Assembly (NCBI RefSeq): GCF_004010195.1
Contig: NC_057747.1
Coordinates: 13,712,747 to 13,776,746 of the forward strand
Direction: 5' to 3'
Origin: Chiloscyllium plagiosum
Taxonomy: Eukaryota
DNA length: 64,000 nucleotides
Shown in pieces: positions 1 to 64,000 of this stretch (its first letter is position 1; the number at the start of each line of letters is the position of its first letter). A program made the position numbers and the translations under genes. The notes under the pieces are model-generated. The model worked only from the letters and a program-made list of their open reading frames with translations. It was not told the DNA's origin and did not search any database.

Positions 1-435
1 AGTGACCATAATTCTATTCGTTTTAAAATAGTGATGGAAAAGGATGGACCAAATCTAAAAGTTGAAGTTCTAAATTGGAGAAAGGCCAATTTTGACGGTA
101 TTAGGTGAGAACTTTCAAAACTGATTGGGGGCAGTTGTTTGCAGGTAAAGTGATGACTGGAAAATGAGAAGCCTTCAGAAATGAGATAACGAGAGTCCAA
201 AGACAGTATATTCCTGTCAGTGAAAGGAAAGGCTGGTAGTGTAGGGAACACTGGATGACTAAAGAAATTGAAGGTTTGGTTAAGAAAAAGAAGGAAGCAT
301 ATGTCCGGTATAGGCAGGAGAGATCGCGAGAATCCTTAGAAGGAGGGCAAAAAGAGGACAGGATAGCTTTGGCAAATGTGATTAAGGATAATCCCAAGGG
401 TCTTATAAATACATTTAAGGACAAAAGGCTAACTA
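1..435 (+). mobile_element. CR1 LINE ORF2 fragment
   Basis: Translation MTKEIEGLVKKKKEAY...NPKG is the CR1 EN-RT linker. The stretch is closely similar to the reverse complement of about 12215-12680. Confidence 0.8.
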
Positions 436-764
436 GTGTTAAGTTCCCTTCTTGAGATTTTTACAAGCTTGACGCAACTTCAATGCGCCAACTTCTATGA
501 ACAGTTATGATTATTTAAGCAAATACAAGCTTTTGGAGGATCACTTGACACACTTCAATGCTTGTAGAACATGTCAAATGAGGCTTTCCGAGCAAGGGAA
601 CCGTCCTCCTTTTTTTACAGGGTTTTAAATCAGTCAGTCATGCACGCAAGACCAAACCCCTACCACTCCCCATTTTCACATGCCACCCAGAAACCACGTA
701 AACTGATGAGGTTATTCCTTAAACTGCAACATTTAGTGTGATTAAACTGTCACACTCTTCCCAA

Positions 765-786
765 CCCCCCCCCCCCCCCCCCCCCC
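765..786. repeat. Poly(C) tract
   Basis: About 22 consecutive C. Confidence 0.85.
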
Positions 787-789
787 ATA

Positions 790-2298
790 CCTTACTAGTT
801 TAAATCCTCCTAAGCAGCTCTAGTAAATTTCCCTGCCAATATATCAGTCCCCTTAATTTAGGTGCACTTCTACCCCAGAAGAGATTCCAAATATCCAAAA
901 AATATGAAGCCTTCTCCCATACTCCAGCTCTTCAGCCATGCATTCATCTGCTCTATCCTCCTATTCCTGCCCTCACTAGCTCGTAGCACCGGAAGTAATC
1001 CAGATATTACTACCCTTGAGGACCTCCTTTTTAAATTCCTGCCTAACTCTCTGTAATCTCCCTTCAGACTCTCAACCTTTTCCTTTCCAATGTCATTGGT
1101 TCCAATGTGGACAATGACCTCCTGCTGGCCCCTCTCCCCCATGAGAACATTCTGCATCCTCTGAGACATCCTTGATCCTGGCACCAGGGAAGCAACACAC
1201 CATTCTGCTTTTTCGCTGCTGGCCACAGAAACGTCTGTCTATACCTCAGACTAGAGAATCCCCTAACACAATTGATCTCTTTGAACCCGACGTGCCCCTC
1301 GTTGCATTAGAGCCAGTCTCAATACCAGAAACTTGGCTGTTTGTGCTACGTTCCCCTACGAATCCATCACCCCTACATTTTCCAAGCAGCATACTTGTTT
1401 GAAATGGGTATATCCACAAAAGACTCCTGAACTAGCTGCCTACCTCACTTACCTTTCCTGGAGTTAACCCATCTATGTGACTGTATCTGAGACTTCCCCC
1501 TTCCTTATAACTGCTATCCATCACATACTGTTGCTGTTGCAAATTCCTCATTGCTTCTAACTGTCTCTCCAACTGATCCATTCGATCTGATAATATTTGC
1601 AACCAACATCATTTATGGCAGATATAATCCAATGCAACGTTTAAACTCTCTTTAAACTCCCACATCTGATAAGAAGTGCATATCACTCTACTAAAGGCCA
1701 TTTTTACGTTTTTACAATCTACAGACCCAGAAAATAATATTGCTTATTCGTCTACAAACACTGCCCCAGTTTAAATTAATAGTTATGGCTTATATTTTAA
1801 GTTTAATCAAGAGACATATCTCCAAAAACATATAATCAAGAAAGAACCTAGTCTACTCACTACTGCAGACTTTCCGTAGGTCACACTTAAAACAATAATA
1901 CACTTATCTGCTTCTGTGCTGTGAACTTCACCCAACGGTTCCTCCAAAATCAGTTGTGAATTTCACTGTTTGTTAATTTTCCCAGACGCACTCTGATGTC
2001 CAGCGATATGTGAATTCAAACAGCAAAGGCAGTGTCAGTTTCTTTCTTTCTCTCTTTCTCTCCTGCACTGACCTAACCATGTGCTTCCTTTGTCTGTTCT
2101 TCTCCCTTTTAAAATTGCTGTTGTTTTGACTTTTTTTTTTTCCGAAGTTCCAAAACAATGCAACAGCATATAAAACAGTAATTGCTGCTCCTGGAATTCG
2201 AGGAAATCACCTCCAGCATCTAAAATACCTCAAAAAAGGAGCAGCTGTTACAGCCAAAATATTTTCCGGTCCTCCATCTTGGATTACCCAGAATCCTT
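790..2298 (-). mobile_element. CR1 LINE 5' part with ORF1 SGNH/GDSL esterase remnant
   Basis: The minus-strand ORF 870-1226 contains VIVHIGTNDIG...RVVISGLLP, typical of the esterase domain in CR1 ORF1. Boundaries are approximate. Confidence 0.72.
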
Positions 2299-3395
2299 TC
2301 TTTTCTCTGAGTGGAGAAGTGAAAAAAAAACATTCCAAGCAGGTAGCTAATCTTGTTTTCATTACAAATTAGCCTCTTGAAAGCAAAAGGGGAAAAAAAC
2401 GTTCAGGGATTCTGAAAGGGTAAATCCTTAACGTCAAGTTGAAAATAATGGTGTTCTCAACCCCATGTTGAGTTGAAAGGAACCAAAAGGAAATTGAAGG
2501 AAAACATCTCAACGATACCTGGAATCTGGTCTGGTACCAGATCTATATCTAACATCTTCCCCATCTGAAATATTTCTGTCTTGTGTGTGTGCAAGTGTGA
2601 ATGAAATGGCTGCTGCAATCACCAGAGGCTGAGGAATGATGAGTGACCCTGATCAAGTCATGACAGGGGTTTCACAGGGTGAGAGTCATGGGGAGTGGGG
2701 TTGGGACTGTTGGTAATGTGTCACGGTCGGCTCTCATCTGTCCCATCACCCCACCCTCGCTTCTTGATAGTGGGCCCCCTCAATCAGTCAGTGGGTACCT
2801 TTGATGAGGAAGTTTGCCAGGTATCACAGGCACCTTGCACAGTTTTTCCAGTTGTGCATGCCACATTCTGGGATGCCAACTTGCTACTGGATAAATACCA
2901 GCAGCAGTATAGCGATAAGGCCCTTACAGTGCTCATTAATTGTTGACTTAACGGTCCCATTTGGCAGTCATTGGGAATTCCGATGACAGGCTTTCCTGAT
3001 GCAAATTTCATTTTGATGGAAGTGGGAACTCACAGGGAAGCTGATTAAATCCCTGCCTCCAAACATGCCACCAGAATGCAGTTCCTTTCCCTAGCTCTGA
3101 GAGTACTTTGCACCAATGTTTTATAATAAGGGAAATACAAGCTTCTTGCTGAAAATTGTAGACTTCAATTTGACTTTCATTGTCTTCTCAGCGGTGTTTT
3201 ACTTTGGTACCTGTAAGATCGGTTGAGCTACTGAATTAAAATATATCATTGCTCAGCGGAATTGGTATGTGCACCTGCTCATACACATCACATCATCTGG
3301 AGGTGGTCCAAAAACTTGGCAGGGAGTGACTCCACACAGTCAACCGGGAGTAGTCGTTCAGAACCACAGAGGTAACTATTCAATCTGATATCGTA

Positions 3396-3562
3396 ATGTC
3401 AAAGGAGGCAACTCAATCCAGTGGCAATCCCAATTTTTCTATAAATTCCAGCCCAAATGCCAACACGCCCACAGTCATGGAGCTGGAGGAAATCTTACGT
3501 CAGAACAGGGTTCCACTCAGTCGTATTGACGAGGTCTGGCCTAACCTATACATAGGAGATAT
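3396..3562 (+). CDS. DUSP13A: Gene 1 (DUSP13A/MDSP-like dual-specificity phosphatase), coding exon 1
   Basis: ATG at 3396 translates to [55 protein letters not shown]. The ELEE.L and DEVWPNL.IGD motifs match human DUSP13A. The exon ends AT|gtaagt (phase 2). It is absent from the supplied ORF track. Confidence 0.88.
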
Positions 3563-4027
3563 GTAAGTACTCCTTCAAACAGCAGAACTACTGATGGCAA
3601 GGTCAGTAGCATTGATTCTACAAAAATATGTGAGGTGGGCAGGAGAAAGAAGTTAAAATCACTCCAGCTTGACAAGTCTTTCATTAAGCTGTTTGGTTGT
3701 ATTCTGGGGGAGGGGGGTGTCATTTAAGTTCTCTTGAGGTTTCTGAGTTCTCACTGTGGGGCTGACGTAATCTTGTAGTCAATTGTCCAATCCTCACACA
3801 AGCTTTTTATGAACTTTTAGTACAAGTATTGCGGGCTAAAACGGAATGCAAACAAAAGATTTTAACACTTCATCACTTCACATCAGCTCTGATGAAAAGT
3901 CATTCCAGCATGGAAACAGACCCTTTGGTCCAACTTATCCATGCAACCAGATATCCTGAATTAATCTCGTTCCATTTCCCAGCATTAGGCCCATATCCCT
4001 CTAAAGCCTTCCTCTTCGTATACCCAT

Positions 4028-4788
4028 TGTTACGACATGGAGGAGAACCCCTCTGTTACTTAAACCAAACACCCAGAAAAGCTCACCTTGTCTCATAATC
4101 TGTTAAAATATGAGTGACAGAGAACTCCTAAATTCCACTATTTAAAGAAAATAACATCAATTTATTCTTTAACCCTCAAAGTGAACATTAAACAACAACT
4201 ATTCACAACTTTAAGATGCCCTTTCTCTTAACTGCTTATTATCTGCTCCAACACTGTTCCAAAAAGAGATTTACTAAAATCACATCAATTTAATTTCAAA
4301 ATCACACAGCAGCTATTGTCTGCGGTGTCTTTCTTCTTCCGGCTGAAGATCTCCCTGGGTCATCTGCTTTCATTTTACTGCGAATATGTTTCATACGAAA
4401 ACGTGCCTTTGATAGAGAGTGTTCCCTAAATTCATGGGTCTCTCTCGATGGCAGTTGCTCTGTCTCTAGTTTTCAAAATGCCTGCATTTTTATATCCCTA
4501 ATGTCAGATCGTCTCATTGGTTCAATGTTGGCAAAACAATACATTCAAATTTGATTGGGTTTGAGTATCCTAGGGCATAATTTAAACTGATTGGTTAAAT
4601 TTGAACTGTTGTCAAAACAGCAACTAACTCAAGTATCCATTTCACAGACAAATGTTACATATTTTCAATTTTCCAATACATTCTGTGACTGCCATCTAGT
4701 CATATCACACAGGCGCTTGTAACCTCTCAGTTGAGAACAGTGTTTACGTTCTCTTAAAGGTACAGTACATACCTTCAACTTCATTACA
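4028..4788. mobile_element. Solo LTR (761 bp)
   Basis: Termini TGTTA...TTACA with an exact 5-bp TSD CCCAT at 4023-4027 and 4789-4793. The host CR1 sequence is continuous across it. Confidence 0.8.
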
Positions 4789-5189
4789 CCCATCCAGGTG
4801 CCATTTAACTGTAATTGTACCAGCCTCTACCACTTCCTCTGTCAGCTCATTCTATACATGCTCCACCCTCTGCATGAAAATGTTGCCTCTTAGATCTCTT
4901 TTAAATCTTTGCCCTCTCAATTTAAACCTATACCCTCTAGTTTTAGATTCCCCATAATGGGGAAAAGACCTTTTCTATTTACCCTGTCCATCCTCCTCAT
5001 GATTTTATAAACTTTTATAAGGCCACCTCTCAGCCTCCGATGCTCCAGGGAAAAAAGCCCCAGCCTATTCAGTCTCTTCCATAGCTCAAATCCTCTAATC
5101 CTGGCAACATGCTTGTAAATCTTTTCTGAACCCTTTCAAGTTTCATAACATCCTTCCTATAACAGATAGACAAGAATTGCATGCAGAAA

Positions 5190-7345
5190 ATGCACCCAGG
5201 AAAATGCATGACAGAAATGTAGAGGTTATTTAGGGAGTGCTGGCTGATGGTGCTGGATAGATTTGTCGAACTGAGGCAAGGAAGGGGTGGTCTGATGAAG
5301 GAATATTGGGTGACAAGGGGAAGAATGAAGCTTACTTAAGTTTGAGGAGGCAAGGATCAGACAGGGCTCTAGAGGATTACATGGTAGCCTGGAAGGAACC
5401 GAAAAATGTACTTAGGAGAGCTAGAAGGGGCATGAAAAGCTTTAGAGGGTAGGATTAAGAAAAATCCTAAGGCATTCTGTACTTATGTAAGGAACAAGAG
5501 GATGGCCAGAGTGGGAATAGGGCCAATCAGGTATAGTGGAGGGAATTTGTGCTTGACGTCAGAGGAGATAGGGAAGGTCCTCAATGAATACATTGCTTCA
5601 GTACTCACTACTGAGAGGGACCTTTTCATTTGTGAGGACAGAAGAAACAGGCTGTTACGCTCAGACAGGTTGATGATAAAAAAGAGGATGTGCTAAAAAA
5701 TTTGAAAAACCTAAGGATAGATAAGTCCCCTGAGACAGATGGGATATACCCAAGGTTTGCAGAGGAAGTCATGGAAGAGTTTGCTGCACCTTTGGCAATG
5801 ATCTTTGCATCCCCACTGTTCACTGGAGTAGGCCAGATGTTGGAAGGTGGCAAATGTTATTCCATAAAGAAAGGCATAGGGATAATCCTGGGAATTATAG
5901 AATAGTCAGTCTTACATCTGTGTTGGGCAAATTATTGGAGAGGATTCTGAAAGAGAGGATTTATAATTAGTTGGAAAACCATAGTTTGATTAGAGATAAT
6001 CAGCATGGCTTTGTGAAGAGCAGGTCATGCCTCACAAGCATTGTTGAATGATTTGAGGATGTGACATAACACATTAATGAAGGTAGAGAAGTGAATGTGG
6101 TGTACATGGATTGTAGCAAGGCGTTTAATAAGGTTCCGAATTGAGAGTGTGGTGCTGGAAAAGCACAGCAGGTCAGGCAGCATCCAAGGAGCAGGAGAAT
6201 CAACGTTTCGGGCATAAGCCCTTCATCAGGAATGCCCGAAATGTCAACTCTCCCCTCCTCGGATGCTGCCTGACCTGCTGTGCTTTTCCAGCACCACACT
6301 CTCAACTCTGATCTCCAGCATTTGCAGTCGTCACTTTCTTCTAGTTTGATAATGTTCCCTGGTACACTCATTCAGAAAGTAAGGAGGCACAGGATACAGG
6401 CAAAGCTGGCTGTCTGGAAACAGAGTTGTCTGGCCCATAGAAGACAAAGGGTGGTAGTGGATGGAAAGTATTCAGCCTGGAGCTCAGTGACCATGGTTTT
6501 CTACAGGAGTCTGTTCTGGGACCTCTGATGTCTGTGATTTTTATAAATGACTTGGATGAGGAAGTGAAAAGGTGGTTTAGTAAGTTTGCTGATAACATGA
6601 AGGTTGGTTGAGTGGTGGATAGTGTGGAGGGCTGTTGTAGGTTGTAGGATGTAGAACTGGGCTGATAAGTGGCTAATGGAGTTCACCTGGAAAAGTGTGA
6701 AATGATTCATTTCGGAAGGTCGAATTTGAATGCTAAATACAGGGTTAAAGGCACTTGCTGTGTGGAGTAACTGAGAGATCTTGGGGTCCATGTCCATAGA
6801 ATCCCCAAAGTTGCCACCCACGTTGATAGGGTTGTTAAGAAGGCATGTAGTGTGTTGGCTTTCATTAGCAGTGGGATTGAGTTAAAGAGTCGTGGGGTTA
6901 TGGACTGGAGGGCATTTCTTATGAAGAAATGTTGAGGGAGCTAAGGCTTTACTCATTGGAGCGAAGAAGGATGAGAGATGACTTGATTGAGGTGTACAAT
7001 ATGATGAAAGGCTTAGACAGAATGAATAGTCAGAGACTTTTTTCCTGAGGGGAAATGATCATCACAATGAGGCATAATTTTAAGGTAATTGGAGGAAGGT
7101 TTAGGGAGATGTCAGAGGTCAGTTCTTTACACAGAGAGTGGTAGGTGCGTGGAATGCATTGCCAGCGGTGGTAGTAGAGACAGCTATATTAGGGACAGTT
7201 AAGTGATTCCTGGAAAGGCACATAGATGATAGTAAATTGAAGAGTATCTAGGTTAGTTTGATCTTAGAGTAGGATAAAAGGTCGGCACAACATCAATGAC
7301 CGAAGGGCCTGTACTGTGCTGTACTGTTCTATGTTCTATGTTCTA
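5190..7345 (+). mobile_element. 5'-truncated CR1 LINE (ORF2 and tail)
   Basis: KSPxxDGIYPR and QHGF motifs plus a KFADN variant; 3' end with a (gttctat)n tail; many stops. Confidence 0.85.
6140..6340. mobile_element. Palindromic Penelope terminal-repeat-derived insertion (family A) with a minus-strand hammerhead core at 6198-6233
   Basis: Inverted arms. The minus strand reads ATTC CTGATGA A GGGC TTAT GCCC GAAAC GTT GATT. Confidence 0.75.
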
Positions 7346-9856
7346 GTATTCCAAAAGTGGCCTACCCAATGTCCTGTATGCCATAATATGACATCCCAAC
7401 TCCTATACTCAATGCACTGACCAATAAATACAAGCATACCAAACCCCTTCTTCACTATCCTATCTACCTGTGATTCCGTTTTCAAAGAACTATGAACCTG
7501 CACTCCAAGGTCTCTTTGTTCAGCAACATCCAGCACCTTACCATTAAGTGTGTAAGTCTGCCCTGATTTGCCTTTCTAAAATGCAGCACCTCACATTTAC
7601 TTGAATTAAACTCCATCTGCCACTCTTCAGCCCATCTGATCAAGATCCCATTGTACTTTGAGGTAACCTTCTTTGCTATCCACTACACCTCCAATTTTGG
7701 TGTTATCTGCAAACTTACTAACCATGCCTCCTATATTCACATCCAAATCATTTCTATAAATGACAAAAAGCAATGGACCCAGCACCAATTCTTGTGACAC
7801 ACCGCTGGTCATAGCCTCCACTTTGCAGAGCAACCCTCCACCACCACCCTCTGTCTTCCAACTCCAAGCCAATTCTGTGTTCAAATAGCTAGTTCTCCCT
7901 ATATTTCATGTGATCTAACTCTGCTAACCAGTCTACCATGAGGAACCTTGTCGAATGCCTTACTGAAGTCCATATAGATCACATCCACCTCTCTGCCCTC
8001 ATCAATCCTCTTTGCTACTTCTTGAAAATACTCAATCAAGCTCATGAGACACAATTTTCCATACACAAAGCCATGTTGCCTTTCCTTAATCAGTTCTTGC
8101 CTTTCCAAATACATGTAAATCATTTCCCTCAGGATTCCCTCCTACAACCTGCCTATCACTGATGTCATCCAGACTCAAAATGTTAGCTTGCTCTCTCTCC
8201 ATGGATGCTGCCTGACCCATTGTGATTTCCAGCATTTTTTTGGTTTCAGTACAGATTCCAGCATCTGCTGTAATTTGATCCTAAAAGATTTTAAGATCCG
8301 TTTCTGTTCAGCTTAATGTGATAGCCAGAGTGGCTTTCCATAGGGGGCCCCAGTTACAAGGCAATCATTTTCCTGCCAACATTTTAACATCACATGGTCT
8401 GCAGAGTACCTCAGCTGCTGGTTCAATCAATGCATTCAAAATCAGAGATGGCAAGAATGGAACAAGGAGTGAAACCTTCCCATTTTACCTACCCAGCAAA
8501 TCCCTTCCCACTAGCAGGGCAAGTTAAACACCCTTTCACCCCACCTACAGAAACAGAAGATCAGCTGAAGCTGGTAGGATGAAGGAAGAAAAAAGATGAG
8601 GTGAGGATGTGACCAAACATTTTTGTATAACTTTCAACGTTATCTGTGTGCTTCAATGGAGTTATGTTTCAGGATTTTTTTTTTCTTAACCAGGAGTCTG
8701 AGAGATAAGTTGATCAATGATTCCCCGAGGTTCCTCAAGTAATTACTAGCATGTTGTTAGAATTAATGTATGTCAAAAAGAGTAAGGGAACACAGGCTAC
8801 GAAAGTAACAATAAATACAACGACAGATGGGAAGTGTCTGGTTTGCTGCTTAACCAATGAACCACAACCTGCAAACTTATGTTTCAACAAAGTAGCAGTA
8901 CCATGGGTTATAGAGAGCTGAAACATTACACTAAACACTTTGAATCATATATTGGGCATGAGAACAAACTAGGACAGTTGTTTTAGCTCCAAGACTTGAA
9001 TTGATTCAAACCAGACTGATGTGTTGATAGCTTGACACTTTTAAAATGGTTCCCTTTTGGATGTGGAGACTTTAAAACCAGTTGACATTCCTTCAAAGAG
9101 TCTGCAAAAATGATGATACAGAAATATACAGTTATTGCAGCACAGAAAGATACCATTGGGACCATCTAGTCTATGCAAGCTTTCCATACAACAATCCAGT
9201 AGGTTCCATTCCTCATTCCATCCCTGTAGCGAATTCCCTGGAGGTGTATTCCCTTCAAGAGCCCATCCAACTTCCTTTTATAATCATTTGTCATCTCTGC
9301 TCATGGATCGCAAGTTCCAGGCTATTACACTGACTGAGTAAAAAGAGTTTTTCCTTACCTCCCTCCCCACACAAAACATTTAACCTGTAACCCATTGTCC
9401 TTGCATCACCATTGCAGGAATGGTCTTCCTTATCTACCTTATCTAAGCCTGTAATCATCTCTGGACACCATTGTCAAAGAACTTGTCAATCTCTTGTGCA
9501 CCACAATCTCACCTTCTCTAATCTAACCTCCATTCAAGCTAAAACCTCTCACTGTAAAGTCATTCTGGTAAATCTCCACTTCATCCTTAGAAAAATCCTG
9601 AGGTACACAAAAGAATATTTTGTATTGTGGTCTAGTGAGAGTAAAAGGAATATTATTTTTGGAAATACCATACCTGCCTGTTTGATGCTGACACTATTGT
9701 GTCAAAATTGGGAAAACTGAACCATTTTCATAAGTGGCTTCCCTCACCTTGACAAGTATAATTCTTCACTGACTGTACAGGAAAGGATACTCTAATAACA
9801 TTGTAAACATGTTTGTGCATTCTTGAAGTATTTTCTAATATCTCTTGCTTCATTAG

Positions 9857-10074
9857 GACAATAGCTCATGACAGATTTCGCCTTTGGAAGTTGGGTATCA
9901 CTCATGTGTTAAACACTGCACACAAACAGGTTGCGTCCAGTGGATGCCAAGATTTCTATGGTACCAGTATGGATTATTATGGTATAGCTGCTCGTGACGT
10001 ACCAAATTTTGACATTGCTGCCTATTTCTATTCTGCAAGTGACTATATACACAAGGCACTGGATATATTGGGAG
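9857..10074 (+). CDS. DUSP13A: Gene 1 DUSP13A-like, coding exon 2
   Basis: Acceptor cttcattag|G and donor GGAG|gtaaga; 218 bp. Encodes TIAHDRFRLWKLGITHVLNTAHK...DFYG...AARDVPNFDIAAYFYSASDYIHKALD. RFxLWKLGITHVLN and DxPxFDIxAYF match DUSP13A, and the general-acid Asp is retained. Confidence 0.92.
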
Positions 10075-10218
10075 GTAAGAGACCATTCTCACATGTCAAA
10101 TAGTCCTAAAAGCTGTCTTAATTCTGAATTACATTACAAAGATAAAAGAGATGCTGTGGATAATGTTCTTCAGTAATTCAGCCAATTAAGTTACTCGAGT
10201 CACAGAATTCATAGAGAT

Positions 10219-10445
10219 AAGGTAAAAACAATGACTGCAGATGCTGGAAACCAGATTCTAGATTAGAATAGTGCTGGAAAAGCACAGCAGTTCAGGCAGC
10301 ATCTAAGGAGCAGCAAATCGACATTTCAGGCAAAAGGCCTTCATCAGGAATCCTGATGAAGGGCTTTTGCCCGAAACGTCAATTTTGCTGCTCCTCGGAT
10401 GCTGCCTGAACTGCTGTGCTTTTCCAGCACCACTCTAATCTAGAG
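10219..10445. mobile_element. Palindromic Penelope-derived insertion (family A)
   Basis: About 95-bp inverted arms centred on caggaatcctg, flanked by ttcatagagat at 10208-10218 and 10446-10456. Confidence 0.8.
10349..10384 (+). ncRNA. Minimal type I hammerhead ribozyme motif
   Basis: AATC-CTGATGA-A-GGGC(TTTT)GCCC-GAAAC-GTC-AATT: conserved core, 4-bp stem II, palindromic ACGU stem III and a GUC cleavage triplet. Confidence 0.7.
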
Positions 10446-12685
10446 TTCATAGAGATGTACAGCATGGAAACAGACCCTTCAGTCCAACTCGTCCATGCTG
10501 ACCAGATATCCCAGCCTAATCTAGTCCCAGTTGCCAGCACCCAGCCCATATCCCTCCAAACCCTTCCTATGCATTAACCAATCCAAATGCCTCTTAAGTA
10601 TTGCAGTTGTATTAACCTCCACCACTTCCTCTGGTAGCTCATTCCATAAACGTACCACCCTCTGCTTGAAAAGGTTGCATCTTAGGTCTCTTTTATATCT
10701 TTCCCCTCTCACCCTAAACCTATGCCCTCTAGTTCTGGACTCCCCCACACCAGGGAAAAGACTTGTCTATTTACTCTATCCGTGCCCCTTATGATTTTAT
10801 AAACCTCTATAAGGTCACCTCTCAGCCTCCAATGCTCCAGGGAAAACAGCCCCAGCCTATTCAACCTTTCCCTATAGCTCAAATACTCCAACCCTGGCAA
10901 TATCCATGTAAATCTTCTCTGAACCCTTTCAAGTTTCACAACATCCTTCCGATAGGAAGGAGACCAGAATTGCAAGCAATATTCCAAAAGTGGCCTAACC
11001 AGTGTCCTGTAGAGCTGCAACATGAACTCGCAACTCCTGTACTCAATACTCTGACCAATAAAGGAAAGCATACCAAACGCCTTCTTCACTATCCTATCTA
11101 CCTGCGATTCCACTTTCAAGAAGCTATGAACCTGCACTTCAAGGTCTCTTTGTTCAGCAACACTTCCCAGGACCTTACCATTAAGTGTATAAGTCCTGCT
11201 AAGATTTGCTTTCCCAAAATGCCTCACACCTCGCATTTATATAAATTAAACTCCATCTGCCACTCCTCAGCCCATTGGTCCATCTGATCAAGATCCCATT
11301 GTAATCTGAGGTAACCTTCTTCCCTGTCTACTCCACCTCCAACTTTGGTGTTATCTGCAAACTTACTAACTATACCTCTTATGCTCACATCCAAATCATT
11401 TACATCAATGATGAAAAGTAGTAGACCCAGCACTGATCCTTGTGGCACTCCACTGGTCACAGGTCTCCAGTCTGAAAAACAACCCTCCACCAGCACCTTC
11501 TGTCTTCTATCTTTGAGCCAGCTCTGTATCCAAATGGCTAGTTCTCCCTGTCTTCTGTAAGATCTAACCTGGCTAATCGGTCTCCCTTAAGGAACCTTGT
11601 CGAATGCCTTACTGAAGTCCATATAGAACATATCTAGCGCTCTGTCCTCATCAATCCTCTTTGTTACTTTCTCAAAAAACTTGATCAAGATTTTTTGGAC
11701 ATGATTTCCCAAACACAAAGCCATGTTGACTATCCCTAATCAGTCCTTGCCTTTCCAAAACGTGCACATCCTTTCCCTCAGGATTCCATCCAACAACTTG
11801 CCCACCACCAACATCAGGCTCGCTGGTCTATAGTTCTCTGACTTGTCCTTACCACCTTTCTTAAATAGTGGCACCATGTTAGCCAACCTCCAGTCTTCTG
11901 GCACCTCACCTGTGACTTTCGATAATAGAGGCAAGAGGTCCTGCAATCACTCCTCTAGCTTCCCACAGAGTTCTAGGTCACACCTGATCAAGTCCTGGGG
12001 ACCTATTCACTTTAATGCATTTCAAGACATCTAGCACCTCCTTCTCTGTAATATGGACATTTTCAAGATGTCACTATCTATTTCCCTCCATTCTATATCT
12101 TCCATGTCCTTCTCCACAGTAAACATTGATGCAAAATACTCATTTAGTATCGCCCCCATTTTCTGTGGCTCCACACAAAGGCCATCTTGCTGATCTTTGA
12201 GGTGTCCTATTTGCTCCCTAGTTACCCTTTTGTCCTTAATGTATTTGTAAAATCCTTTTGGATTCTCCTCAACCCTATTTGCCAAAGCTATCTCGCATCC
12301 CCTTTTTGCCCTCCTGATTTCCCTCTTAAGTATACTCCTACTGCCTTTATACTCTTCTAAGGATTCACTCAATCTCTCCTGTCTGTACCTGATATATGTT
12401 TTCTTCTTTTTCTTAACCAAACCCTCAATTTCTTTAGTCATCCAGCATTCCCGATACGTACCAGCTTTCCCTTTCATCTTGACAGGAATATACTTTCTCT
12501 GGATTCACGTTATCTCATTTTTGGAGGCTTCCCATTATCCAGCCGTTCCTTTACCTGTGAACATCTGCCCAATCAGCTTTCGAAAGTTCTTGCCTAATAC
12601 CACCAAAATTAGCCTTCCTCCAATTTAGAACTTCAACTTTTAAATCTGGTCTATCCTTTTCCATCACTATTTTAAAACTAGTTGA
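10446..12685 (-). mobile_element. CR1 LINE ORF2 and 3' end (about 2.2 kb)
   Basis: SGVPQGSVLG, KFADNTK, LEYCLQFWSP and ERVQRRFT motifs, with frameshifts. Confidence 0.9.
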
Positions 12686-15600
12686 TTAACTGAACTATCC
12701 AAAGTCCAAGGTTTTATCCTCATACCTGAAATACTTACTTCTTTAAATCAATCGCTGCCAAATTTATATCAGGAGTTCCACATTTTGCTTTACCAACTTG
12801 GGTGAGTACAGGAAAATTTCTTGTTCATTTGCTCACTGGATGTGGATATCATTGGTTAAGCCAGAATTTTCTGCCCATCCTCAATAGTCCAGAGGGCACA
12901 TTGCTGTGGGTCTGGAGTCACATCTAGAATAGCCCAGGTAAGGTTGGCAGGTTTCCTTCCCTAAAGGACATCCATGAACCAGATGAGCTTATCCAATATT
13001 CGATCATGGTCACATGGTCACTATTAACCTCGCTCTTTATTTCAGATTTTAATTGATTTAAGATTTCACCATTTGCCACGGTGAGACTCACACCCATGTC
13101 CCCAGAACATCAGCCTGCGATTCTGGACTATTAGGATAGACACTGCCACTATACCACTGCCTATCCAGTTGGGCCACCATGATAGATATTTAGGAATCTC
13201 TTCAGGAAGTCTATGTTAGGATGTTCAGGAACCTTTCAAGTTTAACTAGTTTTCTGTATCATAAATGATCTAGTCAGACCTGTGGCACAAAAGTGGCAAA
13301 TCTTGAAAGTTAGAATTAATTGAAACAAAAGGCAATGGAGTTGTTTCTTCGAGCGTAAAATGAGACCGCCAATTTACAGACTACCTGTACTTAAATCAAA
13401 CTCCTGAAAGCTAAAATCCATCCTTCACAACCATTCCCATGTCACAAGATATTAGGACAGGCACACAACAACTTGATTAAAGAGGTGAGGATAAGGAACA
13501 TCTCAAAGAAGAGGTTTAGAGAATAAGTTTGGGCAGCATGAGGTAGCTAGGAATGTGGCCATCAATGATGGAATGAAGGAAATTGGCCTGCAGGAGACCA
13601 GAATTAGAGGATTGCAGATATCCCAGAGGTGAGTTTGGGGAAGGGCTCGAGGAGATTACAGAGGTAGGTAAAGCTGAGGCAAAGGAGGGATTTGAAACCA
13701 AGGATAAGAATTTTAAAAATGAGGTCAGAAAGCAATGTGGATATGATGGGTAGATGGGACTTGGTACGAGTTACGATACAAACAGCAGAGTATTATTACA
13801 GCAGGCCCTGTCAATATAGTTATTTTTCACAAACCATACAGCAGTTCAGTACAACAGAAAATATATAGCTGGATTTACTACAAAGCAGAATTCATTTCTA
13901 CCCCAAAACTGCCTTAATATCACTCACTATTAATGCTAAAGAAAAGACTAATTCACAACATGTTTCTTGGCTGTTGAAGTTCGAGGCTTGTAACTAATTG
14001 GCAATGTAAAATGTGGCTTCGATGTAACCACAAGCAAGTAAACTCAATACTCAAATGTTAGTTTAAGGCGAGGTAGTCCATGTGTAAAACACAAACAGAG
14101 ATGGGATAATTACCCAAAAAGAACATCCATACAACAGTGTATTTCTGTAATGGTGGAGTTGCACTGAGAAAGTGGATTGTCCCAATTGTTGATGAGTTAA
14201 TTCTATTGTGAAAAAACCCTCTTTGATTAATTCTTCTTAATATTCATGAAATATATTTGAATGTCAAAGCTTTTACTGCAGTTATGTCATTCTCAGGAGC
14301 TTAGAAATTCGGGCCGTCTTTGAACAAAGTAAAAACAATTGACATTGATTTTGCAGTAACCAACTCTCAAAGTTTCGTTCAGATGGCACCAGGAATGAAA
14401 TTTGCTCATAGCCTCTTTTGTGTATCTCACTCAAAAATAATGTGTAAACCAAACAAGGTTAACACCAACCAGGCATAGTGTCCTTGGTTGAAAACATTTC
14501 TTCTCTCAATCGTGAGCTGAATAAGCCACCCATAGACATTCTTCTCATGCCATCACCCATAGGTGGACAATGAATGACCATTTAAGGGCTGCCAGAGGTA
14601 TTAATCTAGTTGCCGTGAAACAATGTGTCACCTCCTTGGTGCGATGCAGTGGTCATCAATCAAAGGCACTTAGTGTCATTAGGTTGGGGGGCACCTGCAG
14701 AGAGCTCCATTTCCTTTGGGGTTTTTTTTGTTTTTTTACCCCCACACTACCACCTAACTGCGGTAGTGCTTATTTTTTTCACCAGCACCTATGTTGTGTG
14801 CGTGTGCAGGTGTGAGACACAGTGAAAGACACAAGGTGACCATTCCCTTTGTTAATATAAGCAAATATTTAAACAGCTGATTGGGGTTAACTGATTAATT
14901 GACTGGGTCAACTGAAGGAGGAACTGATGGGATTGGAAGGAGCTGTAAGAGTGAGTAGTTAGTAAGCTCTATCCACAAAGCAAAGTGTCTCGATAACTGT
15001 CTCACCAACTGGCCTGGGTCCATTTGGACATTTGGCAGCAGGGGATAATTAACGAAAGAAGAAGATTGGAAACTAAGAGTTCTTTTCAGACAGAGTATCA
15101 TAATTGGAGTTTCTTTTAAGAAGAATGGCTGAAACCAAATGTAAAATGATGGGATACACTTGCCCAGTATGTGAAGATGAACCTTAGGATCAGTGGAAAA
15201 TGAAGTGGATAAATTTGCATGGGTTATATTCTTATAAAAGAAACAAATGAGGTCTGGCCTTGCCACTGTCATTTCCTACTAGGATCAGGTGTAAAGTATT
15301 CTCAGAGCTCGGGGCTCAAGAATTGGACACTGAGGAAGGTTTAGATAATCTATTCACATTTAAGGACTAAATCTATGTGCAAGATGATCTGTTAAATGCA
15401 TGGTCAGACGTTGATTAATTTAGATTAATATATAATCGACTATATTCAAGATTGGAAAACTCTATTTAGAGATTAACAACTAAGTGTTTTCCTTTAAATT
15501 GTTGGACTGTGCTAAGACATCAAACATTGATAGACTTAGGAATAGCTGAAGTTAGATTTCTAGAAAGAAACGCACTTTCAGGGCAGATGTCAGAAGCCTT

Positions 15601-16059
15601 AAAAAGATTCCCAGGAAAACATTAATTCCCAGTGTTCTTCATGTCTCACAAAGGAAATTCAGCAACAACAGAAAGAACAAACAATCCAATGGTAATGGAA
15701 CTGAAAGATAATCCAGATACACGCAGGCAACATCAATGCAAAAGGAAAATGATAAATAAAAGAAACAAGGATGGAGATAACTCTGACAGTTCTAACAAGA
15801 AACAGCAGCTGGAGAACTAAACAGACAACTGAGCCTCAGGAATTGCAGGGGTATGGTCAGGTGGAATGGATTGGAAAAAATGTTCCCAAGATTCTTTTAA
15901 GACCAAAGACTGAAGTAAGGTAAACAAATTTGAGAATTTTACTTACTTCAAGTTTGAGAAGAGCAACGTCCTGAAATGACTAAAAGGATTGATGATTCCT
16001 TGTCACATCGCTGGAGTAAACCACTTTATCAGTACAGGCACAGTGTGTCAAGTGTCAAG

Positions 16060-18088
16060 AAACAAAGTTGGGTCAGATGGTGTAGAATCTGTGTGGATAA
16101 AATTGAGGAATCGCAAAGGTAAAAAAAAGCCATAGTTGGAGTTATGTACAGGCCTCCAAATAGTAGTCAGGAGTTATGCACAAAATACACCAGGAGATAG
16201 AGATCATGTGTTGGAAAGACAGTTACAGTGATAATGGGAGATTTCAATATTCAGGTGAACTGGGAAAATCACATTGGTAGTGGATTGCAAGAAAAGGAAT
16301 TTATGGAATGTCTACGATATGCTTTTTGGAGCAACTTGTAGTGGAGTCCACTAGGAAACAGGCAATACTGGATTTAGTGATGTACAATGAAGCAGACTTG
16401 ATAATGAAACTTAAGGTGAAGGAACTCTGAGGAGGCAGTGATCATAATATGATTGAATTTACTCTGCAATTTGAGAGGGAGAATCAGAGGTAATGGTATT
16501 ACAGCTGAATAAATGCAACTACAGTGGCATGAGGGAGGAGCTGGGTAGAATTGACTGGGAGAGGAGTCTAGCAGGAAAGACAGTGGAACAGCAATGGCAG
16601 GAGTTTCTGGGAGTAATTCAGGAGACACAGCAGAGTTTCATCCTGAGGAAAATGAAGCATGGCACAGGGAGGGATGAGGCAACCATGGCTGACTAGGGAA
16701 GTCATAAAAGTCATAGCATAAAAGCAAAAGAGAAAACATATAATATGGTGAAAGGCATTGGGAAGCTTACAAAGACCAATAGAGGGCAACAAAAAATGAA
16801 ATAAGGAGAGAGAAAATGAAATATGAAGGTAAGCTAGCCAGTAATATAAAGGAAGACTGCTGGAAATTGACGCTGGAGAGCTGGTAGTGGGGAGCAAGGA
16901 AATGGCTGAGGAATTGAATAATTACTCTACATCAGTCATCACGGTGGAAGATATGAGCAATATCCCAAAAATTCAAGAGTGAGGGGACAGAGCTGAGTAT
17001 GGTGGCCATCACCAAGGAGAAGGTGTGAGAAAAGCTGAACGGCCTGAAGGTGGATAAGTCATCTGGACCAGATGGACTACACCCCAGAGTTCTAAGAGAG
17101 TTAGCTGAAGAGATAGTGGAGGCATTAGTGGTGATCGTTCAGGAATCCCTAGAATCAGGGAGGGTCCCAGAGGACTGGAAAATCACTAACGTAACACCCC
17201 GGTTAAAAGGGGAGTAATGCAAAAATGGAAAATTACAGACTGATTAGCCTAACCCCGGTTGTGGGTAAGATCCTGGAATCCATTGTGAAGGATGAGATTT
17301 CCAAATACTTGGAAGTGTATGGTAAAATAGGGCAAAGTCAGCATGGTTTCATCAAGGGGAGATCATGCCTGACAAAACTGCTGGGATTCTTTGAGGAAGT
17401 AACAAGCAGGTTAGACCAAGGGGAGCCAATGGATGTCACCTACCTGGACTTCAAGAAGGCCTTTGACAAGATGCTGCACATGAGGCTACTGAGTAAGATT
17501 AGGACCCATGGTGTCAGAGATAAGGTGCTAGCATGGATAGAAGTTTGGCTGTCTGGCAGAAAGCAGAGAGTGGGGATAAAAAAGGTCCTTCTCAGGATGG
17601 CAGCTGATGACATGTGATGTTCTGCAAAATCAGTGTTGGGACCACATCTTTTCACTTTATACATTAACAATCTAGATGAAGGAACCAGAGACCATTCTGG
17701 CTAAGTTTGCAGATGATACAAAGATAGGTAGAGGGCCAGTTAGCATTGAGAAGGTGGGGAGGCTGCAGAAGTATTTGGACGGGTTAGGAGAGCAGGCAAA
17801 GAAGTGGCAGATGGAATACAATGTAGAAAAGAGTGAGGTCATGCACTTTGGTAGGAAGAATAGAAGCATTGACTATTTTCTAAATGGGGAGAAAATTCAG
17901 AGGTCTGAAATGCAAAGGGACTTAGGAGGTTCTAGTCCAGGATTCTCTCAAAGTAAACTTGCAGATTGAGTCAATAGTTAGGAAGGCAAATGCAATGATG
18001 ACATTTATTTTGACAGGACTTGAATATAAAAGCAGAGATGTCCTTCTGAGGCTCAATAATGCCCTGATCAGACCACATCTGGAGTATT
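16060..18088 (+). mobile_element. CR1 LINE ORF2 fragment (EN-RT)
   Basis: MGDFN, NYRLISLT, QHGF, YLDFKKAFD and KFADDTK motifs. Confidence 0.88.
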
Positions 18089-18099
18089 GGAAAGGAGGA

Positions 18100-19715
18100 G
18101 TCAGAGATGGATCAGATGGAAGTCCATTTCATCTGGTAATCTCCATACTGCTCGCTTCTACCTCCTTCCGAAAATCCACAAACAGGACTGCCCCAGTAGA
18201 CCCATTATTTCTGCCTGCCCCTGCCCCACCGAACTTATCTCTTCCTACCTTGACATGGTCTTTTCTCCTCTGATCCAGTCCCTGCCCATTTACACCTGCG
18301 ATTCCACTGATTCTTTACGCCAGTTTAAGAATTTCCAGTTTGCAGGCTGCAGCCACCTCCTTTTAACAATAGATGTGCAATCCCTTTACACATCCATCCC
18401 CATCAAAATGGTCTAAAGGCTCTCCAATTCTTCCTGGAACAAAGGCCTAAACTGTCCCAGCCTACCACTACCCTCTTCCTCCTGGCTGAGTTCATCCTCA
18501 TCCTCAACAAGTTTTCTTTTATCTCTTCTGATTTTCTTCAGGGCAGAGGGTTGGCCGTGGGTACCCTAGTTATGCCTGTCTCTTTGTGGGCTACATGGAA
18601 CGTTATTTGTTCTAGTCCTATCCCAGACCCCACCCACAACTCTTTCTCCGATATATTGACGATACCATTGGTGCAGCTTCCCTCTCTTATCCAGAATTGG
18701 AAAGGTTCATCAATTTCGCTTCCAATTTCCACCTCACCCTCACTTTCACCTGGTTCTATCTCTGACTTCTCCCTTCCCTTCCTCGTCATCTCTATTTCTA
18801 TTTCTGGGCATAGACTGGCCATTAATATCCACCATAAACCCACTGAGTCCCACAGTTACCAAAACTATACATTCTCACACCCTGCTTCCTGTATAGACTC
18901 TATTCTCCTAGTTCCTCCGTCTCCGTTGCATATGTTCCAATGAGGCCACCTTCAACAAGGGAACCTCTGAAATGCCCACTTTCTTCCTCAACTGAGGGTT
19001 CCCTAGCACCGTTGTTGACAGGGCCCTCAACCAGGTCTGACTGATCTCCTGGCCTCACCCCTTTTCGTCCTTCCTGCAACAGCACTAGGGTTCCCCTTGT
19101 CCATTCCTGAAGAAGGGCTAATGCCCGAAACGTCGATTCTCCTGTTCCCTAGATGCTGCCTGACCTGATGCGCTTTTCCAGCAACACATTTCCATCTCTG
19201 ATCTCCAGCATCTGCAGACCTCACTTTCTCCTTCCCCTTGTCCTTATCTACCATCCCAACAGCATCCACATCAGAAGATCATTAGCCACCATTTCCACTA
19301 TCTCCAGCAAGATACCACCACCAGACACATATTCTCCTATCCTATCTTGTCCACCTTCTGCAGAGACCATTCCTTCCAGGGCACCTTGGTCCACTCTTCC
19401 TTCACTCCCAACACTCTCCACAGCCCCATGGCACCTCCCCCTGCAATCACTGACAGTGTAAAACCTGCCCATTTACTTTTCCTCTCCTCCATGCCCACGG
19501 GCCCAAATATACCTTCCAGGTGAAGCAGCGCTTTACCTGCATTTCTCATAATCTAGTCTACTGCATTTGCTGCTCACAATGTGATCTCCTCTACATTGGG
19601 GAATCTAAGTGTCAACTGGGTGACCACTTCACAGAACATCTATGTTCTGTCTGCAAAAATGACCCTGAGCTTCCAGTTACCTGCCACTTCAACACACCAC
19701 CCTGTTCCCTGAGGG
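18100..19715 (+). mobile_element. Penelope-like element (RT and GIY-YIG endonuclease), decayed
   Basis: RT motifs FYLLPKIHK..RPIIS, DVQSLYTSIP and YIDD, followed by FTCISHNLVYCICCSQCDLLYIGES (GIY-YIG with CxxC, Neptune-like). Confidence 0.88.
19103..19138 (+). ncRNA. Minimal hammerhead ribozyme motif at the edge of the 129-bp insertion 19103-19231
   Basis: ATTC-CTGAAGA-A-GGGC(TAAT)GCCC-GAAAC-GTC-GATT. The insertion is flanked by a 12-bp TSD ttccccttgtcc at 19091-19102 and 19232-19243. Confidence 0.72.
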
Positions 19716-22274
19716 TAATTTAAGAAATAGATAAGACTGAGCAGTGAATAAACTTTATTTACTAAAACAGCTGCCTTGGTTTCTCTCTCTCTCCTGCAGG
19801 CCTGGATACATTTTGACATTGCAGCAGATCCATCTGAACCCTTTTGCTTGTGAGCTCCATACCACAAACCCTGCCACCCCCCTCCGACCCCAATATTTCA
19901 AAAGAGCTGCCAGTCCCTGACTAACTGGTGACCCTCAGTAGGTAAGACTTTCACCCCCAAGGGGATGCCTTCCACTGCTTAATTGTCTGTGGTTTGGTGA
20001 ACCTTCCCAAATAGAGACAGTGTGAGTCTCCAGCTGGCATGCAAAACCCTGAACATCTCAACAAGATTCCACCAGCTATTTAGTTTTTTGGAGTTTATTT
20101 CAAGCTACAAAAGCTAATATTAACAAATGTATTTTAATTTTAACAGGAGCTTTGTTAATCTCAGCAGAATCTGTTTTGATTCAATGAACAGAAAGAAATG
20201 TATAAACTTCACAAAAGATCAAGTCATACACTCACGACTAATTAATCAAAGCTGCATAATTCTACGTACAAAGTTAAAAAGTCAAGTTTGTGTTTTATTC
20301 ATGGGATTAAACCTTACTCTCTGTAGAATGAGCTGGTTGTGAATTTTAGTGCAGCGATGCAAACGGTGAAGCTGTGACATTTAAGATTGTGTGTGTAGGC
20401 ATTACACATTGTTAAGCTACAGCATTTACAAAGGTTTTGGGATGTGTCAATCTCGCTGCACTATTATCTATTCGGTAGGTATCACAGCTCCAAAAAGAAA
20501 ACGGTATTAATAAAGGGAATAAAATATTTATTCTGTCTAGAAAGTTCCACACCGAAAGACCACAGCATCAAACTGATTTTAGTAGCCAGTAAATTAGATC
20601 CCAAAACAAACCTGACTCCTGCAGTTGAAGGTATGATTAACAACAATCAAATCTAATGGCTTTCAGGAAGGGTCAGCAATTAGTTGTTATGTATTTAAAG
20701 GAAGATTCAGGTTTTGTTTTAAAATGTTTGACTACTCTTGTCATAAGGCACAAAGTAGCCGACCTCTCCTAGTGATATTGTGAGACTTGAACATAGTCTC
20801 ATTCTGAACAAGAAAACAGTGCACAACAGGATCAACAAAGGGCAGATGGCAGTGCAGGATGGAAGTGAAGTTCTATCCACCAAGGAAGATGAAAAAGCCC
20901 CAAAAAATTAAACCATTGTCTGTCAAAATTAACAACATGAATGGCAATTTCAGAGGGGACTTTTTTAGGAAATATATTAAATTAAGGTTCACCTGCCTGT
21001 TCGGGAATGAAAGATCACATGGCTCAAATTGAAAAAAGAGAACAGACATTCTCCCAGTATCCCACAACAACGTCAACGTTTCTCAGTTACAGTGAATCCA
21101 TAAAGTGCTGAGTCTGTGGAATTCCCAACAAAGGGAGTCCCAACCCACAAGACCACCCAGAAGATTTGACTCTACTTTGGGATTGTTGTGGAAGAATCAC
21201 TCAATATTCTGTAGGATTTGACATGCAGATCCTGGCCTAGATACAGCTATCCTGTCATACTTATATGTCAGAATAATCATGATTTTCAGGACCAAACTTT
21301 TTAAAACATATATTGATCACTACTGGTTCGAAGTACGGTAATTGAAATGTGATTGTTAATCAACCAATGGTCAGCAGGGGGAGTACTAAAGCAACATTCA
21401 CAGAATTTCACAGACTAGATCCTGATCCAATATAAATAAACTAAGAGCTATAGGTTGTTGGAAATCTGAAACAAAAACAGAAGTTGCAAGAAAAACTCAG
21501 TCGGTCTCACTGTATCTGTCAGGGGAAAACCCTCTGCTGAGGTTTTCCAGCAATTTCTGTTTTAGCTTCAGATCCTGATCCACTTCTGTGTTAATCTTTC
21601 CCCAACTCCATTCTTTCCCTCCTCTGACTGGGCATAGTTTCACAAGTGGCAGCTGCTCCCGATATGTTGTCCATATGGCCATTCCTCATGGGCGAGTCCT
21701 GGAGCTGGAGGAAGGAAAGCAAAGTTAACTGCCACTTTGCTGTTTCAAGTGTGAGCTGGTAATTTAGGGAGGAGCTGGTGTCACGGTAATGTTGCTGGAC
21801 ATATAATCCAGAATCCTAAACTAATGTCCTGGGGAGGTGGGCTCAGTCACAGCAGATATTTGAGTTGAATGAAATGATCTGTAGTTTTTTTTTAGCCCAA
21901 TCGCAATCACATAACCAGAGTCAGTTGGTTGGTAAAAACTCATCTGGTTCCCTAATACTTTTTAGGGAATGGAAATATGCCATCCTTACCTGGTCTGGCC
22001 TATGTGTGATTCCTGACCCACAGCAATGTGGTTGACTCTTAACTGTCCTCTTGGCAATTAGGGATGGGCAATAATTGCTACCCCAGCCAGCAATACCCAC
22101 ATCCTACAAACAGGTTTAAAAAAACTGTGTCCACTAGTTATATTCACCCAGTCTGTTCCATTTATAAAGCAGTTCACTGGGCACATACTGCCTGAATTTA
22201 ATGGGTCAATCTACAGGAAGTATTCAATTTCGAGCCATATAACTGCAAGTTGATCTTCTGTATTTTAAACATTG

Positions 22275-22487
22275 GAGAGAGTGAGGATTGCAGATGCTGA
22301 AGATCACAGTCAAAAGGTGTGGTGCTGGAAATGCACAGCCAGTCAGGCAGCATTCGAGGAGCAGGAGAGTCGACATTTTGAGCATAAGCTCTTCCTGATG
22401 AAGAGCGTACGCTCGAAGCGTTGACTCTCCTGCTCCTCGGATGCTGCCTGACCAGCTGTGCTTTTCCAGCACCACACATTTTGACTC
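22275..22487. mobile_element. Palindromic Penelope-derived insertion (family A variant)
   Basis: Inverted arms; core CTGATGA A GAGC(GTAC)GCTC GAAGC; near-perfect flanking duplication tgtaWtttaaacattg. Confidence 0.75.
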
Positions 22488-22735
22488 TGTAATTTAAACA
22501 TTGTCACTTATGTAACGAAACCAAATGAAAATCATGAGACATATTCCATCTGTTGAGATTGGTTAATAGTGCCCGTGGCTTGCCTACATCAATGTCTAAT
22601 TACCAAGTGGTTTTGTTCCGTCATTTTCAAGATTGTACGCACAGTGTTACAAATGACAAAAGATGTTACAATGTGCAAAATGATGCATTATGTCCAGTCA
22701 GTTAAAACAGTGTTTTGTTGCTTTCTCATCCTCAG

Positions 22736-22935
22736 GGAAGATCTTTGTCCACTGTGCATTTGGATACAGCAGGTCAGCCTCCTTAGTGCTGGCCTACCTA
22801 ATGATTTATCATCACCTTTCTCTGCTCGATGCAGTGAAAACAGTGACTTCTCGACGACGGATATTTCCCAATCGAGGTTTTTTAAAGCAGTTACGGAGGT
22901 TCGACATAAAATTACAGCAAGAAAGAATTGTTTGA
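22736..22935 (+). CDS. DUSP13A: Gene 1 DUSP13A-like, coding exon 3 (catalytic loop)
   Basis: Acceptor ctttctcatcctcag|GG. Encodes [33 protein letters not shown]...[11 protein letters not shown], with the HCx5RS, AYLM and PNxGF motifs, and ends in TGA. Spliced CDS is 585 nt = 194 aa. AATAAA at 23329. Confidence 0.92.
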
Positions 22936-23328
22936 GTTTTTTCCATCAATTGAAACCAAAATGTGGCTTTTTTGATAAGGATAATATTTATCAATATCTT
23001 TGTAGAGTATGGTTCACGCTCACTATTATAACCCTGATTTGTGCACCAGCAGCTAGAAGAGTTTGAATTCACACCACATTATCGGCAAAGATACTACATT
23101 TAGATTCTTATCTCAGTCAAAATGAACTTGTACCTGATTTGTAAATGTTTCTGCTTTTTATTTCATCACTACCTGAGCAACACAACACAAAATGGCCTGT
23201 GTCAACATCAATTTTGCAGCATTATCATATCCAAGACCTTGTAGTTATACAGGCCCCATCATAAACTGATTCTTTAATATTCTATTTGAATGTAATCAGC
23301 GATTTTCTATTGCTTTTCAAAAAAGATA

Positions 23329-23334
23329 AATAAA
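23329..23334 (+). terminator. Candidate polyadenylation signal, gene 1
   Basis: AATAAA about 390 nt after the stop codon, in an AT-rich 3' region. Confidence 0.5.
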
Positions 23335-24154
23335 TATTCAACTTATCATATGGACTGTCACATTCTATTTGGGATATTGCCATTCATAGTAGTGAAGCTA
23401 GGTTACTTGGTGAATGTTTTATGTGTTTAATCCAGTGGCTCAATTTCGCAATGGTTTGTTGTCACCTTGTGATTCAAACCATTTGTTTTAATTAAGACCT
23501 TTTTTTAAGGCTCAGACATTGACCTAATGATCTAAATGACCTAATGTCTTTGAGGGTTGACTTGAAAGTTTGTTGGCGCAACATTCATCTTAAAGACTCA
23601 AGCACTTCACCTATTGCAGTACTGATGGAGTGCTGCAATATGGGATGTGCTTTTTCCTTCCCTGTAATTAATTAAACATTTAATTTTCAGTTGAAAATAA
23701 AGATCTTGTGGCCCTATCAAAAAGGGCAGAGGAGTTTCACTGATGGGCAACATTTATCCCTCGGTAAAAACAAGGACTGCAGATACACATTTATCCCTCA
23801 CCTAACGACATAGCCCATGTATCTCATAGCTGTTTGTCGGGATCTTTGGGTGCAAATTCATTGGCGTGTTTGTCTATATATGTGATAGTGACTGGACTTC
23901 CAAAGTGATTCATTGCTTTGAAGCCCATTCTGAGAAAAAGAAGTGGGGGGAGGGGAGCCTGGATGGGCCGTTTGCCCTCCAAGGAGCTGGGACACTATTA
24001 CCATTTTAGGCCACAGCTGAGCCCTGATCCTCTTTTATTTGGGTTTTGTTTTCTGTCAATTTTTAAATGGACCAGACCAACTGATCCACGTCAGATGCCA
24101 TATGACTTGCCCTTCATCTTTCCCTAGAACATCTTGACACCAAGAACAGCCATG

Positions 24155-25588
24155 TTGAAGGCTGACTACAGTTCCACCTTCAACACTATTATCCCATCGA
24201 GACTGATGACTAAACTTAGAGATCTCGGACTAAGCCTCACTCTCTGCATCTGGATCCTCAGTTTCCTGACCCACAGGCCACAATCAGGGAAGATTGGGGA
24301 CAATATTTCATCCTCACTAACACTCAACACTGGAGCCCCCCAGGGTGCATACTTAGCCCTCTACTGTACTCACTGTGCATCCATGACTGGGTCACCAAAT
24401 ACCAGACTAATGTCATTTACAAGTTCGCTGATGACACCACCATAGTCGGTTGAATCTCCGATGGTGATGAAACAGACTACAGACAGGAGGTGGAAGAGGT
24501 GCACAGAGAACAACCTAGTTCTCAAAGCCGGCAAAACCAAGGAACTCATATTGATTTTCGGCGGGATGTTACTCATGCCCTCCCTACACATTAACAGCAC
24601 AGAGGTGAAATGAGTGGAGAGTGTCAAGCTCCTGGGAGTGGTTATTCACAAGCTTTCTTGGACTCTTCATGTGAACACACTGGCTACAAAGGCCCAACAA
24701 TGTCTCTTCTTCTTCAGGCACCTGAGGAAATTTGGCATGATGGCAAATACACTTGCCAACTTTTATTAAAGCGTCATCGAGAGCATTCTGTCTGAATGTA
24801 TCACTACCTATGGCAACTGTACCACTCAAGATGAGACGGTTACAGAGAGTGGTGAACTCGGCCCGGATAATCGCAAAGGCCAACCTCCCATCTATAGAAT
24901 CCATCTACCAGGCCCGCTGTCAAGGAAAGGCCACCAGCATTCTCAAAGATCCATCCTATCCTGGCAATGTTTTTCTACAACCTCTACCATTGGAGTTTGC
25001 ACATTCTCCCTGTGTCTGTGTGCGTTTCCTCCGGGTGCTCTGGTTTCCTCCCGCAGTCCAAAGACGTGCAGGTCAGGTAAATTGGCCTTGCTAAATTGCT
25101 TATAGTGCTAAGTACAAAGTTTGTGCGAAGATTTGTAGCTCGGGTGCTCGTTGCTCGGCGAACAGAACCACAACAACAGTGCTAAGTACATTTGACAGAG
25201 GGAAATGGGTCTGGGTGGGTAACTCTTCAGAGGGTTGGTGTGGACTGGTTGGGCCAAATGGCCTGTTTCCACACTGTAGGGAATCTAATCTAATCTAATC
25301 TAATCTAATCAATTCTAATCTAATCAGGGAGAAAGTACAGAAGCCTGAACACATGCACCAGCCGGTTTCGTAACAGTTTCTACCCTACTGTTGTTAGAAT
25401 ACTGAATGTACTCACAAACTCTTAACATTCACCTGTACCTGTGTTTTTGTTCTTGCCACTGTTTACTTATTATTTGCTTATCTATGCTACTTAACTATGT
25501 GATTTGCCTGTATTGCTCGCAAGACAAAGCTTCTTGCTGTGCCTCAGTACACATGACAATAAATTAAATTCAATTCAATTCAATTCAA
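24155..25588 (+). mobile_element. Rex1/Babar-type LINE 3' portion
   Basis: [11 protein letters not shown]...TGAPQG and KFADDTT motifs, (caatt)n tail. A second 3'-end copy lies at about 34105-34325. Confidence 0.75.
24990..25325 (+). mobile_element. 5'-truncated V-SINE nested in the Rex1/Babar LINE
   Basis: V-domain followed by a (taatc)n tail at 25282-25325. Confidence 0.8.
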
Positions 25589-27141
25589 ATGTTCTGCCAC
25601 TATAGGTGCTCCAGAAGGGATAGAACGGCCCTTATTAACAAAGGTCGGCTGCTGTGTACTGGCTAGAATCTCATTACTATCCCATCCTGCAAACATAATC
25701 ATCCCCAATCCAAGCTTTAATACCCTCCCTGCCCCTCACACACATCCAGTAACATCCACTCCCTCCACCACCGACGCTCAATAGCAGTGGTGTGTACCAT
25801 ATATAATGTGCATTGTAGAAATTACAGAAGTTCTTAAGACAGCACCTTCAAACTCTCAACCACTACCATCCAAAGGGACAAGGACAGCAGATACATGGCA
25901 ACTCCAACACCTGCAAATTCCTCTCCACACCATCCTGACTATCAAATTCCATCAGCGTTACTGGGTCAAAATCCTGGACTGCCTTCCTAATAGCATATGA
26001 CTGTGCCTTCAACAAATGGACTGAAACGGTTCAAACAGGCAACTCACCACCACCTTCTGAAGAGCAACTATGGATGGACAGTAAATTCTCGCTAAGCCAA
26101 TGACACCTACATCTTGTCAATGAATTTTAAAAAAACAGACACTTCCTTGTGGCCATCATACATGAAGAATAGCAAACCTAGAGGTTTGCCATGCACCAGC
26201 ACTGAGTAACTGAGGGAGGGAAATTCTACCAGTTTGCCAATATGGCTGTCAAAGATAGCAATGTGGCAGAATGTTTGCTTCCTAAACCAAGGGTTATGAA
26301 TACAACATCGAACTGTGATCTGACTGGGAAAAAGTTGCATCAGCTCCCAACCAATTCATGAAAGCGAAGGAACTAAGGGAGTGAACACATGATTGAAATA
26401 ACCTTTTCCAAGTGTCCAATCACAAGGAAGGGAACTGAATGAATGGAACCATGGCTTAGTAAATATTGCACTTCCTGATACATCGAGAGAGTGGGGAGGT
26501 GAAAAAAGAAACACAGAAAATTAACACATCATTAACTAGAGAGAGCACAAAGGAATCCTTGAAAACATGATGCCTGTAATGAATACTGGACTATTGCAAT
26601 GTATTGCACAAATTTCCCTTAAAACACAAGCATGGTTGAAGTTAGACAGTTTCAAATTGTGATGGTTATATGTGTTGGTGTGTGGAGATCAAGTCACTGA
26701 ATATATTAAATAAATAAATGAATAGATTTCTAGAGGCTAAGAATATAAGAACTAAGGAGTAGGAGCAAGGTTGGGCAATTCCACCCCTTGAGCCTTCTCC
26801 AAAGTGTCAATGGAAATGGGAAGAGAGCAGGAATATCACACATTGAGGTCGGGGGTCAGTCATGACCATGTTGAATGGTGGAGCAGTCTCAGCGGGCTGA
26901 ATGGCTTGCTCCTGCTCTTAATTTCTATGCTTCTATCTTACCAATACTTCAGAAGTCAGTACTTTGTTTTCAGTGGAGAGCTGTCAGAGCAGAAGTGCAG
27001 TATCGACAGTCCCATTTACTATCACAAAAAAGCTAGTGTAATATTAACAATGTAATTTTGTCAATTGTTGTAAAAGCCCATCTGGTTCATTTGTGTTCCT
27101 TCGGGAAGGAAATCATCTTTACTTGGTCTGGTGTACATGAA

Positions 27142-27360
27142 CTGAAAATGTGTTGCTGGAAAAGCGCAGCAGGTCAGGCAGCATCCAAGGAGCAGGAGAA
27201 TTGATGTTTCGGGCATAAGCCCTTCTTCAGGATTCCTGAAGAAGGGCTTATGCCTGAAACGTCGATTCTCTTGCTCCTTGGATGCTGCCTGACCTGCTGC
27301 GCTTTTCCAGCAACACATTTTCAGCTCTGATCTCCAGCATCTGCAGTCCTCACTTTTTCC
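27142..27360. mobile_element. Palindromic Penelope-derived insertion with back-to-back hammerhead cores
   Basis: 14-bp TSD ctggtgtacatgaa at 27128-27141 and 27361-27374. The plus-strand core at 27232-27267 is CTGAAGA A GGGC TTAT GCCT GAAAC GTC. Confidence 0.8.
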
Positions 27361-28714
27361 CTGGTGTACATGAAAGTCTGGACCCTCAGGAATCTGTTTG
27401 ACTTAACTATCCTTGAGGCAACGAGGAAGAGGTGATAAGTACTGGCCTAGCTTGTAACGTCCTTATCCCCTCAACAAATAAACAAGAAAAATACAAAAAA
27501 GTCAGAAGGTCCTCCAATCCAAACACAGGAGTAGCCATTAAAATAATTAACCATCTATGTAGTACATTAATTCCTGAGCCTGATCAAGGCTGAAAAAATG
27601 AAAAAAATTGTAGTTATTCAGGGATTTCACTGTTTCCTGAAAATAGCAGAACATCTTGAAGACATCTTATAATAAAAGTTAAATATGTAAATACTGAAAA
27701 TCTGAAATAAAATCAAAATATGCTGGAGAAATTCAGTACATGTGGCAGCATCTGTGGAGAGAAAAACAGAGTTAACATTTTGAGTCTGGTTTGAGTTTCC
27801 TTCCAGTTCCAGTGTCATATTGGACTTGAAAAGGTAACTCCGTTTCTGTCTGAAAGACGTCTCTCTTGGTCAGTAGAAATCAAAATAGATCACCATCAAT
27901 AGCGTGCGTAAGACCATTTTTTGTTGCACAGACATCAGTAGAAATCCTGGAAAGGTTGTGGTCCAATGATTGTTCTTTCTCCTCTGCCTCAAAAGGTTGT
28001 GGGTTCAGGTTCCATTTCAGAGAAATGAGCATAAAATATAAACTGACCTTCCACTGTAGAAGTGAGGGAGTGCTGCTTTGTCTTCAGTTGAGACATGAAA
28101 CAAGTCCTTGGGTGGATTCATAAGATCCTGTGGCACTCATTCCACTAAAGAGTAGTGTGGAGTTTTGGTGCACATTTATTCTTCAACGAACATGACTAAA
28201 AACAAAAATTAAAGAGTTTGAAAACACATTGAAATGCCCTGAGCAAAAGCATGATACTTCCTCCATTGATGTATTTTGAAGTGGAGACAGCCATTCCAAC
28301 TAAGCCATTGCCATCAAAGACAAACTCAGTTCCTGTTGAAGTATTGTTAAAGTGGCTGTACAGATAATCTAACATCAACACACATCAGCAATTCCTCTAC
28401 CACTATCTAGCAGAGCAGAGATTGAGAATAAAGAATTTTCCTTTATTCTTCCAAGAAATGTGAATGTCATAGGCAAGACCAGCATTATGTGCCCTTTCCT
28501 AATAGCTGAGTGGCTTGCTAGACCATATCTGGAGGCAGTTTAATAGTTAACTATGTTGCCCACACATAGGCTAGATCTTTGAGGAGAAAGTGAGGTCTGC
28601 AGATGCTGGAGATCAGAGCTGAAAATGTGTTGCTGGAAAAGCGCAGCAGGTCAGGCGTTTCGGGCATAAGCCCTTCTAGACCAGGTAAGGATGCCAGATT
28701 AGTGAACTAAATAA

Positions 28715-29830
28715 AAATCTAAAGAACTGTGGATGCTGAAAATCAGAAACAAGAACAGAAGTTGCTGGAAAAGCTCAGCGGGTCTGGCAGCATCTGTGCA
28801 GAGAAATCAAAGTTAACATTTTGTCCGGTGACTTTTCCTCAGAACTAGGATAATGTTGGTTTACATGCAAAAGATAGGATGGGGGAGGGGATAAGGACTG
28901 AATGATTGGTAGAGATTGAGCCCAAAGTGAGAGAGGAATAGTTGGACAGACAAAGGAGTCAATAATGATCTAGCTGGGAGAGTGAACAGCTGTTAATGGA
29001 GACTGTTAGTGGCTAACAATAGATAGTGTGTATTGGCAGACTATATGATAACAAGGCATGATGTGTGGAGATGGGGGCTAGGACATGGAGAAGTTCAGGC
29101 CCTAAAATTGTTGAACTCAATATTGTGTCCAGATGTGGTGTTCTTCCAGCTTGCACTGAGCTTTGCTGGAGCACTGCAGAAAGCCTGAGACACAGATGTT
29201 GACCAGGGAACAGAGTGGTGTGTTAAAGTGGCAGGCAACTGGAAGCTCAGGGTCTTTGCAAGCAGAATGTAGATGCTCTGTGAAGCGCTCACCCAGCCTA
29301 CACGTCATTTCCCCACACTGTGAGCAGAGAATTCGGTCGACTAGAAAGTAGGACATGCAGGTAAAGTGTTGCTTCACATGGAAGGAATGTTCAGACTCTT
29401 TGATACTGAGGAGGGAGGAGGTAAATGGGCAGCTGTTACACCTTCAGCGGTTGCAGGGGAAGGTGCCTGGGGCTGTGGGGAGGGGAGGTGGCGGGATGTT
29501 GGGAGTGAAGGAAGAGTGGTCCAGGGTGTCCTGGAAGGAACGGTTCCTGTGGAAGACAGACAAGGGAGAGTGGGGAATATGTGTCTGGTAGTGGTATCTT
29601 GCAGGAGGTTGTACAAATGGCAGCTGATGATCTTCTGGATGTAGATGCTGGTGGGATGGTAGGTAAGGACAAGGGGAACCCTATCACTGTTGCCAGAGGG
29701 AAAAGAGGGGGTGAGGACAGAAGTGTGGGAGATGGGTCAGATTAGCTCCCATCAGTTCTGAGGGAGGGTCAGAATCCAAAACATTAACTTTGATTTCTCT
29801 TCACAGATGCTGCCAGACGTGCTGAGCTTT
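28715..29830 (-). mobile_element. Penelope-like element fragment (GIY-YIG region and terminal repeat)
   Basis: Minus-strand KQHFTCMS...CSQC...RLGERFTEHL...PVACHFN, homologous to 19520-19700. Inverted terminal-repeat pieces lie at both ends. Confidence 0.8.
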
Positions 29831-31789
29831 TTGTTTTACGTTAATGAACTGTATCGGTTTTTACAACAATCAATAATAATTGTTGTGCCATCATTACTGA
29901 GACAGGTTTTATATTCCAGATTTATTAATCAAACTAAAGCCTGCCATGTCAGGAGTTGAATCCATATCCGTAGAGCATTAACTTGAACCGCTAAACGACT
30001 AACCCAGCAACATGACCACTTCACCCACATCTCTCCCAGAGGGTGGGGAGTAGGTCAATTAACCTCTTGAGCCTGGTCCCTCATTCAATAAAAGCATGGC
30101 TGATCTGATGTGGTCTTAACTCCACTTTCCTGCTTGCTTCTTATAAGCCTTGATTCCCTTGTAGATCAAATATCAATCTAACTTGACTTTGGACACATTC
30201 AATGACCAAGTTTTCACTGCTGGCTGAGGTCAGAGATCACAAACACTAACAACTTTCTGAGACAACTTTCTCCTTGTCTCCGACCTGTGTATTGCTCAAT
30301 GCTGTTGTTAGTTGTTGGTTCAAGATTCAAGGCAACTCCAGAGTTTCAGGTCCTCATCGAGATTTCCTTCAAGTTTCTCAAGATACATCTGTGAGGCACT
30401 GGACTTTAATTTCACACAACTCAAGAAAATGTTTATTAACTGTGGCATACTCATTTTCTGCTGAAGCAAGATAATTTATTCCCATAGGTGTACCTTCTGT
30501 CTAGAATCTGAAATCTCCGTATCTCACTCCAATCGGGTTTCATTAAAATGCGCATTATATATTAAATACATAACGAGAGACAACATTTCCTAAAGCACCA
30601 CTGCCAGTTTGTCTAATTACTGGCACTGCTCTGGGCAGCTGGCACTTCACAACTCAAAGAGAAAAGCTTTGACTCAAATTACTTTTTCCCTTCATAAACA
30701 ATGACATGCAAACCAACCCCTCTGCCACCATGATTCAGTCTCCTGCAGCCTAGCCTTCACGTGAAGTCTGCTTTTAACTACAGAATCTCTCCACTGTACA
30801 TCACACTGAGGTTACCTTTCATTTCTGTACCTTATCAAAGACAAACGCATACACCGAGGCAGACAAAAAACCCAGTCGAGAGAAACATTTCCTTTCTGCC
30901 TCTAAGACAGATAGAAAGCAGAAGCAATAGCTTAAAGCCCATAAATATATTCAATCCATAAACAAAACCTATAAACTACTTTAAATGTGGGTTTTGTTTT
31001 AAAATAGCAAATTAAATACATTCTAATTTTGAAAAAGGCTTTTTCTATTCGTGAGAAGAGTAGACCCATTACATCAAAGCAAATCATTTAATATAAAACC
31101 TTAAAATGTAAATGATAAGTAATAATAATTAATTAAAAGATTGCAGGTATCCCCTGTCAATCAAGGTACACCCATATTCAATCACAGATATACCTGATAT
31201 CTTGTATTTTGCCTCATGTTCTCATCCACACAGTGTCAAGGAACACAATGCAATGTGGATTATGTTGCAAACACATACACACACTGGCTTTACTCGCAGG
31301 ACAGAATGCAGTTGACAATGTCATGAGATCACTGGCACTTCCACTTCACACACCCTCCAATGAACCATTTTGCCCAGAACCTAAGTGCTGAGGGGGCAAG
31401 AATCTCACCAATGCCATCCTGCCCAATTATTTTCCTTTCTCAATCATCAACCACCCACCACCCCTCCACACTCAATCCCTCAGCATCCCCATCACCTCTA
31501 GGGAGGATGAAACGTCACCCAAATATTTTGGTTTTCCCAACTTTTAATTGCAAGAAATTTCTGCCTATCCAATACTGGATGAAAGCTGAACGACAAAGCA
31601 GAGACTGTAGTCAGGTTGAGAGGTGCTGGTAAGTAGGAGAATCCAGCAAACTACAACTGAAGACTGTTAAAGTAAGTATAGACATGGATGCTCAAAAACT
31701 GGAGAGTATACAATGGAATTTGCGATGTTTGGAAATCAATACCCATCGACAGCATGTCAAAGATATAAAAGTCAAGGATGTAAGGAGTG

Positions 31790-32590
31790 AGGATGCGCAG
31801 TCTAGGTAACTGTAGGAGTTGGCGCATTTGTATTGTATATTGATGGCCAGCCTAACCCCCGGAAATGCAAAGAGAGATGTGGAGGAAGGGAAGAGTCAGA
31901 GATAGATCAGGTGAAGGTGAGAGCAGGGTGGAAATTGGAAGCGTTTTCACGCAGAAGGTGGTGCGAGTATGGAATGAGCTGTCAGAGGAAGCAATAGAGG
32001 CTGGTACAGTTACAACATTTAAAAGGCATCTGGATGTGTATATGATTGGAAGGGTTTAGAGGGATATGGACCAAATGCTGGCAAATGGGACTAGATTAAT
32101 TTAGGATATCTGGACGGCATGGATGAGTTGGACCAGAGGGTCTGTTTCCATGCTGTACAGCTCTATGATTCAAACTGAGGGAAGCAGCACCAATTATGTA
32201 ATCGAAATATTGGCGAAAGAGCAGTGAGCGGGGGCCAGAGTAGGACTGGAACAAAGAATGTTCCATGTACCCCACAAAGAGACAGGTATAACTGGGGCCC
32301 ATGTGGGTACCCATGATCACACTTCTGACCTGAAGAAAGTGGAAGGAGTTAAAGGGGAAGTTGTTCAAAGTGAGGATGGGCTCGGCCAGTGGAGGAGGTT
32401 GGGGGAGAATGGGGTTGGTTCAGGCCATTTTCCCAGGAATAAGCAAAGTCCCCGGAAATCATCCTGATGGGGAATGGACGTGCAAAGGGATTGCACATCC
32501 ATACTGAAGAGGAGGCAGCTGGAGCCCACAAACTGGAAAATCCGAAAGTGACTTAAAGCATCAGAAGAATCATGGATGTAAATGGGCAAA
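31790..32590 (-). mobile_element. Penelope-like RT fragment interrupted by a plus-strand CR1 3' end (about 31942-32170)
   Basis: MGTHMGPSYTCLFVGYME and MDVQSLCTSIPH motifs, homologous to 18300-18700. Confidence 0.78.
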
Positions 32591-32918
32591 ATATTTGTGT
32601 TGAGTTAGGAGGAAACAGGTGAAAGCTGCATCCTCTATTGGGGCTGGTCCTATTCAGGATGATCAGTTGCGGATAGCTTCTGAGATATGATTACACACCT
32701 TTGGAGCAGGTGGGATTTGAACCAAGGCCTCCTTGCCTCAGAGGCAGTGTCACTATTACTGCAACACACAAACTTTCACAGTCATACAGCATGCAGTTAA
32801 TATCATCCCACCAGTTCTAAATTATACAATAAGGAAATGAATTTAAGTCTCCTGTATTATGCGCTGTGTTTAAAAGCTAAATTTAAAAGCTGTTCTGCAT
32901 AAAATGGAGTCTGCTGTT

Positions 32919-32920
32919 AT

Positions 32921-32946
<26 letters not shown>
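32919..32946. repeat. (TA)n microsatellite
   Basis: Direct reading of the sequence. Confidence 0.9.
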
Positions 32947-32954
<8 letters not shown>

Positions 32955-33107
32955 AAATGGCATGAAATGGAGAAGGGAATCACAGCTGTTTGCAAATGTC
33001 AGAGGGAGATCAACACTGTTTCATTTGCAGTCAGAATCATTTCAACAGAGAATATTGGGAAGGGCTGGTGAGACTTCAAAAGCAATACTTCCGGAGAAAC
33101 TGTCCCC

Positions 33108-33277
33108 ATGTCAGCAACAGAATCTCTATCGGGAGATGGTCCTGATCCTTCCACTGACAACACAATCCATGATCCAAAATCACCTTCTGTTACAGAACTG
33201 GAGATGACCCTGGAGAGCAGCAAAGCCCAGCTAAACCATATCGACGAAGTGTGGCCTAACCTCTACATTGGGGATTT
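33108..33277 (+). CDS. Gene 2 (additional DUSP13A-like paralog), coding exon 1
   Basis: ATG at 33108 translates to [56 protein letters not shown]. The exon ends TT|gtaagt (phase 2). Confidence 0.87.
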
Positions 33278-33519
33278 GTAAGTACTCACACATGTCACAG
33301 AGATAGTACACTTATAGCAAACACCACTTAGGATGAGTAACTCACTACAGATTTATGTTTTTAAATATATTAATTGGCACTGAAAATTGGCACAAATTAA
33401 ACTTGGTTTATTACTTTCTTTTAAGTTGTTTGCTGTGGAGGAAACAATTGGTGGTAGCTCTGTCTAGGCTTAAAACAAAACAAATTAAGAAAAAATTCTA
33501 AATCTCCCATAGGTCATAC

Positions 33520-33848
33520 AAGGGTGGCCTGGTGGTTCAGTGGTTAGCTCTGCTGCCTCACAGTGCCAGGGACCCAGGTTCAACTCCAGCCTCAAGCAAC
33601 TGCCTGAGAGGAGTTTGCACGTTCTCCCCGTGTCTGTGTAGGTTTCCCTTGGGTGCTCTGGTTTTCTCCCACAGTCCAAAGATGTGCAGGATAGGTGGAA
33701 CGGCTGTGCTAAATTGCCCATAGTGTTTAGGAATGTGTAGACTAGCTGGATTAGCCATGGAAAATATGGGCTCATGGGGATTAGCTGGGATGCTCTTTGG
33801 AGGGCTGTGTGGACTGAATGGCCTGCTCCCACACTGTAGGGATCCTAT
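33520..33848 (+). mobile_element. V-SINE (HE1-like)
   Basis: Same head, V-domain and tail as 50467. Confidence 0.8.
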
Positions 33849-35914
33849 GACTGCAGTCTGTCCTAGAAATAACTTCTCAAATTTATATAATTGTGCGTCC
33901 AGTATTTCCAAAATGCGTGATCTGTGCTAAAAGGAGGAAAATATGTTTTTACTTTTTTTTCCAATAATTAATAGGAACCTGAAGGGAGGGTGCTTACACA
34001 GTGGCCTGCTTCGCGTGAGGACAGTGAGGTTTTTGATTAATGTTTTATTCAATGTGGAATAACAAGGCACTCTTAAGTAATGATCTATCAAGTGGCCTCC
34101 ACGGTTCTATCCTACAGAAACAGTTTCTACCCTACTGTTGTTTGAATACAGAATGGACTCACAAACTCTTAATATTCGCCTGTACCTATGTTTTTGCTTT
34201 TGTCGTTGTTACCTATTATTTACTATCTATGCTACTTAACTCTGTGATCTGCCTGTATTGGTCACAAGACAAAACTTTTCACTGTGCCTCAATACACATG
34301 ACAATAAATTCTATTCAACTCAATAGATGAGAACCATCACAGCTCTCCCATGGTGTTCGCTAAATCTATGAATGCAAGTACTTGAATCCTCAATTGTGTA
34401 TCAGAAACATAGGAACAGGAGGTGCCCATGCTGCCTGGGGAGCTTGACCAATCATTCAGTCAGATTAGAGGTCACTGTCTGAGGTGAGATGAGAGAATAA
34501 CTCCCAATATATTCATCATAATTGCTTCAACAGTGAGATACTCTCAGCCATGACTGGACTTGCCTCTGTGTCACTCTTGTGGTCACTCAGTTGAAATTCA
34601 AACAGGTGCTTCCATTTGCTGAATTACCAACAATTTGGAACATAAACATATACATTTGATGCTAAAAATATGACATGTTTACTCCATTTTTGACCCTCCA
34701 TACCCGGAAGATCAACAAGCAGGCAATTCTTCAGTAACTCATTGAACAACCAGTAGCTCATACAGAAAGTGAGACACTTAGACCTCAGTCTATCCAATGT
34801 TCCTCCTCACTAAAGTTCTCATGTCCAGGCAACGCCCTCATACACTTCTTTTGTTCTGTCTCTCTGCTGCAAACACAGCTTTCGATCGAATGGTGACCAG
34901 AAATTCATGCTGTAGTCTGGGTGTGGCCTAACCCTTGTATGCTATTAAATTCCAAGCTCTTATACTCCAGCTAATGAAGCTAGTAAGGGTAAATATCCCA
35001 CTTGCCTGGATGAATGCAGCTCCAAGAACACTCACGAAGCTTTACACTATCCAGGGCAAAACAGCCCATTTGATTGGCATTACATCCACAAGCATCCGCT
35101 CCCTCCACAACCAATGATCAGTTGATAGCAAGGTATGCTATCTACAAGATACACTGCAGAAATTCACTGAAGATCCTTGGACAGCACCTTCCAAATCCAC
35201 ACCCGTTCCATCTGGAAGGACAAGGGCAGCATATACAAGGGAACGCACCATTTTCAATTTCCACTTGAAGCCACTCACCATCCTGGCTTGGAAATATATC
35301 GCCATTGCTTCACTGTCGTTGGGTCAAAATCCTTCCTAATGGAATTGTAGTTCAACCCACAGCAGGTGGACTGCAGCAATTCAAGGAGGCAGCATAACAC
35401 CATCTTCTCAAGGGCAATTAGGGATAGGCAATAAATGATGGCCAGCAGTGATACCCACACTGCACAAATGAATAAATAAAAATACTTTATCTTCTGATCT
35501 AGTCACCTTTGAGGATCTGTGGACCATTAGTCGATGATTTCTCTGTTTTTCTACACTTCATCAGTATGCTTTTGGGTGTTCCTTTACCTTGTTAGCTTGG
35601 ATTGAACTCTATTTGCCACTGTCTATTGATATTTTCCTGCAGTCTAATTCTTGTTTCTTCATTATCAACCACACAGTCAATATTGTATTGCCTGCAAACT
35701 TCTCAATTTACCTCCTGACGTATAGGTCCAAACCAATGGTATATTCCATAATATATCAAGCTACCAAGTATGGAGCCCTGCAGACGTATCACTGACTGAG
35801 CTATTGACTAACTCAATGCACAATAGAGATTGTGCCACAGGCTCTCCTAATCTTTACAGTAAATAGTGCAACATCACACTGTTGTCTTACATGATCATTC
35901 TGTTCTCATTATAG

Positions 35915-36132
35915 GGTGATAGCCCATGACAAGAAACAATTAAGGAAGATGGGGATCACTCATGTGTTAAATGCTGCACATTCCAAATGGGGCAGTGTGG
36001 GAGATCAAATCTTCTACGGCAAGAAAATAAATTACTATGGTATAGCAGCTGATGATTCCCCAGAATTTGATCTGAGTGCATATTTCTACACTGCAGCTGA
36101 ACAAATACATCAAACACTGAACACTCCGAATG
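35915..36132 (+). CDS. Gene 2 DUSP13-like paralog, coding exon 2
   Basis: Acceptor ttctcattatag|G and donor AATG|gtaagg; 218 bp, the same length as gene 1 exon 2. Encodes [25 protein letters not shown]...YYGIAADDSPEFDLSAYFYTAAEQIH. Confidence 0.92.
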
Positions 36133-36461
36133 GTAAGGCATGTTTTAGCATTCATTATATTTGAATGTGCTAACTGGACAATGTCATTGTATGGAAATAC
36201 TCAATTAGAGTGGACGAGGAGGATTTTATAAGATGTTGACCCTTTCATCGTATTAGTCGCCACATTACTCTGCTGAAAAGGGACAGTCACATGGTGCATT
36301 CCATTGGCAAATCAGGGATGAGCATAGAGTGACAGGGAGACCCTGTGTCTGCATCCAAAGCTTCTGATTTCAAAGGGGTGGGACCAAGAAAAGGTGAAAT
36401 GTTCAGTTACAATTAAAAATCACACAACACTAGGTTATAGTCCAACAGGTTTAATTGGAAA

Positions 36462-36496
36462 CACTAGCTTTCGGAGCGACGCTCCTTCATCAGGTG
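36462..36496 (-). ncRNA. Minimal hammerhead ribozyme motif (family B)
   Basis: The minus strand reads CAC-CTGATGA-A-GGAGC(GTC)GCTCC-GAAAG-CTA-GTG: stem I CAC/GTG, 5-bp stem II and a palindromic AGCU stem III. Confidence 0.72.
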
Positions 36497-37786
36497 GAGC
36501 TAGAGTAGGCAATTCAGCCCCTTGAGCCTGCTCTACCATTCAGTAAGGTTGTCTGACCTGATTGTAAACTCCGAATCCACCTTCCTACCGAGCCAGATAA
36601 CCCTTCAGCCTCTTCCTTAACAAAATTGTACATCTATTCACAATCAGCTACAGCAATGGATTGAAACATGACAACATTTAGTGAGGTCAGTAATCACCCT
36701 TCATGCAGTGAATTAATTCTAGGGTCCAGCAGAAGCACAAGGTATTGTAAGCTTCATTCTTGTGCACATAGACAGTACCCACACATGCTAAAGATTAAAA
36801 CCACAAATTGTTCACTAAGCCGACAGTAATTAGGTTGGAAGCGCAACATGGATAATTATTAATGAATGATACTTTAATGTAAGGCAGATAATGGCAGTTG
36901 TATTGTCACTGTTTTAGTAATCCAGAGACACAGACTAATGCTTTGAGGACATGGCAGTTGCTGGGATTTAAATTCAAGTAATAAATCTGAAATTAACAGC
37001 AACTCTTAATGGTTGCTGACCATGGAATTATTGCTGACTGTTGCAAAGGCCTATGTGGTGCACTAATGTTCTTTAGAGAAGGAAATCGGTCAACCTAACT
37101 TGATCAGGCCTACACATGACTACAGACCCACAGTGCTTGACTGTTAAATAACCTCTGATTAAGCCTAGTAAGCTGCTCAGTTCAAGGGCAATCACAGACA
37201 GGCGACAGTTTGCCAGTGACACGTGAAAGAATAAACATTACAAAAATATTCACAGAATTCTTAGCTTAGCGTCAGTGCTCCGCACTGTGTTGTGTGACCA
37301 TTCAGCCTGCAAATTTCCACACAGGCCACTTACAAAGTTATCGCCTACGCACAAATAAATTAAGCTGACCAGAAACACATATAGAAAAAATTGAGAGGCC
37401 AAAGTGCACAGCATTTTGTATTAACTGGCATCTGCACCAGACACACTCTCTACTGGAATTTCCACGTCATTTTTTTTGCAGACTCACCACCAAATTAACT
37501 AATTAAAAACAATCAAATATGTTACAACTACTAACCACAGCCCACCAGCAGCTGCCTAAGTCAATTATTAATTTTTTAAGCAACCCCACTCAGACATAAA
37601 GTGACATGTCAGGTGCTGCTGGGATTGAAACTGAGATTTTCTACATCAGAGTTATGGACACTACCACTGTGCCACAAGAGGCCACCCTAATGTGGCTGTT
37701 GCTTATTTCTTTCTTATTGGGATCAAGATTTCATAATCAATAAAGGCCAAAGACAAATAAAAAGCCAGATTTTGGTATCCCTGTAA

Positions 37787-38294
37787 ACTGACTGCCGACA
37801 GATCGTGTGCTTTTTAAACAAGATAGAATGTATCTGCAAATACAAATTCACACAATCAAAAAGCATACGATCTGTCGGCAGTCAGTCCATGTGACATGTT
37901 ATAAAATCTTACTTTGGAAATAGAACCAGTCTGAATCAAGGTTGGAATACACACAGACTCTAACCTCACACCTTTAATGCATTGTCTGAACTGAGATGTC
38001 ACCTTATTTTAAATAAAACCTTAAGTTATCTTGGGAATGTGACTTGAAAGAAGTTCTGAGATTTACATATTAATGAATCGAAACCTGCAACCCATTCTAA
38101 GTTATTAGAGATTTAACAGCAATCTAAGTTTGTTCAATACATGGCATCAGTTGTATAACACTTTGATCTTTTGCTATAAATTCCGTGTCCTATGATCCTG
38201 CCTCACTAGCTACCTGATGAAGGAGCAGCGCTCCGAAAGCATGTACTCCCAAATAAACCTGTTGGACAATAACCTGGTGTAGTGTGATTTTTAA
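37787..38294 (+). mobile_element. Penelope terminal-repeat element (family B) with a 5' inversion and a hammerhead core at 38211-38245
   Basis: The 3' end is the reverse complement of 36414-36496. Core TAC CTGATGA A GGAGC AGC GCTCC GAAAG CAT GTA. A 29-bp inverted repeat lies at 37787-37815 and 37858-37886. Confidence 0.68.
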
Positions 38295-38344
38295 TGAGTT
38301 AATGTAGATCGAGTCATAGGCATTTTAATTACTCTAGCTAATAA

Positions 38345-38775
38345 CTCAAACTTTCAGGAAAAATGCTGGGACCCTGAGGAGGAGGTGGAGGGGGGGAGGC
38401 CTAGTAAGTACGGATATAATCACTGTTGCCCGCAGAGACGGGAGCCATATGGAAGTGCGGTGAGTGGAGTAATGTAATATAGTACAGCGTAGTGTAATTT
38501 AATTCTGTTGTATTGTAATTTAATTTAATGTTATCTTATTTAATTTGAGTTTGTGCTAGTTTGGATTAAGTTAAGTAAATAAGAGTCGACTACAATCTGG
38601 AGAGTAGTAGGCAGTTTATCGTTAACATTATTGTAATATAACATAATAGTGCGATATTATTCCTACTTTTCTGTACTTTTGTACTTTTATAACTTTGTTT
38701 TGCTTTTTTTCTTTCGGTTTGTGTTTTTTTGTAAACAAAATGTTTTTTTCAATAAATATATATATAAACAAAAAG
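38345..38775 (+). mobile_element. 3' end of a Tx1/L1-like LINE
   Basis: Long AT-rich 3' UTR ending in AATAAA-tatata-aaaaa, preceded by a sequence resembling the Tx1 ORF2 C-terminus. The family call is tentative. Confidence 0.4.
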
Positions 38776-39837
38776 GAAGGATACTTAAGCCTTGGAGAGA
38801 ATGCAAAGGAGATTCACAAGAATGATACAGGAATGAGGAATTTTAAATGCAAGGACAGATTAGAGAAATTGGACTTACTTTCCTTGGAGTAAGAGGTGAC
38901 ATTAGTGAGGTGCTCAAAATTATGAGCAATTTTGACAGGGTAAAGAAGGATATTCTGTTTCCACAAGCTGGTATGTCAGTTAAGTAGGGGGTCACAATTT
39001 CAAGTTTGTTAGCAAGAGAGTTTGGAGTGAGATGAGGAGAAACGTCTTTACTCAGATTTGTTAGGATTTGGAATGTGCTGCCTGAGAGAATGATGAAAGC
39101 AGACTCCAAAGAAGGTTTCATAAAAAGAGCTGGTAATGTATTCGAAAGTAATGTACTTAGAGGGCTGGAGAATGGGACTAGCTTGCTAGCTCTTTCAGGA
39201 GTCAGTACAGACATGATGGGTCAAATGACCTCCTCTGATACTGTAAAATTCTATGATTCTAATTCCCTGAAGATAATTCAATGGTGATGTCATCTGTTTT
39301 GAACAAAACTATTTGATAAAAAGTGAATAATAGGAAATTCACAATGTCATTTCGATAGAATGTTTAGTCTCTCTCTTTTCCTCGGTTTTCTGGCACGAAG
39401 GCATTGCCCCCTGATGTCAACAGTTTTCTGTACCTTCAGCCACTCATTGGATGTTTGGTTCACGGGAAGGTCCAATCCTAGTGGATTGACCCACTAGGAG
39501 GTTGATCTACTTCAGCCAAAACCTAGTTCCCACATCATGTCAACACATATCAATCTGCTACTATGAGACTTTGGATAGTAACTGAGGTTAAGAACCCCCA
39601 CCGATCTTTCCCTTCTAAAGCCCTGGTGTAATATGGGAAAACATTAACATCTTGACCACCTTAACCAACGCTGCATGAGTTGGACCTTAACAATTGACTC
39701 TAGCTCAGTTCCAGTCTCTTATTCACACAGTCACTGGGGAGTCCTCTTTTTCCACATTTGGAATTTAGAATGCAACAACTATGTGACTGGCTGTCACTCA
39801 CGATCCAAACACTCAACTGTTCTCTTTTTCTCCACAG

Positions 39838-40064
39838 CAAAACTCCTGGTGCATTGCATTCTTGGGATGAGCAGATCAGCCTCCCTGGTACTGGCCTACC
39901 TTATGATTTATCACAACCGCTCACTGCTCGATGCAGTAAACCGACTCATTTTATACAGGCCTGTTTCACCCAACTGGGGATTTCTGGAACAATTACGCAA
40001 ATTGGATATAAAGCTAAATGAAGAGAAGAAACTACAGCTGACCAAAGATGCCACATTTTGCTGA
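39838..40064 (+). CDS. Gene 2 DUSP13-like paralog, coding exon 3 (catalytic loop)
   Basis: Acceptor tctttttctccacag|CA. Encodes [33 protein letters not shown]...VSPNWGFLEQL...TFC*. Spliced CDS is 615 nt = 204 aa. AATAAA at 40224. Confidence 0.92.
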
Positions 40065-40223
40065 GGGTCAATCAGTTGCTGCGTCTTGGTCAAAGTTTGA
40101 AATGTTTCTTATCAGTGGAGGGATACTTCAATCCTTTCAGGCAGTTTACAGACTGAAGTAATGCAATAGCTTACTCCAACAATATTATTTGCATCCCTTT
40201 GCACTGTGAATGAGGTTGCCTAC

Positions 40224-40229
40224 AATAAA
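40224..40229 (+). terminator. Candidate polyadenylation signal, gene 2
   Basis: AATAAA 160 nt after the stop codon. Confidence 0.45.
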
Positions 40230-40259
40230 GAGATCATATGGTCCCTCTGACCTATCATT

Positions 40260-40735
40260 GAGTCATAGAGATGTACAGCACAGAAACAGATCCTTTGGTC
40301 CAACTTGTCCATGCCGGCCAGATATCCCAACCCAATCTTGTCCCACTTGCCAGCACCAGGCCCATATCCATCTTAACCCTTCCTATTCATATACCCCTCC
40401 AAACTTCTTTTAAATGTTGCAATTGTACTATCCCCCACCACTTCCTCTGGCAGCTCATTCCACACACACACCACCCACTGCTTGAAAATGTTGCCCCGTA
40501 GGTCTCTTTTTTATCTTTCCCCTCTCATCCTAAACCTATGCCCTCCAGTTCTGGACTCCCCCACCCCAGGGAAAAGACTTTGTCTATTTATCCTATCCAT
40601 GCCCTTCATGATTTTATAAACCTCTATAAAGTCACCCCTCAGCATCCCATGGTCGAGGGAAAACAGCCTCAGCCTATTCAACCTCTCCCATAGCTCAAAT
40701 CCTCCAACCCTGGCAACATCTTTGCAAATCTTTCC
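40260..40735 (-). mobile_element. CR1 3' end
   Basis: Same tail as at 10446 (gagtcatagagatgtacagc...), with LFSL..RGD.IEVYKIM. Confidence 0.85.
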
Positions 40736-42596
40736 TTTTGAAATATGCATTGATCCACAATGCTAGCAGCTCTTATTTCTTATTCCCTGACACCGAACAG
40801 AGTCCACCAGGAAATGATACACAGCTCTACAACTAACTAGACAACATTTGGATCCTGATTTCAGGCTTTCTTCAATTCAAAGTGAGAATTGACTGCAGTA
40901 ACTTGTCTGATTGTTTCTTCTTCACTACTGGACTTCAGAACCACCCCGTAATATCCATTTGGGGCAAAGGGTTAAGAGATGGTTGTGTTTTTTTTAAACA
41001 ATCAAAATTGAAATCCAATTTATTGTCAATTATTCTGTGTGTAGTGACACCACAATATTAAAGAAAGGGTCAGAAATGAGGGAATAATTGCACTATTTGG
41101 ATAGCAGCTACCATTAATCTAAGTGAATGGACATATTGTTTATTAAGAAAATCTGTCTGAAGAATAGTTTGTGATTTTACATCACAATACTTTCTCTAAT
41201 TCTAACTCTTCCATAATATTTAAGACTTTGAAAAATTGTTTGTAACTCACAACATAACAGAATAAAGAATATCATTCTGTCAGTTGTTTGTTGTGCCTTT
41301 ATTATGAAAATGAGGTATCTCTTCTGCCTCTGTGTGATCCATGAAGAAAGTTTTTCTAACACTTTTTTTCTCCCCATCTTCTAACATAATGGAACTTTGA
41401 AGAAATGCAATGGGAGGGAATTGTTAAATCTCCCCAGTACTTGCCAGCCTGGGGTAATCAGCCATTGGCCACCCTTTCTGGCAGTAACCCAGGCTGACAT
41501 CTGGCAGCAATCTGAGAAGTTGCGCGGTTTAGGAGGTGACATTGCACACAGACACCGAGTCATATGTTTTGCTGATAGGGGAGAAGGGCACAGAGCATCG
41601 CTTAGTAACTGGGGAATGGAGTAGGGACAGGAAGGAAGAGCCGTGAAACAAATTCACAGTAAGAATTAAAGACGGTAAGTTCCACAAACTGCATAATGGG
41701 GAGAGAGACAATGCTCATATCAGCTTAACAGTTTTTGTTGGCTCAGAGGAATGGTTCAGAAGCTGACAGTTATATTTACTCGAACAAACGTTTGATAGTC
41801 TGCAGCTAGGAATCTAAGTACAGTTCATCTTTTCCAAGTTTGGCCAAAGGCTGCTCCTTGTTATTGCTCTTAACAGGCAATGAGTTAAATTATCTTTTGA
41901 TAGACAGTCATTGTTGCTAAATGGTCAAATCTGGCAGTTAACGTGTGGCACTACAAAAAAAAGAAAGTAAGTTAGTAAACGCTGAGTGGTGCATGGTTTA
42001 ATGTAATGATGGGCTATCACAAGGCATTAGAATACAGATTTCTATCTCATGGACGTCTAGACATAATTGGGCCATCAACGGATGATAGTTCACTGGACAA
42101 GAAGTAATATAAAAGTTAATGTCTGCATATTCAACCAAATAAACACAGAACATATCTGCAGGCAGAGAAGAAAGTAACTCCAATATTTCAGTAATTTTAT
42201 TAGCTGTTTAACCACCCTAAATGCATGATAGAGTTTAAAGAAAATGACTGATATAATCAAGTAGTCAGTTTGGTAAACTTTATTAATAGACAGATAACTG
42301 GTAAGGTTTCCACAAATTCTCCTTTGATACATTTTAATATTGCTCAAACTTTACTCAATGGAAAGGCCTGGAAAAATGAGCATTGATTCCTAGTGGTGGG
42401 TTTATTTTATACGTGTGGAATAAAGTAAGGATGGGGATTGCTGCAACTGACTACAGTTACATGTATTGGCTTGAAAAGTTGAACACGCAGTAAATAGAAG
42501 CCAGTTGTAGTTAAGAAATTTTGCAATGTAGTTTGAGGATGCATCTCTGAAGTTACACTCTTGGTCTTCTCTGATGATGGGTAGATGTTCTGTTCT

Positions 42597-42720
42597 TAAA
42601 AATGTGTTGCTGGAAAAGCGCAGCGGTCAGGCAGCATCAAAGGAGCAGGAGAATTGATGTTTCGGGCATAAGCCCTTCTTCAGGCTCTGATCTCCAGCAT
42701 CTGCAGTCCTCACTTTCTCC
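42597..42720. mobile_element. Family A Penelope-derived insertion
   Basis: 15-bp TSD tagatgttctgttct at 42582-42596 and 42721-42735. Confidence 0.78.
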
Positions 42721-42854
42721 TAGATGTTCTGTTCTGACAAGTACCTGCCCAGCTTTCAATGAAGGTGTTCCATCAAGAGGATTCATATTTGCAGACAGAG
42801 CAACTCAACTATTAGGGTACCATATCCAGCAAGAGATGCTTCTTGGAGAACAAG

Positions 42855-43150
42855 ATTAGATTCCCTACAGTGTGGAAACAGACCCTTCGGTCCAACAAGT
42901 CCACACCGACCCTCCGAAGAGTAAACCATCCAGTCCTATTTCCCCCTGACTAATGCACCTAACACTATGGGCAATTTAGCATGGCCAATTCACCTGACCT
43001 GACTGTGGGAGGAAACCGGAGGACCCGGAGGAAACCCACGCAGACACGGGGAGAACGTGCAAACTCCACACGGTCACCCGAGGCTGGAATCAAACCTGGG
43101 ATCCTGGTGCTGTGAGGCAGCAGTGCTAACCACTGAGCCACCATGCCGCC
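42855..43150 (-). mobile_element. V-SINE (HE1-like)
   Basis: Reverse complement of the 50467 family. Confidence 0.82.
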
Positions 43151-43899
43151 AAACAACATTAAATGTCTGTTCAAAAACAAAAACCCAGCAGGTCTGGCCA
43201 CATCTGTGGAGAGAAAGCTGAGTTAATGTTTCGGGTCCAGTGACCCTTCTTCAGGACCTGGAGCCGAAATGTTAAAACTGCTGACCTGCTGAGTTTTTCC
43301 AACAATTTTTGTTTTTGTTTCTGACTTCCAACATCTGCAGTTCTTTGATTTTTCTTGTTAAAGTTCTGTTCAACGGTTTCCACAATAATGAATGTACTTT
43401 AATAACAAACGTTGCATGAACTAAATAATCTGATATTGATAGTTTAATTCATTAAGAACTGGGGAACCTTGTTCACACAAAGGATCTAAACATAAGGCTA
43501 TAGGTTCATGTCCTCATTGATCTTCAAGGTAGTGAAAGGTCAAGACAAATGGATTTGACCTCATTATGCTTTAATTACCATTACTGCTACCCAATAGTAG
43601 GGCAACAATGGCAGACATGATGGAATACCTTGTATCCCAGCTTGTCTCTTTTTTCCATTTGTGGGTGTGAATGACTGAGAAAGAGGAAAAACATGAAAGA
43701 AATAGAGCTCAGGCTGAAATAAAGGAACTTGATGCAGACTTTTCTGCTGGCCTGCATGAATCAAATACTATGTCAGAAGCTGGATCATTGTCCATATAAA
43801 TAAGGCAGTAAGGTATTAAAAGATGTGAAAAATCCTTTGGGTCAAGACTTGCTCCAGTGGAGAGAGAAGCCTCTGTGTGGTGAGAGCGTTTTAGGGTAG

Positions 43900-44250
43900 A
43901 ATCTTAGAATCCCTACAGTGTGGAAACAGGCCATTCGGCCCATTGAGTCCACACCGACTGTCTGAAGAGCATTCCACCCAGACTCAGCTCCTGATCCTAT
44001 CTCCATAACCCTGCATTTATCACAGCTGATCCACCCCACCTTCACACCCCTGGACACTATGGGCAATTTAGCATGGCCAATTCTCCTAGCCTGCACATCT
44101 TTGGACTGTGGGAGGAAAACAGAGCACCTGGAGGAAACCCACACAGATACAGGGAGAATGTGCAAACTCCACACTGTCGCCTGAGGGTGGAATTGAACCC
44201 AGATCCCTGGTGCTGTGAGGCAGCAGTGCTAATACTTGAGCCACCGACCA
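43900..44250 (-). mobile_element. V-SINE (HE1-like)
   Basis: Reverse complement of the 50467 family. Confidence 0.8.
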
Positions 44251-45704
44251 GTTGGGTACAGCACAACTATAGCTCCTGCCACAGACTAAGATGACACGAT
44301 CTCAAAATAAAATCAAGGTCACTGTGGACTGATATTAGGAAAAGTATTTTTGATACAAAAAGCAATGGAAATCTGGAACTCTGTCCCCCAAAAGGCGAGG
44401 AAGGATGCTGAGTGAACTGAATTTCCAAGACCAAGATTGGTGGATATATGTTAGATACAGGAATCAAAGGTTACGAAACAAAGATGTGGGAATAGAGATT
44501 AGGTGTAGGTCAGCTGTTTATATTAGGAAGTGGCAAAACCAGCTCAATGGCTAACTCTTGTCTTTATGTTCTGTCTTATGACAGAAGCCAGACCTGATAG
44601 GGTCGGAGAATTGATAAAGCAGAATTGGTGCACAATTGTGAACTTAGAAAAGGGCAAATAAAATGTTTTACTAATTACTGCTTGCTAATTAACAAAGTCA
44701 ATTCAAAACCAGGATGAGTGTTACTCTGGTCACACAACACTAGCACGCAGTGGAATAGGAATTACCTTTGCCATAGTTGGTAGTGCCCTAACAGTACGGT
44801 GGTCACTGCTAGGATTACAGCCAGATCCCAACGAGGTGGACGTTATGGAAGTTACACTGAAGCTAATAGATAAGAAACACTGGGCGTTGGGGGTGGGGAG
44901 TTTGACTTCAATGGAAGCAGACAACCTACCAGAGGAAGGCCCTACTCCCTGTTCTTCTTTCAACCAGTAAAATCTGTCAGGCTATCCCACTAGGCAGATA
45001 AAATAATAGAGGAAGTTGGCTCAAGGCCAGTAATTTTCGACTTCAGGGTCTCTTAAGCTCCAGGGAGGATCTCAGTGCCTCCACCCCTCAGTAAAAGGGA
45101 AGATGTCAGAGTGAGCAGACCCAGTTCTGAAGAAGAATCACTGAACTCGAAATATTAACTCTAATTTTTCTCTCCACAAATGCGGCCAGACCTGATGAGT
45201 TTCTCCAGCGATTTCTACTTTTGGGCAGGCCATATGCTGCATTTAGTAAGCCACTTCCCACTCATGCCTTCAAACTCACCAGCAGATTTTGAGATTTTAA
45301 AATCCAGCCCCTTATATCCCTGGGTTTTACAATGTTCACACAGTGTGGGATATCCAAAGGATGAATGGTAAATATCCACAGACTGTCAGCAAAGGACTCC
45401 CAAAACTTTAGCCCAAAATATTTAACACCCTGACTATTTAGCCTTAATCAAGGGGATGCATCAATAAGAAAACTGAGAGTCTGATTCTGCAGTGACACAT
45501 CTGTCGCAGAATTTGCACAGCAAATTTAAAACAAATTATAGTAAGTTAAAAATACGAGTTCTCTCAAACTGACTCAACTGACTCAATCAGTTTCTAGCCT
45601 GAATACAATCATTATGCTTTAAAAACAGTGAAAAGAAGAGTTGATAGCAACACATATGTACAACTTCTAAAAAGAATAATCATAATAAACCTTGCGTTTC
45701 AGAA

Positions 45705-45856
45705 ATGGACACACTTGTATCACGGTCTGGTTTAACACGGAGGAAGAAGGAATATGAGCCTCCGACTATATCAGAGCTCAACCGGCTTCTGTGGACCAAA
45801 CCAGGAGGAAGTGGCCATGTGGATCATGTTTGGCCAAACCTACACCTGGGAGATGC
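45705..45856 (+). CDS. DUSP13B: Gene 3 (DUSP13B/TMDP-like), coding exon 1
   Basis: Encodes MDTLVSRSGLTRRKKEYEPPTISELNRLLWTKPGGSGHVDHVWPNLHLGD, resembling human DUSP13B (MDSL...YQPPTLASLQRLLW...HIDEVWPSLFLGDA). The exon ends GC|gtaaga (phase 2). An acceptor-like cttgcgtttcag lies 2 nt before the ATG. Confidence 0.87.
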
Positions 45857-46486
45857 GTAAGAACACTGCCTGAAAAAAATTACTCAACTAACAGCCTTTG
45901 TTGCATTGTAAAATGGAGGGTGGGTTTTAAAAAAGAGCAGTAAGCCAGTGGGAATAGGCTCCAGTGAGTTTATTTCTTATTCAACAGACAGTCTGATGAT
46001 TTCAACCATTTGGACTCATTGACATTAAATTACCAACAAGGGTTAATGGGGTGGCCCAAGCCTCTCAGTGATTGTAGGTAGTTGCTGCATAGCAGGGACT
46101 ACGGACAGAAAGGTGAGAGCTGGGGGTGTTAGGAGACTGGGGCAGGTGTCATTCCCTGTAGGGTCAGCATTGTGCTCCTCCGGGCCCCAATATAGGAGGG
46201 TTGAAACCTGCCTCCCAGGCTGGAGGCCTTATGTCATTGTTGTCTCCAGTGGCAGGTTAAGGCTGAATGTAATGATCAAGCTCTCACTAGCTTTAACAGA
46301 ATCACAGAATTATCACAGGGCACAAGGAGGCCATTTGGTCCACTGTGACTGTGCTGTATTTGAATGAATGTCCCACTTAGTGTCATTCTCCTTTGCTCTG
46401 TAACCCTGCACTTAGTTCCTTTTCAATAACAGTCTAACTTCCTTTTGAACACATTGACCTTTCTCCACCACACTTTAGGTGACTAT

Positions 46487-47462
46487 TTAAAGTACCCACA
46501 CAACCTTCATCTGTTAAAGTACCCACACAACCGTCATCTATTAAAGCACCCACACAACCTTCATCTGTTAAAGTACCCACACAACCTTCATCTGTTAAAG
46601 TACCCACACACACTTCATCTGTTAAAGTACCCACACAACCTTCAACTGTTAAAGTACCCACACACCCTTCATCTGTTAAAGTACCCACACAACCTTCATC
46701 TGTTAAAGCACCCACACAACCTTCATCTGTTAAAGCACCCACACAACCTTCATCTATTAAAGTACCCACACAACCTTCATCTATTAAAGTACCCACACAA
46801 CCTTCATCTATTAAAGTACCCACACAACCTTCATCTATTAAAGTACCCACACAACCTTCATCTATTAAAGTACCCACACAACCTTCATCTATTAAAGTAC
46901 CCACACAACCTTCATCTATTAAAGTACCCACACAACCTTCATCTATTAAAGTACCCACACAACCTTCATCTATTAAAGTACCCACACAACCTTCATCTAT
47001 TAAAGTACCCACACAACCTTCATCTATTAAAGTACCCACACAACCTTCATCTATTAAAGTACCCACACAACCTTCATCTATTAAAGTACCCACACAACCT
47101 TCATCTATTAAAGTACCCACACAACCTTCATCTATTAAAGTACCCACACAACCTTCATCTATTAAAGTACCCACACAACCTTCATCTATTAAAGTACCCA
47201 CACAACCTTCATCTATTAAAGTACCCACACAACCTTCATCTATTAAAGTACCCACACAACCTTCATCTATTAAAGTACCCACACAACCTTCATCTGTTAA
47301 AGTACCCACACAACCTTCATCTGTTAAAGTACCCACACAACCTTCATCTGTTAAAGCACCCACACAACCTTCATCTGTTAAAGTACCCACACACCCTTCA
47401 TCTATTAAAGTACCCACACAACCTTCATCTGTTAAAGTACCCACACAACCTTTATCTGTTAA
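46487..47462. repeat. 27-bp minisatellite, about 36 copies
   Basis: Unit aaagtacccacacaaccttcatctRtt repeated head-to-tail with no spacers, in intron 1 of gene 3. Confidence 0.97.
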
Positions 47463-47564
47463 AACTGAAACTCGTGGTTAGTGGTCGTGGACAAGTAAGC
47501 AATCAGTTCACTCTAGCTACTCACCAGAATAGTATAAATGTTCATTGAAGTGTTACGGATACTT

Positions 47565-48005
47565 GCAGGAGGATTTGAGCTATAGGAAGAGGCTGAACAG
47601 ACTGCGGCTGTTTTCCCTGAAGCATCGGAGGCTGAGGGGTGACCTTATAGTTGTTTACAAAATTATGAGGGTCATGGATAGGGTAAATAGGCAAACTCTT
47701 TTCCCTGGGGTCGGGGAGTCTAGAACTAGAGGGCATAGATTTAGGGTGAGAGTAGAAAGACCTACGGGACAACATTTTTACGCAGTGAGTGTTACGAATA
47801 TGGAATGAGCTGCCAGAGGAAGTGGTGGAGGCTGGTACAATTGCAACATTTAAGAGGCATTTGGATGGGTATATGAATAGGAAGCGTTTGGAGGCATATG
47901 GGCCGGGTACTGGCAGGTGGGACTAGATTGGGTTGGGATATCTGGTCGGCATGGACGGGTTGGACCAAAGGGTCTGTTTCCATGCTGTACATCTCTATGA
48001 CTCTA
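47565..48005 (+). mobile_element. CR1 3' end
   Basis: LSYRKRLNRLRLFSL...RTRGH followed by a ctctatga tail. Confidence 0.85.
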
Positions 48006-48126
48006 TATTATTTTCATTTTATAACTTCATTTTAGCTCAGGTGCATGGAGTTGGTACCATGTTCTACAGAAACTATGGGCTTAAAGCACATCTACCACTG
48101 TATTGGCTCAGGCAATATTCAGGGCT

Positions 48127-48284
48127 AAGGTTAGAGTGGTGCTGGAAAAGCCCATCCTGATGAACGGCTCCTGCCTGAATCATCGATTTTCCTGCTCCTC
48201 AGATGTTGCCTGACCTGCTGTGCTTTTCCAGAACCACTCTAATCTTGACTCTAAGCTCCAGCAATTGCAGTCCTCACTTTCACC
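48127..48284. mobile_element. Family A Penelope-derived insertion with a degenerate core
   Basis: 14-bp TSD caatattcagggct at 48113-48126 and 48285-48298. Confidence 0.75.
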
Positions 48285-48668
48285 CAATATTCAGGGCTGC
48301 CTTAAATGGGTGTGGACCTTTGCTAAAAAAAGGTGGTAAAGTAGACTAGTTTATCAGTAGAAGACAAGGCAAGTACATTGTTCTCTCAGTGCATGTGTGG
48401 GGTGGTGGCAGTGATTAGTATTGGCTCTCCATGACTATGAACAATGAGAATCTGAACATCAAGACCCTACCGGAGACCTCTGTCAGTATCAGGGCTGGAA
48501 GTGGAGACTCAACTGGTGATCTGCACTGAGACATGAGCTGTGAGGTGGCCTGTTTCAGCAAATTTTGGGTTAATGTCTGTGTGCATGTGAGGGCAGTGAA
48601 ATTTCCAATCATCATTGCCATAACCAGATGCTGTAGCCAGCTTTAAATAATTATTTAATGTTCTCCAG

Positions 48669-48889
48669 GTGGACTGCTCGAGACAAGGGAACCCTAAGGA
48701 GACTGAGGATTACACATGTCCTCAATGCTGCTGATGGGAAGTACAATATTAACACTGGAGCCACATATTATAAGGACATGGGAATACATTACTATGGAGT
48801 AGAGGCATTTGATGACCCAAACTTCAATCTTAGTCCTTTCTTTTACCCAGCTGCTAAATTCATCAGAGCTGGACTAAACACACTTGGTG
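48669..48889 (+). CDS. DUSP13B: Gene 3 DUSP13B-like, coding exon 2
   Basis: Acceptor ttctccag|G and donor GGTG|gtaagt; 221 bp. Encodes [69 protein letters not shown]. Confidence 0.92.
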
Positions 48890-48987
48890 GTAAGTGAATG
48901 TCCAAGGTAATTTGAAAATAAAGTCACGTCTATCGTTTCAAGTGGTTGCTTCCCTAGCTGCCTTACAGATTTCATCATATTTCCAAA

Positions 48988-49333
48988 TAGAGTCATAGAG
49001 ATGTACAGCATGGAAACAGACCCTTCGGTCCAACCTGTCCATGCCGACCAGATATCCCAACCCAATCTAGTCCCACCTGCCAGTACCCGGCCCATATCCC
49101 TCCAAACCCTTCCTATTCATATACTTATCCAAATGCCTCTTAAATGTTGCAATTGTACCAGCCTCCACCACATCCTCTGGCAGCTCATTCCATACACGTA
49201 CCACCCTCTGCGTGAAAAAGTTGCCCCTTAGGTCTCTTTTATATCTTTCCCCTCTTACCCTAAATCTATGCCCTCTAGTTCTGGACTCCCTGACCCCAGG
49301 GAAAAGAGTTTGCCTATTTACCCTATCCATGCC
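48988..49333 (-). mobile_element. CR1 3' end
   Basis: RTRGHRFRVRGERYKRDLRGNFFTQRVVRVWNELP; near-identical inverted partner of 47565-48005. Confidence 0.87.
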
Positions 49334-49524
49334 CCAATGCAGTGGGATAAATAAAAAAAGAGGGAATATTTTAGGTCCCTTGGAAGAAGTGGTCCTTTTC
49401 ATATCTGGAACCAAGTTGGAATTTTACTGGGTATGAGCAGACTGAGAGCTCTCTGTGTTTGTGGTGTGTTACACAAGTCCTGATTCTTTAGTGCAGCTGT
49501 GAATGTAGCCCACTGGAATACTTA

Positions 49525-49992
49525 GCTAAAAAAATGTGTTGCTGGAAAAGCGCAGCAGGTCAGGCAGCATCAAAGGAGCAGGAGAATCGATGTTTCGAGC
49601 ATAAGCCCTTCTTCAGGAATGAGGAAGGTGTGCCAAGCAGGCTAAGCTAAAAGGTAGGGAGGAGGGACTTGGGGGAGAGGCGTTGGGAATGCAATAGGTG
49701 GAAGGAGGTTAAGGTGAGGATGATAGGCCGGAGAGGGGTTGGGGGCGGAGAGGTCAGGAAGAAGATTGCAGGTCAAGAAGGCGGTGCTGAGTCCGAAGAT
49801 TGGGACTGAGAAAAAGTGGGGGGAGGGGAAAAGAGGAAGGTGGAGAAATCTCCCCAAGTCCCTCCTCCCCATCTTTTCTCTTAGCCTGATTGGCACACCT
49901 CCTCATTCCTGAAGAAGGGCTTATGCTCGAAATGTTTTTCCAGCAACACATTTTTCAGCTCTGATCTCCAGCATCTGCAGTCCTCACTTTCT
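49525..49992. mobile_element. Longer family A Penelope terminal-repeat insertion with an internal inversion
   Basis: 16-bp TSD cccactggaatactta at 49509-49524 and 49993-50008; inverted arms with two degenerate hammerhead cores. Confidence 0.8.
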
Positions 49993-50466
49993 CCCACTGG
50001 AATACTTATCCAGACAATTGTTCCCAGTCAAAAATAGAAATTGCTGGAAAAACTCAGCAGGTCTGGCAGCATCTGTGGAGAGAAATCAGAGTTAACATTT
50101 TGGGTCCAGTGACCCTTCTTCAGACAAAGGCTGCATTTATCTGAAACAGATCGTCTGTGTGTCAGAGTCCTTTTAAAGACCATATCAAATGGGAAATGCA
50201 AACCCCAGTTGTCCTGCCCAGATAGTCAACAACCAGTCAAATGTACATTGTCCCAAAGAGAACAATTATCCACGTAACACTCCATGGGCAAACTTTTGTC
50301 AGAATGTCCTTTGTGTTGGATTTCCTTTAAAAATTTGGATAAATACATGTCTATACTTATAGCCTCTACTTGCACCAATGTTTTGGAAACTTTTAACTAA
50401 ACTGTTTATTTGTGTGGTTTCCAAGGCCATTGGATGATATTTGTTATCCTTTTCCAATAAGTGTCT

Positions 50467-50788
50467 GGGCGGCACGGTAGCACAGTGGTTAGCACTGCTG
50501 CCTCACAGCGCCAGAGACCCGAGTTCAATTCCCGCCTCGGGCGACTGACTGTGTGGAGTTTGCACGTTCTCCCCGTGTCTGCGTGGGTTTCCTCTGGGTG
50601 CTCCGGTTTCCTCCCACCATCCAAAGATGTGCAGGTCAGGTGAATTGGCCATGCTAAATTGGCCGTAGTGTTAGGTAAGGGGTAAATGTAGGGGTATGGG
50701 TGGGTTGCGCTTCGACGGGGCGGTGTGGACTTGTTGGGCCGAAGGGCCTGTTTCCACACTGTAAGTAATCTACTCTAATCTAAAAAAA
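50467..50788 (+). mobile_element. tRNA-derived V-SINE (HE1-like), near full length
   Basis: tRNA-like head with A box (TAGCACAGTGG) and B box (GTTCAATTC), V-domain tgtggagtttgcacgttctccccgtg...ggtttcctcc, CR1-like 3' end and (taatc)n tail. Confidence 0.88.
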
Positions 50789-51287
50789 CCCTGTTGTACT
50801 TCATTAGATCTTGAATATTAGCATATGTAGCACCACTGAAAAGGACGAACTTCATTTGGTACAGCTTACTGTGTTAGCAGGTAGAAAATGAGGCCAGCAA
50901 TTCCCAGAATTGTCATAGAAGTTAGACTTCAGAAAAGTATGCAAAATTTCACAACTTACCTGCCTGTTAGACCCAGGTTGATAGGAAGCACAGACCAGTA
51001 CTTAGCAAGAATTACTATTTATTGCAATGAATTGTTTCTAGCTCCAGGTTATGAATCATTGATATATTACTCTACTAATGAAAGTTCTAATCCCTTTACA
51101 AAATACTCCCCGACACACACACACACACACACAATGATGTTATAGGTAAGGGAAAGACCAGGAAGGCAGTTCAATGGTCCCTATACATCTAATTTGCTGA
51201 GGTAATCTGTTTGGCTTGTCAGGACCTGCTGCTCTTCAACCAACCAGTGGGAGAGTTTGCCCCGATACCCATCGATTCTAGTTTAAC

Positions 51288-52355
51288 TTAGATCACATAG
51301 GATCCAGGGAGAGCTAGCCAACTGGATACATTGGCTTGATTGTAGGAGACAGAGGGTGGTGGAAGAGGGTTGTTTTTTAGGACTGGAGTCCTGTGACCAG
51401 GGGTGTTCTGCAGAGATTGGTGCTGGGTCCACTGTTGTTTGTCATTTATATAGTGATTGGGATGAGAATGTAGGAAGCATGGTTAGTAAGCTTGCAGATG
51501 ACACCAAAATTGGTGGCACCATGAACAGTGAAGAAGATTATCTTAGAGTATAATGGGATCTTGACCAGTTTGGCCAATGGGCTGAGGAGTGGCAGATGGT
51601 TTTTAATTTAGATAAATGTGAGGTATTGCATTTTGATCCGACAAACCAAGGCAGGACTTACACAATTAATGGTAGGGCCTTGGGGAGTGTTGTCCAACAG
51701 AGAGATCTAGGGGTTTAGGTACATAGCTGGACAGAGTGGTGAAGAAGGCATTTGGAACACTTGCCTCAATGGTCAGAGCCTTGAGTCTAGGAGTTAGGAT
51801 GTCACGTTACAGCTGTACATTGAGGCCATTTTTGGAGTACTGCGTACAGTTTTGGTCACCCTGCTACAGAAAGTACCCCATTACTTTTGAAAGGGAGCAG
51901 AAAAGATTTACAAGGCCATTACAGAGACTACATGGTTTGAGTTTTAAGGAGAGGCTGGAGGGGCTGGGACAGTTTTTCCTGCAGCATAAGAGGTTGAGGG
52001 GTAACCTTATAAGGTGAATAGTCAAGGTCTTTTCCGTAGGATGATGGAGTTCAAATCAAGAGGGCATATTTTTAAGGTGAGAGGAGAAAGATGTAAAAGG
52101 GACTTGAGGGGCAACATTTTCACACAGAGGGTGGTTCATGTGTGGAATGAACTGCCAGAGGAAGTGTAGATGAAGGTACAGTCACAACATTGAAAAGACA
52201 TTTAGACAGATACATGAATAGGAAACATTTAGGGCTGAATGGAAAGGAATGGGCCAAACACAGACAAAGGGGACTAGTTTAATTTGGGAAAACTGATCAG
52301 CATGGACAAGTTGGACCGAAGGGTCTGTTTCCATGCTGTGTAACTATGACTCTCT
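51288..52355 (+). mobile_element. CR1 RT and 3' end
   Basis: KLADDTK and LEYCVQFWSP motifs with the CR1 tail. Confidence 0.85.
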
Positions 52356-52427
52356 GAAAGGTTATTCATTTGTTAATCTATCCTTGAATGTGAAATCTTG
52401 TCAAATGTAGACTGAGTGATTGTATCA

Positions 52428-52555
52428 GGAGAAAGTGAGGACTGCAGATGCTGGAGATCAGAGCTGAAAATGTGTTGCTGGAAAAGCGCAGCAGGTCAGG
52501 CAGCATCCAAGGAGCAGGAAAATTGACGTTTCGGGCATGAGCCCTTCTTCAGGAA
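52428..52555 (-). mobile_element. Family A insertion ending at an intact minus-strand hammerhead core (52521-52556)
   Basis: 11-bp TSD tgattgtatca at 52417-52427 and 52556-52566. The minus strand reads ATTC CTGAAGA A GGGC TCAT GCCC GAAAC GTC AATT. Confidence 0.8.
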
Positions 52556-53263
52556 TGATTGTATCATTCTTTTCATCCAAAATGGACTCACTGACGAGAG
52601 ACGCTGAGTTAGAAAGCTGGGTCCCCAGAACATTACAGGAGCCTCTGGATTAATACTCTAATGATAAAACCACTAGACCATCACCTCCCCATTATCTGAT
52701 AAAGGGTGTTGGGACCAGCTACACTGTATTCATTCCATTTGTGTACTGACCCTAAAAGCAAATACAACCCAAATTAAAAGTATACATTATTACATCACTG
52801 GAACATTTTCATGTTTAAGACCAACTCTTCCTGTGACCAGTGAGTGAGGTAATCCATTCACTGTCATAGTATTGTTTTAAATCTGTTCATGAGATGTGGG
52901 TATCTCTGACTAGGTTAGCCCTTAATGCCCATCCCTAATTGCCCAGACAATGACATGAGCCTATGATAAATTGCAACTGGATTGAGACAGTACAAGCTGA
53001 CATCATTCAGGATTCACAGAGAAAATTAAAGATTGTGGGCTTGATGCAAACCCTGATCAGCATCATTGTACCATTCAGATTCCCTTTGTCTATTAACACT
53101 ATAAAAAATAATTGAAAGAGAGTCTTCAGTAGGATCCACTAAACATTGATCATTATATGACAGTGTGGTGTAACAATCTCAAGTCATAGGTAATCTCAGT
53201 TACTCCTACATACAGCAAACTAGGGACATTCTGTGCTGTTACCAGTATTTATCTCCTTTGCAG

Positions 53264-53463
53264 GTAAAGTGTTTGTCCATTGTGCTATGGGAATCAGCCG
53301 AGCAGCCACCCTAGTCCTTGCGTATTTAATGATCTGTGAAAAGATGACTCTGGCTGACGCGATTAAAACAGTGAGTGCTCATCGGAATATCTCGCCCAAC
53401 AATGGTTTCCTCTCCCAACTCCAAGAACTTGACAGAGCCCTAATGAAAGAAAGGAGAGGATGA
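53264..53463 (+). CDS. DUSP13B: Gene 3 DUSP13B-like, coding exon 3 (catalytic loop)
   Basis: Acceptor ctcctttgcag|GT. Encodes [56 protein letters not shown]; HCAMG, LMICExMTL and AHRNI match DUSP13B. Spliced CDS is 573 nt = 190 aa. AATAAA at 53760 and 53832. Confidence 0.92.
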
Positions 53464-53759
53464 TTGGACCTTGAATGCTTGACACGTGGTGACCTCATGA
53501 CAAGGCTTCATTTACAAAATATCTCAATGGAAAATAATACACTGAAAGTAGATGGGGATTTTATGAACTTTATGCTTTCAACTTAGTTCAGCATCTTCTT
53601 GGATACATGAGAGATGATTGTCTGTTGTTTAATGGGTTAACACAGCTTTATTGGCACCAAAGAACACTGTTTTTATCACTTGTGTACTAAAAGGAAATGT
53701 AGTAACAATGGTCGGGATTCTGTGAATTCAACCATAGTTCCTGTGCAATGATGGAATGA

Positions 53760-53765
53760 AATAAA
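53760..53765 (+). terminator. Candidate polyadenylation signal, gene 3
   Basis: AATAAA about 300 nt after the stop codon; a second one lies at 53832. Confidence 0.45.
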
Positions 53766-53989
53766 GAGTTTAGAAATTAGTGGTTTATTGCATCCAAGGC
53801 TGTCATCCTTGTTATGATGTCTTGGAGAATTAATAAAGAAACAAAAACTTGCTTTCTGTAGCACCTTTTATGACCAAAGAGTCTCAGAGCTTTGTGCAGC
53901 CAATGGCATACTTTTTTGAAGTGTAATCACTGTGGCAACGTAGGAGATGCAGCAGTCAATGTGCGCACACTGTCCTGACTATAACCCAG

Positions 53990-54800
53990 CCCCTGCACCC
54001 ATTCAATCACATCTTCTGCAGCATTACTGTCCAACTCCACCATGGCCCTGGTAGAGGCTTCGGTAGCATTAACCTGCGCTCTCTATCAGTCAGGGGGTAG
54101 CATGAGCCCTGGTCACAGTGGGTAATGCTTGCTATCCAGTCACCAGCCTTGTAAGGCATCCTCATTCTCAAATGCATCAGGTACACAGGAGTGCTCCAGG
54201 ATGTAGGAGCTGTGGGACATCGCCTTCAGGAAGCACCAGTACATTAACAATGCTGTTACTTACTGGATAATAGGCACATCGCCTTCAGGAAGCACCAGTA
54301 CATTAACAATGCTGTGACTTACTGGATTCCCACAGCAGTAAGGCCTAGCCCTCTAAGTGCCACCTGTTTATGGTCGATGGCACCTGGGAGAAGCCAGCTA
54401 CCTTCCTGAATCCTACTGCCCGGGCTGCAGCACTCATCCCAGCATGGGGGTGGGGATGAAATGAATTGTGGAGATCTTGCATAGTCACTGTCCTGTTGCA
54501 TTTGTGGGAACACGACGGAGAGATCCCATGCAGGTCACCCACTGCTTCTCAGAAAGAAGCAGTTGCACAGGGGTTCAGAGTGGCTGCTAGGTCCACAGCC
54601 CCTGGAAGAAGATGGCTCCACTCCCCCATCGTCCCCAAGTCCCACTATATCATCTGGCCTTGTTCCGTCAAAATCTTAGGACATTCAGAGCCAGCATCAG
54701 ACGGACATAGAGCCTCACTCAGTGCCAGGAATTGGAGTCTGGGCCATACACCTGTGCATCCCACACATGATGAGGAGCCCTGAGGCTTTAGAGCTAACAT
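53990..54800 (-). mobile_element. Fossil PIF/Harbinger transposase fragment
   Basis: Frameshifted minus-strand peptides GDLHGISPSCSHKC..TVT, AGFSQV and GAIDHKQVA resemble the HARBI1/Harbinger motifs GDLxGISQS and AGFPxVxGAIDCTHV. Confidence 0.6.
54217..54327. repeat. 52-bp direct duplication (54217-54268 and 54276-54327)
   Basis: acatcgccttcaggaagcaccagtacattaacaatgctgtKacttactggat occurs twice with one mismatch. Confidence 0.9.
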
Positions 54801-55661
54801 GGGAATGGGGTTTGAATGGCTACCCTTTGCGCTATGTATTTCCTGTGATTCCTCAGGCTACATTACACATTGACCACTCTTCTACATGTCTAGGATGATT
54901 AGCCTATGGCTTCCTGCCTGCATTCAGAGCTGGAATGTGGGCCCAAGGTTAGGATTTCAGGCTCCAGTTAAAAATAGGCTAACCACCTGTGCAATGGTGA
55001 CCCTGCCTCGGCTTAGAGCCCAGGCTCAGGCGAAGGTCAAAGTTAGCAACACCCAAACTAAATATACAGAGGCGAGAGAGATCGAGGAACAGAGGATGAA
55101 AGCGATAGAAGGAGAGAAGAACTTTGATTCTATATTGGTCTTCGGCCTTACCTCAGGTCTGCCTAATCTCACTGTGTACGATCTGTAAGTAACTGTGACA
55201 GATATTATTTTTGCCTATTTTCTAACACATATTTCATTGAAACCATATTCTTCATCTTATTTTGTCCAGTTTTAAATTTTAACGAAATCAAATTGCCATC
55301 ATTAGCTATTAGCTAAAATCTGTTGAGTGCATTCTTTTCATATTTAATTTTAAACAAATATTGTGCTTCAATGTTTCAAAATCATAAGTGACATTTCATT
55401 AATGCTGATTGCTTTATGTAGACATGGGTTACAGAATAAGAACACAGTGTCACTTAAGAGTGGTCAAGGGACAAGACAAAACTTTTTAATATAGAGCTTG
55501 AAATTTGAAACTCACCTTATTTTAAAACTTCAGTTAGATCTTTTGTAAAATGAAAAAGCTTCACTTTCTCCATGTTTTTCCCATAACAAGCTCCCATGGA
55601 AAATGCTAGAATCTATAACACAAAATTTGATGACAGATAGTTAGAAAATAGTGGTAGGATT

Positions 55662-57291
55662 AGCTGAATTGAGATCACAGCACATAAACAGCTAACAGCA
55701 TCAGCCTTGACTCACTGTCCACTTTGAGTAAAAACTTAATGGCGTGATCTAGGTTTGTACTTTGTTGCAGTACTGAGGGAGTGCTGAATTGTCAAAAGTA
55801 CTGCCTTTTAGATGTGACAGTAAATCAAAATCCCAAATGCCTTTCCAGCTGACAATGAGAGAGTCTGAGGCATAATGGTTTACTCCACATCCTTCCCTAA
55901 ACTGACATCTGTAAACAGTTATCTCAGTGCTCCAGTGGGGTGTTTGTGGTGTTGCTTCTATGCTTGCCAACCTCAATGACTGTACATTGGAAGTACTCAA
56001 TGGCTGTCCCAGGGACTTTGTTTTGTTTCTTTCTATTCTTCCATTTGGTGATCAGTACTTCCAACTAGCTTGACTTTGCATTGCTCAACTTTAAGTGGAT
56101 TTTCAGTTTTAGTCACATTTCAGTGGAAGTGACAATCTGCAAAGGACTGATGAATATTGAATTTTGAAAAATGGTTTGTGATTTAAAAGCTAGATTATTT
56201 TCTAAATATTCTGTTTCCACTTGAACTTCCTATATTCCTTTATCAGAGCCTTCTCACATCCTCTTCATAACTTCCTTTCCTACCTTACCTATTAGCAGCA
56301 AATTTAGCAATCATACTTTCAAGTCCTTCATCAAAATAATTGATTATAAACTGTAAACAGTTGAGATCCCAGGTCTTGAACATATTCAATGACTGAGGCT
56401 CACCAGCCCATTCGAGAACTCCAAAGATTCACCATCCTCGGAAGAAATTCTTCTTCATCTCAGTCCTAAATGGTCCCTTATTCTGAGACGCTGTGTCCTT
56501 TCTGATGCCAACCTTCTGCCAGATGAAACATCCTTCCTTCATCTAGGCTGTCAATCCTTTCAGGAACTTTATTAATTTGGATGAGACAACCTCTCACCTT
56601 TGACCCAGCACAACATGCCACTGGAAAATGACCTGTTCAGTCCTACTCTTTTTTTCTGTCCATTACTATTTATCAATCCATGGTAGGATATTCTTCCAAA
56701 TCCCATGTATTTTCTTGACCAACTTTTTTATGTGAGACTTTATCAAAAGCATTCTGAAAATCTAAGCATACCACATCCATTGGTTCCCTCTTGTCTGTTC
56801 TGCTAGATACATCCTCAAAAAACTCAAACACCTTTGTTAATTATGATGTTCCTTTCTTAAATCCATGTCAACCTATCATGCAAAGGCAAGCTAGTTTGGA
56901 GGCACTGATCCAATGGAAGAATAGAAAGAAACAAAACAAAGACATTGCAAACATGGGACATCCCAAAACTCTTTACAGCCATCAAGTACTTCCATTGGCA
57001 AGCACAGAAACATCACCACAATTACCCCACTGGAGCACTGAGATAACTGTTTACAGATGTCAGTTTAGGCAAGGATGTTGAAATAATCAATAAGCCTCAG
57101 AGTCTCTCATTGTCAGCTTGAAAGGATTTTGATTCACTGTCACATAAAAGGGCAGTACTTTTGACAATTCAGCACTCCCTCAGTACTGCAAATTGCAAAC
57201 CTAGATCACACCATCAAGTTCCTGCTCAAAGTGGACAGTGAGCAAAGGCTGATGCTATCAGCTGTTTGTGTGGTGTGATCTCAGTTCAGCT
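55662..57291. repeat. Inverted duplication with ~420-bp arms (55662-56081 and 56878-57291) and an ~800-bp spacer
   Basis: Arm 2 is the reverse complement of arm 1, with substitutions and indels, for example ttgtttctttctattcttccatt versus aatggaagaatagaaagaaacaa. Confidence 0.88.
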
Positions 57292-57984
57292 GTAGTGCCA
57301 ATCAATGGAAGAATGACTCTCTGACCCTTTTCTGCTTGGTTTGAAGTGCAGTCACGGTAGGACTCTGTCTCACATGTCTTCATGACCAATTGAAGTAGAC
57401 CAATGGCAAAAGTTTGGTCATCTGGTCCCACTTTGTGTTGGAGAGCAGAGCTTTCAGGTTTGTTCTCTATCTCAATGAACTCTGAGGTGTATACAACAGT
57501 AAAGGGAGTTAAATTAATAAAACACAGTTTGAGTAACACATTATATCTTGTTTATATTACTTAAACATTGTTGTGCTTCTTGAAGGAATATTATGAGAAT
57601 GATTCACAGATTGTTTAACAAGATGTAAACAAGAGCCTTTTGAAGACAAATACAGGATGTGAATTGCAGGGTCAGTTTCTCCTTGTGTTCTTTACATAAG
57701 GAAATATTCAATGTATTCTCCTTAACCTTATTACACAGAGGAAGTCTATCCTGAGATTGATAAATACACTAATTGTGTAATCCTATTAGAAACCTTCTTT
57801 ACAATCAGTACTGTAATTACAGAAATAATTTTAAATAATAATGCCATTTGGTGGTAGCTGGCCCTTTCAAGAAATCAGATTTTCAGTCTATCATTCTAAC
57901 ATTTCTAAACACTTTGTTGTATCCAACACACAGGTCAGTGATACTTTGAGTAGTTTGCTCCATCAGGAACATTACAGTGACAGC

Positions 57985-58163
57985 ATGTCCTCTGGAGGTA
58001 CAGGGACCTGGAAGAAGAAAAATGCCTATGCAGCTGTGAAAGTGGATCCTGATGATGATTATGTTACTCCAGGGGCATTTGAACTGGAGCGACTCTTTTG
58101 GAAAGGCACTGCAAAATTTGCTCATGTTAACGAAGTTTGGCCAGATATTTACATAGGAGATGA
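57985..58163 (+). CDS. DUSP29: Gene 4 DUSP29 (DUPD1), coding exon 1
   Basis: Encodes [59 protein letters not shown]; [17 protein letters not shown] matches human DUSP29. The exon ends GA|gtaagt. Confidence 0.93.
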
Positions 58164-58336
58164 GTAAGTTCAAATTGTACTGTAAAATCCAACTAGACTA
58201 AGGCTGTATAAAATATAAATTTTATATAACATCTGTCTTGTACTAAGAGACTAAAATAGAATAATCTTCACTATTACAAACCTTTGTAAATTATACAACT
58301 TAAATCCTAACATTTAAATGGGCCAGAGTGAACACT

Positions 58337-58641
58337 GGGTGCAGCACAGTGGCTCAGTGGTTAGCACTACTGTCTCACAGCACCAGGGTCCCAGGTTTGA
58401 TTCCAGCCTCGGGCGACTGTCTGTGTGGAGTTTGCACATTCGCCTGGCATCTACATATATCCCCTCTGGGTGCTCCAGTTTCCTCCAAAGATCTACAGAT
58501 CAGGTGAATTGGCCATGCTAAATTGCCCATAGTGTTAGATGCATAATTCAAAGGGAAATGGGTCTGGGTGGGTTACTCTTCGGAGGATTGGTGTGGACTT
58601 GTTGGGCCGAAAGGCCTGTTTCCACATGGTAGGGAATCTAA
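58337..58641 (+). mobile_element. V-SINE (HE1-like)
   Basis: tRNA-like head, V-domain and tail. Confidence 0.8.
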
Positions 58642-60237
58642 TATATTCTACTACAGACATGGCATGATAAGAAATTGTTAAAGATTCTTTAGAACTAAAT
58701 GGGAAAATTAGAAAAACATGCCTTGCATATAGTTTAGTATCATAAGCTACTGTTAAAGTTCAATCTAAATTCTTTTAAAAAGAACTAGATGATTAATTAA
58801 AGGAATCAGTTATCATAAGAAGAGGTAATGGTATGGAAGTTAGAGGTGGAGTAGGAATGGATAGATTGGCATGTGAGAAAACATACAGATTTCAGGGCTA
58901 ATGTTTAGCTTCTGCAGTTCTTCGTGCAAAAAAAGAAATGAAAGTACGTGTATAAAGCAAAATTTAGTCCCTATCAAAGTGGACAGTCACATGATATAAC
59001 TAGGCACCAGCAAAGATTGCTAATGATACCTCTCCAACACTTCAGGTTTTCTGTTACCTTTCTTATTCTCGTCCACAATCTTCTTTTTTAAACGATTTAC
59101 ATGGCTGTTCCCTGTGGGAACTCATGCCTTGCTCTCTGTACTCGTTGTTGGCTAGACACCTCCTGCAAAGCACATTTCACTTGCTTACAACATGCTAAAT
59201 GCATGCAGACAATCTGTCCTGGTCCTGCCAACTGACCTTCAACATGTATAACGCATTACAACATGTATAACACAGAACAAAAATATGCAGTCACTACTCT
59301 CGGGTAAGAACAGATTTAAAACCTAGATTCCAACTCTCTGGATACACAACATTCCTTGAAGCACAATCTCACTGTTATATCTGGATAATCACAAATATCC
59401 CAGCATTGATGACAGTCATTAGCTCCTCCACTGATTGCGAAAGGATGCTTACATAGTCTCTTGGTAATTTTGTGCCTTTGTTCTGTAGGAAGTGTCAAGT
59501 TGAATCTCAAAAATATAAATCTGTTTTGAAATGATCAGAAGCCATATCCAACTAACTATTTAAAAAAAAAATTGGATAGAGCTTTTACGTGACTAAAAAT
59601 GATCCCACACCTTATTAAGAGTATTCAGAGGAAATATAGAGTGAAATGCAGAACATTGAATCAATTTAGGAACCAATTGTAAGAATGATCTATATTCTGC
59701 TGATTAAATATAAATCTGAAGAATCCCATCATTTAATAGAATTGCAAAGTACAGCAGGAGAGGGCACTTATTCCTTTGGGTTTGTCCTAACCATTTGAAA
59801 GATCTATCCATTTACTGCCCTGACAACTGTTTATTCTTTTCTGTAAAAAACACTGCTTTGTCCCCAAAATGTAATACTTTCCAAAAAGAAAATTAATTTT
59901 GGGCATAAAAGCACCTTGACTTTGAGCATTTTGATGGGACTAGTAAGAAGGTACAGAATGTAAATGAAGCAGCTCCTGATGTAAGCGGAATAAGATTTGG
60001 TTGCTCTCTGCATATGCTCTTGATTAGTTATGGAGTGACACTAGCAGGGATTTGAGGACAACCACACACATGCCCAGATGGTATGTCCAGAAGAAATGGT
60101 CAAGAAAGTGAAGATAATGTATTCTCCAAAACTTTGCTGGAGTGAAGAGAAACATATTTTCAAAGTATGAATACTTGCCGTTAACTGAGCATTTTGCAAG
60201 TCAACTGAATTAACATACCTTATATATTTTATTATAG

Positions 60238-60458
60238 AGTAACAGCATTAGATCGGTATATGGTCGAAAAGATGGGTTTCACTCATATACTAAATGCAGC
60301 CCATGGTCGCTGGAATGTGGACACAGGAGATGAATACTATAGGAATATGCCTATCGATTATTATGGTGTGGAGGCTGAAGATGTGCCAATGTTTAATTTA
60401 AGTGAATTCTTCTATCCAGCTGCCCAATATATTGACAATGCACTAAGCACACCAGGGG
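60238..60458 (+). CDS. DUSP29: Gene 4 DUSP29, coding exon 2
   Basis: Acceptor ttttattatag|A and donor GGGG|gtaagt; 221 bp. Encodes VTALDRY...[25 protein letters not shown]...[20 protein letters not shown]. Confidence 0.95.
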
Positions 60459-63057
60459 GTAAGTCATAATGCACACTCTAACCAATATCACTACAGGCTA
60501 AAATCCCACAGAGATGCAGGAATGTGCTCCCACAATTGCTGAGAATGTGGTGCCGGAAAAGCACAGCATCCGAGGACCAAGAGAATCGAAGGGCTTATGC
60601 CTGAAACATCGATTCTCCTGTTCCTTGGATGCTGCCTTGTCTGCTGTGCTTTTCCAGCACCACAATCTCAACTCTGATCTCCAGCATCTGTGGTCCCCAC
60701 TTTCTCCCATCAATTACTCGCCACTAACAACTTTTATGAATCTACAACCAAAGATGACTCAAAAGTAACAAAATTACAAAAGTAATTGTTTTCAAACAAG
60801 TTTAAAAGGTTGATTGATATACCTTAAATATGGCTTAAAATTACATTTTTCATATATGGTGCTCTAAACATATTAAAAAAAACTGCCTTTTTAGTGTTCC
60901 TTAAGGGTATCCTGCCCATTGTGTTATGTCTATTCTGAACTTTCAGAGTTCTAGGAATTATTTCTTGCCAAGAAGAAGCTAATCTTTCACAGGTAGAAAA
61001 GAGTGTAAGCATTTAACATCTGTGTTTCTTTTATTTGTTTGTTGTGACAAGTAGAGAAACTGGGATTGTTCTCCATTGAGCCATGAAGATTAAGATTAGA
61101 CTTTCTTTCTTCACTCTTGATACATGGGTGTCACTGTCTGGGACCCCATTTATTGCCCATCCCTAGTTGCGCTTGAGAAGATGGTGGTGAACTGCCTTCT
61201 GGAATCACTACAGCCTATGTCCATATTCACTTAGCAGTGGTGTACAAATGATCAAAGAAGTTGTTACCAATAATAGGAATGGACAGATATTGGCAAAAGA
61301 AACTGAGTTAAGATGAGATTACTTTTCAATGAAGAAAGTTCTTCTGAATTGGAAGAGATTGGCTCAAAGGTAGCTTCTGTTGTGTAAGGTCATGGCTCTG
61401 TAAGCGTTAGTGTTGGGTGCTGCATGAGACTTAACCAATCTTATGGTGTCATACCATTTTGGGTGGAGACATAAGGAGTCTAATGCTCGATCCTGATGTG
61501 TCAGACACATCATCCTGCCTCTTGATGGTCTTGGTAGCTATGTCTAAATAGCTAAATCATTGTGCACTTATTGCTGTTGAGGAAATGGTTGTTGAGCCAA
61601 GTGTTTCTTTTTGTTAAGATAAAGCATTAAACAGGCCCCTGGGCCCAGTTTCAAAAGGATTACTGGCAGCACTCTACCACAACCAATAATCAGTATTGGC
61701 TGGTTCCACAGATACACAATAACTTCACTTGGGAATTGGGTTGCTGTTTGAAAAGGAATGTTTTGTAGGGTAATAGGTAAGAGCAAGGGAGTGGCAACAC
61801 CAGTTTCTGTTCTGCACAATTTTAATCTTGCGTTTAACAAACTCCTCAAACAGGACTTGGCAAAACTCAAGAATACCATATTGAGACCGCAATAAAATAG
61901 TTTTGAGTTGATTCTAAAATTAGGTTCAATTTTCATGCCAGAGTTATGTAAGGAGGTATTAGTTGTCCTGGATTAAAATCTTGAGCAGCATTCTTCAGTA
62001 ATAATGTTCGACGTAACTCAAAGCCCTGTGTTAGTTCGATAGTTTTAATCTGATGTGTTTCAACTCTGTGTAACATTACTCCATTAAGGTTCACAAAATT
62101 AGTCAGGCTATAAATAATAGTCATTAAATGGTTTTTTTACAAGCTTCCATTTGCAAATGATACCCCCTCAGTGGCGAGCTTAGTTAGCAATCTATTGCAG
62201 AAAATATGACGCTCACACACATCACTAAAAACCTGAAGTAGAACATGATTATTAATAGCAGCAATAAGTACAGCAGAATTACCACTGGTGAAAGATATTT
62301 CAAAAGGTCTTCAGTTCCAAGTTACAATTGTAGGTGTTTCACTGATGTTCAGACATTCGCAATATCTTCCATCAGATGTAGGTGCACAAACAGAAATTTT
62401 AAGGTTAAGGTATGTAAACATGTTTTGTTTTAAAGACTGCATTTCCTTCCAGATCACTGGGTTTCAAATGAATGTTTACACAGCATTATATTTTAGATTG
62501 AGTTTTAAGTTCAATTTAAAATTAGTTTTGCCAGCATTTTATTCTCTAAGAAACATACCATAGGGATATGTGACATTTCATTACATTTTGCTGTTTTCTT
62601 CTTTCAATCAAGGGCTTTCCCCTCACAGAGTATGTGTTTTAGATAATTATTCATTCAAGATTATTCAGAAAGTTCAATTTTGGCCTGGGATCAGTGCAAG
62701 ACCAACTACGTTCCCAAAGTGCTTTGCATCAAACTAAAATACTGCAGATACCAACAATCTGAAATAAAAACAGAAACTGTTGGAAGCACTCAATGGAGAA
62801 GGCAGCATGTGCAGAGAAAGCAGCAGTAATTTCATATTATCTTCAAAATTAGCATGTTTAAAAGCGGTCATAAAAATTCTTTGTCGTGTTTGGATACCTA
62901 GAAAAATATCTAGTTCGTCTATATTTCCAACTCTTCTTGTTTAGGATTTTTTTTGTTGCATGTAGTCTAGTGACTCTGATATTCCAGAAGTGATCCTCCT
63001 AACTTGCAATAAAGTGGACCAACTCATTCCATAATACATGTTGCTCTGCTTTTACAG

Positions 63058-63299
63058 CTAAGCTGTTAGTCCATTGTGCAAGGGGGCGGAGCCGATCAGC
63101 AACACTTGTCCTGGCTTATCTGATGATCTACAAAAATATGACAGTGGTGGATGCAGTTCAACAAGTAATAAAACACCGGTGTATTTTACCAAATCGTGGC
63201 TTTCTGAAGCAACTGAGAGCACTTGATATAGAACTGGCGATGGATAGAAGTATTGCAAATAATGACATCAACACAAGTGATGGAAAAGAAACTGGTTAA
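63058..63299 (+). CDS. DUSP29: Gene 4 DUSP29, coding exon 3 (catalytic loop)
   Basis: Acceptor ctgcttttacag|CT. Encodes [56 protein letters not shown]...ETG*, with TAA at 63297-63299. Spliced CDS is 642 nt = 213 aa. This frame is absent from the supplied ORF track. Confidence 0.94.
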
Positions 63300-63397
63300 C
63301 AATTCTTTTATTATACACAGATAATATAACATTTTGATATAGAAAACCACAATCAGCTGTAAATATAGTTTTGGTATGTTCTGATATGCAAAGTTTT

Positions 63398-63403
63398 AAT
63401 AAA
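63398..63403 (+). terminator. Candidate polyadenylation signal, DUSP29
   Basis: AATAAA about 100 nt after the stop codon. Confidence 0.5.
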
Positions 63404-64000
63404 TTAACCACATACTACTTTCTGATATGGCATCCCATTGTCCCAAAGGTTTATACTATCTAATAATATGAATGAATTTTATGGAAACCGCAACAAAAAA
63501 AATGTGATGTGATCCAGATGTGGATGTTCTTACTCAGACCACAAAGTGTGTGAACAGAAGTAGGCCTCGGCCATTTTATCCCATCAAGTCTGCTCCACAT
63601 TTCAATGAGATTGATCAATCTCATTCGAATAATTCTCAAATTCACGTTCTTGCAACCTACAACCCTTGATTCTCTTACTGATTAACAATCTATCTCAACA
63701 GCAAATATACTTGACAACCCAGCCTCGACAACCCTCTGCTGTAAAGAAATCCAGAATCACTAAACTCTGAGAATAAAGTTCCTCCTCAATTTCTATGTTA
63801 AACGGGTGACCCCTTACTTTGATATTATGCTCTGTGGTCCTAGATTCTCCCAAACTCTCTGCCTGTCAACGCCCCCTAAGAATCTAAGAGATTTCAATAA
63901 GATCACCTCTCATTCATCTAAACTCCAATAACCCCAACCTACTCAACCTCACCTCACAGGAAAATGACTCCATACCTGGGATCAACATTCTCTAATACTG

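Follow-up and report, generated by a model that had tools for sequence, protein, structure and literature searches.

We consider it probable that eleven short insertions in a 64-kb window of Chiloscyllium plagiosum are retrocopies of a Penelope-like element (PLE), most likely of the Neptune clade, so strongly 5'-truncated that they represent its ribozyme-bearing terminus, made up of pseudo-LTR and tail. The window, from which all counts below are taken, is the whole 64,000-nucleotide stretch analysed, and the insertions lie in the carpet-shark DUSP13/DUSP29 cluster. An earlier note had reported at least 11 related, dispersed insertions of about 100-470 bp; BLAST and nhmmer recover one family (family A) at all 11 positions, with sizes of 96-470 bp. 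The best arm of each insertion scores 46-113 bits, whereas the top match in five shuffled windows scores 8.2 bits. Together the insertions occupy 2137 bp (3.3% of the window), and their density of one per 5.8 kb agrees with the previous estimate of about one per 5 kb. A scan of a bacterial and archaeal genome collection with the family pattern gave 0 matches.

Eight of the 11 insertions are built of two arms arranged head-to-head and three are single arms, giving 19 arms in total. All eight two-armed insertions carry a tail of 33-39 nt on exactly one arm, and in all 11 insertions one end lies at about +124 from C3, the first core base of the ribozyme. At 6138..6343 (insertion 6140), within a CR1-like RT fragment, a tail-less minus arm with an intact core (N17=U) faces a tailed plus arm that begins in loop II. 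The tail is on the minus arm in 10219..10443, a member of a divergent subfamily, while 22274..22487 (22275) belongs to an old subfamily and combines a damaged core with a compensatory helix II change from G-C to A-U in both arms. A near-perfect palindrome plus tail, with the core bases kept on both arms, is found at 27142..27360. The arms of 42597..42721 do not overlap, the minus arm covering -1..+87 and the plus arm only the tail (+89..+124), which is the classical geometry of twin priming. Insertion 48127..48284 joins a short inverted piece to a decayed full tailed arm, and in the long insertion 49525..49994 the arms extend about 235 and 57 nt upstream of the ribozyme, into a pyrimidine-rich tract. 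In 60542..60707 (60540), which has no CUGA, the minus arm ends at +26..+28, the sole end compatible with the cleavage site. The single tailed arms are 19103..19231 (plus strand) and 52428..52556 (minus strand), both of 129 bp, and 28582..28677 (28580, minus strand), in which CUGA is missing and 26 nt are deleted internally. Weak, sub-threshold miRNA-type matches to Rfam fall on the family A palindromes.

Target-site duplications (TSDs) score at least 9 in nine of the 11 insertions, versus three of 391 random boundary pairs. The exact TSDs of 11-16 bp described previously are present in part of the family: five are exact, at 19103 (12 bp, 19091-19102 / 19232-19243), 27142 (14 bp), 42597 (15 bp), 48127 (14 bp) and 49525 (14-16 bp), and that of 52428 (14 bp with one mismatch) encloses an exact 11 bp. 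Those of 6140 (15 bp with two mismatches, 6123-6137 / 6344-6358), 10219 (15 bp, one mismatch) and 22275 (18 bp, one mismatch) are imperfect, and those of 60540 (merely a 10/11 match including one indel) and 28580 (just 5-7 bp) are weak. Empty sites are seen in paralogous repeats for two of the 11 insertions: 19103 is empty in the paralog at 29723-29615 and 27142 in two paralogous repeats.

Copies that are palindromic and TSD-flanked in eight of 11 cases could be MITEs, that is, palindromic DNA transposons moved by a DDE transposase. Copies of a MITE would be alike in their interior, end in symmetric terminal inverted repeats and be flanked by a TSD of fixed length. Here, the palindrome junction is different in all eight two-armed insertions, the 33-39 nt tail makes the ends asymmetric, TSD length is not constant (11-16 bp), and TSDs also surround the single-arm copies, which leaves this explanation with almost no credibility.

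The other ends of the arms are also restricted, 13 of 19 lying within -6..+5 of C3 and at most one at the cleavage site. In four of the eight two-armed insertions the tail-less arm extends further 5' than the tailed arm, which excludes the folding back of a single cDNA for those four. Rare variants are common to both arms of the same insertion at 10219, 22275 and 49525; such sharing could be the product of later gene conversion. The A at -4 is the first base of helix I, and the word around it resembles an initiator in family A as well as in a second family, B, presented below. We also considered an ATG at +46 whose frame is open through the tail (six of eight arms translated), and rejected it on finding no match to the N-termini of five long PLE proteins (p 0.16-0.88).

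So sharp a 5' boundary would be unexpected from random truncation, and a short master element would fit it equally well. Such a master could be a SINE-like, non-autonomous solo terminus of 129 bp, with an internal promoter and with Neptune proteins copying it in trans. The identical 129-bp extent of two single-arm copies (19103 and 52428) and the tight clustering of the 5' ends argue for it, as do the internal promoter described in the Penelope pseudo-LTR (PMC2377424) and the report that pseudo-LTR sequences alone are enough for mobilisation in trans (PMC3846280). However, the young subfamily also includes 49525, whose left arm diverges by only 1-4% from 42597, 28580 and 27142 yet is 235 nt longer upstream; no tRNA-, 5S- or 7SL-derived Pol III head, a SINE hallmark, was matched by Rfam at the family A positions, a simple-repeat tail is absent, and family B occurs in both short and ORF-containing forms. 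We regard a SINE-like master as unlikely, and as a reading that can coexist with truncated PLE termini. Given the upstream extension of 49525, the separate non-autonomous family assumed in the earlier note is unneeded.

Retrozyme-like units had been suggested along with MITE-like ones, and neither label suits copies with differing junctions, asymmetric arms and variable TSDs. Non-LTR retrozymes would spread as self-cleaved monomers that are circularised and reverse transcribed via a rolling circle. The hammerhead is of type I, and retrozymes are described as akin to PLE pseudo-LTRs and as occurring in dispersed monomers (bioRxiv 10.64898/2026.07.22.740005). In this window, by contrast, there are no head-to-tail ribozyme tandems (none of the six tandem arrays includes family A), none of the 19 arms wraps from the tail round to the ribozyme, the paucity of ends at the cleavage site (at most one of 19) is at odds with cleaved monomers, and the ribozyme is minimal, with a helix I of 2 bp, rather than canonical. 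A retrozyme origin is largely refuted within this window and we hold it to be very improbable.

By consensus, the family A motif fits the minimal type I hammerhead of PLEs (CUGANGAH-G..C-GAAAN-palindrome-NUH; PMC4209133 supplement), as had been predicted. All 11 core bases are kept in nine of the 19 arms, spread over seven of the 11 insertions, and A15.1 is altered in 22275 and 48127. An intact or decayed core had been attributed to every copy, but CUGA is wholly missing from 28580 and 60540. The full descriptor (palindromic helix III, helix I of at least 2 bp) is found in three of the 19 arms (C3 at 19107+, 27236+ and 6229-) and in one arm of a third family, C, giving four full motifs in 64 kb; 100 shuffles contained 0 such matches. 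The best-kept minimal hammerhead is in insertion 19103 and is predicted at 19103..19138 on the plus strand, with C3 at 19107, helix II at 19115-19126, GAAA at 19127-19130, a palindromic ACGU and a predicted cut at 19134/19135; its helix I has just 2 bp followed by U.U and 1 bp. Insertion 52428 has an intact core and has lost G1.1 through CpG decay; the segment 52515-52560 is without the closing pair of helix I (C2.1-G1.1) and is therefore a poor cleavage substrate. Two of the three full family A hammerheads are sequestered in long hairpins, and the hairpin predicted for 27142 reaches -183 kcal/mol. MFE cofolding of family A sequences did not recover a dimer hammerhead, a result that counts neither for nor against one. 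The Rfam search proposed in the earlier note returned 22 covariance-model matches at E<=10 over the window, none of them a hammerhead. The very large ribozyme population foreseen there would apply to motifs rather than to demonstrated catalysts, most copies being mutated, truncated or sequestered.

Across 16 arms (11 from family A, 5 from family B), 78.5% of 144 cells in helices I-III are paired, compared with 17-52% in slid controls. Changes on both sides of a helix account for 11 cells, a number equalled by five of 500 shuffles, and few independent events lie behind them: a C-G/U-A difference between families A and B, and one helix II change from G-C to A-U. One might consider that the host has selected these copies for a function in DUSP introns, as ribozymes or as hairpin RNAs, given that eight of the 11 insertions lie between mapped DUSP exons and that, by the exon map, 19103 has the same orientation as the intron in which it lies. 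An initial, looser test gave fewer changes in the core (2/141 versus 70/863, p=0.002); we set it aside because subfamily-variable columns and unmasked CpGs were mixed in. With these columns handled, the core changes are 2/141 versus 31/680 (p=0.10), and private non-CpG changes are 2/141 in the core versus 16/680 downstream (p=0.75), where the difference vanishes. The loss of CpGs in helices I-III keeps pace with the background (transitions at 20/45 inside the ribozyme versus 16/32 outside), and the monomer folds are ordinary (z -0.03 to -1.14). Host selection is thus highly improbable. To judge from these substitution patterns, family A copies decay neutrally after insertion and most would be unable to fold as ribozymes. 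We propose that the hammerhead is the dimer-dependent minimal ribozyme of the parent element, passively carried by the copies; dimer cleavage of minimal hammerheads is credited to Lunse et al. in PMC6765202.

Families B and C, both ribozyme-bearing, had been overlooked. Families A and B are homologous, with cross-matches at E values of 1e-5 to 1e-13. Family B comprises a two-armed copy with a tail on one arm at 43174..43357 (16-bp TSD, two mismatches) and single arms at 45120..45213 (plus strand, ribozyme decayed) and 50029..50124 (minus strand). The family C arm at 36407..36499 on the minus strand carries a full minimal hammerhead, with a helix I of 3 bp, a helix II of 5 bp, an AGCU helix III and N17=A, and a second family C arm at 38213..38295 (plus strand) is 85% identical to the first. 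No TSD above chance was detected for the family C arms or for five of the seven family B loci tested.

Family B provides the link to coding elements. It caps a truncated RT/GIY-YIG copy at 28710..29840 (minus strand), a 5'-truncated Neptune-type PLE in the inverted-end arrangement of these elements, consisting of an inverted tail-less arm (29755-29840), a broken linker/GIY-YIG ORF (29750-29090), a 3' UTR and a tailed, ribozyme-bearing terminus (28850-28710). Its 10-bp TSD with one mismatch has a score of 7, which 5% of random pairs attain. No other coding copy in the window has termini. The second, a broken Neptune-type ORF with RT, CX4CxxC linker and GIY-YIG at 18126..19711 (plus strand), is without termini of its own and is interrupted by insertion 19103. 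It had been put forward (as 18100-19715) as the mobiliser of the insertions, a role that its interruption and the family B ends of the other coding copy do not bear out; mobilisation by PLE-type machinery in general is upheld by the inverted ends, the one-sided tail and the TSDs. Continuity with a GIY-YIG ORF is seen for family B, and family A has just the upstream tract of 49525. This tract may be the 3' UTR of the parent, possibly reaching the end of its ORF near 49776-49850. The putative ORF end resembles Neptune-type C-termini across only about five residues, and a search against 162 proteins gave no convincing match. The tract could instead be a transduced flank. Both coding copies have a CX4CxxC motif ahead of GIY-YIG, and a CX2-5CxxC linker in this position is described as a Neptune hallmark that is common to Nematis too (PMC8557442). 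The coding copies, and likely the family A parent, would thus most likely belong to the Neptune clade, an assignment based on the linker motif and on matches bearing no clade name. In a Pfam scan of 14 ORF fragments, no relevant family was reached by any of the seven PLE fragments.

The insertions could have arisen in a few steps. A staggered cut, presumably by the PLE GIY-YIG endonuclease, would yield the observed TSDs of 11-16 bp. Reverse transcription would then use the cut ends as primers and begin at two places within the RNA, about +124 and +85..+91 relative to C3, where arm ends are observed; two-site internal initiation has been demonstrated in vitro for an Anolis PLE (PMC11167929). 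The cDNAs would traverse the uncleaved ribozyme and mostly halt at its 5' edge, where the other ends lie. A single cDNA would give a 129-bp single arm, and two cDNAs joined 3'-to-3' by microhomology of 1-5 nt would give a head-to-head palindrome with the tail on one side. Arms that stop at the ribozyme edge, with at most one at the cut site, suggest run-off cDNA from an uncleaved RNA that begins at the ribozyme and is twin-primed at two sites; in the window, the data speak for twin priming rather than self-priming, and for a template that is uncleaved and has its 5' end fixed at the ribozyme. More tentatively, and with somewhat less than even confidence, we suggest that the stubs are run-off cDNAs resembling 'strong-stop' products, of an RNA that starts at A(-4) and is twin-primed about 90 and 130 nt inside its uncleaved length. 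Full-length copies would then need an LTR-like template jump, failed jumps would leave short or palindromic stubs, and the ribozyme would act as a 5'-end off-switch or in decapping rather than in template release.

How PLEs integrate, regenerate their pseudo-LTRs and use their ribozymes are questions posed in PMC8557442, PMC2377424 and PMC11167929, and these young shark copies, bounded by TSDs, preserve for each event the two sites of priming and the two at which synthesis stopped. If the run-off reading is true, shark genomes archive very many such events, and their minimal-hammerhead population may rank among the largest known. Copies of this type are prone to misannotation as MITEs or miRNA hairpins and are likely intronic sources of dsRNA.

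The literature already describes minimal hammerheads scattered through genomes by truncated PLEs, as well as inverted ends and tails. In metazoans, PMC4209133 describes truncated PLEs whose motifs are mostly single and dispersed, with opposite-strand pairs 100-700 bp apart, and counts 4,000 motifs in coelacanth and 9,000 in Xenopus, which the density seen here would surpass if the window is typical; sharks are not mentioned in the searchable part of its supplement. Family A shares with those motifs the CUGANGAH core, the extra base before helix II, G10.1-C11.1, the palindromic 15.2-16.2 and the short helix I, and differs in a helix II of 4 bp and an unusually weak helix I. The retrozymes of PMC7229834 form head-to-tail tandems of 150-450 bp units with canonical ribozymes and circular RNAs, and bioRxiv 10.64898/2026.07.22.740005 reports them for one chondrichthyan genome. 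Like these, family A is short and non-coding, with a type I hammerhead and a link to PLE pseudo-LTRs; unlike those of PMC7229834, its copies are isolated, head-to-head or single, TSD-flanked and equipped with a minimal ribozyme. Our literature searches returned nothing on topic for PLE stubs in sharks or Chiloscyllium, PLE twin priming or strong-stop, which suggests that the tendency of 5' ends to gather at the ribozyme edge is new relative to the literature searched; Fig. S2 of PMC11167929 and the preprint supplements may bear on this point.

An inverted 5'-truncated copy and a tail of 30-40 bp, often at one end only, are part of the PLE architecture described in PMC8557442 and PMC3846280, together with head-to-head inverted pseudo-LTRs, junction palindromes and solo pseudo-LTRs, all of which have counterparts here. 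In contrast to those elements, most copies in the window are missing the middle part and the TSDs are 11-16 bp rather than 8-10 bp. Junction palindromes are explained in PMC3846280 by self-priming, which four of our eight copies contradict as far as the folding back of a single cDNA is concerned. The closest parallel in mechanism would be the Anolis Poseidon element PAc (PMC11167929), whose main text does not mention 5'-end clustering at the ribozyme edge or ultra-short palindromes. In contrast to PAc, the clade here looks Neptune-type (CX4CxxC), and our evidence comes from genomic sequence. On the proposed mechanism, the shark insertions would share with PAc two internal RT starts set apart by a tail of 30-40 nt, cutting and extension of both DNA strands, a hammerhead upstream of the tail and an uncleaved RNA substrate.

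All 11 related insertions listed in the earlier note (named here by their starts, 6140, 10219, 19103, 22275, 27142, 28580, 42597, 48127, 49525, 52428, and 60540) were recovered in the window by BLAST and nhmmer as a single family, family A, with 19 arms, or copies of the element terminus. They are 96–470 bp long, occur once per 5.8 kb, and are for the most part explained by a known kind of unit, stubs of Penelope-like element (PLE) termini with a minimal hammerhead. The arms read, in order, CUGA(A/U)GA-A, a 4-bp helix II, GAAA, the palindrome ACGU, and C17, in agreement with the minimal PLE hammerhead consensus in the supplement of PMC4209133. Counted from the core base C3, one arm ends at about +124 in all 11 insertions, and the other ends at +85 to +91 in all eight that consist of two head-to-head arms. 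PMC8557442 and PMC3846280 describe as standard for PLEs both a 30–40 bp tail, frequently on one end only, and a 5′-truncated inverted copy adjoining the 5′ end. Consensus, tail, and inverted arm bear out the ribozyme type and the PLE machinery named in the earlier note. Its classification of the units as MITE- or retrozyme-like is wrong. The junctions of the two-armed copies differ in eight of eight cases, mostly with 1–5 nt of microhomology, so every palindrome formed at its own insertion and was not copied as a unit, as the MITE reading would have it. Non-LTR retrozymes are defined by head-to-tail units (PMC7229834; bioRxiv 10.64898/2026.07.22.740005), and the window contains none.

The insertions lie in a window of 41% GC holding four tandem three-exon DUSP13/DUSP29-like dual-specificity phosphatase genes on the plus strand (3465–63293, by exon mapping; exons near 3465/9825/22720, 33087/35916/39837, 45750/48673/53260, and 57985/60239/63057), the last with 93–97% identity to Chiloscyllium punctatum DUSP29, the top of 127 matches; this makes a carpet shark from the bamboo-shark group the most likely host. 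Eight of the 11 fall between mapped exons; 27142, 28580, and 42597 are intergenic. Target-site duplication (TSD) scores of at least 9 were obtained for 9 of 11 insertions versus 3 of 391 random boundary pairs; five have exact TSDs of 12–16 bp, and those of 60540 and 28580 are weak only. For 19103 and 27142 (2 of 11), the empty site is visible in paralogous repeats within the window, so these duplications were created on insertion. By eye, 27142 (27128–27141) and 28580 (28660–28700) appear to share a near-identical target position in one dispersed repeat (paralogs near 12897–12982 and 21962–22057), a possible target preference with n = 2; a family-B element lies about 30 bp from 28580. Several insertions are within or beside LINE-type repeats, of which many reverse transcriptase (RT) and esterase-like ORF fragments remain (870–1238, 5081–7946, 10709–12504, 17207–18100, 24128–25094, and 51381–51978; Pfam RVT_1, GDSL/OSK-like). 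Also present are a 27-bp minisatellite in a DUSP intron (46487–47463; 36 copies, 97% matches, three long open frames) and, at 37786–37887, an unrelated hairpin of 100 bp whose near-perfect arms measure about 30 bp; it is possibly a MITE, and its Rfam miRNA-model match is far under threshold.

The Neptune-type copy proposed as the mover of family A is a broken RT-linker-GIY-YIG ORF (18126–19711) with a CX4CxxC linker, a Neptune/Nematis mark according to PMC8557442. It lacks its own terminus and is itself the target of insertion 19103, and shows only that such elements live in the genome. It is 76% identical to a long form at 28710–29840, where a broken linker/GIY-YIG ORF and 3′ UTR lie between one tail-bearing and one inverted tail-less arm of family B, which is homologous to family A (TSD of 10 bp, borderline score). 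A third Neptune-type RT fragment (31775–32589, minus strand; 72–75% identity to 18283–18890) is split by a repeat (31944–32173) that recurs at 40258, 47775, 48990, and 52117. Insertion 49525, which shares a young subfamily with the shortest family-A copies, continues upstream for about 235 nt, into a tract rich in pyrimidines. Translation of the insertion's far end gives a few residues that look like Neptune-type C-termini; these had no match among 162 fetched proteins, so the link of family A to an ORF stays putative. In six of eight arms, an ATG at +46 (19153–19231, plus strand, and equivalent arms) begins a frame that stays open across the tail, with a 3-nt indel setting one subfamily apart; the frame had no protein match and, by analogy with other PLEs, may mark the parent's ORF start. 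Older family-B termini occur at 8171–8285, 21455–21570 (a decayed hairpin of distal parts only), 27720–27804, 43174–43357, 45120–45213, and 50029–50124, some two-armed and some without a remaining ribozyme. A third hammerhead-bearing family, C, unseen by the A or B profiles, has one arm with the full minimal-hammerhead descriptor (36407–36499, minus strand; AGCU helix III, N17 = A) and a second at 38213–38295 (plus strand), both starting just before CUGA; no coding partner was found in the window.

The motif of the earlier note is right, and its count of working ribozymes is overstated. All 11 core bases are kept in 9 of 19 family-A arms, and only three arms combine the core with the palindrome and a helix I of 2 bp or more (none in 100 shuffles); two of these three lie inside long hairpins (−183 and −138 kcal/mol) that, as modeled, would outcompete the ribozyme fold. 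The family-A hammerhead was undetected by Rfam models in the window. Its helix I is weak (C-G, U-A, U.U, A-U); family B has 4 bp in helix I and 5 bp in helix II. Sixteen arms (11 A, 5 B) were selected for spanning the ribozyme; among their 144 cells, 78.5% are paired. Both sides changed in 11 cells, a number reached in 5 of 500 shuffles, and since these changes stem from few independent events, covariation backs the structure at family level only. PMC4209133 reports such minimal hammerheads from the Xena, Poseidon, and Neptune elements of fish, where most are lone motifs at dispersed sites, and low cleavage of them as dimers only. The motif is conserved in the parent elements. Among the copies, a first test gave 2/141 changes in the core versus 70/863 downstream (p = 0.002); once CpGs were masked and variable columns left out, this became 2/141 versus 31/680 (p = 0.10), and for changes private to one arm 2/141 versus 16/680 (p = 0.75). 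CpG transitions number 20/45 inside the ribozyme and 16/32 downstream. Within the limits of this small sample, the copies decay neutrally.

The 5′ ends cluster at the ribozyme edge: 10 of 19 arms end at −6 to −1 and 13 at −6 to +5, placed from junctions, partly by eye, to within a few bases. Stops per base are 0.107 there, 0.003 downstream, and 0.007 upstream; among tail arms alone, one per insertion, 8 of 11 stop in this zone (p = 2e-8 under a uniform rate). Arms of families B and C also seem, by eye, to start a few bases before CUGA. Both 129-bp single arms start at A(−4), give or take 1–2 bases of microhomology. The initiator consensus is YYANWYY, and A(−4) lies within such an initiator-like word in families A and B; as these words occur at 1.3% of window positions, they lend weak support to a start there. 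Other PLE termini are reported to have an initiator-like motif and internal promoter (PMC3846280; PMC2377424). We prefer a reading in which transcription would start at helix I, followed by run-off cDNA; the stops may instead reflect a short master element, or arrest of the RT where the ribozyme is dimeric or bound by protein. Only the minus arm of 60540 is compatible with the cleavage site (+26 to +28), and with at most one end there, the templates were uncleaved. In a partial coverage of the literature, with figures and repeat databases outside it, we found no paper on 5′ ends clustering at the PLE ribozyme edge.

Probable twin priming, together with this fixed 5′ stop, gives the insertions their mechanistic value. 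In four of eight palindromes (6140, 22275, 42597, and 49525), the arm without a tail extends further in the 5′ direction than its tailed partner, so in these neither arm can be a fold-back copy of the other. Rare variants common to both arms of one insertion (10219, 22275, and 49525) are expected from a single RNA source, and could also come from later gene conversion. The arms of 42597 tile the RNA without overlap (−1 to +87 and +89 to +124), a layout like the twin priming known from L1. Priming would occur from both nicks, at two RT start sites. In PMC11167929, an Anolis PLE has two internal RT start sites in vitro, and its protein can cleave as well as extend each of the two strands; the tail found here equals the spacing of these sites. 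The substrate of the Anolis PLE is unprocessed RNA, with no reads ending at the cut site in the same paper, in agreement with the uncleaved templates of the shark insertions.
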